Shown here one piece after another: positions 1 to 64,000 of a DNA stretch of 64,000 nucleotides (position 1 is its first letter; every line of letters begins with the position of its first letter). Source of the DNA: Nitrospirota bacterium (GTDB lineage Bacteria > Nitrospirota > UBA9217); NCBI GenBank assembly GCA_963737155.1, contig CAVTRN010000002.1:2656001-2720000 (forward strand), given 5' to 3'. A program made the position numbers and the translations under genes. Below the pieces are notes generated by a model, which was given only the letters and a program-made list of their open reading frames with translations, had not been told where the DNA came from and made no database searches.

Positions 1-110
1 AGGGGCGCACCAAAGCATCATTGCCGGAAGCATTATTGACAGCGGCACGTTTTCTGCGCCGCATGTAACACTATTCTGTCCAACAATCCTTTTCAGCATA
101 ACCAGTCAGA

Positions 111-398
111 ATGCCTAAAGACACGATCGATAATATCCAGTGCCCTGGCTGTGAATCAAAAACAGTTTACCGGGATGGTAAGGCGCGGACAGGCAATCAA
201 CGTTATCTCTGCTTGATGTGCGGCATGCAATTTACTGTTTCCCGCCGGATGAGAGTGAAGGACAGGCCGTTGTGCGCAGCATGCGGGAATCCGATGCACC
301 TCTACCGCGACGAGAAAACGCTACTTCGCTTCCGGTGCTCCCGATATCCGGAGTGCAGAACATACCTGAAGGTTCTTAAAGAAGATATTAAAAAATAG
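111..398 (+). CDS. Small double zinc-ribbon protein (IS1 InsA N-terminal-like finger plus topoisomerase-C4-like finger)
   Basis: CPGC...RDGK..TGNQRYLCLMC resembles the InsA Zn ribbon. CAACGNPM...FRCSRYPECR resembles zf-C4_Topoisom. No InsB or IS1 ends seen. Confidence 0.75.
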   Translation: MPKDTIDNIQCPGCESKTVYRDGKARTGNQRYLCLMCGMQFTVSRRMRVKDRPLCAACGNPMHLYRDEKTLLRFRCSRYPECRTYLKVLKEDIKK

Positions 399-423
399 GA
401 ATGGATTAGCAAACACGTAAATC

Positions 424-1152
424 TTGTTTTCGAAATACCTTATGAGCTTAGCCGTTGCACAGATAATACGCATACTCGTCGTTGATGACGAACCGGATCT
501 TGTGGAGCTTGTCACCTATAATCTCACTCAAGACGGGTTTAAAGTCTCTTCTGCGTCGGCTGCCGAGGAGGCCCTTGATAAAATCAAGCAGGGCGGAATA
601 AGTCTTGTTATACTCGACCTTATGCTTCCGGGCCTCCAAGGCGGGGAACTTTGCCGCATCATTCGAAGTAATCCCAAAACAACGTCTATGCCAATCATCA
701 TGCTGACCGCCAAAAGCGATGTTACCGACAGAATACAGGGCCTCGAAACGGGCGCCGACGACTATATGACGAAGCCCTTCAGCCCAAAGGAACTCACAGC
801 CCGCGTAAACGCCGTACTCCGGAGAGTATCCGGCAGGACAACGCATGAAAATGTCCTCACCATAGAAAACCTCAGCATCGACAAGGAACGGTTCGTCGTG
901 AGCAAAAATAATGTTCCTCTGAGCCTGAGTTCGACCGAGTTCAAGATCCTGCTCTATCTTGTTGAACGGAGAGGCAGGGTGTTTAGCCGCGATCAGCTGC
1001 TCAATGCACTGTGGCAGAATGATACATTCGTTGAATCCAGGACGGTTGATGTTCACATCAGAAGGCTGAGAACGCATATCGAAGACGACCCGTCTCGGCC
1101 CCTATTTGTGAAAACACGGCGGGGTGTTGGATACTATGTTGAGGGGAAATAA
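424..1152 (+). CDS. phoB: OmpR/PhoB-family response regulator, PhoB-like
   Basis: Receiver domain (VVDDE, LDLMLPG, MLTAK, ADDYMTKPF) and winged helix (RTVDVHIRRLR, TRRGVGY). PhoB identity is inferred from sequence style and Pho context. True start may be slightly downstream. Confidence 0.8.
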   Translation: MFSKYLMSLAVAQIIRILVVDDEPDLVELVTYNLTQDGFKVSSASAAEEALDKIKQGGISLVILDLMLPGLQGGELCRIIRSNPKTTSMPIIMLTAKSDVTDRIQGLETGADDYMTKPFSPKELTARVNAVLRRVSGRTTHENVLTIENLSIDKERFVVSKNNVPLSLSSTEFKILLYLVERRGRVFSRDQLLNALWQNDTFVESRTVDVHIRRLRTHIEDDPSRPLFVKTRRGVGYYVEGK

Positions 1153-1188
1153 GGCGAGGACAGATAAAGACTTTTCCCGTGGTTGCGG

Positions 1189-1467
1189 TCATATTGTTTC
1201 AATTCTCTGAATATGACTGATTAGTTCGTCGAGGATGCTCCATATCCTGCGGCGGGAAACAAACCAACCGCTATGAGCAATTGATACAACCAATGTTGAA
1301 GCAGTCTCATTCCATTCCGCTTTAAGCATAACTCCATGTCGGCGCGTGTCAACGTTCCAGGGATTGTTCCCTGTTATTATAGCTCCGCCCTCTATTAGAT
1401 CGCTGATCATCATTGCGATTTTTGTATTATTGATCCCGGCGTAGTTGCGGGTATCAGATCCCAGCAT
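1189..1467 (-). CDS. Hypothetical protein
   Basis: ORF 1189..1563; a GGAGG-like RBS precedes the internal ATG at 1467. No recognised motif. Confidence 0.5.
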   Translation of the reverse strand: MLGSDTRNYAGINNTKIAMMISDLIEGGAIITGNNPWNVDTRRHGVMLKAEWNETASTLVVSIAHSGWFVSRRRIWSILDELISHIQRIETI

Positions 1468-1811
1468 GTCAACCCCTCCCTGTCGTTTCCTCATGATGAC
1501 GGCGTTTTTGATATTCGCCTCAGCGACCCGATGTCTCTCAAACAGGGTCTGAACGGCAACCATTGGTGCTTGTTCGGATCACAGTCAAAATATTAATACG
1601 GGGTGATATCCGCTGATCATATAGTATTATGCATACAACATATCAAGCATCAGGATACAGTGTCTGGATCACAACCAATGTGCCATCTTCTAAAATGATA
1701 ACCTCGCCATATTGCAGCGTCAATGTAACGGTATCTCTTCTACTTTTACCGCAATAATAATTTAAACGCTAGAGCAATAGAGGATTCTCTGCCATATTTA
1801 AGGATAACGGC

Positions 1812-2039
1812 ATGGATTGGAAGCGAGTGTGTTTATAATCTGTCCACAACAGCGCGCGAAACCAAATGGCAGAGGCGCCTTTCCTCAAGTTTACTGGAAC
1901 GGATGATGAAATCCTGCTCAATATGCGATACATATGAGACCAGATCAAGGCCCACACAGCGCGATGGATAAAAAAGAAGAATAACAAAGGGAATGGCGAA
2001 TGGACAAAATCCAACATTTATTTTCACAGGAACTGTTAA
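1812..2039 (+). pseudogene. arsC: Remnant of thioredoxin-type arsenate reductase / LMW-PTP family gene
   Basis: Reads KRVCL*SVHNSARNQMAEA (cf. CVHNSARSQMAEA P-loop) joined to KFTGTDDEILLNMRYI*DQIK (C-terminal helix). Internal stops and a large central deletion. Confidence 0.7.
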
Positions 2040-2196
2040 TAACGTGTTATCAATCCTGTGCAAAGAAATTTTTTAATGACCTTGTGCACTCTTAAAATGT
2101 AAATTGCGTAATTTTGAGGCAGCCAAAACATGAAAAAATGGTCCAGTTTATTTTTTTCGAAAAATCCAGAACGAAAACCAAACGATATGAACTGAA

Positions 2197-2604
2197 TCAG
2201 GGATTTGCCTTGGACTCTGTGTAGGGCACATATTTCTTATCTTCCTCAAGGATGTGAGCGTTTAGCCAGTTTGTCAGCAAAAGCATGACATCGATGTTCG
2301 ATGGCTTGTTCCCTTTGTCCAATTCTTCCTTTAGGCCACGCGCCTTTTTGGCAATTTTATCGTGCATCACTTTGTGATCATCATACTTTGGGTAGCCATG
2401 CTGCTGCATAAGCCGTTCTTCAGCGTGAAAATGATAAACCGTATAGTCAACAAACTTATCAAGGACAGTATCTATAATTTTCTTACCTTCACCGGCTTTC
2501 ATGGCGTCGTACATTTCATTGATCAAGTTAATCAGCTTCTGGTGCTGTTTGTCTATTTCATCAACGTGGACTGAATACCGATCGCTCCATTTCAAGTAAC
2601 CCAT
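2197..2604 (-). CDS. Bacteriohemerythrin
   Basis: W...YSV.V.EID.QH, HF..EE..M..HGYP..DDH...H and WL.AHI.EEDK motifs. Confidence 0.93.
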   Translation of the reverse strand: MGYLKWSDRYSVHVDEIDKQHQKLINLINEMYDAMKAGEGKKIIDTVLDKFVDYTVYHFHAEERLMQQHGYPKYDDHKVMHDKIAKKARGLKEELDKGNKPSNIDVMLLLTNWLNAHILEEDKKYVPYTESKANP

Positions 2605-2630
2605 AAATCCTCTCAATATTCCCAGCAAAT

Positions 2631-2775
2631 AGTAGATGCCACAGGCTTATGTCCGTGGCTCTTTGAAATGACAAAAGCACCCCCTCCTAATTCCTCCCCT
2701 GAAGGGGGAGTGCAACACGAGGGATGCATTCATCCACGGCCTAACGCCCGTGGTCTTCCGCTTCGCTTTTGATAA
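2631..2775. mobile_element. Palindrome-ended miniature element, IS200/IS605-derived MITE-like (family B, copy 1)
   Basis: Imperfect terminal hairpins GCCACAGG..CCGTGGC and CCACGG..CCGTGG. Colinear similar copy at 5504-5645 with the same CTTCGCTTTTGATAA end. Confidence 0.6.
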
Positions 2776-3026
2776 TTTTTACGGAGATGCACCGGTTGAA
2801 ATGCACTTACTGCTCTTTTTCCAAAACTGTTGGAGCCCCGTAAATATGAATACGCTTATTATTGTACCATGAGAACATAATTGCGTGCAATAATAAACCA
2901 AGCAGCCGCTGATAACAACGCTGGTAATTGTAAAATATCCGCGTTACTGAAATGTAAATGTACTAAAAATTTTCCTCCGTCGATATGTGCGATAGTCGTC
3001 GTCTGTAAGCATCAAACGTACCTCAA

Positions 3027-3092
3027 TTTCATGCAATTGTAATGCATTTGTAACACATCTGTAATGAAAACGTGACAGTATGTCCTTAAACG
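3027..3092 (+). promoter_or_regulatory. Pho-box-like array upstream of psiE pseudogene
   Basis: TTTCAT 3027, TGTAAT 3038, TGTAAC 3049, TGTAAT 3060, CGTGAC 3071 at an exact 11-bp period; weak -10 TAAACG at 3087. Confidence 0.7.
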
Positions 3093-3150
3093 AGCGGCAC
3101 GACGTAGTACCAACGGGGGCGAACAACCATGAAGCGCCGGGCAAGGGATC

Positions 3151-3553
3151 ATGGAATACTTTCACGAAAATTGTTGACACCATGATCAATTTCATGATCC
3201 CGCTCGTGATCATCGCTCTTTTTAATAGGGACCGCTCGGGTCATCCTTGACTTTCGGGCCGTTCGGTAGCCCAGCCCATCACGGCCCTTCGACATGATGG
3301 TAACAAACATCCCTTCCCTAGTTGGTCGTCATCAAGTTGCTCCGCATCATCACCGAATATTTTACCGTTACAGGCTTAAGACTCCCTTTATTGCCAATGC
3401 CGCACTGGTTTTCGTGCTCTGCTAAGTAATGATCGGGCGCTACGAACAAACCATGGGAACAAGGATGTCATAGCTCTCGCAATCCTGATCCTTATAATAG
3501 GAAGCAGTAGAATACTGGCTGCGATATTTTCATCAGTTACATACAAAAGTTAA
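3151..3553 (+). pseudogene. psiE: PsiE-family (phosphate-starvation-inducible E) membrane protein, multiply frameshifted
   Basis: Across frameshifts reads FTKIVDTMINFMIPLVIIAL..IGTARVILDFRAV..FDMMVTNI..LVVIKLLRIITEYF..RLKTPFIANAALVFVL.*VMIG..ALAILILIIGSSRILA, matching the PsiE-family pattern. Confidence 0.7.
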
Positions 3554-3840
3554 ACAGGAGAATCACGGATAACAGTCTCAATAGGGTTGTGAAAAAACAT
3601 GAGGAGATCATTCTTGTCGCGATATCCATAGTAGTATTTATTTTGATTGGGATATTTCCTTCACTCAACCGAGCACAATGCATTGGGCATCTATGAAACA
3701 CCGGATCTCCGAGCAAACCATCGAGGCGCCTCTATAAGGAATCCGGTTTCCTATATATTGAGGAGATTTGAATCAGGTGGATATCCCTGTATTTTAATGG
3801 TTCATCGTTGGAGTTAGGGTAGGAGGACACTGCCGTTTTC

Positions 3841-5103
3841 ATGCGTGAACGTATAAAGGAAAAGGTTTTTCCCAAGAATTTTCAATGGGGCGTCGCGACT
3901 TCGGCATTTCAGCTCGAAGGCTCTCCAAACGCGGATTGGGCTACGTGGGATCCCGTGCTCAGCAACATGCCGCAGATTACAAATCACTATGCTCTGTTCA
4001 GGGAGGACCTCAAACTGCTGAAGGAGCTCGGCGTCAACGCATACCGTTTTTCCTTGGAATGGAGCAGGATCCAGCCCCGGCCCGATATTTGGGACGAGGA
4101 AGCGATCGCTCACTACCAGGAAATCATCGATATCCTGCACTCATACCACATCGAGCCGATGGTCACGCTCCACCACTTTACTCACCCGCGCTGGTTTCTG
4201 GAGCGTACACCCTGGCATCGAACCGCATCCATTGAGAAATACCTACGCTACGTTGAGATGATGGTCTCTACGCTCACAAATGTGCGCACCTGGATAACAT
4301 TCAACGAACCTTATGTCATACTCATCGGCGGTTATATGGACGGTTGCATGCCCCCGGGACTGCGGGACGTGCCGCGCGCCCTCATTGCATTAAAAAACAT
4401 CTTTACATCCCATGGCAAGGCCTATGACATCATTCACCGACATGTTCCCGATGCCCGGGTGAGCATTGCGCACAATATGTCTGTTTTTGCTCCATGGAAA
4501 AAATGGAACCCCCTTGATCGTCTTCTAAAGAAGACGGCTAACTTTTTTTACAATCACTCAGTCATCAACGCATTTCGTACAGGAATATTTACGATTAAAT
4601 TTCCTTTTTCGCGCCAAGTGGAAATCGAAGTCCCGATTGCGAACAAGCTCGATTTTTTTGGTGTGAATTACTATACCCGGATCCACCTCCGCTTCAATCC
4701 CTTTAAAAAAATGGGAGTCGAACTCCGGCACCTGGACATCGACGGACATGGCCTTACCAATCTCGGTTGGGAGATCCACCCCCGCGGCCTCGCTAAGGTC
4801 CTCCGCTATGCATCGCGGCTCAACCTGCCGATGATAATCACCGAGAACGGCATCGCAACGCACGATACCGAAGAAAAAGTGAAATATATGAAGCAGCATA
4901 TCGATGTTATCGAACGGTGTCTCAAGGATGGCCTTGACATCCGGGGATATTACTACTGGACCCTCATCGATAATTATGAGTGGCTGCAGGGCCTCGAAGC
5001 GCAGTTCGGGCTGTATCGGGTCGATTTCAATACGCTCAAGCGTACACCGACAAGCGCGGCTTCCTACTATTCCTATCTTATTCAAAGCCGATCTCAGATG
5101 TAA
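3841..5103 (+). CDS. Glycoside hydrolase family 1 (beta-glucosidase-like)
   Basis: FP..F.WG.ATSAFQ.EG, YRFSLEWSRI, TFNEP (acid/base), ITENG (nucleophile), DNYEW. Confidence 0.95.
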   Translation: MRERIKEKVFPKNFQWGVATSAFQLEGSPNADWATWDPVLSNMPQITNHYALFREDLKLLKELGVNAYRFSLEWSRIQPRPDIWDEEAIAHYQEIIDILHSYHIEPMVTLHHFTHPRWFLERTPWHRTASIEKYLRYVEMMVSTLTNVRTWITFNEPYVILIGGYMDGCMPPGLRDVPRALIALKNIFTSHGKAYDIIHRHVPDARVSIAHNMSVFAPWKKWNPLDRLLKKTANFFYNHSVINAFRTGIFTIKFPFSRQVEIEVPIANKLDFFGVNYYTRIHLRFNPFKKMGVELRHLDIDGHGLTNLGWEIHPRGLAKVLRYASRLNLPMIITENGIATHDTEEKVKYMKQHIDVIERCLKDGLDIRGYYYWTLIDNYEWLQGLEAQFGLYRVDFNTLKRTPTSAASYYSYLIQSRSQM

Positions 5104-5153
5104 GATAAACTTCACCTGAATGTAATCACGCATTAACAATGCTTTGCTACCCT
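5099..5153 (+). promoter_or_regulatory. Pho-box-like array with -10 element
   Basis: TGTAAG 5099, CTTCAC 5110, TGTAAT 5121, ATTAAC 5132 at an 11-bp period; TACCCT at 5148. Confidence 0.6.
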
Positions 5154-5214
5154 CATTGGAGAGATAGGATACTTCCCGTTATTTAAACCATTCAAACGAG
5201 ATAAACGAGGGAGC

Positions 5215-5493
5215 ATGAGCAATTCCATTATTATTAAAGTTGAAAGTGGCGTTGTGGCCGAAATATTTTCAACGTCGCCTGTTCAGGTAACCATCGTCGA
5301 TTATGATATGATCGAAGGTGGGGAAACGTATCAATGCCGTGAAAAAAAAGCGGTCCTTTCCATGGTTCCCGAGCAACTTGTCGACCAAGAGCATATAGAA
5401 GAGTTTGTCAAGTCACTCGTGCTCGAGTGCCGGCGCCCGGCCGACTTCGTCCCGCTGTCGCCCGTCATGGAAGAGGTCGAGGTTGGAGTATAG
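5215..5493 (+). CDS. Hypothetical acidic protein
   Basis: 92-aa ORF with GAGGGAG RBS, downstream of a Pho-like promoter. Confidence 0.65.
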   Translation: MSNSIIIKVESGVVAEIFSTSPVQVTIVDYDMIEGGETYQCREKKAVLSMVPEQLVDQEHIEEFVKSLVLECRRPADFVPLSPVMEEVEVGV

Positions 5494-5503
5494 ACCCCAT
5501 TAA

Positions 5504-5645
5504 AGCAGATACACACAGACATACGCCCGTGTCACATTGAGACCGCAATAGCACTCTCTCCTCACTCCCCCTTAAGAGCGAAACAGGACGGACGCATGCA
5601 TCCACGGATGCTAATGCCCATAGTCTTCTGCTTCGCTTTTGATAA
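5504..5645. mobile_element. MITE-like element (family B, degenerate copy 2)
   Basis: Colinear similarity to 2631-2775. Confidence 0.5.
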
Positions 5646-5683
5646 CCTGCAACGAAATTCCTACCCTTATGAAAATTCGTTCC

Positions 5684-5738
5684 TGTAACAGAATCTTAAT
5701 AAACCCTTAATACCTCCGTAATACAAGTTTTGTATAAA
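5684..5738 (+). promoter_or_regulatory. Pho-box-like array with -10 element
   Basis: TGTAAC 5684, CTTAAT 5695, CTTAAT 5706, CGTAAT 5717; TATAAA at 5733. Confidence 0.7.
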
Positions 5739-5745
5739 TATAACA

Positions 5746-6438
5746 ATGATGCTGTGTGACTTTCATATTCACACGACCTATTCGGACGGCTCACTGGAGA
5801 TGAGAAAGACCATAGACCTTTTCGGCCAGGCGGGATTCGACGTTATTGCCATCACCGACCATGTGGTAAACGGAGATAACACGTTGGGCAAATTTGCACG
5901 ACGTTTCAATCTGTCGGTCCGTGGGGACAATTTTGACGAGTACCTTTCCACCATACGAAGCGAGGCGGAACGTGCATGGGACAAATATGCAATGCTCGTG
6001 ATTCCCGGGGTTGAAATCACCAAGAACTACCTCTCCAAGGAGGAATCCGCCCACTTCCTGCTTCTCGACATTAAGGAATTCGTTCCAGCGTGTCTCGATT
6101 ATGAAGAGATTTTTCTAGATGCAAGGCGTCAAGATGCGCTAACTATCGCTTGTCATCCCCACCATACTCCGGACATCTTAAACCCCGACACGCTCTTTCT
6201 CTGGAACAACAGAGACAAATACGCGAAATACATTGATGCATGGGAGATCGCGAACCGGGATGATGTTTTCAACGTGATCAGCCTGAAAAAATACCCCTAC
6301 ATCGCAAACAGCGATTTTCACAAAGCACGGCACCTATATTCTTGGAAGTCGCTGTTGAACTGCGATAAAAACGTCGATGCGGTAAAAAACTGCATCCGGC
6401 ACAACAAAGGAGTGGCAATCACTCTCTTTAGGAATTGA
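5746..6438 (+). CDS. PHP-domain phosphoesterase
   Basis: CDFHIHT.YSDG, AITDH, GVE, HPH and NSDFH metal-binding motifs. Confidence 0.9.
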   Translation: MMLCDFHIHTTYSDGSLEMRKTIDLFGQAGFDVIAITDHVVNGDNTLGKFARRFNLSVRGDNFDEYLSTIRSEAERAWDKYAMLVIPGVEITKNYLSKEESAHFLLLDIKEFVPACLDYEEIFLDARRQDALTIACHPHHTPDILNPDTLFLWNNRDKYAKYIDAWEIANRDDVFNVISLKKYPYIANSDFHKARHLYSWKSLLNCDKNVDAVKNCIRHNKGVAITLFRN

Positions 6439-6487
6439 ATAATGAGGATTGATTCAACTTTTAGGTAATACCTTTAGGAGGCGACTC

Positions 6488-7726
6488 ATGATTACCTTTA
6501 TCATCTGTGCGACAATCTCCATCTTAGGTATCGTTCTCTATCTGCTCCAGGCGGGCGCGGCATGTTTCCTCGTCAGAAAGAACGGGCGTACTTCAGCAGC
6601 ATCGGATCGCCACGGCGATTCCTTTCCTCCCGTCTCAATCCTCAAACCCCTACGCGGGCTAGATGATAATCTCTTCGACAATCTCTCAAGCTTCTGTACC
6701 CAGGACTATCCCGAATTCGAGTTACTACTTTCCCTCCAGGACCACAATGATCCCGCATACAAAATAGCAAAAAAGATCCAGGAAAAACACCCGAAAATAA
6801 ATATCACGATCGTCGTGGAGCAGTGTGCAGTAGGGCTCAATCCCAAGATCAACAATCTCATTCCTGCATACCGGAGGTCCCGTCATCCTTACATCCTCAT
6901 CAGTGACAGCAATGTGATGGTTGAGAAAAACTATCTGCGGGAGATCATGCATCATACCCAGGACCCGGCTGTCGGGCTTGTGAGCAACCTGATTAAAGGC
7001 GTCGGCGGCCGCAGTATTGGCGCCCGCTTAGAAAATCTTCATCTAAACTCTTTTGTTATCGGTAGTGTCAGTTTTCTCGACCGGTTTCTCGGCATGCCCT
7101 GCGTCATCGGCAAATCCATGCTCATGAGAAAAGACGACCTGAACCTTCTAGGCGGGCTCGAAAAATTCAAGGATATATTGGCTGAGGATTTTATTATTGG
7201 AAGGGAAATGTCACGGGTAGGGAAAAAAGTCGCCCTCTCACATCATCTCGTCAGCAATGTTAATGAGTTCTGGAGCATCAAGCGGTTTCTAAACCGCCAC
7301 ACGCGATGGGGCAAAATCAGATGGAAAATCGGTGGATATAAGTACTTCTCGGAACTCCTCGCGAACCCGGTTTTCATCTCTGCGATCCCGAACCTCACAT
7401 CAGGTTTTTCACGGACCACAGTATCGTTCACAGCACTCATTGCCCTTATCAAGGTCCTCGGCGATTCAATAATCGGTAGAACCCTGGAGTCGTTGAAAAA
7501 CAACGATACATTCAAGAAGCAATCACCTTTCATCTATTTCCTTACGCCAATCAAGGATCTTATCATCGGCATAATCTGGTTCGTACCCTTTGTGAGTTCA
7601 ACTGTGATATGGCGCGGAAACCGATACCGTATCGGTAAAGACACCTCTTTATTACCCTGTCACGAGTCCGGCTTCTGGTCATGGGGTTATCGAATTACGG
7701 ACAGAATACGAGAAAGAGTAGCGTAA
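6488..7726 (+). CDS. Ceramide-glucosyltransferase-like GT (GT21/HpnI-like)
   Basis: N-terminal TM, PPVSILKPL.G.D, G.NPKINNL, ISDS, LAED, R..RW. AGGAGG RBS before ATG 6488; ORF is open from 6449. Confidence 0.88.
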   Translation: MITFIICATISILGIVLYLLQAGAACFLVRKNGRTSAASDRHGDSFPPVSILKPLRGLDDNLFDNLSSFCTQDYPEFELLLSLQDHNDPAYKIAKKIQEKHPKINITIVVEQCAVGLNPKINNLIPAYRRSRHPYILISDSNVMVEKNYLREIMHHTQDPAVGLVSNLIKGVGGRSIGARLENLHLNSFVIGSVSFLDRFLGMPCVIGKSMLMRKDDLNLLGGLEKFKDILAEDFIIGREMSRVGKKVALSHHLVSNVNEFWSIKRFLNRHTRWGKIRWKIGGYKYFSELLANPVFISAIPNLTSGFSRTTVSFTALIALIKVLGDSIIGRTLESLKNNDTFKKQSPFIYFLTPIKDLIIGIIWFVPFVSSTVIWRGNRYRIGKDTSLLPCHESGFWSWGYRITDRIRERVA

Positions 7727-7846
7727 ATTACTGAAATTTCAGCGTTCGAAGTTTGCTGTAGAGAGTTTTAACTATGTATCCGGAACTTGGTTTTTACCAT
7801 GATTTTAGCAATATGAGCTTTAAACTCTTTTCACGCAAGGAGTTCA

Positions 7847-9688
7847 ATGACCTGCAACCGTATTTTCAAGCTTGACGTCAAGTTCAATGGCCCCCTTCAA
7901 GACAAGCTCTTCACGATAGTAAAGGGGCCCCTTGAGCATGTCCTTGCTTTCCCCCGGTTAAACCGGGCATATGCCGACATCGCCCGGATGACAGATAACC
8001 GTCCGTTCACGGAAAAGGTCCTGGATGTGTTAAACGTAAACTATGATATCAGCGACAAGGACCTTTCAAAAATAATGATACCGACAGGGCCAGTAATTGT
8101 CGTTGCAAACCACCCTTTTTGTGGCATTGAATGCATTATTCTGGCGTCGCTCTTACGATCAATTCGCTGCGATGTGAAATTCATTGCAAACCACCTGCTT
8201 ACTGCGATTCCGGAAATGCGCAATCTGCTCATCCCGGTGAATCCCTCCAAACAGAAGAATGCTGTGAGTGAAAATATAATGCCGCCCCAGGAAAGCATCC
8301 AGTGGGTAAAAAATGGCGGCATGCTTGTTATTTTCCCCGCCAGCGCGGTGTCTCATTTCGACATCCAGCATGTCTCAATAACCTCCCCGACGTGGAGCAC
8401 CAGTGTCGCTGAGATCATCAGGAAAACGGGGGCGCCGGTTCTTCCCGTTTTTTTTAAAGGCACGTACAGCGCTGTTTTCCATATGGCGGGGATGGTTCAT
8501 CCGCTTGTCAGAACAGCGATGCTACCGAATGAACTGCTCAACAAGGGACGCAAAAATATCCAGCTTCGCGTCGGGAACCTCATTCCTTTTAAGAAATTGA
8601 GGACGATCGAACAGGACTACGAAATGTCGGAGTATCTCAGGTTGCACACCTATCTTTTGGAATTTAACCGAACCCGCAAGGGATACCACGGATTCACATC
8701 CTCCCTGCGATTGAAAAAAGAAAACCTGGGTGATGTCATTATGTTGCCCCGCAATGCTGATATGATGGGCGAGGAACTCCACAGGCTTGCACCGAGCCAA
8801 ACCCTGGTTGAGAGTGGAGACCATGTCGTGATACAGGCCACGGCCGACCAGATCCCAAATATCTTATTAGAAATCGGACGGTTGCGCGAGATAACCTTCC
8901 GCGCTGTCGGCAAAGGGACGGGGAAGTCGGAGGATATCGACCGCTTCGACCACACCTATATCCACTTGTTCAGTTGGAACCTGTCGAAACAGGAAGTAGT
9001 CGGTGCCTGCCGTCTCGGGAGAACCGACGCTCTTGTTAAAAAGCACGGACTCAAGGGACTTTACACCAGCACCCTCTTCCAGTATAAGCCTGAATTTATC
9101 GAACGACTCGGTACCTCTCTCGAAATAAGCCGTTCCTTCATCCGACTCGAATGCCAGAAGTCCTATGCGCCGTTGCTGTTGCTCTGGAAAGGCATCGGAC
9201 GGTTCATTGTGGACAATCCCCACTACAAGACGCTGTTCGGTCCTGTCAGTATTACCGACGGCTATCGTGCCTTATCGAGGGAGTTAATCGTAAAATTTTT
9301 ACAAATGACCCGGTATCGTGACGACAAGACCGTATTGGTGAAGGCCAGGAAATCGCTCAAGTCAAAACCGTTCAGAGGATGGGATGTAGATGCTGCTAGC
9401 AGGATCATTAAAGACGACATCGAGGACATATCGGAATTAATATCCTCCATCGAATCGGACCACAGAGGAATCCCGATACTCTTGAAACAATACCTCAAGC
9501 TGGGCGGTAAAATCGCCGGGGTCGATGTTGATCCGGCTCTCGGAAACGTGCTCGATGGCTTGGTCATAGTCGACCTCACGAAGACGAAGCAACGGATGCT
9601 GGACCGATACATGGGCAAGGAAGGCGCCGAACTCTTCATGACGTATCAAGAAGCGTTAAAACGCGACCGCTATGCGACCTGCGCCTGA
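7847..9688 (+). CDS. Acyltransferase + GNAT fusion, OlsF-like bifunctional ornithine/amino-lipid synthase
   Basis: N-terminal PlsC-like VANHPF..IE and FPA; C-terminal EIGRLREITFR.VG.GTG..DIDRFD, LLLLWKGIG, IP.L.KQYLKLGG. Confidence 0.8.
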   Translation: MTCNRIFKLDVKFNGPLQDKLFTIVKGPLEHVLAFPRLNRAYADIARMTDNRPFTEKVLDVLNVNYDISDKDLSKIMIPTGPVIVVANHPFCGIECIILASLLRSIRCDVKFIANHLLTAIPEMRNLLIPVNPSKQKNAVSENIMPPQESIQWVKNGGMLVIFPASAVSHFDIQHVSITSPTWSTSVAEIIRKTGAPVLPVFFKGTYSAVFHMAGMVHPLVRTAMLPNELLNKGRKNIQLRVGNLIPFKKLRTIEQDYEMSEYLRLHTYLLEFNRTRKGYHGFTSSLRLKKENLGDVIMLPRNADMMGEELHRLAPSQTLVESGDHVVIQATADQIPNILLEIGRLREITFRAVGKGTGKSEDIDRFDHTYIHLFSWNLSKQEVVGACRLGRTDALVKKHGLKGLYTSTLFQYKPEFIERLGTSLEISRSFIRLECQKSYAPLLLLWKGIGRFIVDNPHYKTLFGPVSITDGYRALSRELIVKFLQMTRYRDDKTVLVKARKSLKSKPFRGWDVDAASRIIKDDIEDISELISSIESDHRGIPILLKQYLKLGGKIAGVDVDPALGNVLDGLVIVDLTKTKQRMLDRYMGKEGAELFMTYQEALKRDRYATCA

Positions 9689-10805
9689 TTTATCAAGCGG
9701 CGTGCAGCCCCGCCCGACCAAGGGGACAGATAAGTTGTTAAACAAACTGTTCTTTCTCATACCACTGGGAGTCATTGTCAACGTCTTATTTTGTCTAACT
9801 GCCGTTGACCGAGTGGCGTTCCGTGCTGCATTGCACGTTACGCCGTCGTATCTGGCCATTGCCATGCTCCTAAGCATCGTGCCCTGGTTCACCTGTTCTC
9901 TCCGTCTGTTCCTCTGGAGTAAATTTCTCGGTGGGAAAATGCGCTATCGCGACACATTCAAAATAGCGCTCGGCGCCGAACTCAGCGCGGCTGTCTCTCC
10001 GCCGTTCATTGGCGGAAGCCCGGTAAAAATCGGAGTGCTTATGAGCCGGGGATTTTCCGCTGGCACCGCCTTTTCGCTTTCGGTACTGGAAAATTTTGAG
10101 GATGCTCTTTTTCTTCTCGTTATGGTGCCGATCATGCTCACCCTTTCGTCGGCATGGAATCTGCCGATCGTGAAAGACGGATTGAGCGGTTTAAAGCACG
10201 CGCATTTCTGGATGCCGCTGTTAGGAATTGTGGCCGCTTCCCTGCCAGTCGCTTTCCTATTCCGGTTTCAATTAGAAGGAATAAACCGACGGTTTCCCGT
10301 TGTTCGGGGCATAACCGTTCGGCTCATTTCTTCTTTTCGCCAATTTATCGAGACATACCGCGCCATCATCCGTACCGGAAAAACATTTTTTGCCATGACT
10401 ATGACATTGACGGCTGCGCAGTGGATATGCCGGTATTCAATTATCACTTTCCTGCTGATGGGCCTCGGCATTCCGGCCCAGCCGTTGCTGTTCATGGCGC
10501 TTCAGGTAGTCGTTTTTGTGCTCTTGGCATTTATTCCTACGCCCGGGGGAGCGGGCGGAGCAGAGGCCCTCTTCTATCTCACATATCGTTCTTTATTGCC
10601 AGCTAATGCGATAGGAATCGTGATCGCTGGCTGGCGTTTTCTTACATTTTACTTTTTGCTGCTTCTCGCCTCAATACTATTGCTAGTGTTTAACAGATGG
10701 ACAACCGCCGATGAATTGATAAAAATGAAAAATCTTAGTTCTGAAGATGATTCCTTAACCGTTAGAAGTTGCAGTTATGTTCCTGGAGGAAACAATATAG
10801 ATTGA
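9672..10805 (+). CDS. Lysylphosphatidylglycerol-synthase TM domain / flippase-like membrane protein (UPF0104)
   Basis: Multi-TM; P..GG.P, PTPGGAGGAE and WRFLTFY motifs. Confidence 0.85.
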   Translation: MRPAPDLSSGVQPRPTKGTDKLLNKLFFLIPLGVIVNVLFCLTAVDRVAFRAALHVTPSYLAIAMLLSIVPWFTCSLRLFLWSKFLGGKMRYRDTFKIALGAELSAAVSPPFIGGSPVKIGVLMSRGFSAGTAFSLSVLENFEDALFLLVMVPIMLTLSSAWNLPIVKDGLSGLKHAHFWMPLLGIVAASLPVAFLFRFQLEGINRRFPVVRGITVRLISSFRQFIETYRAIIRTGKTFFAMTMTLTAAQWICRYSIITFLLMGLGIPAQPLLFMALQVVVFVLLAFIPTPGGAGGAEALFYLTYRSLLPANAIGIVIAGWRFLTFYFLLLLASILLLVFNRWTTADELIKMKNLSSEDDSLTVRSCSYVPGGNNID

Positions 10806-11498
10806 CCGCGGGCAATCGCCAGCCTGACATCCTCCTCGGTCTAACGACAGAGGATTCCTGAATCTGGCCCTAGAGCTACTAAGAGTTACTGCTGATTCTC
10901 TTCGTACATGCGGCAGAGAGGCCTGTCGCATCGCGGTTTATAGGCTGATATAGAAATCCAGTTTTTATCCTGGCAAACCCGTTAATTGCGGGCTGTTCCA
11001 AGCAGCCACTACCCCAGCAGATAGCTTTTGTTAATTTCGGTACCGCACCGATTGCAGATATATAGAGCTGCGATACATACGGCTGGATTTTATTATGCAT
11101 TACACATGCAACAGACATAGCTCATGTAAGTTCTCCTCTATTTTCGCAAGGCGGATGTCTTTGAGTCTGGGGTACGCGAGTATCTTGGCGATCCGGCCTA
11201 ACGGACATTGGTGGAACTACTGGTTTCCGCCGTTTCTCTACTCTTTGCCTTCTCTGATGTCTTTGAAGTCCTTCATTACAATCGCGGAGACACCGCGCGA
11301 GCGTCTCCCTCGCCGACAAGAGACTTGGCAAAGCTATAGAACGTTGTAGGCTCAACCATATTATCTCAGTGTATCATATAGATGATCATTTGATCACTTA
11401 CTACAGAGACCATATTTACATATTTGATTCAGAATCATCGCATTATATCCCCGTCCTCTAGACATCGGGCTTGCGGTGCGGATGATAAAGGAGAGACC

Positions 11499-12344
11499 GT
11501 GAAACCAACACACAAACCGTCAGTTTACTCAGGAAAACCCACTTTGCAAGGCATGCCGACGGCTTGTCAAACATTGGACTCTCCACCGCTAAACACGTTC
11601 AGTACACCCGACCGGCAAGGTGACTCAGGCCTGTTTAGGGAATACTCGACCGTTGTAACTCGGACAACACGCGACGCATGTTCGGCACGCTATGAAATCC
11701 TCGACACGGCAGAACGTATAGGAATGGCATACCAGAAAGGAGAACTCGTAAGCGCTCGGGAAAAGCTCTCGCTTCTCATAGGAGATACGGCAACACTTTC
11801 CACGGTAATTTCTAAAATTCTTGATTTTGCGATGATCGAGGCCGAGTCTTCAGAACCAGTGTATGAACGATTCAACATCACAGCACTTCTGCACGAAGTT
11901 ACACAGATGGGGCGTTTAATGGCCGCCAAAAAACCGATAACTGTTATGGACGTTTCGACCCTAGCTCCAATTGTCATTGAATCGAACCCCAGCATGATAT
12001 TCCGAATTATGACAGAGCTTATAGGCAATGCGGTTAAGTTTACCGACCGAGGCCGTGTGACCATAATCCTGTGCAATGAAGATGAACTTCTACGACTAAC
12101 CGTTGCGGACAATGGCAAAGGGATGACACATGAGCAGGTCCATGCCCTTTTTGGCACCTCCTATCGCGCGAACAATACTGAAGTGCAGGGGCAGGAAAAG
12201 TTCGGCCTAGGCCTCCGCATAGTCAAAAAATTGGTCAAGCGATTGGGTGGCAGCATTTCCGCGGCTAGTAAGATGGGAGAAGGAACAATCGTCGAGGTCA
12301 CGCTCCCGTTGAAAACTATGAACAGGTCTGAGTCGTGCGGATGA
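11499..12344 (+). CDS. Histidine-kinase-like ATPase protein with degenerate H-box
   Basis: N (ELIGNAVKFT), G1 (DNGKG) and G2 (GLGL, GEGT) boxes. AAGGAG RBS before GTG 11499. No His in the HisKA-like helix. Confidence 0.75.
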   Translation: MKPTHKPSVYSGKPTLQGMPTACQTLDSPPLNTFSTPDRQGDSGLFREYSTVVTRTTRDACSARYEILDTAERIGMAYQKGELVSAREKLSLLIGDTATLSTVISKILDFAMIEAESSEPVYERFNITALLHEVTQMGRLMAAKKPITVMDVSTLAPIVIESNPSMIFRIMTELIGNAVKFTDRGRVTIILCNEDELLRLTVADNGKGMTHEQVHALFGTSYRANNTEVQGQEKFGLGLRIVKKLVKRLGGSISAASKMGEGTIVEVTLPLKTMNRSESCG

Positions 12345-12715
12345 GGAGAAACAAATGACGGCAAGGTCTTATTGCGGATAGTAGTCGGCTTTGACAAAGA
12401 CCGACCATCAAGAAGAAGGACAAATCGGGAAATGAGCAGGTCAGACAGATGGGAACATGCAAAATGCGGTCGGCGCCTAGGAGGAGCGTAAACAAAGGAC
12501 TTGGTGATGTGTCCCGTGGCAATGTATCGGGAATCTCACGGCACTCAATAAGAGGAATAAAGGCAGACAGGGCCTTTTAGGTCGTGGCTGGGATGCTGTG
12601 CGGCGGAAGGGCCCAGAAGTTCGCTGCGCAGAATCTATCGTAATGCTGGCGCCGTGTTTAAAAAAACAATCCAATTTCTACCATCTGCTATTTTATTGAT
12701 TGGCTAACAGATAAT

Positions 12716-12888
12716 GTTCAGGACATCGTGGACTCCTCTGTTTTACTTGATATCAGAATGAGTGCAGAGAAATGCTTTCAACTTTATCAGCATTGAGCAA
12801 AATCGCCTTATCCCTTACATGTTACCGTATTAAGCAGTTGCGATTACACGATGTTGTGAATGTTTTTTGTGTCCACGATGTCCTGAAC
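12716..12888. repeat. Perfect 18-bp inverted repeat around a 137-bp spacer
   Basis: GTTCAGGACATCGTGGAC at 12716-12733 and GTCCACGATGTCCTGAAC at 12871-12888. Confidence 0.8.
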
Positions 12889-12905
12889 GTTGTCAGCTAA
12901 CTATT

Positions 12906-13241
12906 TTATTGTCTATTTATGATAAATTCCGGTTGGAACGAGCATTGAATGTCTACATTCCCCACGTCAGCGCTGGAAACGGTCCCAATGGCTTTCGTTA
13001 CCATACAAAACTGCGTTTCGGGTTGGTTTTTTACCGTGACATTGTAATTTTCTCCGTCAGCAATGGCTGTCGGAAAAGTGAAAGAAGTACTGTTTGCTGA
13101 AATCACAAGATCATCACAGCCGTTATTCTGAAGTACAAGTCCGTCGACGAAAAGGGCGGATATAGTACCACCTACCGTATAGTCGTGTAAATTTCTGCTG
13201 TTACCAGGCGCTCCGCTGCCGCAGGCAGGGAGCACAAGCAA
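12906..13241 (-). CDS. Small putative lipoprotein with a single beta-rich surface module (possibly truncated)
   Basis: LPAC lipobox-like site, then YTVGGTIS.L...LVLQNNG..FTF...YNVTV..QP..Q.C.V...GTV...V.NVDIQC, a module usually repeated in surface lipoproteins. The N-terminus appears frameshifted. Confidence 0.6.
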   Translation of the reverse strand: MLVLPACGSGAPGNSRNLHDYTVGGTISALFVDGLVLQNNGCDDLVISANSTSFTFPTAIADGENYNVTVKNQPETQFCMVTKAIGTVSSADVGNVDIQCSFQPEFIINRQ

Positions 13242-13550
13242 ACCTGAGATAACCAGATCCGAAACAGCCCACCTGTTCTCATATCAATCCTTATATTATT
13301 CCTCAAGTTGCAATTCCCATCACACAAGGAGCGCTGAACGCCCGCGAGTCTCTCCGTGACAACCGCTAAACAGGCATAGTGCATCGCGGGATCGATAGTT
13401 TTTCCCACTATTTAGGATCACCCGCCCACCATTATCCTCTGTGCCGCAAACCCCGTTTCTTAATGGCGGGGGCATAAGGCGCCGGTTGTAATGCAGCCAA
13501 TTGAGAATTTTAGCAAAAGCTATGAAATATTCGCTTCTCTGGCACAATTA

Positions 13551-14665
13551 TTAATCGTCTCATAATAGTATTAACACTAATTATGCCGCATACTTTGTTG
13601 TTTCGTTATTAAAGTAAGCGCGCACACGATCAGGAGACTTTTGGATAAACCTCAAAGGACTGACTACTGCACCATGTAATTGTTCCGGTGAACTAATTGC
13701 CTGACGACCAACTGCATTGTTCTTCAGGTCATTCCAGACTCTCTCATCGGGATTCAGCTCTGGAGAATACGGCGGTAAAAAGAACAGACGAAACTTTTCC
13801 TTAATGGTTTCAATATAGTTAGAAACCTTGCGAGACTTGTGTGACGGATGACCATCAACGATGAGAAATATCATCCGTTTGCTGCCTTGAATAAGCCGCT
13901 TTATGAATTCAATAAATTGCTGCGACGCTACGCGACCTTTGACTACCATGAACCTAAATTCGCCTTGTGCACTAACAGCCGAAATCATATTCAATCCGAA
14001 GCGCGCTCCTGTGCTGCTCACAATCGGGGTCTCACCCTTCATGGCCCAAGTGGTGCCCGCATGATGATCAGAGCGAACGCCAGCTTCATCTCCAAAGAAG
14101 ATTTGAGCCTTCATGCGACGCGCCATGCTTCGTATCCGAGGATACTCCTTCTCCAGCCACTCCTGAACCGCTGCCGGCTTTTGCTGATAGGCACGCCAAA
14201 CAGGACGCTGTGGAGTCAATCCCAACTGTCCCAGCAAACGACAAACGGATGCTTTGCTCAATCTCATACCAAATCGCTTATATATTACCTGCCCAATGAT
14301 CTTCGCTGTCCACAGGGCATAGGTAAACTTCAACTGAAGCGGATTTTTCGTGGTCACAGTACGATAAACCCATTCTATAGCCTTAGCATCCATTTTTGGC
14401 GGGCGACCGCCTCGTTTGTTGGCATCAAGAGCACCCCAGCCCCCGTTTCGATATCGTGCCAACCAGCCATAGATGGTGACGCGATTTATACCCAGGGCTT
14501 TGGCCACCAGTTCGGGGCTTTGTCCTTCCTGGACACTATTTACCGCACGCTTTCTGAGCTCAGTCAGAGTTTTATGGTCAAGATTTCTCGCATCTGCTTT
14601 TTTCTTCATGAAAATAACTATACCACAGATGCAAGATTATGTCAATACTATTATGAGACGGTTAA
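13551..14665 (-). mobile_element. IS630-family insertion sequence
   Basis: 26-bp imperfect terminal IRs TTAAYCGTCTCATAATAGTATTRACA at 13551-13576 and 14640-14665, flanked by duplicated TA. Confidence 0.92.
13581..14609 (-). CDS. IS630-family transposase
   Basis: N-terminal HTH; DDE motifs FGDE, IVDG...H, LPPYSPELNPDE. Confidence 0.95.
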   Translation of the reverse strand: MKKKADARNLDHKTLTELRKRAVNSVQEGQSPELVAKALGINRVTIYGWLARYRNGGWGALDANKRGGRPPKMDAKAIEWVYRTVTTKNPLQLKFTYALWTAKIIGQVIYKRFGMRLSKASVCRLLGQLGLTPQRPVWRAYQQKPAAVQEWLEKEYPRIRSMARRMKAQIFFGDEAGVRSDHHAGTTWAMKGETPIVSSTGARFGLNMISAVSAQGEFRFMVVKGRVASQQFIEFIKRLIQGSKRMIFLIVDGHPSHKSRKVSNYIETIKEKFRLFFLPPYSPELNPDERVWNDLKNNAVGRQAISSPEQLHGAVVSPLRFIQKSPDRVRAYFNNETTKYAA

Positions 14666-14892
14666 TAATAAACAACATTTACTTCGGAAGCTATATGTCT
14701 TACCGCATCATCACCGTCCCGGTTATGAGTTTGGTATACATACAGCATGCAGGCACCATGATAGTTCCAAGCATTTTTATAAATACACCCCTCGTTTTTT
14801 GGAAAATCAGAGAGCTTCACAAAACAGAATATATTAATTTAAAACCACCAAAACTCTTTTTGGCCTCAGAAGGGTCCCCCATGCCCGATGCG

Positions 14893-14986
14893 AAAAAAGC
14901 ACGTCAAAAACAGGATGCGAGCGCATCTCCCCACTTCGGCCATTCTGGTGCCCGTCATGTACATGCCAGCAGCAAAGAACACTGAT
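14893..14986 (-). ncRNA. Candidate cis-regulatory RNA motif, copy D (degenerate), followed by a U-tract
   Basis: AUCAGUGUUCUUUGCUG-stem-GCACCAGAAUGGCCGA...GAUGC...GCUUUUUU, colinear with copy A at 62670-62760. Confidence 0.5.
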
Positions 14987-15123
14987 CATTTGTTCTTCAA
15001 TATTTCTTCGAACTGTTCCACTAGCTCGACAGTCCCACGGTTGAACTTAATCTTGATCGAGCCCGTGAACTTCCTGTCCATGAGTGTCTTGATAAAACCA
15101 ATGATCTTTGTCAGTTTTTCCAT
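14986..15123 (-). CDS. 45-aa small protein, YezD/DUF2292-like; not in ORF track
   Basis: MEKLTKIIGFIKTLMDRKFTGSIKIKFNRGTVELVEQFEEILKNK with AAGGTGGAG RBS; paralogue of 59135-59335. Confidence 0.75.
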   Translation of the reverse strand: MEKLTKIIGFIKTLMDRKFTGSIKIKFNRGTVELVEQFEEILKNK

Positions 15124-15396
15124 CACTCCACCTTTTGTGCCCGCAATTTTGGATTATTATTGAGCCCTGTTGCACAAATCCCATGACATTAGTATGCGAA
15201 TTATAGAATATTTGGCCATCACAAATCAGGGAGATGAATGATGGCCTATAATTCCAAGGAATGTAACCACGAACAGACCTATCTTCTGGCACCCGTATCG
15301 CAAAGGTCGCAAGATTCTGAGCGGGAATCTGGTTCTGATCGATTACGCTATATCGCCGATAAAGTCTTCTGGGCTGACTGTTTTATTATGAGACCG

Positions 15397-16221
15397 TTAA
15401 TAACAGCGGTTCAAGACCAGCCCCAGAATCTTTTCCTTCGGAAGATACCGAAGAGCCTTCTTGACGTCGTCCTTTGAAGTCTTGCCAGCCTGAACAACGA
15501 CAAGGATCTTGTCTACCAGAGGCGCCATCGTCAGCACGTCGGCACCGGTTAGGATGGGAGGCACGTCGAAGATTATATACCGTTCAGGATAGCGGCTCTT
15601 TACGCTTGATACCAGCTCCTTCATGCGGGGAGAACCGAGGATCTCGGAGCTTTCATGCTGCAGGCGGCCGCCGGAAATAATCGTCATTTTCTCTATGCCG
15701 GTCCATGTGACCAGCTCTGAAACGGGCGAGCGGCCGGCAAGGTAATCCATGAGCCCCTTTTCTCCCCCGCAGCCCAGGTATTTATGGATGCTCTGCTTTC
15801 TCAAATCGCCGTCGACCAGCATGACTGTATGCTGGAACTCCCGCGCGATGGCGATGGCGAGATTGATGGCGGTGACGGTCTTTCCCTCGCCCGGGAGTGC
15901 GCTGGTAACCATGATCGTGTTGGCGCCCGAGTCTCTTGTCCGCTGCAGGACCTGCGTTCGCAATATCCTGAAGGACTCCGCCTCCCTGGTGTTGTCCAGA
16001 TACAGGAGACAGCGGTTTCTGGCGAGAAGCAGCGGGTCCAGAATGACCGACTGTGACTGGACATACGCCGGCGATATCCATCCAGACTGTTCCTTGTACT
16101 GTTCAGAGGCAGTATCCCAGAGGGAAGGCGGCGGTTTTTTCAGGTGCCCATTTCTGCCATTCTGTCTGATAAGGGCGATCGCTTCCTTGATCTTGTGCAT
16201 CATCGGTTCTCTCCTTCGCAC
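15397..16221 (-). CDS. BY-kinase / CpsD-CapB family polysaccharide tyrosine autokinase
   Basis: ESFRILRT, TSALPGEGKT (Walker A), VDGDLR, IFDVPP. Confidence 0.92.
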   Translation of the reverse strand: MRRREPMMHKIKEAIALIRQNGRNGHLKKPPPSLWDTASEQYKEQSGWISPAYVQSQSVILDPLLLARNRCLLYLDNTREAESFRILRTQVLQRTRDSGANTIMVTSALPGEGKTVTAINLAIAIAREFQHTVMLVDGDLRKQSIHKYLGCGGEKGLMDYLAGRSPVSELVTWTGIEKMTIISGGRLQHESSEILGSPRMKELVSSVKSRYPERYIIFDVPPILTGADVLTMAPLVDKILVVVQAGKTSKDDVKKALRYLPKEKILGLVLNRCY

Positions 16222-16234
16222 CAGAGCAGCTTCG

Positions 16235-17806
16235 TTACATGGTCGTATATTTCATTATACGGATCCAGAGGATATCAATATCCATCACAAAGAAATGGAT
16301 GATCAGGACACTGATCAGTATGAAGAGAAACGAAGAGACAACGACTATTCTAAACCGTTTTTTATTGCGCAGTTCGTCCTCAAGCGTGACGATCTCCGGA
16401 ATCTCCGCCAAGACGGGGAAAGCGAAATTCCTTGTCAGATCTTCCGCATTTCGGGCAGATCGGTCGGATACCTCCTGGAGAGATGCAAGCCCCACTCCGG
16501 ATGCGATACCGAGAATGAGCCCGATCAGAAGGACGACCGGTCGGTTCGGACGTACTGCTTTTTCGGGGAGCTTGGCCGGATCGATCAGCGTGAACCGTTC
16601 ACCCATCTGCTGCTTTTCCAGTCCAGAGGCCACTTTGGCTTCCATATACTTTTTCATGAGATCGTCATATTTAGCCTGGGTGTTGTTCCGTTCTACCATC
16701 AGGTCCTTGAACCCCTCCTCTACTTTGGGAGATGCTTCCAGCCTGCGCTGAAAATCTTTCCGCTTCAGATTAATGCCCTCGATTTGCAACTTGATGGACT
16801 TGATATCCGCCTGAACGCCGGCCAGATCCGAGGAGATCGAAACGTAAGCGGGATTGTCCGGTTTTTTCTCAACCGTGGGTTCGCTCACTTTTTCCTGGAG
16901 CCTCTTTTCTAAAACAGCGATCTCCGACTTGGTTTTGATCACGTCGGGGAATTCCTCGGAATACCTCGCCTTCAGGTCGACCAGGGCAACACGCAGTTCC
17001 TTCAGCCGATCCTTGTCCTGGTTGGTCGCATCCGGCGCCATTGTGGCCAGTTCTGATTGGTAGTATTTCTCCTTATCCCGAAGTGCACGGAGTTGCTCGT
17101 TCAACTGATCCCAGTTCCGCTCATCCCAATCCAGTGATTGCAGGTTGAATTGTAGCAGCTCGGGCAGCGCCCTATTGTGCTGCTCCTTGTAAACCGCGAT
17201 TTTCCTTTCCAGATCGACAAGTTCGGCCTGAACGGACTTCATTTCCTCATCCAGAAATTTTGTCGTACCTTCCGTCTGCTGTCCCACAACCTTCATGTTC
17301 TCCTCGAGATAGAGGGATGCGAGCTCCGTCGCGACCTGCTGGACCACCTGGGGATTATGTCCCTCGTAGGAGACGGTAAATGCGATAGTAGCAGCGGTTT
17401 TCTGTCCCGTTCTCCGGTCGATGACGTCGGCCATTATGGTGTCAAACTTAATGTCCTTTTTTTTCATGTTATCGATGATCTCTTCCGTCGTCAGCTTGTC
17501 CCGCTTATCTGCATATAGGTTGAATCGGTTGATGATCTCGAGCAGCCGACCAGCGCTCATAATCCGCTGGTTGATGATTTGCAGCCGCTGTTCCGCGTAG
17601 CTCGTCACAGCCGCCATCACGTACTCTCGGGAGATTTCCTGCTCCTCAATCAGAATCGTGGACGTGGAACGATAGACAGGCTTCCAGATCAGGATAACCA
17701 GCACGGAGAGCAGAGGGACGATCAGTGCTGGCATAATAAGCGCCCAGCGCCGCCTTTTGATGATCCTGATCACATCTTTGGTACTTGTTATTTTGGCTTC
17801 CTCCAT
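16235..17806 (-). CDS. Polysaccharide co-polymerase / chain-length determinant (Wzz/GumC family)
   Basis: N-terminal TM, PVYRS, coiled coil, IDPA.LPEK...PNR, C-terminal TMs. Confidence 0.9.
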   Translation of the reverse strand: MEEAKITSTKDVIRIIKRRRWALIMPALIVPLLSVLVILIWKPVYRSTSTILIEEQEISREYVMAAVTSYAEQRLQIINQRIMSAGRLLEIINRFNLYADKRDKLTTEEIIDNMKKKDIKFDTIMADVIDRRTGQKTAATIAFTVSYEGHNPQVVQQVATELASLYLEENMKVVGQQTEGTTKFLDEEMKSVQAELVDLERKIAVYKEQHNRALPELLQFNLQSLDWDERNWDQLNEQLRALRDKEKYYQSELATMAPDATNQDKDRLKELRVALVDLKARYSEEFPDVIKTKSEIAVLEKRLQEKVSEPTVEKKPDNPAYVSISSDLAGVQADIKSIKLQIEGINLKRKDFQRRLEASPKVEEGFKDLMVERNNTQAKYDDLMKKYMEAKVASGLEKQQMGERFTLIDPAKLPEKAVRPNRPVVLLIGLILGIASGVGLASLQEVSDRSARNAEDLTRNFAFPVLAEIPEIVTLEDELRNKKRFRIVVVSSFLFILISVLIIHFFVMDIDILWIRIMKYTTM

Positions 17807-17823
17807 AATAGACGCTCCTGTGA

Positions 17824-19194
17824 TTATTTGTACTGGCACGAGCTGCAGTACGGGAATCGGGCTGTCAAACGGATATAGTACAACTGTCTGTTCGCTTCGG
17901 TACTCGCTGCCTGATAACCGATCCTGATCTGTTGGTAGGTCGCCTCGAGCGCCAGGTCCTGCGAGAAATCGTATCGGATGAGCGGTGAGAAGCTGATGTT
18001 CTGCTGATTGATGACAACGGCCGCATTCTGTTCAGGCGACCGGTACGTAGTGTACTCGGCAGTCAGTGATGCCGACAGTTCATAGGTAATTCTGTACCTG
18101 GCCGTGAACTGCAGGTCGTTCTCATCGGTTGCGGACTGGAGACCCGAGGCCAGTGTAAGATTCTTAGTATACGAAATCTGGGCATCCGTATATTCGTCCT
18201 TATAGTTCAGGGAAAGGTTACCAACCTGACCCCAAGCGGCATTGTTTAGCCTCACCGCGGCCACGACGAACGAAGTAGGAGGCGTCTGACTGCCCAAGGG
18301 AACCAACACGTCCAAAAATTGATCCGACACAGTTCGGCGAAGACCGCCTTCCGCGAGAATACTCCATGTCTCGCTGATATTGTAGGAAAAACCAATAGAA
18401 CCCTCAACATTGCTTGTTCTCGCGTCAGGTACAAGATACTGGCTGTAGTCCACGTTCATTATGCCTTTCACCTGAGGAAGATACGTGCCGAGATCGGTTA
18501 CAAGTCCCAACTGCACGTCGTTGGATGTGTCGCGATACCGAGGTTGTTCATACGTGCTCCCGACGTATTGGTACTGGCCCGTGAGTAATGTCTTTTCCGT
18601 CAGTTGATAGCCTGCGGATTCCGACGACGTGATACTCTTCACAGGCAATGCCGCGAGAGGAAATGCGGGGCCTGCAGAAATAACTCCGCTGGTATTGGCG
18701 TTGGAGTTGGGGTTGCTGGCCGGTGGGGAAGATGTTACCGGTTCCGGTTCGGGAGGGCTGGTAGGAGTCGTAATTACCGTTCCAGGCGGTGGTCCAGGAA
18801 AAGCCGGCCCTGTCTCCAAGCTCAGATTGGCATCCCTTATATATCCCGCTCCCGCAGAGACATTGAGCAGCGGTGTAACTGCATACCGTACGGTGCCATT
18901 GTACGACTCATTGGTCGCACTTAGATAATCGTATTTGGAGTATTGCATCCGGTCCAACCGAAGCGACAGCAAGGAATCAAGGCGTTCGGTCTTGTTGGTC
19001 AGATCGAACCCGGGCGAAATGGTCGTAATATAATCCTTTATTACACCGTCCGCCTCGGGGACCAGCAGGATGTTGCTGTTATATTGCTCCATCAAGGCAA
19101 CGGACGGAATAAAGCATAATTCATCACCCCGCGCGATCGCCGGGCAGACCAGCAGGAGCAGGACGAGCATTATGGAGCATCCGGCGTTTATCAC
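17824..19194 (-). CDS. EPS-associated outer-membrane beta-barrel protein
   Basis: Signal peptide, EQYNSNI..DYITTISPG start, alternating beta strands, position next to wza. Confidence 0.75.
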   Translation of the reverse strand: MINAGCSIMLVLLLLVCPAIARGDELCFIPSVALMEQYNSNILLVPEADGVIKDYITTISPGFDLTNKTERLDSLLSLRLDRMQYSKYDYLSATNESYNGTVRYAVTPLLNVSAGAGYIRDANLSLETGPAFPGPPPGTVITTPTSPPEPEPVTSSPPASNPNSNANTSGVISAGPAFPLAALPVKSITSSESAGYQLTEKTLLTGQYQYVGSTYEQPRYRDTSNDVQLGLVTDLGTYLPQVKGIMNVDYSQYLVPDARTSNVEGSIGFSYNISETWSILAEGGLRRTVSDQFLDVLVPLGSQTPPTSFVVAAVRLNNAAWGQVGNLSLNYKDEYTDAQISYTKNLTLASGLQSATDENDLQFTARYRITYELSASLTAEYTTYRSPEQNAAVVINQQNISFSPLIRYDFSQDLALEATYQQIRIGYQAASTEANRQLYYIRLTARFPYCSSCQYK

Positions 19195-19787
19195 GGGATG
19201 ACCACGACATCGCCTCGCCTGAGATGGATGTTCTGTTCCAGGTGCTTTCCATCCACGACTGCATCATAATCGAAGGGGAAAATCGTAGTCTCGTCACTGC
19301 CGCTTCGGAATATTTTTATCTTGCGCCCTTTAGCAAAAACATTGAGCCCCCCCGCCGTGGCCAACGCCTGCAGGACGGTCACATCAACGCCCAGGGTGAA
19401 CCGGCCGGGATTATTCACCTTGCCAATGACATATACAATCAGGCTGTTGACCTGCTTTACGTCAATGAGAAGGACGACTCCCGGAACATAACGATTCAGT
19501 TTGACTTCCATCTCCGATTTCAGTTTGGGTATAGTCTTTCCCGCCGCGGGTATATCTCCAATAAGCGGGAACGAGATGAACCCGTCAGGCCTGACCACAC
19601 AGGTTCTTGTCAAGGCCTCGTCCTTCCATACGGATACCTCCAGGACATCGCTCGGACCGATAAGATAGCCCTGTCCCATGCTCTCTTCACTCGCCGGCTG
19701 CATCGGTTCGGTCAATCCCGCGGAAAAAACTGGAGACCAGACGCCAAGCAGTCCGACTATCACCAGCGCTAGTATTTTACGCATCAT
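19191..19787 (-). CDS. wza: Polysaccharide export protein (Wza/Poly_export + SLBB)
   Basis: YLIGP.DVL.VSVWK, VRPDG.ISFPLIG, L..GDVVVIP. Confidence 0.9.
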   Translation of the reverse strand: MMRKILALVIVGLLGVWSPVFSAGLTEPMQPASEESMGQGYLIGPSDVLEVSVWKDEALTRTCVVRPDGFISFPLIGDIPAAGKTIPKLKSEMEVKLNRYVPGVVLLIDVKQVNSLIVYVIGKVNNPGRFTLGVDVTVLQALATAGGLNVFAKGRKIKIFRSGSDETTIFPFDYDAVVDGKHLEQNIHLRRGDVVVIP

Positions 19788-19815
19788 AATCCGTATGCTC
19801 CTCCTTTTTATTAGA

Positions 19816-21855
19816 TCAATGGATGGCCGCCATGGTCTTCTCGGCTTGCTCCCTTCCGGGGAATGTCGACTTGGAAGCCAAGGCTATCTTCAGATACTGT
19901 ATGGCCTTTTCCGGCTGGCCGATCTGATTGTATGCCATACCTAGATGGTAGTTAATGACCGGGTTCCCGGCGCTCTTGGCCTGCGCCTTCCCCAGCCACT
20001 CGATGGCCTGCTGCACATCGCCCTTGCGGTAATTGACCCAGCCAAGGGTATCAAACACTGACGGATTATCGGGATTCAGCGTTCTCGCCTTTTCGGCAAG
20101 TGCAAGGGCACGGTCAAGGTTTTTTTTCCCGAAACCGTATTCGGTCAGGAGATAAGCCAGGTCGTTCGTCGTCTCCCAGAGGTCCGGACGGGCGCGCACC
20201 GCATACTCAAGTTCGTTTATGGCCTTGCCCCATTTTTTCTGGCCGCCGTAAAGGGCGCTCAACTTCTCGTAACTCAGCGGATTGTTCGGTGCGAGCTGCT
20301 GGATGTCCAGATACTCCCCTTCTGCCCGCCGTGCGTCCCCATCTAGAAGCAATAGGTCACCCAGATCGGCATGCACATCAAGGTCCTTGGGATTCGCGAC
20401 CAGTAGCTTGCGGAACTCAGCCTCGGCGTTCTTGAAATCCTTCTGCACGGTGTAAATGCGAGCCATGGCGAGATTCACCTCGCGGGAGTTCGGCGCAATT
20501 TTCAATGCATTCTGAAGCGTATCAAAGGCCAGATGATAATCCTTGTTCAACAGGTCGGCTTCCGCCAGGCTGATATACCCGGGGATAAAATCCTGCCGTT
20601 CGTTTATCACAGTCCTGAACGATGACACGGCCCGCACTGCCTCCTGCTTCTTGAGGTAAATGGTTCCCTCAATGAAGTTGGCATCAACATTTTTCGGGCT
20701 TTCTTTGATCACTTCGTCGGCATACTGTTTTGCCTTGTCCAACTCCTGACGGGAGAGATAGTAGTCTGCCAGGGAATTCTTGGTGTGCAGAATATTGGGA
20801 TTGTCGGCATCCCTTTCCAACTTCAGGCATTCCTGCAGGACGGTAAGCCCCTCATCAGGTCGATTGGCTGTAAAATAGTACGCGCTCAAGGCGAAACGGA
20901 TCGGGAAGCTCTTGCCATTCTGCCTAATCCCTTCCTTCAACTGCTCCTCGCCATCGGCAGGCTTATTTCGTGCTATATAGAACTGAGCAGACTGGATCCA
21001 GCGGTCCTCCTTTTTAGGATTCGCCTGTACGTACGAACTCAGTACGTCCTTTGCTTGCTGCTCCTTGCCTGACTGCCAGTAGATCGAGGCCAAGCTTAAG
21101 TGATACTGGTTCACGTCCGGTTCTATTTCGACGACCCTCTGCATCTGGTGGATTGCATCGTCCATCCGTTTCTTCTTCATATAAAATTCGGCAAGGCCGA
21201 GATAAAGGGGAACGGATTTCTGATTTTCCCTGATGCCGTCCAACAAGACCCGCTCGACGTTCACTGCGTCATCCTTCTCGGCGTAGATCGAGGTCAAGAG
21301 CATGTAACCTTCAGGTTTATGGACGTTGCGGCCGAGCACCGACTCGAAATACGTGCGGGCGCTCTCTATATCCTTTTTCTTCAACAACACTGCTCCCTTC
21401 AGGATGAGGGCATCCTCGTGCGCAGGGTTGCTCTTCAGGATGAGTTCGGCCTTGTCCATGGCTTCACGTGTATTTCCGCTGCCCAGGAGGAACCATCCCA
21501 TCTGCAGTTGGGCATCCCAGTGCCGAGGGTTCAGTTCAATAGCCTTGTAGAAACTGCCGTAGGCTCCGCGCGGGTCGCCAGATTTCAGAGTAGTCATCCC
21601 CATCATGTAGTAAGCATCGGCATATTTGACATCAATCTGGAGCGCGTTTTTGAATTCCAGTCTCGCCTTTGCGTATTCCCCTTTTTCATAAAGCGCTTTG
21701 CCTTTGTTATAAAACTGGGCCTTTTTCTGTTCGGGCCCGCCGCAGGACACCGTCGTCATCACGGCCAACAACACAACAATTCCCACCAGCACCCTGTTCT
21801 TCATACACATATTCTTCGCCTCCCTTTTCCACAGCCGAAAAATAAAACCGGTCAT
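19816..21855 (-). CDS. TPR-repeat lipoprotein (PrsT-like, PEP-CTERM/EPS system)
   Basis: Lipobox VSC, many TPRs, C-terminal NDLAYLL...DTLGW..Y. Confidence 0.85.
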   Translation of the reverse strand: MTGFIFRLWKREAKNMCMKNRVLVGIVVLLAVMTTVSCGGPEQKKAQFYNKGKALYEKGEYAKARLEFKNALQIDVKYADAYYMMGMTTLKSGDPRGAYGSFYKAIELNPRHWDAQLQMGWFLLGSGNTREAMDKAELILKSNPAHEDALILKGAVLLKKKDIESARTYFESVLGRNVHKPEGYMLLTSIYAEKDDAVNVERVLLDGIRENQKSVPLYLGLAEFYMKKKRMDDAIHQMQRVVEIEPDVNQYHLSLASIYWQSGKEQQAKDVLSSYVQANPKKEDRWIQSAQFYIARNKPADGEEQLKEGIRQNGKSFPIRFALSAYYFTANRPDEGLTVLQECLKLERDADNPNILHTKNSLADYYLSRQELDKAKQYADEVIKESPKNVDANFIEGTIYLKKQEAVRAVSSFRTVINERQDFIPGYISLAEADLLNKDYHLAFDTLQNALKIAPNSREVNLAMARIYTVQKDFKNAEAEFRKLLVANPKDLDVHADLGDLLLLDGDARRAEGEYLDIQQLAPNNPLSYEKLSALYGGQKKWGKAINELEYAVRARPDLWETTNDLAYLLTEYGFGKKNLDRALALAEKARTLNPDNPSVFDTLGWVNYRKGDVQQAIEWLGKAQAKSAGNPVINYHLGMAYNQIGQPEKAIQYLKIALASKSTFPGREQAEKTMAAIH

Positions 21856-21950
21856 TGTTCACTATATTAGCGGCAGGCTTCGTTCAAGCTGTGCCGGATT
21901 TCCCTCCCCAGCGAGGATCCAAATGGTCCGTTCCTGCCGGATGCCTCCCC

Positions 21951-23594
21951 TCACACCCCCGCTAATCCACGGACGCCGAGAACTACAGTTGCCGCAAGCG
22001 TTGCCATCGCTAAAGCATCGAATTTTTCCCGAAGTTCGTTGATCAGCACTTCATAGCTAAAGAAAAACACGATAATCTCCACTGCAAGCAGGCCCAGGTT
22101 AAAATGATGCGCTAACTGACCTGTCAAATTGGGTACGGTCACTGCAATGAAGATGATCAGAAAGTCCATGGTCGACATTCTGAAACCTTTCAACCGTTTC
22201 GAAAATTTGACCGTGAGCATCACGAAAACAGCTATGATCCCGAAGCATAGTCGATACAGGAACAGTGACTTTTCGCTCATCCAGGTTGCTCTTCCTTCCT
22301 CGATGCAATAGAGCACGAGGGGGACCGTCATATATAGCACCAAGCGCAGACACGCCCCCAAGTATCTCTTCTGCGCGAAGAAGGCTCCCAGGATCAGCAC
22401 GCTGAAGCAAAGAGCCGTGATCGAGATATGCGCCGGAATCCGTGCGGGAATGAAGCAGGAGGCCAGCAGGAGAAGAGGAATTACCAATTTCGATGCGCCG
22501 AATGAGAACTTGATGATGTAGTTGTTTTCCCGAATCTTCCGCATCCGGTCCTTTATGGCACCTTCTAGCATGGGAATGCGCCGGAGCCGCAGAGCCTTGC
22601 GGTCCACCACGACAAACAGTCTGACAACGACCACGGAGAATGCACTATAGCCGGCAATGAGAATCCAGTCGGAATAATACTTGAAGAAGATGGCACACAA
22701 GATCATCAGCGCCTGTATCACGTATATGACAAACACCGCTTCGGAATGGGAAAGCCCAAAGTTGATCAGGCGGTGATGAAAATGGTTCTTGTCAGGTGCA
22801 AAAGGTGACTTGCCCCGGCTGATCCTATGCACCATCACTGTCAGTGTGTCGAGCACGGGTAATCCGAGAATGATGAGCGGCAGCACGGGGCTCAGGGGAG
22901 TGTTGCCTTGCGTCGTCTTAATTGCCAGTACGATCGCGGAGAACCCTAAGAGCTGACTTCCCGTATCGCCCATAAAGAGACTGGCGGGATGGGTGTTGAA
23001 CCGGAGAAATCCGAATATCGCGCCGGCCACTGCCATGGTTATGAGCAGGACCGTGTTACTGCCGTCAAGATAGGCGAGATATCCGATGCAGCAGAAGCTG
23101 AGCAGCGAGATACCCCCGGCTAGCCCGTCGAGGCCATCGGCCAGATTCACGGCGTTCGTAACCCCGACGATCGACACAAGGGTGAGCGCGATCTCCAACC
23201 ATTCGGCCAACTGCATGTCGCGGGGCAGCAGGCTGCCGAGGGAGCTGATCCTGAGCCCGCCGTAAAATATGATGATCATGGCCGCGAGGATCTGTCCACC
23301 GAACTTCGCCTGGTAGCCCAGCCCTTTCATGTCGTCGATGAATCCGAAGACTACCAGGAGGCTCGTTGCCGCGATGAAAGCCCGCACGAACTCGCTGGCA
23401 AGGGCCCAAAAGATGATGGGGATGAAGACACCAATGGCCATCGCCAGCCCCCCGATCCTCGGCACCGGATGGATATGGACTTTCCGGGGGTTGGGAAGGT
23501 CCACAACCTGGTATTTGTCCGCAAGCCTCATCATCATGGGTATGAGGCTAACAGTAATGAATACCGAGAGCAATAAAGTCGAGAGATATAACAT
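21951..23594 (-). CDS. WecA/MraY-like polyprenyl-phosphate GlcNAc-1-P transferase (initiating enzyme)
   Basis: D.P..RKVH..P.PRIGG, GFIDD, NAVNLADGLDGLAGG, FMGDTGS, D..HFHH. Confidence 0.92.
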   Translation of the reverse strand: MLYLSTLLLSVFITVSLIPMMMRLADKYQVVDLPNPRKVHIHPVPRIGGLAMAIGVFIPIIFWALASEFVRAFIAATSLLVVFGFIDDMKGLGYQAKFGGQILAAMIIIFYGGLRISSLGSLLPRDMQLAEWLEIALTLVSIVGVTNAVNLADGLDGLAGGISLLSFCCIGYLAYLDGSNTVLLITMAVAGAIFGFLRFNTHPASLFMGDTGSQLLGFSAIVLAIKTTQGNTPLSPVLPLIILGLPVLDTLTVMVHRISRGKSPFAPDKNHFHHRLINFGLSHSEAVFVIYVIQALMILCAIFFKYYSDWILIAGYSAFSVVVVRLFVVVDRKALRLRRIPMLEGAIKDRMRKIRENNYIIKFSFGASKLVIPLLLLASCFIPARIPAHISITALCFSVLILGAFFAQKRYLGACLRLVLYMTVPLVLYCIEEGRATWMSEKSLFLYRLCFGIIAVFVMLTVKFSKRLKGFRMSTMDFLIIFIAVTVPNLTGQLAHHFNLGLLAVEIIVFFFSYEVLINELREKFDALAMATLAATVVLGVRGLAGV

Positions 23595-23606
23595 AAGGGG
23601 GAAATG

Positions 23607-25178
23607 CTATGTAGTGACCTGCTTTTCTTTCAGGAACTGAAGAAGGACAGGCATAAGGTCCCGTATGAACGTGTCAAGCCTCTGCTCGGCATTTTCTATC
23701 CGTTCCGTCCCGTTGATAGGTGTGATCGGACGCAGAAACAGGTCATAGGTATTGTCCCTACGGAGGGCATGGAGCGAAAGATGGAATCGGTTGATGTTTT
23801 TGTCGTAAGTGGCTCGGTCCTTGGTCTGGAACCAGAAGTACACGAGTTGCCGTATCCCTTCCTTTTCGATCACCATCGTCATGACCTCGAGGGTACCGAA
23901 AAAGGGGACGCCGGTAATAGTTCTACGTTGCACGTTCTGTTCCAACCATCCTGAAGAAGGGATGCATACCGTGGGACTGTGAAAGAAGTTCTCATCGGCA
24001 AGGAACGCCGAACTGCGGTACCCAACATAAAGCGATACACGGCCACCGGACCGGTCCGTGAAATATCCGCTGAAAGCCTGTTCAGCGCCTGATTCCTGAA
24101 TCATGACCGGGTTGACTACCTCCTGATTCCCTTTCCATGGACCGATGACCAGAGGCAGGCTCTCGATGCCACCCGCGATGGCAACGGGCGGCAGAGTACT
24201 CGTGCTAAGGCTGAATGCTGCGACGGCTATTAGGACCCCCACAGAGACCAGGAACGCGGGCGTTGTCTTACCCCGCTTTGTCTCCACGAATGGGGCAGAA
24301 GTGGTTTTTGGTGCAGCTGGTTGTTGGCCGACCTTGGTCCGGGGCGTGAACATCTTCAGAGCCCAGCTGACGACAAAAAGCATGATGAAGGCAAACACGA
24401 ATACGATCCAGCCCTCCAGGTCATGAAAGAACCCCTGTGCAACCCTAGGGCCGAAACGGTCCATGAGCACCCCCGTGAGCCCTATCCGCAATGCATTGAA
24501 CAGGACACCAACGGGAATGGTCATAAGAACGCAGACTGCTCTCTTCCAGAAAACTCGCTCAAAGAAATGCGCAAAGAGGAATCCCAGGGCGAGCAGCGGG
24601 AAGATATAGCGCATGCCGCTGCATGCGTCGACCACCTGCAGTTGCATCGCGCCGAGATCGATGATATTGCCGCTTACGTTAACCGGGACATTGCACAGGG
24701 CTATAAACGCCCCCCCCAGTCTGGTGGATATGGCTTTGAGATGCAGACCGAGATACCGCTCGATGACCGCGGGAAGGGGGACCATGAAAATTAGGAAGCC
24801 CAGCGGCAGCACCAGCTTCCAAACAGCCTCGATCCCGAAACAGAACAGTGTGAACAGTATTATCAGCAGTGGCACTGACGGCATGGATATATTGCCACTA
24901 GAGCCAAGTATCCCGTAGAGAGAGAGTAAGGTGAACAGCAGCAGCACTGGCAGCCCGCCCCATGCGCTCCTAACCGGAATCGTGCCAAAGCTCTTCCGCT
25001 TCTCCCAGAGCAGATAGGCCGATACGAGCGGGATCATGAATCCGTAGGAGTAGTCCTCGTTCTCCATCCAGATCGTCGCCATGGATCTAAGGGGCACCCA
25101 GTAGGCAATGAAAAAGAGCGCGGCCAGCACGAAGATCTGCGTTCTGGTATCACCAATGCGGGCAAGGAATCTGTTCAT
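23607..25178 (-). CDS. Exosortase (EpsH family) fused to EpsI domain, probably XrtD type
   Basis: YSYG..IP, VVDACSG, N.LRI, FFHD catalytic motifs; C-terminal HSPTVC..SSGW and YFWFQ. VPLPA-type CTERM substrate at 61449-62240. Confidence 0.9.
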   Translation of the reverse strand: MNRFLARIGDTRTQIFVLAALFFIAYWVPLRSMATIWMENEDYSYGFMIPLVSAYLLWEKRKSFGTIPVRSAWGGLPVLLLFTLLSLYGILGSSGNISMPSVPLLIILFTLFCFGIEAVWKLVLPLGFLIFMVPLPAVIERYLGLHLKAISTRLGGAFIALCNVPVNVSGNIIDLGAMQLQVVDACSGMRYIFPLLALGFLFAHFFERVFWKRAVCVLMTIPVGVLFNALRIGLTGVLMDRFGPRVAQGFFHDLEGWIVFVFAFIMLFVVSWALKMFTPRTKVGQQPAAPKTTSAPFVETKRGKTTPAFLVSVGVLIAVAAFSLSTSTLPPVAIAGGIESLPLVIGPWKGNQEVVNPVMIQESGAEQAFSGYFTDRSGGRVSLYVGYRSSAFLADENFFHSPTVCIPSSGWLEQNVQRRTITGVPFFGTLEVMTMVIEKEGIRQLVYFWFQTKDRATYDKNINRFHLSLHALRRDNTYDLFLRPITPINGTERIENAEQRLDTFIRDLMPVLLQFLKEKQVTT

Positions 25179-26134
25179 GGGCAGACCACATCCCTGCCAT
25201 TCCATTTGTTCCGCGCGATCCAAAACAGAGGCACCCAGATTTTCCGCCGGATGAGGTGACCCACGCTCCCGATCATCCAGCAGTTATGGTCGCAACAGCC
25301 TACCCGTTGCCGCGCCTCTGTGGCCTCCGGACTGATCCATATCTCCGAAAAGGGCTTTTCTTTTATGTTCCCGAAGGCCTGGTTCATGACGTTGCAGGGT
25401 CGGACATCGCCGAAGGGGTCAATGAAAAAGGAATCGCTTGCCATGGTGCACTTCAGCTCCCTCTGCCCTCCGTGCATATGCTCCACGATCCCCTTCGTGA
25501 AGTATGCGCGGAACCAGTCCTTAGGATGGAAGGATTTGAGGTATTCGTGCATGAGCTTCCGTATTTCGGCCTCAACACGGTGCTTGTCGTTGATTACGTT
25601 GTCTTCCTTGTGGAAATAGTAAGCGTTGTGAAGGATGGCGGTTGCCAGCTCCACGTCGTGTTCGCAGGCAAGCTTGTACAGCGGCACCAAATCTTTGGCA
25701 TTCTGGTCCGATATCGTCACGGCAATGCCCAAGTCCTTGATGCCAAGTTTTTTGAGGCCCGTCAAGCTGTCCAGTGCTCGGCGGTGGGCTTTGGAAACGC
25801 CCCTAACCCGGTCATGGGTTTCGCCGATGCCGTCAAAACTGATCCTGATTCCCACGTCCTGGCGATCTTTCATAACCGCAAGGATCTTTTTTGTCGCGAA
25901 CCCGTTCGTACTGATCACGACCCTCTTCGCTTTGCTCTTGACCACGTCCAGGACATCGCCTAAATCGTCACGCAGAAAGGGTTCTCCGCCGGTGATATTA
26001 AGCCTGTTGAGAGAAGGCAGTGTCTTCAGGTCATCCGGCCTAATCTCGCTATTCCGGTCGCTTGGATATAGCCATGTATTGCACATGATGCAGCGGCTGT
26101 TGCATCGATAGGTTACTGCCACGATCCCGTCCAT
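25175..26134 (-). CDS. Radical SAM / SPASM protein
   Basis: CNSRCIMC, TGGEPF, C-terminal Cys cluster. Confidence 0.92.
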   Translation of the reverse strand: MDGIVAVTYRCNSRCIMCNTWLYPSDRNSEIRPDDLKTLPSLNRLNITGGEPFLRDDLGDVLDVVKSKAKRVVISTNGFATKKILAVMKDRQDVGIRISFDGIGETHDRVRGVSKAHRRALDSLTGLKKLGIKDLGIAVTISDQNAKDLVPLYKLACEHDVELATAILHNAYYFHKEDNVINDKHRVEAEIRKLMHEYLKSFHPKDWFRAYFTKGIVEHMHGGQRELKCTMASDSFFIDPFGDVRPCNVMNQAFGNIKEKPFSEIWISPEATEARQRVGCCDHNCWMIGSVGHLIRRKIWVPLFWIARNKWNGRDVVCP

Positions 26135-26152
26135 ATGTTCACCTCGATTTCG

Positions 26153-27280
26153 TTATCCCCGTGCTGGGGCACATGCACTGCCGTTCCAGAACAGGGAAAG
26201 ATACAATGTCTCCATTTGATCCGCCACCGCATCCCATGAGAAGTTTTTCCGAACATGCTCCAGCGCGGGTCTCTTCTTTTCATGAACCTTAGAAGGATGT
26301 TCGATCAGGTCAAACAACACGCGCCGGAGATCGCTGGCATCGCGGTTTCGGAACGTGTATCCATAATCTTCCACAGCCTCCAGATTTTCAGGGATGTCGC
26401 TGGAGAGGCAACAATTCCCGTAGTTCATGGCCTCCAACAGCGCCACGGGCAACCCCTCCAACATCGAGGGGAGGCAGAACATATAGGCGTTGCTGAAGAG
26501 CTCCTCGAGCGGCGCCCCTTTGACAAAACCGGGGAACAAGATCCTCCGGTCATCCCCAGCCAAGTTTCGGAGCCGAGCCTTGTACGGTTCCGCATACGCC
26601 GCATCCCCAGCAATAACCAGCTTCATGTCCGTCTTTATTCCCTGAAAGGCCTCGATCAGGAGGTGGGCGCCCTTTTCAGGTACCAAGCGTGCGGCGAAAA
26701 GGATGTACTGGCCCGGGACAAGTCCCTGTTCAAGAATCCACTGTGGCGGTCGGTATTCCACTGGGCTCACGCCGTTCGGAATGTAGACCACTTCGCGGCC
26801 GAATCGCGTTTCATAATAATTCTTTTGCACTTTCGACACGGCCGTGATCTTGCTCGGGAAGTATGCTACGCTGTAATCCGACAGCCGAAGAAACGTCTTG
26901 CCGGTCAGACCCCACTTGTCCCGTTTCCACTCCAAGCCGTGTGTCTGCACGACCGTGGGGATGCCTCTCATCCGTGGGAATATCGAAAAGAGCGAAGGCC
27001 CCACGGCATGCACATGAACCAAGTCAACGTTGCCATGTCGCATAACGTCCAGCGTCGCGTTCCAGCAGATAGACAGCTTGTGGAATGCCCTGGTATTCAC
27101 CGAGGGGACTGTGGTGATACGCATGCCTTTGAAAATTCCGTCCAACGTACCATAGTTCCTGCTGGAGTACACGGTCACTGCATGGCCTCTAGCGACCATG
27201 CGAGAGCCCAGCTCCTCTGTCACTTTTTCCACTCCGCCTCCACCGGGCATGCCCTTGACAGCAATGTAGGCTATCCTCAT
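26153..27280 (-). CDS. Glycosyltransferase family 4
   Basis: GGVE, ARLVPEKG, EGLPVALLEAM. Confidence 0.93.
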   Translation of the reverse strand: MRIAYIAVKGMPGGGGVEKVTEELGSRMVARGHAVTVYSSRNYGTLDGIFKGMRITTVPSVNTRAFHKLSICWNATLDVMRHGNVDLVHVHAVGPSLFSIFPRMRGIPTVVQTHGLEWKRDKWGLTGKTFLRLSDYSVAYFPSKITAVSKVQKNYYETRFGREVVYIPNGVSPVEYRPPQWILEQGLVPGQYILFAARLVPEKGAHLLIEAFQGIKTDMKLVIAGDAAYAEPYKARLRNLAGDDRRILFPGFVKGAPLEELFSNAYMFCLPSMLEGLPVALLEAMNYGNCCLSSDIPENLEAVEDYGYTFRNRDASDLRRVLFDLIEHPSKVHEKKRPALEHVRKNFSWDAVADQMETLYLSLFWNGSACAPARG

Positions 27281-28500
27281 TATCCCAACGCTTTCTGGTA
27301 CGCCTGCATCAACTGATCAAAATGGGACGCGGCACTATAGCGCTCGGCCTTTCTTCGGGCAGCTTTTCCCATCGCGATGACGCGGTCTTCGGGCAGAGCC
27401 AGAAACAGTTCCAGCTTTTTCTGTAGATCCGCCGCGTTGCCAGGCTCGAACAGGTAGCCGTTGATCCCATCGTCAACCATCTCCGGAATGCCTCCGATCC
27501 TCGCCCCAATCACAGGCTTGCCGCGGCTGAAGGATTCGAGGATCGCCATAGGTGCATTCTCATACCATTCGGAAGGGAGAATTACGACTCTTGCAGAGTC
27601 TATTGTTTCCTCGAGCGGCGCCGCCGTTAAATAGCCCGTAAACTTTATGTTCTCCTTCTGCTCTTGTGTGACCATCTCCTCCACCGCCTGGCGGTCCGGG
27701 CCGTCGCCCACTACGTAAAGGGGAAGGTCGGTCCTCACCCTTCCCAAGGCGGCAATGAGCGTCCGGATACCCTTTTCCCGCGAGAGCCGACCGAAATGTA
27801 ACATATACCTGCCCGCCCGCTCTGACTCCGCCATGCCGTCCAAGTCGACTGGATTCGGGATGTGCACGAAGCGGCCAGCATCAAAACCGAATTCCCGATG
27901 TTTGTTCAGCAGAAACAGGCTGGGGGCTATAAAGAGTTTCACTGAAGCGTACTTCCTGAAAAAATGGCTAAAGTACGACTCTGCTGCGTAGATCGCGGAC
28001 GCTATCGTGTTGTCCTTATGGCATCTTGTCAATACTGCATGGTAAAACTTGTTCCCCTTGCATTGCTCGCAGACTCGGCCGTGGTTCAGCATGAGGTAAC
28101 TGGGGCACAGGAGCTTGAGGTCGTGCAGCGTCATCACCGCAGGCACGTCCTTTTCTTTCAATGCATCCAATACGGAAGTGCTAAGCCCACCGTAAATATT
28201 GTGTGCGTGGACCAGATCGGGCTTGAACTGTTCCAGCATACGCCGCAGTCCCTGGCGCGCCGGACTGGAGTAGATCATCTCCTTGACGGTCCTAACGCCC
28301 TCGAACGAAACACGGTAGCTGTCCCGCTGGATTGCAGCCGGAAAAAACCGCTCATAAGGAGCGGAATTATTGCGTGGATAGGACCTGGTAAATATGGCAA
28401 CCTCGTGCCCTGCCTTCTGCAGCATCCGCATCTCTTCGAAGAGGACCCGTTCGGATCCTCCACGGAGATAATAAAAGTTATTTAAAAATAAAATCTTCAT
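27280..28500 (-). CDS. Glycosyltransferase family 4
   Basis: GGSE, HAHNIY, GRLSREKG, ENAPMAILES. Confidence 0.93.
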   Translation of the reverse strand: MKILFLNNFYYLRGGSERVLFEEMRMLQKAGHEVAIFTRSYPRNNSAPYERFFPAAIQRDSYRVSFEGVRTVKEMIYSSPARQGLRRMLEQFKPDLVHAHNIYGGLSTSVLDALKEKDVPAVMTLHDLKLLCPSYLMLNHGRVCEQCKGNKFYHAVLTRCHKDNTIASAIYAAESYFSHFFRKYASVKLFIAPSLFLLNKHREFGFDAGRFVHIPNPVDLDGMAESERAGRYMLHFGRLSREKGIRTLIAALGRVRTDLPLYVVGDGPDRQAVEEMVTQEQKENIKFTGYLTAAPLEETIDSARVVILPSEWYENAPMAILESFSRGKPVIGARIGGIPEMVDDGINGYLFEPGNAADLQKKLELFLALPEDRVIAMGKAARRKAERYSAASHFDQLMQAYQKALG

Positions 28501-30371
28501 CAGTTTGAGGTTAAGTTGACGGTCGTTCCATCTGCGTTCACAATGAGTATTCTGTCAACATTGTAAAGACTGTTCCCTCTAATATCACTTATTTGTCCCT
28601 CGTCAACCAGAATTCCCGGATCTGCATTCGTTATGACATTATTGGTCACTACTACTCCGGCGGCGGCAAACACTCCGGAGCCGGTACAGTTTGTGATATC
28701 GTTCTGATCCACTAAAACGTCGAGACCATCCGCAAATATGCCGGAGCGACCGGCGTTCTGTACGCTGTTCTGGATAACATTCACGTGGTCTATGGGTGGG
28801 CCATCCCCTCTTTGAAGAAATATTCCATCGTTCACCGTATCCCTCACCTGGTTTTCTGAAATAACGACATCCTCGGCTCCGCCCAGAATGCCGATGGCTC
28901 CATTTTGGCCCCCTTCAATATCGTTTCCGGTAATTGTTACCCCTCTAATCTGTCCGCTTTGCGTCGTATTAGTAGTACCGAATGCTGTAATACCGAAAGA
29001 TGCCCCTTTGGCGCATACCGTGTTTTGCTCAATCAGTACGTTCTCCACCATACCTTCCCATCCGAAGGCAGCTATGGGTTCGTCGCTGACTGATTCAACC
29101 CGATTGCCCTGCAATGTTATCTGCGACGTCGCCGGTGCCGGTAGAGGATCACTGTTCCTGACCATGATGCACCCTCCACTCACCTCGTTTGCATTGCTGA
29201 TCGAGCACCCCTCAACAGTCGCATTCTGGACCTGTCCGGACAGATCAATGGCGTACAACGGCGAGTCGACGACCATGGTAATGTTACTGATGTCCAAATT
29301 ATCAACATTATAGAAACGCACAATTCCGACAGCATCTCCGTCGAGCTGTGATCCTGTAAACTGGATCGCTAGATTGCGAAGAACAATGTTCCTGTTACCG
29401 TGGACAAAGTCCGAATTCGTGATGAACTGAGATCCGTTAAATGCGGTTCCGAGAGTGAGCACCGTCGCTTCTCCCTCTCCTTCCAGAACGGTATCCGAAG
29501 GGAGCTCGATAGTACTGGAGACCGAATAAACACCGGCTGACACATGGATAACGGTCACGCCATTAGTGATTGTCCGTGCGCAGGACGACAGGTCAAGCTC
29601 GGTTGCTGCGGTTGCACCCTGACTGACCGCTGCTGATTGAGCACTCGATGCTGGAGTGCCTGACGAACCCGCTCCGCCACTACCGCATCCGGTCATTCCA
29701 CCCAGTGAAATGGCGGCAATGAGGGTGGACGTCATCAGCATGTGCTGGATGCGAAGGCTGCGCCTGACGTGATGCGGCTTGACATAACCTTCTTCGACGA
29801 GCACCTCTCCGAGTTTTTTGTCGGATGCCTTATGCTTCCGCAACGCGTCGTCGAGCTGCTCTCGGGCAATGTAGCCCGCCGAAATAAGGATCTCGCCTAA
29901 TCTGAGCTTGCTGGTATGTCCAGCCACTCGATCCTGACGCCGCTGAAAATCCAGCAGGATGTCCAGTTGACTCTTAGAGACCATGCCACGACGCACGAAG
30001 ATCTCGCCCAGCTTCGCGCCGGTCCTTTTCTGTTCGGCTAGCGCTTGTTCAAGCTGCTGAGGTTCGACATTACCTGCCTGCACGAGCAGGTCCCCGAGCG
30101 TCTCGCGCATACCCGCAGCGAGTTTGACCGCGGTAGCGGGATTGCTGAGATGATCCTGAACGGAGAGCACCGCGTTGATCTCGGCAGCTTCCAGGACACC
30201 CATCCTCACCAGAATCTGGCCCAGTTGTTCGCTGGTTTTGACCTGCTCAAGGAGCGCCAGATTCAGGTTCTGTGCGGACAAGAACCCGCCGTCTAGCAAT
30301 ATTCGACCGAGGGGCCGCTTTGCTTTTTTATTCATAGGTTTCTCCGAGAAGCTGTCATGATAGATCCTCAT
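28500..30371 (-). CDS. Triple MshEN-like domain + membrane/lipobox segment + right-handed beta-helix protein
   Basis: Six xLGxxLxxxGxxxxxxLxxxLxxQ-type motifs, then LIAAISLGGMTGC, a Ser/Ala linker and pectate-lyase-like parallel beta-helix repeats. Confidence 0.8.
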   Translation of the reverse strand: MRIYHDSFSEKPMNKKAKRPLGRILLDGGFLSAQNLNLALLEQVKTSEQLGQILVRMGVLEAAEINAVLSVQDHLSNPATAVKLAAGMRETLGDLLVQAGNVEPQQLEQALAEQKRTGAKLGEIFVRRGMVSKSQLDILLDFQRRQDRVAGHTSKLRLGEILISAGYIAREQLDDALRKHKASDKKLGEVLVEEGYVKPHHVRRSLRIQHMLMTSTLIAAISLGGMTGCGSGGAGSSGTPASSAQSAAVSQGATAATELDLSSCARTITNGVTVIHVSAGVYSVSSTIELPSDTVLEGEGEATVLTLGTAFNGSQFITNSDFVHGNRNIVLRNLAIQFTGSQLDGDAVGIVRFYNVDNLDISNITMVVDSPLYAIDLSGQVQNATVEGCSISNANEVSGGCIMVRNSDPLPAPATSQITLQGNRVESVSDEPIAAFGWEGMVENVLIEQNTVCAKGASFGITAFGTTNTTQSGQIRGVTITGNDIEGGQNGAIGILGGAEDVVISENQVRDTVNDGIFLQRGDGPPIDHVNVIQNSVQNAGRSGIFADGLDVLVDQNDITNCTGSGVFAAAGVVVTNNVITNADPGILVDEGQISDIRGNSLYNVDRILIVNADGTTVNLTSN

Positions 30372-30467
30372 GCCATGGGGGAGGAATATTCATTTTTTGC
30401 TCGTCGGGTCAGAACACGACATGTTTGGGTCTAGAAGCAGCGTTCGATGAGCCATGCCCGAGGATCA

Positions 30468-31799
30468 TCATGTGCCGGTCGGACAGCTTTTTTCTATCAG
30501 TGCTGATTCTCCATCGATTGTTTCTGTCTCGTTGCACTCAAGAGCTAACTCCCGCGCGGTGTCCCGGCTCTTACCGCCTACCCCCATCATACAAAACGCG
30601 AGCAGGCTCATTGCGAGGAAGTTATCGTAGTTGTTTTCCGTCATGCAATAACATGCTATCATCACAGCAACCCACCGGTATTGCTCCTCCATACGGTGAA
30701 AAAGCATGACCCATACAAATAGGGAAAGTAGCAGGCCTGTCAACCCGGTCTGGAAAAGAAACCGTATGTAATCGTTATGCGCCTCAATTCCGAACACGCT
30801 GTCTATCGTTCCTATTCCATGTCCAAAAAGAATTTCAACGAGGTTGGAATTTCGAAACACATGTAGAATGCGGTTCCAGTGATAGAGCCTCCATACTCCG
30901 GAGGTCACATCCTGCCCGTTTTCTTGAATCATCTCATAAAAATCAATTGGCTTATCGGAAAACACCCGGCTAATATTGTTTACAGCGAGAGTTACCTTCG
31001 CATTGGTTGCATCAACCACCTCAAGCGTTTTGGGAGGAATAGAGACAAAGATAAATATCGACAGTCCTATGCAAGCCATCACAAGCGTCCACTTTGCTAT
31101 GATGGGTATCCCGCTCTTCCTGTCGATGAATCGATACATTATGCCGATAAGAAAACTCAGAAGGGCTCCGCTAGTATGGGAAAGGTAAATAAGAAACACG
31201 ACCAGAGCCAGGTGCAAACCGCCAACGATTTTTCCCAATCGTCCATAATCTACGAGAAACAGCAACATCATAGCGGTAAAAGCAAAATTATTACCGTTCG
31301 CCAGAAAGCCCTTCACGCCCATAACGGGCTTCAACAGGTCGGTAGCTGAAACATGCTGCGGCCTCATCAGCCATCCAGAGAGGAGAAATACGAGTATCGT
31401 GAAATAGAGGAGCCATGCCCGTCTTGAACGGGCAAGAGGTGTGAGTGGCATGGCCAATCCCATGAGAATGACACAATTCAATGCATAATACTTAACCAAT
31501 TCTTGATATGCCTTTTGCATTACTTTTTCGTCGAGCGAAACAATTGGAATCACTGTAAGCACGAGGCACAATAATATCGAAAACAGTATCAATCCGGGCT
31601 TCAGGTTGAACAGGTAATGCCAATAAAGCACGAAAAGACATAATAGAAACATAGCCGCGCCGATGCTTGAGGCCACCTGCAATCCAGCAAGTTCGCCAAC
31701 CACGATAACGACGATGTAGAGGCAATATAGGTAGATGACGGGTTCCCAACGAAAATCCGCTGTAGATAGATCGTCTATGGTATTAATGTGAGGCCTCAT
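30468..31799 (-). CDS. Wzy polymerase / O-antigen ligase family protein
   Basis: Multi-TM; N.N.FA, W R...W, FGHGIG, AHNDYIR....G..G. Confidence 0.8.
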   Translation of the reverse strand: MRPHINTIDDLSTADFRWEPVIYLYCLYIVVIVVGELAGLQVASSIGAAMFLLCLFVLYWHYLFNLKPGLILFSILLCLVLTVIPIVSLDEKVMQKAYQELVKYYALNCVILMGLAMPLTPLARSRRAWLLYFTILVFLLSGWLMRPQHVSATDLLKPVMGVKGFLANGNNFAFTAMMLLFLVDYGRLGKIVGGLHLALVVFLIYLSHTSGALLSFLIGIMYRFIDRKSGIPIIAKWTLVMACIGLSIFIFVSIPPKTLEVVDATNAKVTLAVNNISRVFSDKPIDFYEMIQENGQDVTSGVWRLYHWNRILHVFRNSNLVEILFGHGIGTIDSVFGIEAHNDYIRFLFQTGLTGLLLSLFVWVMLFHRMEEQYRWVAVMIACYCMTENNYDNFLAMSLLAFCMMGVGGKSRDTARELALECNETETIDGESALIEKSCPTGT

Positions 31800-32997
31800 C
31801 TGTTGAAACAGACCCGTCCCTATTCTGAAAGAGAATTCTAGCGCCCTGATGAAGTACATTCCCCCTGATGTTCTTTCTCCGTCCTCCGTCCACCAGGATG
31901 CCCGGTTTTGCACCGGCTATATCGTTATCGAGCACGGTAACATCTCCCGCGGCGTAAATGCCGATCTGAGAACAACCGTGTATAACGTTCTTTTCTACGT
32001 TTATCTTCACTCCGGAGGCAAATATACAGTGCCTCCCGGCATCCGCGATCGAATTACGCATAATTCTGATATCCTGCACATCGGGCAAGCCGTTACCACC
32101 AGTGTGCAAAAATACCCCGTCTCCATGCACTCCTTTGATCACGTTATCGACGACTTCAACCGTCTGCGCCCCACCCTTTACCGCAATCCCACCAACCATG
32201 CTTCCACTGACAAAGTTCCCAGCGACACGCACATTGCGAATGCTCCCCTTGTTTACCCTGGAATCGATGCCATAGACAGTTATTCCGAAGGACGCCCCTT
32301 GCGCTTGTATCGTGTTTTTCTCGACGAGAATATTTTCCACCCTCCCCTCCCATCCAAAGGTGGCGATTGGCTCATCGCTTACGGATTCAATCATGTTGTT
32401 CCGGACAACAATGTCGGAAGTGGCCCGCGCCAGCCGTGGATCTTTGTTTCTAATCATGACCCCCCCGCCACTTGTCCTATTCCGATTAGAGATTGAACAT
32501 CCTTCGACAGCCGCGTCCCTGATTCGGGCCGACAAGTCGATACTGTATAACTGCGAGTCTGCAGCAATAGTCAGATTTTTAATCTTAAGATGTTCAACGT
32601 TCTCAAATCGTATAATGCCTATATCATCTCCGACAAGCACCGGCAACATGAACTCTATTTTCATGTTCCTGACCGTAATATCACGGTTTCCCTTCGCAAA
32701 GTCTGCATTCGTTATGAACCGCGGACCGGTAAAAGGATCTTCGGCTTGCAGTACAGTCAAGTTGCCTTCTCCTTCAAGAATTGATCGGGAAGCCAGCGAG
32801 ATCGTTCTCGTCACTTTGTAAATGCCAGCGGGAATGTGTATAATAGTCGTACCGTTGCCGTCAGTCTTCGTGCAGGCCTTCAGATCTAGTAAAGCGGGAA
32901 GAACAGCGTCATTTGCCAAAGAAAAACAGGGGACACATAAGAACAACAATAATGGCGAATATATCCTCAAAGCTGAGATGGTTTTTCGCTTAATCAT
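31783..32997 (-). CDS. Secreted right-handed beta-helix protein (pectate lyase superfamily)
   Basis: Signal peptide, IPAGIY, LEGEG; paralogous to the C-terminal part of 28500-30371. Confidence 0.8.
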   Translation of the reverse strand: MIKRKTISALRIYSPLLLFLCVPCFSLANDAVLPALLDLKACTKTDGNGTTIIHIPAGIYKVTRTISLASRSILEGEGNLTVLQAEDPFTGPRFITNADFAKGNRDITVRNMKIEFMLPVLVGDDIGIIRFENVEHLKIKNLTIAADSQLYSIDLSARIRDAAVEGCSISNRNRTSGGGVMIRNKDPRLARATSDIVVRNNMIESVSDEPIATFGWEGRVENILVEKNTIQAQGASFGITVYGIDSRVNKGSIRNVRVAGNFVSGSMVGGIAVKGGAQTVEVVDNVIKGVHGDGVFLHTGGNGLPDVQDIRIMRNSIADAGRHCIFASGVKINVEKNVIHGCSQIGIYAAGDVTVLDNDIAGAKPGILVDGGRRKNIRGNVLHQGARILFQNRDGSVSTDEASH

Positions 32998-33013
32998 GTC
33001 ATAATCGCCGCGT

Positions 33014-34018
33014 TTAAAGACGCTCTCGAAAATACCGGAATGACATCAGGAGCATATTAATCGGCTTTAAATACAACCTTTGTTTATTTCGTCGCGGTGA
33101 ATTGACCAGTTGCCAGACGAAGCGTGTAGCTGAGTTTAATCGACTTCCCCAGAGCAACCGCCGCACAACAAACATACCTCTATCCCCGAGTAATGTTGAA
33201 ATTTCTCTTGCCCGTTCCAGGTTTCCAGAAAGAACATGCTGCCGCATGTTCTCCCATCGTAGCCGGGCCAGATAGAGTTCCACATCATGATCAATTTTTG
33301 CGGGAAGACGTCCCGCTCTGCGCAGTGCTTCCACCGTTTCAATAAAGGGATGTTCATCTGTCGGTCGGAATAAAGCACAAGCGCGGTTCTCCGCATCCTT
33401 ATAATAAACTGCTCCGATTTTCGAGCTGAACGCTATGGGATAATGGAGCGCAATGCGTCCCCAAAGATCTAGATCTTCACCCATTCTCCTTCCTACGGAA
33501 AAGCCGCTCATCTCAATGAGCACAATTTTTGGTACGCAGGATGCGGATGACGAGACTGGCGGTGTTCCCAGAGCAGCCGACCGAAAATAGCTTGGAATCA
33601 TTCCTTCCCAAGATGAAACCATAATTCCTATGAATTTCGGATTAATCTCACTGTGTCTTTCGTTTACGATATTGTAGGCGGTGGCGTAAATACCTGCTCC
33701 GGGGTATTTGTTCCGTAACCGGTTTATCGTTTCTAGGAAATCCGGTTTCCACTCATCATCGGCATCTAAAAAAGCAACCATATCTCCGCGCGAGGCTGCA
33801 ATCCCGCGATTCCTGGCCGCCGAAACACCTGCGTTGTCTTGGTGAATAAGCATGATGCGTGAGTCATACATGCGTTTAACAATCTCAGGCCCCTTATCGG
33901 TAGATCCATCATTCACGACAATGAGCTCAAAATTTTTATATGACTGCTTTATCACTGACTGGATAGCACGCTCGATGTGCAAGGCTTTATTGAAAAGAGG
34001 TACGACAATGGAGATCAT
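33014..34018 (-). CDS. Glycosyltransferase family 2
   Basis: ISIVVPLFNK, VNDGSTD, GVSAARN.G, FLDADD, GED. ORF is open from 34162. Confidence 0.92.
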   Translation of the reverse strand: MISIVVPLFNKALHIERAIQSVIKQSYKNFELIVVNDGSTDKGPEIVKRMYDSRIMLIHQDNAGVSAARNRGIAASRGDMVAFLDADDEWKPDFLETINRLRNKYPGAGIYATAYNIVNERHSEINPKFIGIMVSSWEGMIPSYFRSAALGTPPVSSSASCVPKIVLIEMSGFSVGRRMGEDLDLWGRIALHYPIAFSSKIGAVYYKDAENRACALFRPTDEHPFIETVEALRRAGRLPAKIDHDVELYLARLRWENMRQHVLSGNLERAREISTLLGDRGMFVVRRLLWGSRLNSATRFVWQLVNSPRRNKQRLYLKPINMLLMSFRYFRERL

Positions 34019-34455
34019 TTTTACACTTTCAATATCCGGGTCCTTTCGAAATATTGCAGGAATACTGTTATTTTTAATCAATGGATGACAAAACCCCATA
34101 TACTTTAAATCGCCGGCAGTATCTGTTAGTTGACCCAGACTTACATATTCTGGATTGGGCAACGTTGCAATTCCGGCTCATCATTCTTAAAGAATGGTTT
34201 CACGCATTCCCACTCCTCCAGAGATTATTTCCGTCGAACGGTACTTCATTAATCATCGTGCGTAATTCAAAAGTCGTGAGATGCAATGAAATTGAGGCTA
34301 TAGTTCGTTTTAACGTTTGGAGCATTGAACATACTAAATTAATTCCAGTCCTTAATCGGCGACATATGTATCTGGATTTTGACGAAAATAAACGTTTACA
34401 AATGCTACGACAGCTTTAGCTTTCTCCGGATGTTAAAAAGTTAGATATTTACATT

Positions 34456-35337
34456 TCATAATCTTAATCCCTGATAAAAAAAATATTTCTGGATATGCTT
34501 TTTTTTAAACGTCATAAAATATCTCATTATACAAACAACCATAAAGAAATATTTCACCATCGCCGCGGCGTACGCCCCCCGGCATTTTTTCATGTAAAGT
34601 ATCTGGCTTGCCGAGTAAATTTTATAATCCTTTTCGCGAGATGATTGCCCCTCAAGGTGAATTATGCAAATGTCGGGAACAATGAATGCCCTCAAACCTT
34701 TTTGCTTCAAGCGATGACAGAGTTCTGATTCTTCAAAATAAAGAAAAAAATCCTCGTCGAACGGGAGTCCGGGGCTCACCGTAGATTTGCGTAAAAAAAT
34801 ATCTGCACCAACTATGTAGTCAACTTCGATCGGAGTAAGTGATTTCGGGATGACTCCTGTTGATATTTTGTCCTTTACTGAGGCGGGCAGCAACCTGTCA
34901 GCTCTTACAGCATAGAGCATAATTTCAAGCAATGATGGGAAATTACCGTAAGATTTGGCCGGCGTCAGGTCTTTCTGCAAAAGCTGGCCACCGCATGCAT
35001 AAACATTCTTATTTTCAGGACACTCCATGAAATGGTAGAAATCCCTGATCGCATCACTGACCAAGAGCGTATCAGAATTCAAAAAAAAGACGTACTTCCC
35101 CTTGGCCGACGTATAGCCGACATTGTTCGCTTTTCCAAATCCAAGATTTGTCTGATTCCTTATCAGAATTACTTCAGGAAACTCCTTTTCCACCATCTCC
35201 CGAGAGCCGTCCTGGGAATCATTATCAACGACAATAATTTCGCTGTGCAAACTCGAAGCGTACTTTTGTACACTCCGGATGCAATCCCGAAGTAGCAAAG
35301 CCGTATTGTAGCTGACTATAATGACTGATACATCCAC
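34456..35337 (-). CDS. Glycosyltransferase family 2 (WbbL-like)
   Basis: VDNDS.DG, NLGFGKANN.G, LNSDT, FDEDFFLYFEE. Confidence 0.92.
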   Translation of the reverse strand: MDVSVIIVSYNTALLLRDCIRSVQKYASSLHSEIIVVDNDSQDGSREMVEKEFPEVILIRNQTNLGFGKANNVGYTSAKGKYVFFLNSDTLLVSDAIRDFYHFMECPENKNVYACGGQLLQKDLTPAKSYGNFPSLLEIMLYAVRADRLLPASVKDKISTGVIPKSLTPIEVDYIVGADIFLRKSTVSPGLPFDEDFFLYFEESELCHRLKQKGLRAFIVPDICIIHLEGQSSREKDYKIYSASQILYMKKCRGAYAAAMVKYFFMVVCIMRYFMTFKKKHIQKYFFYQGLRL

Positions 35338-35370
35338 AATCCTCTCCCTTTGCCTAATACGCTGTTCAAT

Positions 35371-36834
35371 TTATGCTTTCATATTGGCAAATATTGTTCT
35401 CGCCTCCTTAATCATCGTCCACTTAGAAAGAAGTCCTTGCATCAACACATATCCGGCAATGCACACAACCAGTTTGAGCGCAAATACCATCGCTGTCGGC
35501 CGATAGCCGACGTCCAATCGCATGAATAGCGCCGTCAATACGCCAATACAAATCCCTGATGCGACAGCGGGGCTTATTGTTCTGAACATGTCCCGATATT
35601 CCAAATTTATCTCATTTCGCAAGGCCGGGAAGTATATAAAATATTGCAACATATAGCTCATTGTTACTAAAACGGCAACTCCTGTTAGGCCGAAATAGCG
35701 GATCACCGGATAGAGAAATACCACTTCGATAAGGGCAGTAACAATCGTAGATTTGAGTACCAGGTCTGTGCGTCCGATGGCCATAACTACGCTGCCAACC
35801 GGCTCAAGAAGAGACCGCGCTATTCCGTAAAAACAAAATATTTTCAAAACGAGCAAAGAGGATAACCATTTATCAGTACCCTGCCCCAAAACGATAACCA
35901 GAAACTCCTTTGATACGGTGAACAGGCAAAGGTTTGTCAAAATGCTAATGAACGCGATAACTTTCACGACCCGCAAATAAGCATCCCTAATGTTCGCTTT
36001 GTCATGTTGTATGTTTGCAAAGGTTGGAAACAGCACGGTCAATATTACGGAGGCAGAGAGTACGCTTATCATGGATCCCCAATTGAACGCCAGCGAGTAG
36101 TAGCCAAGCGTATTGACCCCTGATACCACACCAACGACGAAGTTGTCCAGGTTGATGATCGCAAATATCAGAAGCTGGGAAATAAATATTTTACCGCCGT
36201 AGTTAACGAGAGCTCCCGCGTCCCGTCTGTCAAATTCTATTTTTATCTTTACAGGCTTTAGAATATTGATAAGGATCACGGATACAAACGTCGCGCATAC
36301 GTTACCAATGACAATGCTCCAATATGAATAATTGTGTACAACGAGAATAATGGAAGTCAATGAGCTCGTCAGCGAGGCCGCTATTTGATAATACATGATT
36401 TTTTTAAAATCGAGCTTGCGGGTAAGAATGGTGACCGGGATAAAAGAGAGACTGTTTAAAAGGAAATTTAGTGAAAGGAGTTTAACTACATTGACAACCG
36501 CGGCTTCATGGAAAAGATATTTCGTAAGAGGAGCTACGAAAAATGACGAGATGAAAACAAGAACACCAAGAGTAACTTTCATGGAGAATCCCGTGTATAA
36601 AGCGCGATCGGTTAGCAGCTTTTTTTGAATTACTGCGCTGTTGATTCCGAAGTCATTGAATTGCGAAAATAAATTGACGATGATGATTGCAAAACCTGCA
36701 ATGCCATAATCACGTGACACAAGATGTCGTGCAAGTACAACGCTTGCAACGCCTGAAAGAACGATTGTTATGATCTTCGCAGCGGCATTGAAGCTTATAT
36801 TTTTAACCAGCGCGGTTTTAAAGGTCTGGGACAT
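35371..36834 (-). CDS. wzx: Wzx flippase (WzxC-like)
   Basis: Many TM segments; LAR.L...DYG, FGI.SA.IQ, LGYYSLAF. Confidence 0.88.
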   Translation of the reverse strand: MSQTFKTALVKNISFNAAAKIITIVLSGVASVVLARHLVSRDYGIAGFAIIIVNLFSQFNDFGINSAVIQKKLLTDRALYTGFSMKVTLGVLVFISSFFVAPLTKYLFHEAAVVNVVKLLSLNFLLNSLSFIPVTILTRKLDFKKIMYYQIAASLTSSLTSIILVVHNYSYWSIVIGNVCATFVSVILINILKPVKIKIEFDRRDAGALVNYGGKIFISQLLIFAIINLDNFVVGVVSGVNTLGYYSLAFNWGSMISVLSASVILTVLFPTFANIQHDKANIRDAYLRVVKVIAFISILTNLCLFTVSKEFLVIVLGQGTDKWLSSLLVLKIFCFYGIARSLLEPVGSVVMAIGRTDLVLKSTIVTALIEVVFLYPVIRYFGLTGVAVLVTMSYMLQYFIYFPALRNEINLEYRDMFRTISPAVASGICIGVLTALFMRLDVGYRPTAMVFALKLVVCIAGYVLMQGLLSKWTMIKEARTIFANMKA

Positions 36835-37468
36835 TTTTTGCCAGAATATAAAACTGATATGCAGCGAAGGATCTGAGTCTGTTCAACAGCAGCCCGTTTA
36901 TTAACCTGAACAATTTCCCGGAAATATAGACGCCTTGGACTTTTTCAGCTTTCATCCCGGCACTTTTTATAAGACCAATAATTTCACTGCGCGTGAAAAA
37001 CCTCACGTGTGTATTGTCGAGAATTCCCTGTTCCGCATATTTCCACTCGTCGTGTAGAATCAATCTTTGTAATAATTTATAATACTTCACATTCGGGATG
37101 CTAATGAGCATAACGCCTTCGTCACGCAGGTAGGAACGTATTTTCTTTATCGCGTCCAGGGGGTTATAGAGATGTTCCAAAACATCGGCCAGAATGATCC
37201 CGTCGAAATAGTTATTTTCGAAAGGAAGATCGTCTTTTTCTATATCGGCCACAAGAACTGCATCCAGTCCTTTTCTTTCGGCGATTGCTATCGCTTCGGC
37301 ATTTATATCAACACCGGCGACATAAGAGGCGCCGATTGTCTTCAGATATTCAAGAGTCGCGCCGTTTCCACAGCCAATCTCCAAATATCTGCCATAAATG
37401 GCAGGCAGCATCCCAACAAGATCGCGACGTTGATAATTATAATATTGTGAATTTTTAGGCCTTTGCAT
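36818..37468 (-). CDS. Class I SAM-dependent methyltransferase
   Basis: LEIGCGNG, DVLEHL.NP, GILD.TH.RFFT. Confidence 0.9.
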   Translation of the reverse strand: MQRPKNSQYYNYQRRDLVGMLPAIYGRYLEIGCGNGATLEYLKTIGASYVAGVDINAEAIAIAERKGLDAVLVADIEKDDLPFENNYFDGIILADVLEHLYNPLDAIKKIRSYLRDEGVMLISIPNVKYYKLLQRLILHDEWKYAEQGILDNTHVRFFTRSEIIGLIKSAGMKAEKVQGVYISGKLFRLINGLLLNRLRSFAAYQFYILAKNVPDL

Positions 37469-37476
37469 TTTTATAT

Positions 37477-37627
37477 TTTATAAAACAGTCCTGAAATACC
37501 CAGCAGCTTGCTGCTGGGATGAAAAGGACATCCTGGCGAAGCCAGGATAAGTCTTCAGCTTCTTTGTTGTGCTTTTTTAAGGTTTCAAGTTCCGATGCCC
37601 CGCAGCTTGCTGCGGGGTGATTCACTC
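37477..37627. mobile_element. 151-bp palindrome-ended MITE, IS200/IS605-like ends (family A, copy 1)
   Basis: Reverse complement of 59410-59560 with one mismatch seen. Hairpins CCCAGCAGCTTGCTGCTGGG, ATCCTGGCGAAGCCAGGAT and CCCCGCAGCTTGCTGCGGGG. Confidence 0.85.
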
Positions 37628-37639
37628 GACTAGCGATCT

Positions 37640-38529
<890 letters not shown>

Positions 38530-38726
38530 CTGATTCTCCCTGACGGCGGATCTGGTGTAGTGTATTCCTTCGGGCTGCAAGCGATGCGTAATACCCCTCC
38601 CCGAAGAAGACTAAATATGAGGGAAGAGAGCCGCGAAGCCGTTGGCAAAGCTCCGCCTCCTCGGTCACAGGGCTTCAAAAAAACCGAGAAGGTAACGAAA
38701 AAATACTTTTTTTCGCATGTGGATGG

Positions 38727-39261
38727 TTAATGCCTGCCGGGATGATCGGGCTCGCCGTTATGCTGCCTCTCGACATCTTCCGCACACCTTTTTATGGCCG
38801 TGCATCTCCCGAGCAGTTCGATGCTTACGAAATATATATGCTGACCGTGATGCTTCTGCTTCAGTATCCCCCAGGGCGCCCCGGGACACAACTTTCGTCA
38901 CGTGTACCGGCAATCCTTCCTGCAGATGAGTATAAAGTCAGCGTGTTCTGCGCAGATGAAGCACATTTTCAGCAATCCAGTCTCCTCAGGCAATGCCGGA
39001 CAGGGTTGCCTTGGAACCATCAAGATGAACGTTACCGTACCCCTTGTTTTGATAACGTTCAGAAATTTATCCGGTCAGTAATGGAGACGAAAATATAGCC
39101 GGGGAACAAGGGCAGCCTGCCTGTTTCTTCCTGTCTTTCCATTGATTCAGCTTCATGACAGAAGGAAGAAAGGCCTCGATCCCCTTGCGCTGAAGTTCAT
39201 CGGAGGCAACGCGTTCATGCCTCGATTTTACGTCCAATGCGTATCTGCTCGTCTTTCTCAT
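38727..39261 (-). pseudogene. UpxY/LoaP-like NusG-paralogue antiterminator, frameshifted
   Basis: YALDVKSRHE, RKGIEAFLP, QWKDRKK, then PLFPGYIFV in a shifted frame and VSIELLGR near the end. Confidence 0.8.
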
Positions 39262-39335
39262 AACGTCACACCGGATACCCACCGGAACTATTCAGACCTA
39301 CCGGTCCGGCACCCAGTGCGGCTCCCCTGCGGCCC

Positions 39336-40349
39336 TCAGGGCACTTTCGCGGTGTTTACTTCTTCACGGAGCAGGATCTCCACTGATGCCTTCTCGCGAA
39401 GGTTCTTGGCATACAGATCTGCCTCCTGCCGAACTTTTTCCTGGGCCAAATGTTTTCGAATCTGTTCCTTGACTGCATCATAAGCGAGGATTGTCTCCGG
39501 CTTCCGGTCGAACACCTTGAACACGTTAAACCCGTAACTCGTCTCGATAATATCGCTCGTTTCTCCCGTCTTCAGTCTGAACACGGCGTTCTCGAGCTGC
39601 TTGTCCAGCTGCCCGATCCTGATATATCCCAAGTCGCCGCCGCTGGTTCTGGTCGGACCATCGGACTGTTCCCTGGCCAAGGCAGAAAAATCCTGGCCCT
39701 TTTTCAGGTTCTTCAGGACCAGTTCGGCCTTTTGCTTCGCTTCCTTTTTTCTTAGATCATCCCATTTCGGATCAACCTGGATCAGGATATGGCTGACCCG
39801 TGCCTGGAGCGGCTGTTTGAAGAGGTCTAAGTGGCTCTCGTAATTGCCGACCATTTCGGCGTCGGTCACGGTGACCTTCGCGCCGAATTTCCGGTCCACA
39901 TACTGTTGCAGGGCGCTGTTCCTTTCCAGCTGCAGCCGCAGCGCTTCCTCGGACATGTTCCTCTTTCCGAGTTCATTGTTATACTCTGCCTCAGTCGGGA
40001 ACTGCCGCTTGAGCGCCGCGAGCTCGCCGGCGACCGCGCTCTCATCAGGCTTGATGCCAGCTTTGCGGCTGTCCTGATAGAGGACCTCACGCCGGATCAT
40101 GCTTTCCAGCACCTGCGCCCGGATGGAGGCAACCTGGCTTCCGGTAAGCGGTTTTCCCTGGCCCAGAAGGGATTTCTGGATCAGAAAGACTTCCTTATCG
40201 AAATCAGCCCGCTCTATGGGAACGCCGTTCACGACCGCAACACGATCGTTGGCTGGTTCCGCTTTCTTTCCTTCGCTCCAGGCCGGCGAGGCAATGGCGA
40301 TGCATGCAGCGAACAGCACTACTGTTTTGAAACCAAAAATCCTGGTCAT
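39336..40349 (-). CDS. SurA/PrsA-like parvulin peptidyl-prolyl isomerase
   Basis: Signal peptide, VAVVNG.PI, SHILI, F..LA.E.SD, GGDLG, GETSDIIET.YG. Confidence 0.92.
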   Translation of the reverse strand: MTRIFGFKTVVLFAACIAIASPAWSEGKKAEPANDRVAVVNGVPIERADFDKEVFLIQKSLLGQGKPLTGSQVASIRAQVLESMIRREVLYQDSRKAGIKPDESAVAGELAALKRQFPTEAEYNNELGKRNMSEEALRLQLERNSALQQYVDRKFGAKVTVTDAEMVGNYESHLDLFKQPLQARVSHILIQVDPKWDDLRKKEAKQKAELVLKNLKKGQDFSALAREQSDGPTRTSGGDLGYIRIGQLDKQLENAVFRLKTGETSDIIETSYGFNVFKVFDRKPETILAYDAVKEQIRKHLAQEKVRQEADLYAKNLREKASVEILLREEVNTAKVP

Positions 40350-40363
40350 GTTAAAAAACCCCC

Positions 40364-41044
40364 TTATTTTTTATTGATCTTCAGCTGCTCAATCTCATCT
40401 TGATACTGACTAATTAGCTGTTCAAGTTCCACCTTCCGCACTTGCGTCAGCGGCTCCTTCTCAAGGAGAGCCGAGCCGATCCCCTTGTCCTTGTATTTTT
40501 TGACGAGTTCCTGTGCGATCAGTGCGAGCTCGGCATTGTGCGCGGAACAGGAGCCCAGTTCCCGAGTCGTCCGTTTCAGGTCCACCTGAAGGACTTGTTT
40601 TTCTCCGGCTGCTTGTTTTAGTTCCCGGTCCAAGTCCTTGTTGATCTGCTGCGCTTTCTCGAGGTCTTGTCTGGTTTTGGCAGTTTTTTCATTGGCCGCA
40701 TTGTTCCGTGCTTCCAGTTTTTGAACCTGCTCGGTAAGTATTCCCACCCGGCCACGCAAATCCGCTGTTTTCTTCCTCTCGCCTTGGATAGCAGCCTGCA
40801 GTTTGTTCACATCGTCAGTGCATTTTTGCTCCAGCGAGCCAGTGGCCTCGGCCCTTTCCTCGGTCATAGTCTTCTGAATAAAAGCAATCCTCTTTTCCTT
40901 CTCCCTGATCTTGTCCTGGCAGCTCTTTTGCTCCTTTGTGACCTCCCTTGTGACCTGCATATGTCCTACACCCAGCCCGATGCACAGTCCGGCAACCAGC
41001 CCAACAGCGGGAAGTATGAGCCTTTGTAACAGTGGGAAACTCAT
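40364..41044 (-). CDS. Membrane-anchored coiled-coil protein
   Basis: N-terminal TM and heptad pattern; C-terminal C..HN.EL...EP.TQ..KVELE...YQD seen in such clusters. Confidence 0.75.
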   Translation of the reverse strand: MSFPLLQRLILPAVGLVAGLCIGLGVGHMQVTREVTKEQKSCQDKIREKEKRIAFIQKTMTEERAEATGSLEQKCTDDVNKLQAAIQGERKKTADLRGRVGILTEQVQKLEARNNAANEKTAKTRQDLEKAQQINKDLDRELKQAAGEKQVLQVDLKRTTRELGSCSAHNAELALIAQELVKKYKDKGIGSALLEKEPLTQVRKVELEQLISQYQDEIEQLKINKK

Positions 41045-41107
41045 GATTTCTCCAGATCTGATCCAGCCCGTCCAGAACCACAGGACTGAAAGTATCTTCT
41101 GCGATCG

Positions 41108-42751
41108 CTAGAATCTTGCATTTATATCCACCTGCAGTACATCGATCGCCAGTGGTGGACCGCTGATTGCATCCGCCGACAACCATCGAAGCGTAAGCCA
41201 GTTATTCTTTAACAACCCGACATCGGTTCCCACAATCCAGCCTTGAGCATTGGTGCCTCCAAGATGGAAATCGGAGTCTGTATAGCCGTCAACAACGGCG
41301 TCCGATTCCAGGTGCTTTTGGTAAAAATATACCTTCCACTGGCCGGAATCATACGTGTTCGGATACCCTACGGACACACCATATTGGTAGCCCTCGACTT
41401 GTTTGTTGGGATTGGGATTGCCCGTCCTTGCGGCAACACGGGCCTCATTAAAGCCAAAATTTTTCACATAATCGCCGAGGAAAACGACATGAACGGGATC
41501 CCAGAAACCGATATCGAGAGTGCCCGTGGCGTCCAATTCCTGGAATTCCGAAGCGAGGGCCGTCGTAACGACGGATGGGTTCGAGCTGATATTGAACAGA
41601 GTGTTCCCCTTCTGTTGAAACTGGGGTGCGGTCCAGTCCGTGGCGCCGGGATTATTGGGATTATTGAGCACCCCGGTGATATTCTTGAAATCATAGAAGG
41701 CCGAACCGATCTTAATAGCAACGCTTTTTTGGCTTTCCCGTTCAAGCCCCAACTGCCCGGCCACAAGCCATTTCTGTTCCGAGCTGAAATTATACTGCTG
41801 CAATGGAAAAGCACCGGTAGTGATATAGGGCGTCAACGATTCCGCGTTGGACGTGGGCATCCTCGCATGCAGGGCAAAGCCATCGAAATTCAAATCCTTG
41901 GCCCACACAAGATCGGTTGAAAAAAAAGGATTAGGCATCCTCCCCCCATAAAGAGCGAATGAGTTCGACGGGTGCCACTTAAGATATGCAAGATTGATCA
42001 CGACAGAGTCAGGGCTCATAGAGTTCCCTATGGTCACATTATTCGAGACGGGGTTTGTCGTACTGCCAGTGGACAGGCGAACGACCGCATCCAGCTGGTC
42101 ATTTATCATCGCCTCCGCGCCGAAACGTGCCCGGTATTTGAATAGGTCCTGGTCTACCGTCGTATTCATGAGTTCACTCGGGTCTGACGGCTGCGCAAAA
42201 GAGGCATTATTTTTGCCAAAGCGATCTTGCTCATACCGCAGGCGGATGTCCCCGCCAAAGCGGATCCGCTTTTCTTTCTCCTGCATGGCCCAGTTCACTT
42301 TCCAGATCTCCCTGTACATCTCGTCCATAACGTCGTTTCTGACCTCATCCTCGACGGCACTTCCAACCTCCTGGATCACCCGAGCTGTTGTTTTCGCAAT
42401 CAGCTCCCTGTCATGTGCCTCCTGAGCGCTGACGGTCCCCGTCCCTTCGGTACTAACGGTCGACGCCGCAGCAAGAGCAGGTGCGGCTTCGTTGTACTGG
42501 TTAGCATTCCCCTGCTTCGCCTGTCCAACGGGTTCCTTGCGGGTCTGCCAGTAAGCCGTAGCAATATCACTCTGGGACGGTGTGCTCTCATGCATGATGA
42601 TCACGGGTTTGGGAGCCGATGCGCAGCCAACAACTATCGACATCAAGAGCGCCGCAATGCCACAAGTGATATGTCTCCCCATCCACGTCAGGAGTACTGA
42701 AGCCGGAAGTTGAATGTTTGCTTTCATTGATATGTGCCTGGTTCCTCTCAT
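41108..42751 (-). CDS. Putative porin (Porin_5-like outer-membrane beta barrel)
   Basis: GDIRLRYE, GRMPNPFFSTDLVW..DLNFDG, D.FHLGGTN..G, C-terminal QVDINARF. Confidence 0.85.
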   Translation of the reverse strand: MRGTRHISMKANIQLPASVLLTWMGRHITCGIAALLMSIVVGCASAPKPVIIMHESTPSQSDIATAYWQTRKEPVGQAKQGNANQYNEAAPALAAASTVSTEGTGTVSAQEAHDRELIAKTTARVIQEVGSAVEDEVRNDVMDEMYREIWKVNWAMQEKEKRIRFGGDIRLRYEQDRFGKNNASFAQPSDPSELMNTTVDQDLFKYRARFGAEAMINDQLDAVVRLSTGSTTNPVSNNVTIGNSMSPDSVVINLAYLKWHPSNSFALYGGRMPNPFFSTDLVWAKDLNFDGFALHARMPTSNAESLTPYITTGAFPLQQYNFSSEQKWLVAGQLGLERESQKSVAIKIGSAFYDFKNITGVLNNPNNPGATDWTAPQFQQKGNTLFNISSNPSVVTTALASEFQELDATGTLDIGFWDPVHVVFLGDYVKNFGFNEARVAARTGNPNPNKQVEGYQYGVSVGYPNTYDSGQWKVYFYQKHLESDAVVDGYTDSDFHLGGTNAQGWIVGTDVGLLKNNWLTLRWLSADAISGPPLAIDVLQVDINARF

Positions 42752-42784
42752 GGCAATAGTATCGGGCCGTTCATTCTTGATTTA

Positions 42785-43483
42785 TCAGCCCTGAGAAATA
42801 ATTTTGACGTCCATCGTCCGCGGCATGCTTTCCGGCGGTGGTTCACTGATCCGGAGAGAACGGAGGGCCTGGATGACCGCGTCATCCATTCTGTTGTTCC
42901 CCGAAGACCCGATTATCCGGTAATCAATGACTGTGCCATCAATGTCCACTTTCACCCTAACGATAGCCTGAAGCTTGCCCTTGGGGATTCCACCTTCCTC
43001 ATCCAGTTGCTTCGTGACCTTCTTTCTGATTTCCGTCACCACGATCTGGGTATAGCCGGCGAATTTGGTCAGAAGAGAGAGCTTCCCGAACCCGGATTCC
43101 GCGGCAATAATGCTCCTCCCACCCTTCTTCCCGACCAGACCGAAGTTGTCACTGCCTGCTCCGCCCTCGGAATCAACACCCAGATTTTCTCCAGCCGGCG
43201 TGTTGTCCTTGCTGTCGGTGTTCTGGTTCTGCGCCTCGTTCTTCACTCCCGGATCGATAATGTCCTCCTTCTTCGGGACCTCTTTGATCTCCTCGGGCGG
43301 CTTTTCCTTTACCTCGACTATAGGCGGAGGCTTGAGCAACGTGACAGTTGCCATGGTGTTCTTCCTGTGCGGCTCATCCTCGGACAGGACCGTTTTGACA
43401 ATATACACGCCCCCCGAGATCAGAAAGATCGTCACCGCGATCAGAACCCAGGGAACGGATTTTTTTGCTTGTTTGCCAGACAT
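42785..43483 (-). CDS. TonB-family energy transducer
   Basis: N-terminal TM, Pro/Glu/Lys linker, C-terminal SSGN..MD.AV. Confidence 0.85.
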   Translation of the reverse strand: MSGKQAKKSVPWVLIAVTIFLISGGVYIVKTVLSEDEPHRKNTMATVTLLKPPPIVEVKEKPPEEIKEVPKKEDIIDPGVKNEAQNQNTDSKDNTPAGENLGVDSEGGAGSDNFGLVGKKGGRSIIAAESGFGKLSLLTKFAGYTQIVVTEIRKKVTKQLDEEGGIPKGKLQAIVRVKVDIDGTVIDYRIIGSSGNNRMDDAVIQALRSLRISEPPPESMPRTMDVKIISQG

Positions 43484-43579
43484 GCGCTGTTGCTCCGACT
43501 AATGCAAATAAAAAGTTGACGCTTAATTTAGTGCGATTCGACACTTCCCGGTTTTATTCCTGGTGTGGCGCATGTCCCT

Positions 43580-43996
43580 TCACTTCACCAGCTTCTGCGT
43601 CACCAGACCGAGTTGGGTGATCTCAAGACGTTGCAGAATATCCAGCACCTCAATGACGCTCTTGTAAGATATCTTCTCATCGCCCCGTATGACCACCGGG
43701 AAGTTGGGATCCGCGCCCTTGTACTGTCGGAGCCTGCTCTCCAATTCGGGCAAAGTCACGGGAAAACTGTCGAGATAGATCGTTCCGTCCCCGGTGATGG
43801 TGATCGCCTTGGTAGTGGCTTTGACCTTGCTCGCGGCCGCACTCGCCTTGGGAAGGTTGACGCTGATCCCCTGTACGGACGCCGTCACGACGATCATGAA
43901 CACCAAGAGGAGATTCCAGGCCAGATCCAGCATGGGAACCACGTTGATCTCGTCATACACATCATGGTCGTCATAGGGGTTCTTTCCATGGCGCAT
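43580..43996 (-). CDS. exbD: ExbD/TolR family protein
   Basis: EINVVPMLD, VNLPKA, VIRGD. Confidence 0.92.
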   Translation of the reverse strand: MRHGKNPYDDHDVYDEINVVPMLDLAWNLLLVFMIVVTASVQGISVNLPKASAAASKVKATTKAITITGDGTIYLDSFPVTLPELESRLRQYKGADPNFPVVIRGDEKISYKSVIEVLDILQRLEITQLGLVTQKLVK

Positions 43997-45838
43997 CTAT
44001 TTTTCCTCTTCCAGTTTAAGGATGAAGTCGTCGATAAAAACATTCACATCGGCGTTCATGTCCTTGATTCGGCCCGTAATGTAGCTGCTGGCAAACAATG
44101 CGGGGATCGCGACCAGGAGCCCGGCAAGCGTGCAGGAAAGGGCTGATGCAACACCCGGAGCGATGGCCGCCAGGTTGGCTTCGCCGCTCTCGGCCAGTCC
44201 GGCAAACGTATTCATTACGCCCCAGACCGTGCCGAGCAGACCCAGGAATGGTCCGCCGGCAACGCTCATGTTCAAGACGACCATGCCTGCTGACAGCCGT
44301 CGGCTTTCGTACATGGCCGCCTTCTCGACTCCCGCGCGAAAGCCATTCATTGCCCGCGCCGAAAGTCCCGCCCACCCAGTGAGAGATTCTCCCCGTTTTT
44401 CGATGCCGAATTTCAATTCCTCACATCCAGCACGATAGACGCGGTAGAGCGTAGATCCCCGGAAGTCATCTTCGTTCTGGAGCAGCGACAAGGGATGTTC
44501 CAGATCCCGGAAAGATTGGGAAAAGGTCTGATTGCCCTTTTTGGCTTGGTTCAGCACCACAATCTTTTGTCGGAAGACAAAAAGGGACCCGAAGCCAAGG
44601 ATCACTAACACCCCGATAATCAGCCATCCGTCGAGGGTAATGGTCCTGATGATGACCTTCATAAGATGGATGGTAAGGGACTCACCACTACCGCCGCCTC
44701 CAGATTCTTCCTCCATATAGGATGTCAGAACGCTCTCCGGTCCCTGGCTTTGGAACGCCGCCTTGATCCAGGCAGCTGGACGTACCAAGTTCGAGAGTGC
44801 CACTTCATCCAGATCTCCCAGAAACGAGTTGTTTCCTTTTTCAGAACCGGCGATGATAATGTCCGACGAAGGCGCCGGGAGCGGCCCCTTGAAACTGGCC
44901 GAAGCTGCTTCCACACCATTCACGTAAAGGATGATCTGTTTGTCCGGTTCTACGGTCACCGCAAGGTGGTGCCAAAGGCCGGCGGTCAAGGCTGCCGTCT
45001 TCGGCGTCGTTGCCGAAGTCCCCTTACCCGACACCACGCTTCCGTAGGCCTTCCCATCATCAATGCCAACCACAATGGACTGGCTCCCGTCGTCCCAGGA
45101 GAACAGGTCAGCCATCCCTACGGTACTGCTTGGCCGAACCCAGGCTGAGAATGTGAACCCCTTGCTGAAGTTCAGGGAGGGGGACCTCGCAATGGTCATT
45201 TTATCGCCTGCAGTGCCAAGCTGAGCGCCCATTCCTATCGCCGAGGGAACGCCGAGCTTCCCTGCGAAAGAGACCGAGTGGTTACCGTAAGCGGTTGCAT
45301 CTTTCGGGTTGCCGTCCTGTTCGCGCAGGTGATACACCGCGACCTGGTTCACATCGTAGGTGCCACCCGCGTCCTGTCCGTCCGGCGCCGACGCATTACC
45401 GTAATACATCCAGATCGAATCCTGGTTCGAACTCGCGGCTACGCTGGGGACTTTTACCCAAATCAGCGCCAACTCATTCTTAGGATCAAACATTTCGAAG
45501 TGGTACTTCAACGGAGACTTATCGTCGCTGCTCACGAACCGTATGTCCGACCCGTCCACCTTGGCGTTGGAGAAACTGAAGTTACCTGTATTGAGACGAA
45601 TGAGCACCGGCACATCGTTCAAGTTCTCCTTGATGTCGGCAGCCTTTGCCGATGTATCAAACTGGATCTTTATACGATGCTGCCACTTACCATCCCACCA
45701 AGCAAGCGCGTTTGGCGCAGCTAGCAGGCCAACCATGACAATCACTCCTATGGCTGCGATTATCCTTGCGAGGGAAATTCTCGATAGCGACGATCTCTTG
45801 TTAATAAACACGGCTTTTTCACTCCTTCTCGGTCTCAT
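43997..45838 (-). CDS. exbB: DUF2341 + LamG-like + MotA/TolQ/ExbB fusion
   Basis: WW...W..R, DGSDIRF, WVKVP, WMYYGN; LamG WHHLAVT and G.LDEV; GPFLGLLGTVWGVM, IAPGVA.AL..T.AGL.VAIPA. Confidence 0.9.
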   Translation of the reverse strand: MRPRRSEKAVFINKRSSLSRISLARIIAAIGVIVMVGLLAAPNALAWWDGKWQHRIKIQFDTSAKAADIKENLNDVPVLIRLNTGNFSFSNAKVDGSDIRFVSSDDKSPLKYHFEMFDPKNELALIWVKVPSVAASSNQDSIWMYYGNASAPDGQDAGGTYDVNQVAVYHLREQDGNPKDATAYGNHSVSFAGKLGVPSAIGMGAQLGTAGDKMTIARSPSLNFSKGFTFSAWVRPSSTVGMADLFSWDDGSQSIVVGIDDGKAYGSVVSGKGTSATTPKTAALTAGLWHHLAVTVEPDKQIILYVNGVEAASASFKGPLPAPSSDIIIAGSEKGNNSFLGDLDEVALSNLVRPAAWIKAAFQSQGPESVLTSYMEEESGGGGSGESLTIHLMKVIIRTITLDGWLIIGVLVILGFGSLFVFRQKIVVLNQAKKGNQTFSQSFRDLEHPLSLLQNEDDFRGSTLYRVYRAGCEELKFGIEKRGESLTGWAGLSARAMNGFRAGVEKAAMYESRRLSAGMVVLNMSVAGGPFLGLLGTVWGVMNTFAGLAESGEANLAAIAPGVASALSCTLAGLLVAIPALFASSYITGRIKDMNADVNVFIDDFILKLEEEK

Positions 45839-46125
45839 CTTCTACAAAATCGATCACTTTCACTTCCAGCCACTCTGCAATTAATTGATCTACCATTCGC
45901 GCTGCCTGCGCTTTTTCGGTACTTAGCCCGGATGTGTCCGTGGCCACCTGGCCTTGCGTCATGCATGAGGCCGCCAATATCCCCGCAAATGTGTCTCAAT
46001 CCGAGGCCGGCATATTTCAATTGACCTAGGGCTAAGACTGATGTTTGCGGCGGCGTTAACGAGAAGTGCGGTCAGGATTATCTATCCCCCCGAGTTCCCC
46101 GCTTTGCCGGCATAAATATTGTCGT
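45835..46125 (-). pseudogene. Degenerate duplicate of the tpsA 3' end
   Basis: Encodes, with stops and frameshifts, AGKAGNSGG*IILTALLV..AANIS and AQAARMVDQLIAEWLEVKVIDFVED; compare TpsA VQAAQMVENIIAKWLEVDVIDFVVD. Confidence 0.8.
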
Positions 46126-46223
46126 CGCAAGCAGTCCACAGGTCCGTCAAGAAGGAGGTAAATACAATAGTCGCAACAGCATCCTCTCGTCCGGCATGAT
46201 AAAAACAGGCATTAAATAAAAAC

Positions 46224-49200
46224 TTAATAACTATTCTGATTGTTATTATCGTCTACAACAAAATCAATCACGTCCACTTCCAGCCACTTTGCAATTATGT
46301 TCTCGACCATCTGAGCCGCCTGTACATTTTCGGCACTCAGACCGGATGCATCCGCGGTTGCCTGATTGCTTTGCGTTATGCTGGAGCCTGCTAACGTCCC
46401 TAGCGACGCTCCCTCCGACGTTTGGGGCACCCCTATAGACCCGGCGCTAAAGCTGATGTTCGCGACATTGCTCACATGCAGCGCTGCCAAGGTTATTTGT
46501 CCTCCCGATATTCCAGCTTCGCCCGCGTCGATGATGCCGCTCGGAGCGAAGAGATGGATGTTGCCAGGTGGGGGCGGGTTTTCCCCATAAGTCACGGCAC
46601 GAATACCACTCCCTATGGCTGGCGGTGTAAATACGGTTATATAGAGTCCCTGGGCAGTCTTCTCCTTTTTGGGCGGGACAGCGCTGACCGAGGTGCTCGC
46701 TCCCCTACCGGCGTTGATGCTTCCCTGGTCGCTCCAGATCGTTATATCTCCTCCATAAAAGGTCATTACCCGCGACTCGTTGACGTTCACATCCTGGCTG
46801 GAGAAAATATTGATTGCGCCGCCCCCGCCAGTCGTAATGCCGGTAGTATTACTTACTGTACCGGGCGTCGGCAGTGCGGTCAGTCCCAAATTAATACTGC
46901 CGTTCGCAATCACGTATATGTCAGACTGCCCTATGGAAGTCGAGATTTGTGATGAGGTCATATTGATGTCGCCGGCACCTGTAGGCGTGCCCAGAAGCGG
47001 ATCGATCGTATCTTGTCTAGTCGTTTGCAACAACTGCGCCGCCTCACTTAAATTGCCTTCTGCCAACAACTCGGCATACGTGTCCCCGGCTGTTCGAATA
47101 TTATTAAAAAAAGTCTGAATATCTGCCGCCGATGTGTTGAACCCGTATCCCGACAGGATGACCAGAGCGCACGCTTCAGTGCCCAGCTCAAAGTTGTTGC
47201 CATTGCCCACCGCTTGGATACCATCTGGGAGCGATCCCAGATCAATGGAGCCGCCTGCCTGAACCATGAAGACGCCGGGACCGCCTTGAATGAGGCCTTC
47301 GTGGGGCGGCTGATCTACGATGGTTGAGTTGCCGGTCGTGGATGCCTTGGCATACTGCATAGTTATATCGCCACCCGCCCTGATCGTCGAAACATCGGTC
47401 TCGTTAATGTTCTGACCGACATAGGTGATGTCCTGGATATCCTGACCGGCCGTTATGTCCGCCTCTTTCGGGAACGCCATATTCAGGTTGCTTATATCTG
47501 CGCCCGCCTGGATGGTTACGGGCTGATTGTCCTGTTCATGGAGTGGCTCCATGAACGACCAGGTGCCGTTTGAGGGATCATACAGCCCATGGTTATTAGT
47601 GTCCCTCGTCAGGATCCAATGGCCGTTTTGTTCTACTTGGTAATCGTAAATGTCAAAGAGTCCGTACCAGTTCTGAGGTGCAATGTCTGACATCAGGATC
47701 GATGCGGATTGCACGTTAGTCGTAGCACTCGTACTGGAATATCCGAGTACACTGCCTCCAGCGTTCAGGCTGAGGTTCCCCGTGGGGGAAGACGTCATCA
47801 CAAAATTATTAAACAGGAAGATATCCCCTCCGGCGGTAACATTCACCGTTGCAGGCAGGACTTGCTCGTACAGCGGGGAATCCGTGTTGTCAGAAATTTG
47901 ATGATTATTATAAAAAGGAGAATTACCTTCGATCGTTACATCGGTGCCGGCTGATAGACTGATACTGGTGTCCGGCGTATAAGTACACTGCACGAAGTCC
48001 GAGTTCCTGTAAGCCTCGACAGCATCACTTGCCAGCGTGGGGTTCAGCACTGCGCCAATCTGGATCTCTCCCTGGGCGGTAACATTCATCTGGCTGTTGA
48101 ACAACTCGATTTGAACCCGTTCGTCTATCTTTGATGAAGGATCATAAGCACCGAAGTTTCCCATGGCATTGATCTCACCCTGCCCGTCCTCGTTCAGGAA
48201 ACGGCCCATGACATTCCCTCCGGAATAGATCGTAAGGTTACCTGAGCTGAAGGTGCCTGCCTGAGCTAGGAAGTCCCCTCCGCTGCGAACGACTAGGTTC
48301 CCTCCGCCCATGGTAGCCAGTCCTGCCGTACCGTCCAAATAATCGGCTGAAAATACCCCATAACTAATATTGTAATTTTTCGGCGCCGAAGGCAAAATGA
48401 CGCCTATCGTTGTAAACATATCCCAACCTGTGGGACCCGAGGTGTCCCCCAAGGTGTCCTCTGCGATAGTCCACTGGCCATTGCTGAATTTTCCCACATT
48501 CCTTCCCACCGAAAGGTTAATGTCGCCGCCTCCGTCGTATCTCCAATAATAAGCGGTAGATTGTGGACCATTTTGCTTTACTCCTTGGATTGGGAGGTTG
48601 GTTGCCGGATCAATGATCACGGGATCCAGAGGATCCGTTCCCAGGGCAGCAGATGCTGCAGCCTGTGTAAGCTGGCCGGTCGTCCGGATGGCGCCGGCAC
48701 CATCATTGCTCGGATCATTCCCAACAAGGAGGTCCAGATCGCGGCCAACGCTGATGTCAATATCACCCGTGGCTGTCTGAATAGAGCCGGCTATCGTGAG
48801 ATCGCGGCCCACATATCCGTTGATTGACCCGTTGAAGGACGCAAGGTTGTAACTCATTGCCTCTCCAAGTTCTCCATTGATCATGAACCCCGGGTTTGCT
48901 GGCGCTGTGCCAATGATTGTGTCCCCTGCTGAGGCGAAACGAATGGGTGCACTCTCAGTGTAGACAACTACACCATTGGCAATATTGAGATCCCCGTTGC
49001 CTCTGCTGTTCACTGCCAGGGGATCGGCACTCGATGTATCAGCTCCCGCTGCCAGATTGAACGCCCAGGAACTTCGTACCGTAGGAGCAGTTGTTATAGA
49101 AGTTATAGGACTACCCGATGCCTCGTATGCGGGATAGTCCGTCAGATCGCCGTTAATGTTGAGGTTCCCTGCCGCGCGGATAGTCAATACGCCAGGATTA

Positions 49201-52200
49201 TTGTCGAAGCCCAATAGGGAAAAATTCACGGGGTTAGTCATCGTAATGTTGCCGCCGGAATTAACCACTTCAATTCCGGGAAGAATATAGAACGAAGCGC
49301 CAGTGGGTGCCCCCACCTGGAGCCGCTCCAAAGAGGCATTATCTGTTGCAAAGGATACGGCTTCGTTGAGCCAGGTATTGATTAGCGGGTCTATAACAAG
49401 AGACGACTGCGAATATTGGTACGTCTGCACGGCTTCCGCATAGACCGCTGACGCGCCCTGCAGGGTTCCTCCCAGATTGATTTGCACATCGTTATCGTTG
49501 TTGCTGTTAACGTAGCGCTGGGCCCTCAGATAGATTGTGCCACCCGTACCGCCTGCCCCCCCGGACACGTCAATCGACCCATTGACATTGACCCATCCCT
49601 GCTCGGAGCTGAGGAGAACGCTGCCGCCGGTAGAACCCGCAGTGGAAGCGACAGCTTTGACTATACCGCCGGACTGAATGGTCAGATCGTTCATGGCATA
49701 CAGCTCGACGTTGCCGCCCTCGCTCCCTTCGATCGTGCCGGAAACGTTGATCTGTCCCTGTCCTGCGGTCGCATCGTCGGCGGTCAGTTTGACAGTGCTG
49801 GCCTGCAAGGTCTGTCCTGCGGCGATATTGATGTTTCCAGTGAGCGCCTCGATGTCAACGGATTCGGTAAATCCGCCTGCAGAAATAGTGCCCATGAGCT
49901 GAGTCATATCGGTATTGATCATATTCGAATTCAAATTGGAAGTTTGATAAGTATCAACAACAAGGGAACCGCCAGCGCCACCCTGAGAATTTCCTTTCAG
50001 ATCACCGTTGATCAGGACGCCTCCCAAGGGCGCTTGGAGGCTGATAAGCCCTGCGTCACCCTGGGAACCTGCTGATACATCAATCAATGATGCCGGCTCG
50101 ATGGTGGCTCCGCTGGCATCGACGGTTGCACCTTCCACGACAACGCTGCCGTTTGCCGACTTCAGGACCACCTGGCCTCCGGGTGCGTCATCAGTGCCCC
50201 GCGCGAGAAGCTGGCTACCGCTGAGCAGCGTCACACCGTTCGTCTGTCCGGGACCTGCTGCTGAAAGCATGATTGACCCACCGTCCACCTGAATCACTCC
50301 ACCCTGAGCTATTGAGCTTCCCTCGAAGTTCAGTATGCCCCCAGGGGTGGAGGTCGCGCCTGGGGTCCCACCGCTGTTGGTTATGGTTATGGAACCAGTA
50401 GGGTTCGGATTGTTCTGGTCGTTATAATAATTTGCGCCAGTATAAATCGTGAAATTCGCCGCAGTAACCGCAGTTGCGGACGTCCCGTAGGAATTATTGA
50501 CCGTCATGGTCGTACTGGCTGTCGTGACGCGTGCGGCGCTAATGCTCAGATTCGCGTTTCCCGTTGTAAGGCTTCCCTGTCCCATAAAAGTCAGATCGTT
50601 CATACTATTTAGCCCAATGGCGCTAAAACCGCCAAAGAGGACGTCTCCGCTACCAATGTTGATCTGATTAGCATTCACCGTAAAGGTCCCCGGATTAGCA
50701 GGGGCTGGGGTGATGGCGGCCGATGAAGTTCCCGAATTGGTAAGATTGACAATCGGTGCAGCCAGCGTCACTGAGGTGCCGTTACTGTTGGCTCCGATAA
50801 TCTGTGCCGAATCTAACGTCAAGCTATTGCCAGCGGAAAGCGCGGAGCTGCCCGTGAAATTAGTCCTGAACTGAATGTCATTGTTGCCAACGAGGGTGAT
50901 GTTATTGAACGTCGCGAACTGGTTCCATAGCGTGCTAGTCAGATACAGGCCCACATCGGTCGACTGTTTTCCGCCATCGAGGCCAAAGAATATCGCCGAG
51001 CTTTGCAGCGTCAGATTGCCGCTGTCGGACTTGAGTTGGCCCGAAATGTCCTCTACGTTATTCACATCCAATGTGATGCCTTGGGAGGCATATACGGAAG
51101 CCCCGGAGGCAATGGTGAGCTGGCCAGGCGTGGTAATAGCAATCTGATTGGTTCCGCTCTTTCCTGTGGCAGCCTGGACCACGCCGAGGCTTGCCCCAGA
51201 TTCTAAGGTCACCGCCTGGGCAGCCGTTAGGTTGATAGCACCTGCGTTCAGCGCTACACCTGGCATGATTGTCACGCTGTCTGTACTGCTGTTTCCCAGG
51301 TCAACCTCGCTGAAGCTCTGACCGGAGATGCTGTCGGCTGATATTGTCAGCGTGCCCCGCAAGCTGGGCTCGAGAGTGCTGTTGAACCCAAAATTAGAGG
51401 GCAGGAGGGAAGCTGCCGACGACTGAACTGAAATGTTTGTTGCAGCCAGGCTAAGCGTGCCGCCGTTATAACCGCTCAGAGCCGTGGCCTTGAGCGATCC
51501 GTCAAGGACGGTTGTTGCCCCGGTGATAGAGATGGTGCCGGCATTGCCCAGCGTCGCGGACTGCATCTCATAATTACCCTCCTGGGCCAAAACGTCCTGG
51601 GCTAGCCGGACGCTGAAGACCTCTGGCCGGGAACTCTGTATCGCCGTATCAGCTACCGCAGAATATCCGACCACCAGAGGGTATCCGCCACTCGACAGAG
51701 ACGTCGGACCCGGCAAGGAGGTGGCCGATTGCGCCTGCAGGATATAGGCACCCGGCAGGAACGCGTACCGCGCATTTTGAGGGTCATTTGCATTCAGAGG
51801 GAGCATGGTGTACATTCCCGCACTGAGTCCTCCCCCCCCCTGAAGATCAACGGCCGTTCCCGGCATCGCGAAGGAATTGTCCTTGAACACAATATAGCTT
51901 CCCGGAATTGTGAGCGGATCAACTGAGCCTTGAACTCCCGGTTGAAAAGCGTACGCAAATATGGACCCGCCACCGGAAACGTCGATCACGGACCCTCCCT
52001 TCGTGATGACTTCGTTTGCATTCAAGGTGATGCTCTCTCCAGGAAGGCTATTCGCACTGAATTGGGTCGACGACGCGGAATCGGCGCCTTCCGGGTTTGC
52101 GTTGTCCTCGGTCTCCCAGATACCGTTGGAGTCAATAAGCCCGTAATTGACAGCCGTCGTCCCTGCTGTCGTTACAACACTGCCGTTCGCAAGATAGATC

Positions 52201-55200
52201 CGCTGCCCCGGCGCCGTGAGCGTTATGCTCCCCAAGGGTGCTGCCAGAGTCACGCCGTTTTCCACGTCGATCCCACCGAGGCCCTCAATGGTCAGCCTTC
52301 CGCCCGCCGAATAGATAGGTCCATTAGCGGCAGTATCTTCAGGCTGGATCGTGTGTTGCAGGGTTACTTGTCCGTCGGCATATACTGTGTAGTCGGAGTA
52401 CATATCCGGATAGACTGTGCTGCCACTTTTTAAGGAATAATAAGTGCCAGGATATATCCGCTCCGCATCCAGTACCAGGTTTCCCGTGGTGGCCAATTGT
52501 CCAGGGGCTACAATTCCGTTTACGACATTATTATTGTACAGGGCCTGGCTCAGGGTAATGTCCCGAGCTGCCTGGAGCACCACATCGTCAAACCCCACAA
52601 AGTTCATGGAGCCGATCACATCGATCCATTGGCTGGTAAGCGTGATCTGAGAACCGGTGGTCGTTGCGGATGGTAGCTGCGCCGGCGAGTTAGTCGTATT
52701 GGTCAGAACAATCGAGGGTGCGTTTATTGCGACGTTGATTCCGGCGGCACCTGTGATCTCCGGCGCATCCAGTGTCAGTTTCTGGCCTATCGTCATATTA
52801 CTAATGGAGTTGCTGAAGATTAGAGAGTTCGGGCTCCTTAATGTCAGATTATTGAAACCCTCGGAGAGATAATAGCCCAGTTCAAGGTTACTGATTGACA
52901 TCCCCATGCTCGTATCCAGCATATTGATTGTCAGGCTGCCTCCACCGAGTCCGGCTAGTCCAGCATTTCGGGCTGTCACCGCACCTTGCACATTCAGATT
53001 GCCCCCCGTGTTTCCATAGGTAAGGGAGACACTGCCGGGGCTGCTTGCATCTTTATAGGTAACGTTCGTACCGTCTGACGCTTTAATCGTGTTCTGAACC
53101 ACCTCCGATCCCGACACATCAATCCATGCCGAGGCCGACAGTGTCAGATTTCCAAATGCCGACAAGGCCACATTCCCGCCGTTCACCGGCTGGTAGTTGA
53201 GTTTGAATCCTGCTGGCGTTGATGACGGATCGGGTTGGTTGTATCCTGTAGCAAGAATACTGGCATTGTCCCCGGCACTGTCTCCAACAACGAGATCGAA
53301 CTTCGTTGCCTGAACGCTGATATTGCCGCCAGGCGAAGAAAGCGTCCCATCCATGGCTACCGACGGCCCGGACAGGGATATCTGGGTATTCACTGCAGCC
53401 GCATTGACGGGGGTGTTATTTGCGATCCTGGTGACCGATGACACTTCAGGCGTTGTTTGAATTACGGCTCCGGGCGAAATAGTGAGGCTGGCAGTGCTGT
53501 TAGCCGTATTAATTAAGTTATTGCTAAAGATTGAGCTGCTGCCCACAAAAGAAACCCCTGCGCCAGCCACAAAAGAGGAGGGCCCTGCCATAAATGCATT
53601 AGAATCATTGAGAAGAATGAGGTTGCCAGGAAGCTCAGTCCCGTAAACCGCTTGTCCCTGGCCTTGCGGAGAAACACCTGAACTGCCTACTGACACGGGG
53701 TCATTCAACCGGACAAGCGATGGACCAATGGTCGTACCTGATTCCACTACGAGGTCGTTTATGCTGTTCAGGGTGATTTGGGTGAAACCTGTATTGTCCA
53801 GCCTGTCGCCAGCCAGCACGAACGATCCCGAAGGAGCTGAGGCTCCGCTGCCAACATATATCTCTTTTGATGCAAGCGTAATGGAGCCTCCGAGAATATC
53901 GCCGCTCGAATTAGCCAACGCATAGCCATGCAGATTGCCATCCAGTTGGATATTGGATCCCTGAATGCTCAGCGTTCCCGCATTCCCACCGGTAACATTG
54001 CCCTTCTGGTCAATGGTGTAGCCGCCGTCAACATTTACCACAGCTCCCGTCTGGATATACACTCCGGTCCCATTGTCGGTTTCATCCATAATCGAGATGC
54101 TGCCGCCGGTGGTCTGACCGTACTTAAGGGAGGCCGTGCTACTCGTCCCGACGTTGGAGTTATCGATCTTTTCGCCGGATGCATCGAGCAGGCTGCCCGA
54201 TTCCAGGATTATATTCTCAGTGAGGGGGATATAATTGCTGTTCTGGTTTCCGTTGGCGCCAATTTCGCTCGTGGAGTTCTGCACGGTGGTCAAACTGATC
54301 GAACCCCCATGGGACGTGATCTGGCCCTGAAAATCGAGCTGTCTGGCTGATGCGGAAAATGAACCCCCCGGCTGAAGCATGATGCTGGCATTGGATGCCG
54401 TGTCAATTATCAGGTTTGCGAAGAGATTCAGGCTGCCCAGGTTCGCATCGTTCACAATCTGCGCCGAGAGCAGCGTGGGCTGCCCTGCCGGCAGTATGGA
54501 ACCGGGGGTAAGGTCTGTCTGAGGATCTGTTGCAGAAAGAATAGAAATAGCCGCAGGATTGTTTGTTGCTGTCGCGCTCTCCGTGCCTATGTTGAGCGTT
54601 CCTGCCCGCGGCGCTTCGAGACCCTGCGCCTTGGAAAGCGCCAATGCATTATCGTAATCCTGCGCATTGGCAAATGACCCCTGCATGGTCCAGGTATTCT
54701 GATATTTGCCGCTCGTCGCGCTGCCATTGAGCTGTCCATCCAGGACGACCGTAGATGCCGCGAGTGTGACCGTGCCTGCATCGCCACCCTGAGTATAGCC
54801 CTTCACATAGGTCATCAGCGGAGAGGCTCCACCATAGTAAAGACCTGAAAAGGACTGCTTGATGCCATACCCGTTATACGCTTCCACGTAATTTCCCAGA
54901 ATCGCGTTATATTGAATATCGGCAGGGGCATTGCCGATGTCATAGATATTCGTGCCTGAAAGCATTTGCGTCGAATTCACCATCCCCCCAAGGTAAGTGA
55001 TAGCGCCGCCGGAAAAGTTTAGCAAAGCCCCTTGCTTGACAATAATATCTCCGTTCGTGGCTGATATATTTATGCTGCCGGTATAAGCCGTATAGGAACC
55101 ATCCGCGTTTGGCGTCATCGCGCCACCCACCAGGCGCTCCTGCGCGGTCATTTCACGTCCTAGGATCGCCTGCGAGATATCCCCTATGGCGGATCCGGAC

Positions 55201-56639
55201 GTTATAGGGGTGGTGACATTCTCCCCCTGCAAGACACCGCCCTTCTGCGTATAGTCGTCCCGAAGTTCGATGCTGTTCAGTTGGATATCGACGACCGGCG
55301 CGGGAAGGGTAGCTACGACCCCGCTCACGTCGATGCTGCTGCCGGTTTCCAGATAGGCCTGTTGAGAGGCGCTGATTGTTACAACACCTGCCGGCGCAAC
55401 GATGCTGCCCTGCAGGTCGATCTGTGCAGCCGTATTCCGGCCGCTGTCCAAACCTCCTATGAAAACTTTGGGCTGGATGTCAAACGTGTCGTCGACAGTG
55501 GGGAGTTGACCAGTCGCCGGGTCCACTGCATCGTTGACGGGTAGATCAATGACGCTGTTTGGACCTGTGGTGATCTCGTTTGCGGCCCTCAGCTCCACCT
55601 GCCCCTGATTGTTCTGGAAGGCAGTCACGGAGCGGATGATTCCCCACTGGTCGACGTTGTTCCCGTACATGCCTACCATGCCTCCGTCGGCGAATAAATT
55701 GCCGTTATTCGCCGCCCGGCCGAAATTGACGTCATTGCTTACGAAACTGGGATTATTGCTCTGGGTTTCAGTTGAGAAGTCATCTTCGACGATTACATAA
55801 TAGCCGTTCCTCGTCGTGTCGCCTTGGGCCGGGGGCTGCAACAACACGTCTGTCCCGGCGGCAAGGCCAACCTGCCCGGCTGGAGCATTGATGGTACCGA
55901 AGTTTTCCACGCGGGGAGCAAAGAGAAAGGCAAATCCTCCGTTTGCAGCGTCTATCTCCCCAAAAGACGAGACTGCTGCTAGCACATTCGGGTTGCTCTG
56001 AGCCTGGTAGTTATCCAGTGTAAACTGAAGATCATTGTTTAGGAAATTCGCATCAATGAGGTCAAGAGCCGAGGCCACCAGGCCGTTCACGTTTACCCTG
56101 GAGCCAGGCCCGAAAAGGAATCCGTTCTGATTGATGAGATAGATATTGCCGTCCGCCTTTAGCTGCCCGTAAATTTGACTGGGATTGGCGTCCCAGATAC
56201 GGTTCAGGGCAGTCCAGCCCGCATTCCCCTGCTGATTGAAATAGACCGATGAGTTGCTGCCAATATTGAAAGTCTGCCAGTTGATGATCGCGTTCTGCTG
56301 ATTCTGATATACCGTGACCTGCCCACTGTTGGCATTGACGGTTGATGCGATACCCTGATTCCCTTTGCTGGTATCAAGACCCGAGTTGCTGCCTTGGATC
56401 GCAACCGGGACCTCATTGGTCGGGACAGCGGGAAGCGAAACCCCGTTATAGAAGCCTGGGATGCTGAGCACCACAGCCGGGGAAGCGGACGCAGTGGGCA
56501 CTACGGGGACTAAGATGCGCGCGGCAGCCGATCCCTGAAACCCAGGGATACTGACGGCCCCGGCCAACGCGTAATGGGGAAATAGGAGCAGCACACAGCA
56601 CAGCAACCGCAGCATCATATGAAAAAAGCTGGTTTTCAT
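46224..56639 (-). CDS. TpsA filamentous-haemagglutinin-family exoprotein with C-terminal DUF3739-like domain (PdtA-like)
   Basis: Signal peptide; TPS domain (AIINWQTFNIG, SQIYG.L.A.G.IYLINQNG); beta-helical G/N/S/T-rich repeats; C-terminal SRVMTFYGGDITIWS..GSINAGRG and AP.GIIDAGEAGI. Confidence 0.9.
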   Translation of the reverse strand: MKTSFFHMMLRLLCCVLLLFPHYALAGAVSIPGFQGSAAARILVPVVPTASASPAVVLSIPGFYNGVSLPAVPTNEVPVAIQGSNSGLDTSKGNQGIASTVNANSGQVTVYQNQQNAIINWQTFNIGSNSSVYFNQQGNAGWTALNRIWDANPSQIYGQLKADGNIYLINQNGFLFGPGSRVNVNGLVASALDLIDANFLNNDLQFTLDNYQAQSNPNVLAAVSSFGEIDAANGGFAFLFAPRVENFGTINAPAGQVGLAAGTDVLLQPPAQGDTTRNGYYVIVEDDFSTETQSNNPSFVSNDVNFGRAANNGNLFADGGMVGMYGNNVDQWGIIRSVTAFQNNQGQVELRAANEITTGPNSVIDLPVNDAVDPATGQLPTVDDTFDIQPKVFIGGLDSGRNTAAQIDLQGSIVAPAGVVTISASQQAYLETGSSIDVSGVVATLPAPVVDIQLNSIELRDDYTQKGGVLQGENVTTPITSGSAIGDISQAILGREMTAQERLVGGAMTPNADGSYTAYTGSINISATNGDIIVKQGALLNFSGGAITYLGGMVNSTQMLSGTNIYDIGNAPADIQYNAILGNYVEAYNGYGIKQSFSGLYYGGASPLMTYVKGYTQGGDAGTVTLAASTVVLDGQLNGSATSGKYQNTWTMQGSFANAQDYDNALALSKAQGLEAPRAGTLNIGTESATATNNPAAISILSATDPQTDLTPGSILPAGQPTLLSAQIVNDANLGSLNLFANLIIDTASNASIMLQPGGSFSASARQLDFQGQITSHGGSISLTTVQNSTSEIGANGNQNSNYIPLTENIILESGSLLDASGEKIDNSNVGTSSTASLKYGQTTGGSISIMDETDNGTGVYIQTGAVVNVDGGYTIDQKGNVTGGNAGTLSIQGSNIQLDGNLHGYALANSSGDILGGSITLASKEIYVGSGASAPSGSFVLAGDRLDNTGFTQITLNSINDLVVESGTTIGPSLVRLNDPVSVGSSGVSPQGQGQAVYGTELPGNLILLNDSNAFMAGPSSFVAGAGVSFVGSSSIFSNNLINTANSTASLTISPGAVIQTTPEVSSVTRIANNTPVNAAAVNTQISLSGPSVAMDGTLSSPGGNISVQATKFDLVVGDSAGDNASILATGYNQPDPSSTPAGFKLNYQPVNGGNVALSAFGNLTLSASAWIDVSGSEVVQNTIKASDGTNVTYKDASSPGSVSLTYGNTGGNLNVQGAVTARNAGLAGLGGGSLTINMLDTSMGMSISNLELGYYLSEGFNNLTLRSPNSLIFSNSISNMTIGQKLTLDAPEITGAAGINVAINAPSIVLTNTTNSPAQLPSATTTGSQITLTSQWIDVIGSMNFVGFDDVVLQAARDITLSQALYNNNVVNGIVAPGQLATTGNLVLDAERIYPGTYYSLKSGSTVYPDMYSDYTVYADGQVTLQHTIQPEDTAANGPIYSAGGRLTIEGLGGIDVENGVTLAAPLGSITLTAPGQRIYLANGSVVTTAGTTAVNYGLIDSNGIWETEDNANPEGADSASSTQFSANSLPGESITLNANEVITKGGSVIDVSGGGSIFAYAFQPGVQGSVDPLTIPGSYIVFKDNSFAMPGTAVDLQGGGGLSAGMYTMLPLNANDPQNARYAFLPGAYILQAQSATSLPGPTSLSSGGYPLVVGYSAVADTAIQSSRPEVFSVRLAQDVLAQEGNYEMQSATLGNAGTISITGATTVLDGSLKATALSGYNGGTLSLAATNISVQSSAASLLPSNFGFNSTLEPSLRGTLTISADSISGQSFSEVDLGNSSTDSVTIMPGVALNAGAINLTAAQAVTLESGASLGVVQAATGKSGTNQIAITTPGQLTIASGASVYASQGITLDVNNVEDISGQLKSDSGNLTLQSSAIFFGLDGGKQSTDVGLYLTSTLWNQFATFNNITLVGNNDIQFRTNFTGSSALSAGNSLTLDSAQIIGANSNGTSVTLAAPIVNLTNSGTSSAAITPAPANPGTFTVNANQINIGSGDVLFGGFSAIGLNSMNDLTFMGQGSLTTGNANLSISAARVTTASTTMTVNNSYGTSATAVTAANFTIYTGANYYNDQNNPNPTGSITITNSGGTPGATSTPGGILNFEGSSIAQGGVIQVDGGSIMLSAAGPGQTNGVTLLSGSQLLARGTDDAPGGQVVLKSANGSVVVEGATVDASGATIEPASLIDVSAGSQGDAGLISLQAPLGGVLINGDLKGNSQGGAGGSLVVDTYQTSNLNSNMINTDMTQLMGTISAGGFTESVDIEALTGNINIAAGQTLQASTVKLTADDATAGQGQINVSGTIEGSEGGNVELYAMNDLTIQSGGIVKAVASTAGSTGGSVLLSSEQGWVNVNGSIDVSGGAGGTGGTIYLRAQRYVNSNNDNDVQINLGGTLQGASAVYAEAVQTYQYSQSSLVIDPLINTWLNEAVSFATDNASLERLQVGAPTGASFYILPGIEVVNSGGNITMTNPVNFSLLGFDNNPGVLTIRAAGNLNINGDLTDYPAYEASGSPITSITTAPTVRSSWAFNLAAGADTSSADPLAVNSRGNGDLNIANGVVVYTESAPIRFASAGDTIIGTAPANPGFMINGELGEAMSYNLASFNGSINGYVGRDLTIAGSIQTATGDIDISVGRDLDLLVGNDPSNDGAGAIRTTGQLTQAAASAALGTDPLDPVIIDPATNLPIQGVKQNGPQSTAYYWRYDGGGDINLSVGRNVGKFSNGQWTIAEDTLGDTSGPTGWDMFTTIGVILPSAPKNYNISYGVFSADYLDGTAGLATMGGGNLVVRSGGDFLAQAGTFSSGNLTIYSGGNVMGRFLNEDGQGEINAMGNFGAYDPSSKIDERVQIELFNSQMNVTAQGEIQIGAVLNPTLASDAVEAYRNSDFVQCTYTPDTSISLSAGTDVTIEGNSPFYNNHQISDNTDSPLYEQVLPATVNVTAGGDIFLFNNFVMTSSPTGNLSLNAGGSVLGYSSTSATTNVQSASILMSDIAPQNWYGLFDIYDYQVEQNGHWILTRDTNNHGLYDPSNGTWSFMEPLHEQDNQPVTIQAGADISNLNMAFPKEADITAGQDIQDITYVGQNINETDVSTIRAGGDITMQYAKASTTGNSTIVDQPPHEGLIQGGPGVFMVQAGGSIDLGSLPDGIQAVGNGNNFELGTEACALVILSGYGFNTSAADIQTFFNNIRTAGDTYAELLAEGNLSEAAQLLQTTRQDTIDPLLGTPTGAGDINMTSSQISTSIGQSDIYVIANGSINLGLTALPTPGTVSNTTGITTGGGGAINIFSSQDVNVNESRVMTFYGGDITIWSDQGSINAGRGASTSVSAVPPKKEKTAQGLYITVFTPPAIGSGIRAVTYGENPPPPGNIHLFAPSGIIDAGEAGISGGQITLAALHVSNVANISFSAGSIGVPQTSEGASLGTLAGSSITQSNQATADASGLSAENVQAAQMVENIIAKWLEVDVIDFVVDDNNNQNSY

Positions 56640-56658
56640 GAGCCCTCCCTATCCATTG

Positions 56659-58242
56659 TCAAAACACGGCCCTCAGTTTAAAATAGAACCTCAGGTCTCT
56701 GCTCCTTGTCTGGTCCGTCGCGTCCATGGCCTTGGCTTCGTCAAACTCGTATTCCAGGTTCCTCGCCATCGTGCCGCGTATTCCCAACCCCGTCCCTTCA
56801 AGCTTGATAGCGCTCTCCGTTCCGGGGAGCGGATCCAGAACAGTCAACTCGGCCATGTCGTAGAAGAGAAAGGGGGTCACCTGAAGTCCCCCGGAGTGTT
56901 CGAGAGGGTTTGGGAAAGATATTTCCACTGTCGTATGCATGGCTTCATCGCCCGAAGCCTCACTTTCCTTGTATCCTCGCACGCTTTCCATGCCTCCCGC
57001 GATATACTGCTCATTACTGATGAGCGGTTGCTGGGATGCCTGCCCATCCACTTTCACGAAGAGGTTCATCCCGTGGGGCAGCTTTTGGGTGCGCTGTATG
57101 GCCGCTGTCGTGTAGGCATAGTCCGCCGTCCCTTTGTAACGTTTGAGCTCAAACTCGCTCTCCTGTGCCACCAAGCCGCGGAAGGATATGTTCTCTCCAA
57201 GGTTAAACACGGTCATCCCTCCCCATTCATCCGACAGGGAAGCGCTATACGTGAATGAAAATGGCAAATAAGAGATGGGTGTATGCGTTGTCTGGCCACT
57301 TACCGTTGTGTAACCTACGGCTTGATCAAATTGCTTGTAATCTATGCCAAAGGTAAAATTATGCGTATAAAGATGGTACTCCGGCAGCAGTGTCACGTAG
57401 CGGGTCCCGAATATCTTCCCCTTACCTATGACCGTGAATCCCTCGCCGAATGCCGTAGCGCTGTCCGACCAGATGCCGTAAAGGGCCCACTGGTCGTTCT
57501 TCTCCCACGGAGCGGGAAGAACGTAAGAAACATTCACTACCTCCACCTGGCTTGTGTCTTGGGGCGACGTCTGGTACTGAAAAGTCAGGGAATGCTCCTT
57601 TTGCCAGAGATTGTCGTAGTGAATCACTGCGTTCAGACGTAATGGAGTCGTGTCATAGGTGTTCCTGTTATTCAGTTCCAGATACCCATGCAGGGGAAGC
57701 TGGTCTTGCACCTTGAGCTCCACATCGATGGTCCCCATTTCCCTGGCTGGCGACATCACAGGCTCGACCTTGAAGTCCTGACTCCTGTTCAACTGGCTGA
57801 TCTCCTTCTGGACCTGGGGCAAATAGAGGATCATGCCAGGCGTTAGGGACGGCAGGTCTCTCAGCACTTTTTCCATTGTGAAATACCGGTTGCCAGTGAT
57901 CCTCACCCTGCCGATCCGGCTCTCTATCACCTGAAGTTTGACGATACCGTCCTCCAAAGTCTGTGCAGGTATGTTCACGATCACGGCCGGATACCCGGCC
58001 TCGTGGTATTTTTTTTCCAGCGAGTCCCGGGCCTTTTCCACGTCTTTCACCGTTCTATCAGGGCCGGTGAAAAGGATTACGGCGGCACGCACCTGATCAT
58101 CGGTAAACAGGCTGTTGCCGGTTACCTCAAAGGCCTTGATCTCGAAGCCTGGTTTTTTGGTTTCCTGGGCAGAACAAAGCCCGGCCATGAACACCGCAAA
58201 CAGGACCGTCAGTAAGAAGAGCCGCCAACACCTCGTGTTCAC
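56659..58242 (-). CDS. TpsB (ShlB/FhaC/HecB) transporter
   Basis: POTRA domains (F.V.GNSL, Y...GY), GGMESVRGY motif, terminal Phe. Confidence 0.93.
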   Translation of the reverse strand: MNTRCWRLFLLTVLFAVFMAGLCSAQETKKPGFEIKAFEVTGNSLFTDDQVRAAVILFTGPDRTVKDVEKARDSLEKKYHEAGYPAVIVNIPAQTLEDGIVKLQVIESRIGRVRITGNRYFTMEKVLRDLPSLTPGMILYLPQVQKEISQLNRSQDFKVEPVMSPAREMGTIDVELKVQDQLPLHGYLELNNRNTYDTTPLRLNAVIHYDNLWQKEHSLTFQYQTSPQDTSQVEVVNVSYVLPAPWEKNDQWALYGIWSDSATAFGEGFTVIGKGKIFGTRYVTLLPEYHLYTHNFTFGIDYKQFDQAVGYTTVSGQTTHTPISYLPFSFTYSASLSDEWGGMTVFNLGENISFRGLVAQESEFELKRYKGTADYAYTTAAIQRTQKLPHGMNLFVKVDGQASQQPLISNEQYIAGGMESVRGYKESEASGDEAMHTTVEISFPNPLEHSGGLQVTPFLFYDMAELTVLDPLPGTESAIKLEGTGLGIRGTMARNLEYEFDEAKAMDATDQTRSRDLRFYFKLRAVF

Positions 58243-58248
58243 CTGCCG

Positions 58249-59154
58249 CTACTCTCCGCTCTGGACGAGCTTTGCGTCTTTGATCTTTTCCACGGTTACA
58301 CCACAGAACAGCGTTTCTCCGCCAAACTGGTTTCCAAAGTCAATAGTAATGACTTTGTCGTCAACATCCGAGATACGACCAACCATGACACCTGCCCGGA
58401 CAATCGCTCCTTTGTGCGCATCTATGTCCATCTTATAGTCTTGGCCCTCTTCTCTGATGCGTCCAGGGCCAAAGGGGGTATTGATAATGGCCCCGGGCGT
58501 AGCAAACAACCTTATCGTAACTTCCTTGTCTGAAACGGCCTCCACCTTGCCTGGGAAATCGGGATCGTAGGTATATTCCTGTCCCACCTCAGGGGACCGT
58601 TGAGCCAAGTGTTCGTAATCAGCCTTCGGCATTTTCATTTCCTTGGGTCGCGTACGGATCCGGGTCAGGCGTGCGATATATTGCGGGGCTAGCTCCGACG
58701 GCACGTCTTCTGCCTTGATCTCCGCCGTGCCGGTATCGCCTACCTTCATGCCAACGATCGCCTGTGCCAGCTGATGCGATATTTCCTCTTCAAGGGATCG
58801 TTGCTCGTAGGGCCGCTGTTGCTGTACGGCATCGGCGGCGCTCAGTGCCACAAGCGATAGCGGACCTGTCTCCTGACGCTGCCTATACAGATTCGACTTC
58901 CGTTGGCTTTCCTCCACGCTGTCCGTTGCAGCCACGACTTCGCCTGACTGGAGCCGGCACAGAAAATGAACAGAAGCTGTATCTCCAGGTTGCACATGCC
59001 TCTCCTGTGCGACAGCAGTCGCGCGATCGGACTGCAGGGTCTGATGCGTTCCTTGGGTAGCACACCCTGCGAGTGTCAGCAGGCAAACGAATATCTGAGG
59101 CAGCCGCTGGAGTACCGTCTGCGTTTCTTTCTGGCTACACTTCATGTCGTACAT
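58249..59154 (-). CDS. FKBP/SlyD-like peptidyl-prolyl isomerase lipoprotein
   Basis: LAGC lipobox, VQPGD..SVHF, IVGMKVG, IDF.NQFGGETL. Confidence 0.75.
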   Translation of the reverse strand: MYDMKCSQKETQTVLQRLPQIFVCLLTLAGCATQGTHQTLQSDRATAVAQERHVQPGDTASVHFLCRLQSGEVVAATDSVEESQRKSNLYRQRQETGPLSLVALSAADAVQQQRPYEQRSLEEEISHQLAQAIVGMKVGDTGTAEIKAEDVPSELAPQYIARLTRIRTRPKEMKMPKADYEHLAQRSPEVGQEYTYDPDFPGKVEAVSDKEVTIRLFATPGAIINTPFGPGRIREEGQDYKMDIDAHKGAIVRAGVMVGRISDVDDKVITIDFGNQFGGETLFCGVTVEKIKDAKLVQSGE

Positions 59155-59335
59155 CCCTTTCCCCGCTGACCTGCTTCATGGCGGCATTCACTGGATTAAT
59201 GTTCGCGGCATCAAACTCTTCCGATTTTTCGATTCGACCGATACTTCCCTGACTGATATTGATCCTGATGTAACCGCTGAACTCTCCTTCTATAAGAGTT
59301 TTGATCGTTTCGCTGAGTCTTTTCATCTTGTCCAT
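59135..59335 (-). CDS. 66-aa small protein, YezD/DUF2292-like
   Basis: MDKMKRLSETIKTLIEGEFSGYIRINISQGSIGRIEKSEEF...; GAGGTG RBS; paralogue at 14986-15123. Confidence 0.75.
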   Translation of the reverse strand: MDKMKRLSETIKTLIEGEFSGYIRINISQGSIGRIEKSEEFDAANINPVNAAMKQVSGERDVRHEV

Positions 59336-59409
59336 AGGCACCTCGCGGCAGCGGAAAAAGAGCTGCATTGTCCTTATTCTGGATAAGGCTTACAGTTTTA
59401 ATCGGTTAA

Positions 59410-59560
59410 GAGTGAATTACCCCGCAGCAAGCTGCGGGGCATCGGAACTTGAAACCTTAAAAAAGCACAACAAAGAAGCTGAAGACTTATCCTGGCTTCG
59501 CCAGGATGTCCTTTTCATCCCAGCAGCAAGCTGCTGGGTATTTCAGGACTGTTTTATAAA
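59410..59560. mobile_element. 151-bp MITE (family A, copy 2, inverted)
   Basis: Near-identical reverse complement of 37477-37627. Confidence 0.85.
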
Positions 59561-59716
59561 TTTCTACCCAAGAGGGGGGAGGAATTTACCAAGAAAAAAA
59601 CGCAGCGTTCGAAATTAGAAGCCAAGTTCCGATCTTATCTTCTTGAACTTCTGCGGAATCTACTTCGAGCCCTTCTCTGATAATAGGTTTTAATTTTTTT
59701 TACGGCTAGTCCTGGT

Positions 59717-59797
59717 CGGGAAGCGCAAAAGAGGAATAGAGAATTGCGGGCTTCCCGGTCGTTGATGCGAGTCATGCATCAATTCAGCAAAGTACCC
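59717..59797 (-). ncRNA. Candidate cis-regulatory RNA motif, copy C, with overlapping competing hairpin
   Basis: GGGUACUUUGCUG-AA-UUGAUGC/GCAUCAA-CGACCGGGAAGCCC; the 3' arm can instead pair with downstream UUGCGCUUCCCG. Confidence 0.65.
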
Positions 59798-59814
59798 ATC
59801 GCTAACGATGGCCG

Positions 59815-59869
59815 ATCTTAGCAATGTTATGTTAAAGCAGTATTACAATTGGATAAAATTTTAGTGACA
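59815..59869 (-). promoter_or_regulatory. Pho-box-like array with -10 element for the TPS/EPS operon
   Basis: On the - strand TGTCAC, TTTTAT, TGTAAT, TTTAAC at an 11-bp period; TAAGAT begins 16 bp after the start of the last unit. Confidence 0.7.
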
Positions 59870-59994
59870 ATGACCTCGATGAAAGAGATAAAATCTGATT
59901 GAAAAACCGACGGTTGTCTCGTGACGATCAAAATATTTTTTTTCTCATTCGAGGACATAAGCCGTACTTCCGCGGTTAGGCCCCTACCAGTAGC

Positions 59995-60026
59995 AAAAGA
60001 ATGCGGGGCTCTTAACAGAGCCCCGC
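59995..60026 (-). terminator. Intrinsic terminator after PstS-like gene
   Basis: GCGGGGCTCT-GTTA-AGAGCCCCGC followed by ATTCTTTT. Confidence 0.7.
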
Positions 60027-60071
60027 GAAAGTTACAACCAGCTGCGGTGTTTTACAAGCTGTAGGTGGGAA

Positions 60072-61367
60072 TTAGTTGCAGTTGCTGTTCTGATAATTGG
60101 TATTAATTGACCAGCCACTGAAGTTCGATTGCTTGACATACTGCATATGGCACTGAGCTGCCCAGTATATATTGTTTGCTTCCACTGTACTGGGCTGGTC
60201 TGAGTATGTGCAAATGTCTAAATACAAGGGATTCGTGGAATTGGCTAACGACACATACACGTTCTCAATCGTCATGAAAGGATTGGTCCATGTTTGAGTC
60301 AACGGCGTGTACGGAATTTGGTTGTCAAGGCTGAGGCGGGTCGTGTTGCCATAATTGGCAAGGTTCTGGTCCACATCGGCAAAACCGACTGCGCCCGTAC
60401 CTGACCAAGTGCCGCTGCCGTTGACGCAGTTCATCATATCAGCTGATCCGTCGTTGAACCAAGCATGATAACCGGTTCCACCCGAAATCTGGGTAGTAAG
60501 CAATGTCTGGGGCTCCATGAAAGCAGCCAAGGTTGCGAGGGTACCTGAACCTGCAGCGCGGAAACAGGCATTAATAGGCATGGCGGGCATGCTAAGCACT
60601 GTTGTTCCAGTTCCGCCAGATACAATCCCTTGCAGATCAGACCAGTCCTTGACAGCACCAGAGAAGATCATCTTCGCGCTTGCTGTGCTGAGGTTGTTGA
60701 GCACTGTCCCAGCCGACGTGAGTACGGAGTTGTTTACGTAGAACGAGAAGGGGATCGCGAGCGGACGGCAGAGGTCGACTACGTTTGAGCTGACCGTAAC
60801 CGGGTCAAGAAGAAAATTGTGAACTTCAGATGCTCCGCCAAGAGGTCCGTTCAATGTGCCGGTGGTATGCTGTGTGAAGTCTTGCAATAAAACGTCAGAA
60901 GCGCCGATAGTTACGGGCACACACAGCGCTGCAGAGGTGCATACGCCGCCGGAGCAAGAGCTGGGATCGGCCATAGGACGATCGTAAGGACTCGAACAGC
61001 TCGTGTTAGAAGCAAAGGGGTTGGTCGTGTTGCCGTCGATCGCGAGCGGGCCATCATAGGAAGCCTTGGAGGAAACGCGGAAGTTGACCGTGGTTCCGCC
61101 ACAGTTTGCCTGCTGGACGAAGTTCTTATTGTCCGTGGTTGTACCTGAAACGCCATTGGTGCAGCCCGCTGCTTGGAGGTAGTTCGGGGCTTCGCGCTTC
61201 CAGTATGTAAACTGGGCTGAAGATCCCCAGACATTTATGTCCGCTGTGGGCATGGTCGGCGAGCTGGTTCCCGTTTGGTATATTGTTGTTCCTGCCGATG
61301 CTGCTCCCACGAATGCCAGGAGGGAGACGCCGGCTATAGCTGAGGCGAAGATATTCTTGATCTTCAT
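60072..61367 (-). CDS. Secreted Cys-rich PstS/DING-like phosphate-binding-fold protein
   Basis: Signal peptide; GSSA, S..S.DG, GASDV, IFSG.V.DWSDL, R.AGSGT, GAVGF motifs of the PstS fold; 12 Cys. Confidence 0.75.
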   Translation of the reverse strand: MKIKNIFASAIAGVSLLAFVGAASAGTTIYQTGTSSPTMPTADINVWGSSAQFTYWKREAPNYLQAAGCTNGVSGTTTDNKNFVQQANCGGTTVNFRVSSKASYDGPLAIDGNTTNPFASNTSCSSPYDRPMADPSSCSGGVCTSAALCVPVTIGASDVLLQDFTQHTTGTLNGPLGGASEVHNFLLDPVTVSSNVVDLCRPLAIPFSFYVNNSVLTSAGTVLNNLSTASAKMIFSGAVKDWSDLQGIVSGGTGTTVLSMPAMPINACFRAAGSGTLATLAAFMEPQTLLTTQISGGTGYHAWFNDGSADMMNCVNGSGTWSGTGAVGFADVDQNLANYGNTTRLSLDNQIPYTPLTQTWTNPFMTIENVYVSLANSTNPLYLDICTYSDQPSTVEANNIYWAAQCHMQYVKQSNFSGWSINTNYQNSNCN

Positions 61368-61448
61368 GTAATTATTCTCCTTGTGATGTAGGGCTCCTTA
61401 AGGAGCCTCAAATGTGAAAGGTTAAAGCACTGAATCGGTATCAGACCA

Positions 61449-62240
61449 TTAGGCAACCATTTTCCTGCGCAGGCCGATAAGACCAAGCAGACCGGAGCCG
61501 AAGAGGTAAACAGCAGCCGGAATTGGCGTGGGGGACGGCGTGCCTGCCAAGACTGTTACGAGTTGACCACTGGAGTTGACCAAGGTTTCGAGCGAGGCGA
61601 CAGCCGTGCCCTTGATGTCTGTAGTACTGCCATCCGGAGTGGCACCGTAGTAATAGAGCATCTGGTTCACATAGCCGGTGGTTGAAAGCGCAGCAAGATT
61701 CATTTCAGCAGTGTTACCGGGAACAGTCTGGTCCAGATAAGTGCCCATCGTGCCGACTGCGTACCCGGCTCCATTCATGTTTGTCCAATAGGAACTCGCG
61801 TTGCTCTGCAGCGATGACGCATTGTTGCCAACGGCAATCGAATTGTAATACGGCAGCACCGTTGACGCGTTGAGTTGGAATCCTGACCAGAATTGACCGG
61901 GAGCGGCAGTAGCGCCGGTTGTTGGACCGCTGGTCCAAGCAGCGCCATTCCCGCTATTAAGGGTCGAGGACATGATGAAGTAGCCAACATTCGCATTGCT
62001 CCAGCTGGTAGCCCCTGCTTGGCTTAAGCTGACGGTGTCCGTGGTGTCGTTCAGGTACGCGCCGCTGCCTGGGGCGGTCAGGCTTGAAAAATTACCCAAG
62101 TCGGTGGCATACTCCGTGCCGGAACCGGTTCCGCTGTATACTACGCGGATCAAATCTCCTTCGCTAAAAGCGGCCATGGCTTTTCCGCTCACACCGAGCA
62201 TGAGCAGGGCAACCATCATGAGCATCATGATCTTTTTCAT
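61449..62240 (-). CDS. VPLPA/PEP-CTERM exosortase substrate protein
   Basis: Signal peptide, S/T/G/N-rich body, C-terminal TPIPAAVYLFGSGLLGLIGLRRK. Confidence 0.92.
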   Translation of the reverse strand: MKKIMMLMMVALLMLGVSGKAMAAFSEGDLIRVVYSGTGSGTEYATDLGNFSSLTAPGSGAYLNDTTDTVSLSQAGATSWSNANVGYFIMSSTLNSGNGAAWTSGPTTGATAAPGQFWSGFQLNASTVLPYYNSIAVGNNASSLQSNASSYWTNMNGAGYAVGTMGTYLDQTVPGNTAEMNLAALSTTGYVNQMLYYYGATPDGSTTDIKGTAVASLETLVNSSGQLVTVLAGTPSPTPIPAAVYLFGSGLLGLIGLRRKMVA

Positions 62241-62381
62241 TGTTTTCTTCTCCTGAGTTTTGAAATGGGTTAATTGTTTCTACTGCCGAACGGCCTTTTT
62301 CGCTGCGTACGACTCCTTCGTGGTTTATCGCCCTCTTCGCTATGCGACCGGAGTTCAATGCGCTTATGTGTGGTCCGCTGG

Positions 62382-62476
62382 TCAGTATCTTCCCCTCAGG
62401 CAACCCGGCCATCCACCACTGTGGGATCCGTGGGCTTTCCGTCATCCGGTTACCCGGATTTTGGCTTTATACTGAA
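62382..62476 (-). ncRNA. c-di-GMP-I (GEMM-I) riboswitch
   Basis: AAAGCCAAA-AUCCGG-GUAA-CCGGAU-GACGGAAAGCCCACGGAUCC..GGAUGGCCGGGUUGCC with GNRA loop; closing helix UCAGUAU/AUACUGA. Confidence 0.88.
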
Positions 62477-62583
62477 GGTCGGATGCGGGCTTTGCGCCGA
62501 CATCCTACCTGTTTTTACGCCAAAGCATTACAGTCGTTCTTGCCCTCCTTTCTTATTGGAATATTGAACCCACCGGTTTATGC

Positions 62584-62659
62584 AAAAAAACTCTCACTGA
62601 AGTTCGGCAGGCTCGCGATCCGGGCTTCCTGTTCCCTTTCCCAGGTCAGCCAAGTACCC
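62584..62659 (-). ncRNA. Candidate cis-regulatory RNA motif, copy B, with downstream U7 tract
   Basis: GGGUACUUGGCUG-ACCUGGGAAAGGGAA-CAGGAAGCCC. Confidence 0.6.
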
Positions 62660-62669
62660 AAATCGAAAT

Positions 62670-62716
62670 AAAAAAAGCCCGATACGAGATGGAAGCATCC
62701 TCTCGAATCGGGCTTT
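62670..62716 (-). terminator. Intrinsic terminator in the leader of the PEP-CTERM gene
   Basis: AAAGCCCGAU-UCGAGA...UCUCGU-AUCGGGCUUU-UUUU. Confidence 0.8.
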
Positions 62717-62760
62717 CTGGTGCGCGACAAAACATTTGTCGGTCAGCAAAGGACCCTGAT
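62710..62760 (-). ncRNA. Candidate antiterminator RNA motif, copy A
   Basis: AUCAGGGUCCUUUGCUG-AC-CGACAAA/UUUGUCG-CGCACCAGAAAGCCC; AAAGCCC is shared with the terminator 5' arm. Confidence 0.65.
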
Positions 62761-62846
62761 GGTCGCTTGTGCGTCAGTAATTTTCTAATGGTCCGTGGTA
62801 ATGGCTACCGCGTTAATCGCACTTCTCGATGCAGGTTACAGAGACG

Positions 62847-62889
62847 ATAATACTTATCCAATGTTACAGGGGAATACAGTTCAATGATT
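62847..62889 (-). promoter_or_regulatory. Pho-box-like promoter (proximal)
   Basis: AATCAT, TGTATT, TGTAAC (11- then 10-bp spacing); TATTAT begins 16 bp after the last unit start. Confidence 0.6.
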
Positions 62890-63240
62890 GTTTAGCGATT
62901 TTTAAATAACCTCTCTGCCGCTCTTCTCAATCCTTTCCACGAACAATGTCCTTTCAATTCAGGCCGGTGCATCCTTTGCATGTCTTTGGCCATGGACTTC
63001 ACTATTTTAAGGTTAGATATGAATCATATCCTTGGTAAGGCGCCCTATCGCCTGCATGACAATTTTTGATAAATGCTACTGAGCGAACTATCGTGTCTTC
63101 CTATGCAAGCTGCTAAGGTACTCGGCATAAGAGTTGTCGTCAATAAAGAACCATGATAGTCGCCTGTTTCATTAACATTCACAACATCCGCGTATTGACT
63201 GCCGCCTAACATAAGCTTCTTGATCTAGCTTACATAACAG

Positions 63241-63295
63241 AGAGTACATGTCCAATGTTACACTATAATTACAATTCAATGATTCTTGTGTTAAT
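63241..63295 (-). promoter_or_regulatory. Pho-box-like promoter (distal)
   Basis: ATTAAC, AATCAT, TGTAAT, TGTAAC at an 11-bp period; TACTCT begins 16 bp after the last unit start. Confidence 0.6.
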
Positions 63296-63483
63296 GATCA
63301 TCAATTTTTTTCTGGTACTTTCTAACGACTCCATATAAAATATCACGATAATTCATATCGATTCGCTCTTTACACAGTCTTTCAACAAAAGAAGCTTCCG
63401 CATTTAAAGGTAAAGTCGAAATTATTTCCTCAGCGGATCTATTTGCCTGCACAATTTTCTTTTGACCGGTCCTGAGGTACGAA

Positions 63484-63999
63484 CTATTGTGTCTTCCTGT
63501 TAAGGTTGGCCAGGTAATTCGCTGTAAATATATACTCCAAGAAATATATTTTGTTATCCCTATGAAGCGCTGAAGATTGTTTGTTAATGTATTCCTGCAG
63601 CTCATCAAGGAAATTATTTTCATCGACCCCGTCATCTAGTTTTATTGGCGGTGAAACTACAAGCGGATAGTCAAGGAATTCCCGGCCCGTATCTATGGCC
63701 AGTCTTACGTCCCATGTCCCTTCATTCGGCAGCACGGTCATGACGATTCCTTTTTCGCTCACTTCTTTCGAGATTAGTATTCCATTGGCCAAAGCAATCC
63801 CGATAGGATACGATTCTTCCTTCTGAACTTCCATTCTGATCGTGACTGGCGTTTTCCCATCGGAGATGGCGATTGCCGGCTCCTGCGCAGATCTGTCACC
63901 GTCTCTCCGCTTGAACAGAGCAGCAAATGTTTTCAGCCCTTTCCGCCCCTCGAATTTTTTGAACCGCTGCAGTACACTGGTTTCATCATAGATGATAGA
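63484..63999 (-). CDS. 3' end of a conserved hypothetical protein, truncated by the window edge
   Basis: Frame is open to the window end: SVLQRFKKFEG..QEPAIAISDGKT..YIFTANYL. Recalls C-termini of Geobacter-type cohesin-domain exported proteins (recollection, unverified). Confidence 0.6.
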   Translation of the reverse strand, partial: SIIYDETSVLQRFKKFEGRKGLKTFAALFKRRDGDRSAQEPAIAISDGKTPVTIRMEVQKEESYPIGIALANGILISKEVSEKGIVMTVLPNEGTWDVRLAIDTGREFLDYPLVVSPPIKLDDGVDENNFLDELQEYINKQSSALHRDNKIYFLEYIFTANYLANLNRKTQ

Positions 64000-64000
64000 T

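Follow-up and report, generated by a model that had tools for sequence, protein, structure and literature searches.

A candidate transcription attenuator and a co-inherited microprotein in the leaders of PEP-CTERM-type genes

The locus and its motif copies

The window (the whole stretch of Nitrospirota DNA analysed, 64 kb) carries on its minus strand copies of a small stem-loop motif, two microprotein genes, a PEP-CTERM-type gene with a complex leader, and an exosortase gene:

63095-63155, minus strand: decayed fifth motif copy, inside a ~395-nt tandem duplication upstream of copy A (alignment to copy A, and to a relative's copy scoring 23.8 bits)
62710-62756, minus strand: motif copy A, a bulged helix (P1) with an inner hairpin (P2) (covariance model R1, 57.9 bits, E 4e-14)
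62670-62716, minus strand: intrinsic terminator sharing AAAGCCC, the 3′ arm of copy A, as its 5′ flank (fold of A plus terminator)
62622-62659, minus strand: motif copy B, its P1 containing a G.G mismatch, without an overlapping terminator (R1, 52.4 bits; orthologs in 7 relatives)
62558-62621, minus strand: conserved long hairpin abutting copy B, GGAUC..CCUGCCG...CGGUGGGUUC..UUCC (RNAalifold, 7 genomes)
62543-62550, minus strand: Shine-Dalgarno-like box, AAGGAGGG here and GGAGGUGA in most relatives (GGAGG enrichment)
62396-62475, minus strand: c-di-GMP-I riboswitch aptamer (RF01051, 57.4 bits against a gathering score of 35)
61449-62240, minus strand: 263-aa secreted protein ending in a PEP-CTERM-type (VPLPA-like) tail, conserved as the target downstream of the motif (weak tail matches below cut-off)
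60072-61367, minus strand: 431-aa secreted PBP-like protein, the conserved second gene (PF12849, E 3e-6)
60003-60026, minus strand: strong intrinsic terminator closing the A/B transcription unit (10-bp stem with 8 GC pairs, then a T-rich tail)
59748-59797, minus strand: motif copy C, in the 5′ leader of microprotein 1 (R1, 56.0 bits)
59717-59757, minus strand: competing hairpin GGGAAGC..GCUUCCC that uses the 3′ arm of C, with no U-tract (fold of 59690-59797, -29.3 kcal/mol, z -2.8)
59135-59335, minus strand: microprotein 1, 66 aa, long type, with canonical residues (orthologs in 6 relatives, 56-91% identity)
23607-25223, minus strand: XrtD-like exosortase carrying a fused EpsI domain, the enzyme for sorting in this locus (PF09721, E 8e-65; PF11984, E 2e-39)
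14986-15123, minus strand: microprotein 2, 45 aa, short type, divergent (paralog of microprotein 1)
14938-14986, minus strand: copy D, a decayed ortholog of the motif that trails short-type microprotein genes (alignment with relatives, by position and sequence)

Copies A, B and C read as in an earlier note on this DNA, on the minus strand and at these coordinates. A strict two-arm pattern matches three times across the genome (4,837,362 bases), each time within this window, and the reversed pattern, used as a control, has none across 61 genomes. The fourth copy then proposed, D, escapes even a loosened two-arm pattern as well as the covariance model (E ≤ 10, filters off), its fold is no better than that of shuffled sequences (z +1.2), and a 5′ arm with two mismatches, as here, is what chance would give (4.3 matches of this kind expected, 7 found). 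Yet it aligns base for base with true motif-plus-terminator units lying 3′ of the orthologous microprotein gene in relatives and, because of this alignment, we regard it as a decayed copy, a relic rather than a chance resemblance; it adjoins the divergent microprotein 2, so that gene and motif appear to have decayed together in the window. The fifth copy keeps a recognisable 5′ arm and P2 and has lost its 3′ arm.

The bulged helix claimed for all four copies folds as described in A (-15.9 kcal/mol, z -2.6 against shuffles) and nearly so in C (-14.3 kcal/mol, z -1.6); the claim does not extend to B, whose minimum-energy fold when taken alone lacks the helix (z -1.0), nor to D. The differences between the arms of A and C are U-A to U-G swaps that keep the pairing, and B has a G.G mismatch, both as originally described. 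Of the U-tracts remarked after B and D, the one after B is not conserved and sits in the loop of the conserved downstream hairpin, and was rejected as a terminator.

A structured RNA present in at least two phyla

The basal helix of the motif, P1, is bulged and near-invariant; its inner helix, P2, covaries, and there is an AC bulge on the 3′ side. P1 partners pair in 97.2% of 1020 cells, against 45-63% when the partners are slid, figures in which the near-invariance of the arms is partly ascertainment since the model was trained on pattern-selected copies and the P1 alignment was fitted to it. Both sides change in four P1 pairs (pair 9-88: UA 62, UG 17, CG 6) and G-U pairs occupy 17 and 11 cells in two of the P1 pairs, the related genomes in these counts not being independent samples. 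P2, scored in a fixed register with no fitting, is canonical in 232 of 279 cells (mean 183, maximum 198 in 1000 trials with permuted partners), with pair types that include CG, UA, GC, GU and AU. The G-U pairs in P1 and the covariation of P2 support a structure at the level of the RNA, on the transcribed strand. In line with the earlier note, which did not recognise the motif as a described Rfam family, a search of copies A-D against Rfam 15 gave no match either at the gathering thresholds or at E ≤ 10, and with more than 100 instances the motif would constitute an RNA class new to that release.

The motif is not a local oddity and occurs in at least two bacterial phyla. The model matches 10 of the 64 genomes of the same family (none at E ≤ 0.01 in the other 54) and 22 of the 81 genomes of a second, unrelated family (none at E ≤ 0.001 in the other 59), and, of 70 microprotein loci in records labelled Nitrospirota or Desulfobacterota, 49 have the motif.

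Terminators and competing hairpins

At copy A, AAAGCCC is common to the stem and to the terminator, which makes the two folds mutually exclusive as first proposed, and this design is conserved far beyond this genome. A plus its terminator folds at -37.9 kcal/mol (z -5.2), with none of 200 shuffles folding as well, and a scripted count over 90 distinct instances finds 57 in which the AAAGCCC arm doubles as the 5′ side of an intrinsic terminator, the overlap being kept in both Nitrospirota- and Desulfobacterota-labelled records. None of the eight C-type copies has an overlapping terminator. The 3′ arm of C can instead pair with a downstream GCUUCCC, which bears out the overlap with a competing hairpin noted at this copy; GCTTCC is kept in five of the seven orthologous C leaders aligned.

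Downstream elements and target genes

Downstream of the motif the usual order is a GGAGGUGA box, often a c-di-GMP-I riboswitch, and then a PEP-CTERM-type gene. In this window the hairpin abutting copy B shows both-side changes in six pairs among the seven genomes aligned, and the Shine-Dalgarno-like box that follows has no start codon at normal spacing; the 160 nt that follow the motif contain GGAGG in 45 of 102 instances, the upstream side in 5 of 102. Of 19 related loci, 13 have a c-di-GMP-I riboswitch at this position. The tail of the 263-aa protein matches VPLPA-CTERM (E 0.02) and VPDSG-CTERM (E 0.006) below the cut-offs of both models, and the alignment of its family displays an invariant P-x-P, a hydrophobic stretch and RR. 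Homologs of this protein account for 18 of 30 ORFs downstream of motifs elsewhere, dispersed motif copies precede PEP-CTERM-type genes, and in related loci a gene of 400-630 aa comes after the PEP-CTERM gene. The exosortase, a member of the EpsH family, scores 163 bits with TIGR02602 (cut-off 105.55) and 374.9 bits with TIGR04152, below the 400-bit cut-off of the latter.

The earlier idea of read-through into a ~47-kb surface locus claims more than the data support: the good copies are found only in two 5′ leaders that are parted by the terminator at 60003-60026. In other genomes, what is conserved as the target is one PEP-CTERM-type gene and its neighbour.

Two paralogous microproteins

Microproteins 1 and 2 are paralogs, as had been recognised by eye (35% identity over 40 residues, E 1e-8), and are the only two members of their family in the genome; microprotein 2 deviates from the consensus at four of seven near-invariant positions. 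The family contains 567 protein clusters, none of the 120 listed having a Pfam domain, and its members measure 43-85 residues, are conserved over their full length, and are predicted to fold (mean pLDDT 85) as one helix followed by a beta-hairpin. Family and fold comparisons gave no match to a known RNA-binding family or fold, and a Pfam search of both microproteins none at E ≤ 10.

The label 'YezD-like' (DUF2292) initially given to them lacks statistical support. A six-frame search of the genome with the PF10055 HMM had no match at E ≤ 10, and hhalign between the microprotein family and PF10055 (60 against 21 sequences) returned a probability of 0.39% (E 0.15) over 21 columns. The two families share a similar size, a helix then a beta-hairpin (predicted for the microprotein), and a loose pattern, aromatic-G-x-hydrophobic-x-I ... 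E-K-x-E, whereas, of 301 genomes in the phylum, 28 have true DUF2292 genes and none of the 8 own-family carriers has one; in the own family they are found in 2 of 63 genomes, both from a non-carrier genus.

Linkage between microprotein and motif

The link that the earlier note saw between motif and microprotein is genuine and extends across phyla: the motif is present in every one of the 31 genomes with the microprotein that were checked. In the own family 8 of 64 genomes encode the protein, and these are precisely the ones with at least 3 strong motif matches; in the second family it is present in 18 of 81, with the motif in 18 of those 18, and 5 of 5 further genomes with the microprotein have the motif elsewhere in the genome. 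The converse fails in 6 of 32 genomes with the motif. Genomes have up to 8 sites, against one or two protein genes, numbers that resemble those of a regulon. At microprotein loci, 66 of 71 motif matches are on the strand of the gene and the motif lies within 400 nt of the microprotein stop codon in 23 of 70 loci. For short-type genes followed by a motif (n=24), the stop precedes the first G of the motif by 0-11 nt in 11 loci and by 26-443 nt in 13.

Full-length homologs of the 263-aa PEP-CTERM protein likewise accompany the microprotein one-to-one (in 8 of 8 genomes and in 18 of 18), and at some loci the microprotein gene directly abuts the PEP-CTERM gene with no motif between them. Because the microprotein tracks the 263-aa family and can adjoin its gene, the link between protein and RNA is confounded with one between the two proteins or within their operon.

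A model of regulated attenuation and its alternatives

Our preferred reading, to which we assign as a whole a probability of about 0.45, is a cis-acting transcription attenuator in the leaders of genes for exosortase-sorted (PEP-CTERM-type) proteins, with the microprotein as the likeliest candidate for its clamp. In the nascent RNA, P1 (GGG-UA-CUUU-G-CUG with CAG-AAAG-CCC) would form first, capped by the variable P2 and with its 3′ AC bulge, and AAAGCCC would then be captured by the much stronger intrinsic terminator; termination would be the default outcome because AAAGCCC is also the 5′ flank of that terminator. With -15.9 kcal/mol for P1/P2 against -37.9 kcal/mol with the terminator, a stabiliser would therefore be needed. 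A factor clamping P1/P2 would withhold AAAGCCC, and RNA polymerase would read on past the GGAGGUGA box and often a c-di-GMP-I riboswitch to the PEP-CTERM gene. The likeliest clamp would be the co-inherited protein of 43-85 residues, whose gene is commonly just upstream of one such attenuator.

In this window A would be the working attenuator and B and C terminator-less copies, which the attenuator logic fails to explain because they have no overlapping terminator. The location of copy C in the leader of the canonical microprotein gene suggests autoregulation; a C-type copy precedes the microprotein 1 ortholog in 7 of 7 genomes. The motif is probably a regulated attenuator that would switch as outlined, and a role of the microprotein as the clamp on P1/P2 is more tentative.

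It is this role that the strongest alternative, unlikely but of some weight, puts in question: the RNA might be a self-sufficient riboswitch or the site of another factor, with the microprotein a PEP-CTERM partner or chaperone sharing only an operon with it. Good motif-terminator units occur in four genomes, G150, G126, G123 and G079 (98% complete), where the microprotein was not found at E ≤ 0.001, and the exact tracking of the 263-aa family and the gene pairs with no motif between them would be expected of such a partner. The motif also stands in tandem with a bona fide c-di-GMP-I riboswitch, and small bulged-stem aptamers within terminators are known, for example the HMP-PP/thiS riboswitch. 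However, none of the 31 protein-bearing genomes lacks the motif, one or two protein genes would serve up to 8 sites per genome, the neighbouring genes point to no candidate ligand, and the invariant Watson-Crick positions of P1 across phyla would be more typical of recognition by a protein.

Improbably, there may be no switch at all: the unit could serve as a constitutive 3′ end, as an insulator or in RNA stability, or it could be the main part of a small RNA made from leaders or from the microprotein 3′ UTR. Microprotein genes often end with the unit and its terminator is very strong, but most instances are in PEP-CTERM 5′ leaders, where the later leader elements and the riboswitch make sense only with read-through, and ordinary terminators do not hold an upstream complementary arm invariant across phyla. 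Less probable again is ribosome-coupled attenuation, with the microprotein ORF as a leader ORF and a ribosome at its stop codon covering the 5′ arm of P1 and thereby deciding between P1 and terminator. The stop distance of 0-11 nt in 11 of the 24 short-type loci would suit this mechanism; the 26-443 nt of the other 13 would not, most copies (A, B, C and the dispersed ones included) have no such upstream ORF, and the peptide, conserved throughout and predicted to be folded, is unlike a leader peptide. Finally, a DNA-level operator or inverted repeat for a transcription factor is very unlikely despite both arms being conserved in sequence as a rough inverted repeat, given the wide variation in arm spacing (inner segments of 12 to ~40 nt), a spacer that is itself a covarying hairpin, G-U pairs (A-C on the other strand) in 28 cells of two P1 pairs, and an orientation that follows the gene strand in 66 of 71 matches.

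If the model of an attenuator clamped by the microprotein holds, its fullest form, somewhat more doubtful than the clamp itself, is that a protein of 43-45 residues may be a sequence-specific RNA-binding antiterminator, and would then be the smallest stand-alone one known. Protein and stem-loop would make up a portable module controlling the expression of exosortase substrates in both Nitrospirota and Desulfobacterota, and together with the c-di-GMP-I riboswitch that follows it this module would gate biofilm-matrix proteins by two inputs. It would offer a compact means of antitermination, and both partners, a microprotein and an RNA site of 40 nt, are short enough for direct study with synthetic peptide and RNA.

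Comparison with known systems

The closest parallel is that of BglG, SacY and LicT with the RAT RNA, where a bulged imperfect stem-loop likewise overlaps with its 3′ side the 5′ flank of a terminator, one regulator has several sites and, if our model holds, protein binding likewise favours the stem and hence read-through. By contrast, the candidate regulator here has 43-85 aa, a helix plus a beta-hairpin and no PRD domains, the targets are surface proteins rather than sugar operons, and the motif sequence appears unrelated to the RAT consensus. The CAT_RBD domain (PF03123) had no match at E ≤ 0.01 in the 100%-complete genome, with a control positive in four genomes; the ANTAR domain (PF03861) had none either, in a search whose control also matched in no genome.

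In the hut and pyr operons of Bacillus, the gene of the regulator (HutP and PyrR, respectively) is the first cistron and is followed by its attenuator, with several attenuators within one operon in the case of PyrR; these proteins have roughly 150-180 aa and sense histidine or UMP. The microprotein gene likewise lies just upstream of an attenuator, but the microproteins have no detected similarity to HutP or PyrR and no ligand is evident.

In tandem riboswitches and c-di-GMP-I (GEMM-I) leaders, two regulatory RNAs are also arranged in series, and the downstream element here is a standard c-di-GMP-I aptamer, whereas the upstream one is outside Rfam and has a linked protein. This arrangement in series suggests combinatorial control of matrix and surface proteins in anaerobes of sediment and soil.

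According to the passages on PEP-CTERM genes in Haft et al. 2006 (PMC1569441), many of these genes, in and beyond Proteobacteria, have long leaders with no known regulator, a gap that the motif would fill for at least two phyla with a mechanism at the RNA level. The PEP-CTERM box of Proteobacteria, a DNA element consisting of a sigma-54 -24/-12 promoter and a TTTACA-type PrsR site, resembles the motif as a conserved cis element in long PEP-CTERM leaders with a phylogenetic profile matching that of a dedicated regulator (Haft et al. 2006, PMC1569441). It differs in that the motif described here is an RNA stem-loop with a terminator, whose GG-to-GC spacing, counted on the sequence, misfits sigma-54.

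Copies of the motif and their fold

The earlier note had described four minus-strand copies, A to D, of a stem-loop motif, to which we add a fifth:

62710-62756, minus strand: copy A
62622-62659, minus strand: copy B
59748-59797, minus strand: copy C
14938-14986, minus strand: copy D, decayed
~63095-63155, minus strand: fifth, decayed copy, within a ~395-nt tandem duplication upstream of A

The sequences of A, B and C agree with that description, and a strict two-arm pattern matches only these three sites in the 4,837,362-base genome; the 5' arm without the 3' arm matches at two further places, apparently inside coding regions. In an unfiltered scan of the whole window, our covariance model of the motif (R1) gives A, B and C 52-58 bits and has no match at D up to an E value of 10. 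A loosened two-arm pattern does not match D either, and 5' arms of its type with two mismatches occur at chance level (seven found versus 4.3 expected, with at least seven in 14 of 100 shuffles). Nevertheless, true motif-terminator units behind the orthologous mp2-type microprotein gene in relatives align with D, which is thus a decayed copy rather than an intact fourth one. None of the copies has an Rfam 15 match at gathering score or at E≤10, where only a riboswitch and chance snoRNA matches appear, in agreement with the proposal that the motif has no described family.

Copy A alone folds into the helix drawn in the earlier note (-15.9 kcal/mol, z -2.6) and C nearly so (-14.3 kcal/mol, z -1.6), whereas the minimum-energy fold of B departs from it (z -1.0) and that of D is no better than shuffles (z +1.2). 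The bulged basal helix (P1; GGG-UA-CUUU-G-CUG with CAG-AAAG-CCC) was counted on 107 motif matches, 103 of them distinct, in an alignment itself fitted to R1. Canonical pairs fill 97.2% of 1020 cells, against 45-63% with partners slid, and changes on both sides affect four of the ten pairs (12 cells). Pair 9-88 is UA in 62 cases, UG in 17, CG in 6, GU in 1 and other in 17, and pair 12-86 is UA in 87, UG in 11 and CG in 2. These counts favour the register originally drawn over the alternative one of RNAalifold, although the arms owe some of their near-invariance to ascertainment, since R1 was trained on pattern-selected copies. The variable inner hairpin (P2) was counted in a fixed register, without alignment, on 93 distinct inner segments, where the 2-nt 3' bulge is AC in 63 and AA in 16. 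Canonical pairs occupy 232 of 279 cells, compared with a mean of 183 and a maximum of 198 when partners were permuted in 1000 trials.

Canonical pairing in P2 among the 93 inner segments
Pair 1: 85/93; mostly CG
Pair 2: 76/93; CG 54, UA 15, UG 3, GC 3, AU 1
Pair 3: 71/93; UA 45, CG 10, GC 7, GU 5, UG 3, AU 1

The two-arm pattern is present in seven of 61 related genomes (reversed control, 0), and the basal helices of 21 copies from these seven served to train R1. At E≤0.01, R1 detects the motif in 10 of the 64 genomes of the host's own family (5 of 19 genera), with A, B and C as orthologous types in conserved synteny: A, terminator, B, ~3 kb, C.

Several repeats surround these copies. The ~395-nt tandem duplication (62890-63290, minus strand; repeat families D2 and D19) involves the promoter and leader region upstream of A. 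TGTAAY direct repeats, a candidate operator or promoter element, lie upstream of A (62831-62880, minus strand) and C (59821-59850, minus strand), and again upstream of the orthologous A and C copies in relatives; dispersed motif copies in three large genomes have another upstream word, GTCATGAAC. Two copies, 87% alike, of a 23-nt GC-rich palindrome (CCCCGCAGCAAGCTGCGGGG type, family D10) are found between C and the microprotein gene mp1 (59420-59442 and 59519-59541), and their insertion has lengthened this leader (413 nt versus 94 nt in one relative).

Terminators and downstream elements

When A is folded with 40 more bases, its 3' arm becomes part of a long terminator hairpin that precedes seven U (-37.9 kcal/mol, z -5.2; none of 200 shuffles as stable), bearing out the proposed overlap of stem and terminator. 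Given -37.9 kcal/mol for this fold against -15.9 kcal/mol for the stem, termination would be the default and the stem would need help to win. A simple scan had missed this terminator because its stem is bulged. According to a script heuristic written for this analysis, 57 of 90 distinct instances have a hairpin of -10 kcal/mol or lower that starts with the motif's final 7-8 bases and leads into a U-tract. Such an overlap is seen in 12 of the 14 A-type copies of the own family and in most of those in Desulfobacterota-labelled loci, but in none of eight C-type copies nor of the seven syntenic B copies adjoining A (own family). In place of the terminator seen after A, copy B is followed by a long hairpin of its own. 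As had been claimed for C, a downstream GCUUCCC can pair with its 3' arm, although RNAalifold, applied to C leaders, failed to single out this competing hairpin.

62558-62621, minus strand: long hairpin abutting copy B, kept in seven genomes with six covarying pairs
62543-62550, minus strand: Shine-Dalgarno-like box (AAGGAGGG in the window, GGAGGUGA in most relatives), conserved, just past the terminator
62396-62475, minus strand: c-di-GMP-I riboswitch (Rfam, 57.4 bits versus a gathering score of 35)

The Shine-Dalgarno-like box, 42-132 nt past the motif in relatives, has no start codon at normal spacing. Within 160 nt, GGAGG occurs downstream of the motif in 45 of 102 instances versus upstream in 5, and GGRGGKGA in 26 versus 3 (median distance past the motif, 65 nt). 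A 7-codon ORF (MLWRKNR) starts 16 nt past the box in the window and in one relative. The c-di-GMP-I riboswitch, absent from the earlier note, sits between copy B and the gene of a 263-aa PEP-CTERM-type protein (61449-62240, minus strand), and this series of motif and aptamer recurs in 13 of 19 related loci scanned. The next gene downstream usually encodes a secreted protein of 200-350 aa whose C-terminus consists of P-x-P, a hydrophobic helix and RR. Among 30 ORFs compared downstream of motifs, 18 are homologs of the 263-aa protein, and the dispersed copies in three large genomes lie upstream of other PEP-CTERM-type genes (198-553 aa).

A variant motif, GGGCCCUUUGCUG...CAGAAAACCC (genomes G079 and G077; loci L064/L188 and L052:19120-19157), has a G to A change in its 3' arm that is matched in the terminator 3' half (GGGUUUU) and unmatched in the 5' arm, so that covariation there backs the terminator helix. 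In G079 it is present without any microprotein.

The exosortase locus

The minus-strand gene cluster that begins with the PEP-CTERM-type gene extends from 62240 down to 15397. Its features, together with a transposase gene beyond its end, are the following:

Cluster, minus strand: exosortase-EpsI fusion (nearest XrtD, 374.9 bits, just below the 400-bit cut-off)
Cluster, minus strand: PrsT-like TPR protein, chain-length determinants, Wza-like exporter
Cluster, minus strand: glycosyltransferases, Wzy, flippase
Cluster, minus strand: TonB/ExbB, porin, SurA-like and FKBP-like proteins
60003-60026, minus strand: strong terminator between the A/B and C leader units
56659-58242, minus strand: TpsB/ShlB-type transporter
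46224-56639, minus strand: 3471-aa ORF, its partner
13581-14609, minus strand: IS630-type DDE transposase gene, ~330 nt downstream of decayed copy D

The idea that the motif controls read-through into the whole ~47-kb locus claims more than the data show, as good copies occur in two 5' leaders only, split by the terminator at 60003-60026. By inserting here, the IS630-type element may have separated the mp2-D unit from any genes it formerly regulated. The two-partner-secretion pair (46224-58242, minus strand) lies inside the exosortase locus, downstream of mp1 and the FKBP-like gene, and neither PrsR nor PrsK was found among six plus-strand ORFs scanned with NCBIfam (3841-12344).

A family of microproteins

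59135-59335: microprotein mp1
14986-15123: microprotein mp2

Both microproteins are paralogous, as initially noticed, with no third member in the genome. Their supposed likeness to YezD found no support in any test run: searching the genome with the PF10055 HMM gives no match at E≤10, and 28 of the phylum's 301 genomes, none of them a carrier, have true DUF2292 genes. An hhalign comparison of the microprotein profile with that of DUF2292 yields a probability of 0.39% (E 0.15) over the same 21 residues that resemble each other by eye. A family profile built from 12 homologs retrieves, at E≤0.01, 567 protein clusters (a Pfam domain in none of the 120 listed) and 70 loci in species-representative genomes, whose record titles name Nitrospirota, Syntrophales, Smithella, Syntrophobacteraceae, Desulfobacterales, Geobacteraceae and a few 'Proteobacteria'. 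Members of 43-45 aa (short form) have the C-terminus FEEILKK, and a motif-terminator unit usually comes directly after their genes; those of 62-85 aa (long form) carry a Lys/Glu-rich tail and have a C-type copy upstream in 7/7 own-family genomes. The divergent mp2, changed at four of seven near-invariant positions of the family consensus (S22, K26, L34 and Q37), adjoins decayed copy D.

AlphaFold2 (60 sequences) predicts a helix (2-16) and a beta-hairpin (21-28 and 31-39) with a mean pLDDT of 85, and a homodimer prediction reached 0.38 versus a mark of 0.42. Pfam and NCBIfam gave nothing meaningful for either microprotein, a PDB sequence profile search had no match at E≤10 and Foldseek against the PDB none at E≤0.001; the best wide VIA-align match (MinE domain, Z 3.7) is uninformative and the best ESM Atlas score (0.78) is below the useful range. 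Upstream neighbours of the gene are variable (OmpH, secretin, STT3, DNA ligase), and 10 such ORFs from 8 loci include no further conserved regulator.

Co-occurrence and possible mechanism

Of the 71 matches of R1 in the 70 microprotein loci, 66 share the strand of the microprotein gene. The motif lies within ~4 kb of this gene in 49/70 loci, up to 400 nt after its stop codon in 23 and up to 1.2 kb upstream in 7. We also compared presence per genome, including a second, unrelated family reached via a Desulfobacterota-labelled locus.

Genomes with microprotein and motif
Own family, 64 genomes: microprotein in 8, motif in 10; the 8 are exactly those with at least three strong motif matches
Second family, 81 genomes: microprotein in 18, motif in 22; both in 18, motif only in 4, neither in 59
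Genomes without the motif near the microprotein locus, 5: microprotein in 5, motif in 5; motif elsewhere, before a PEP-CTERM gene

The proposed link is therefore one-sided: the protein implies the motif in 31/31 genomes but the motif implies the protein in only 26/32, counts that come from related genomes, not independent samples, and from physically linked components. The two protein-less genomes of the own family have one weaker motif match each. Up to eight motif sites face one or two microprotein genes per genome, as if a single trans-acting factor governed a regulon.

The best-supported reading is that the motif serves as a terminator/antiterminator attenuator specifically for exosortase substrates. 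It would be off by default, and some factor clamping P1/P2 would open read-through. The leading candidate for this clamp, at a probability of roughly 0.4, is the co-inherited microprotein.

Somewhat doubtful, in our opinion, is that the motif is a self-sufficient riboswitch or the site of another factor, with the microprotein tied instead to the PEP-CTERM protein. Full-length homologs of the 263-aa protein occur in the same 8 and 18 genomes of the two families as the microprotein, and several Desulfobacterales-labelled loci have the gene of such a homolog right beside the microprotein gene, with no motif between, so the microprotein could act for the surface protein instead of the RNA. Moreover, four genomes (G150, G126, G123 and G079, the latter 98% complete) have convincing motif-terminator units with the microprotein undetected at E≤0.001, and those of G150 and G079 precede PEP-CTERM genes; a fifth extra match, in G126, is a false positive within a coding region. 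Against this stand the implication of motif by protein without exception and the many motif sites per protein gene. We consider it improbable that the motif is a constitutive 3' end or a small RNA, and slightly more so that it works through ribosome coupling at the microprotein stop codon, even though 0-11 nt separate this codon from the motif in 11 of 24 loci. A DNA operator is very hard to reconcile with the G-U pairs and the strand bias, which indicate that the structure acts at the RNA level.

Two other candidates were rejected: a sigma-54 promoter in the 5' arm, for which the GG-to-GC spacing counted on the sequence is wrong, and Haft's PEP-CTERM box, which is a DNA element in Proteobacteria (Haft et al. 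2006, PMC1569441).

Comparison with known systems

Among sequencing runs, the region appears in five soil DNA runs, in small shares, with no RNA run listed. The literature search returned no description of the RNA or of the microprotein, and nothing linking either with PEP-CTERM. The order of the microprotein gene and its motif resembles that of hutP and pyrR. The proposed mode of working is like that of BglG/LicT with RAT, but the motif system is not a member of this group, since the genome encodes no CAT domain. The kind of system is known; the novelty lies in the RNA class and the protein family and in the pairing of the two.
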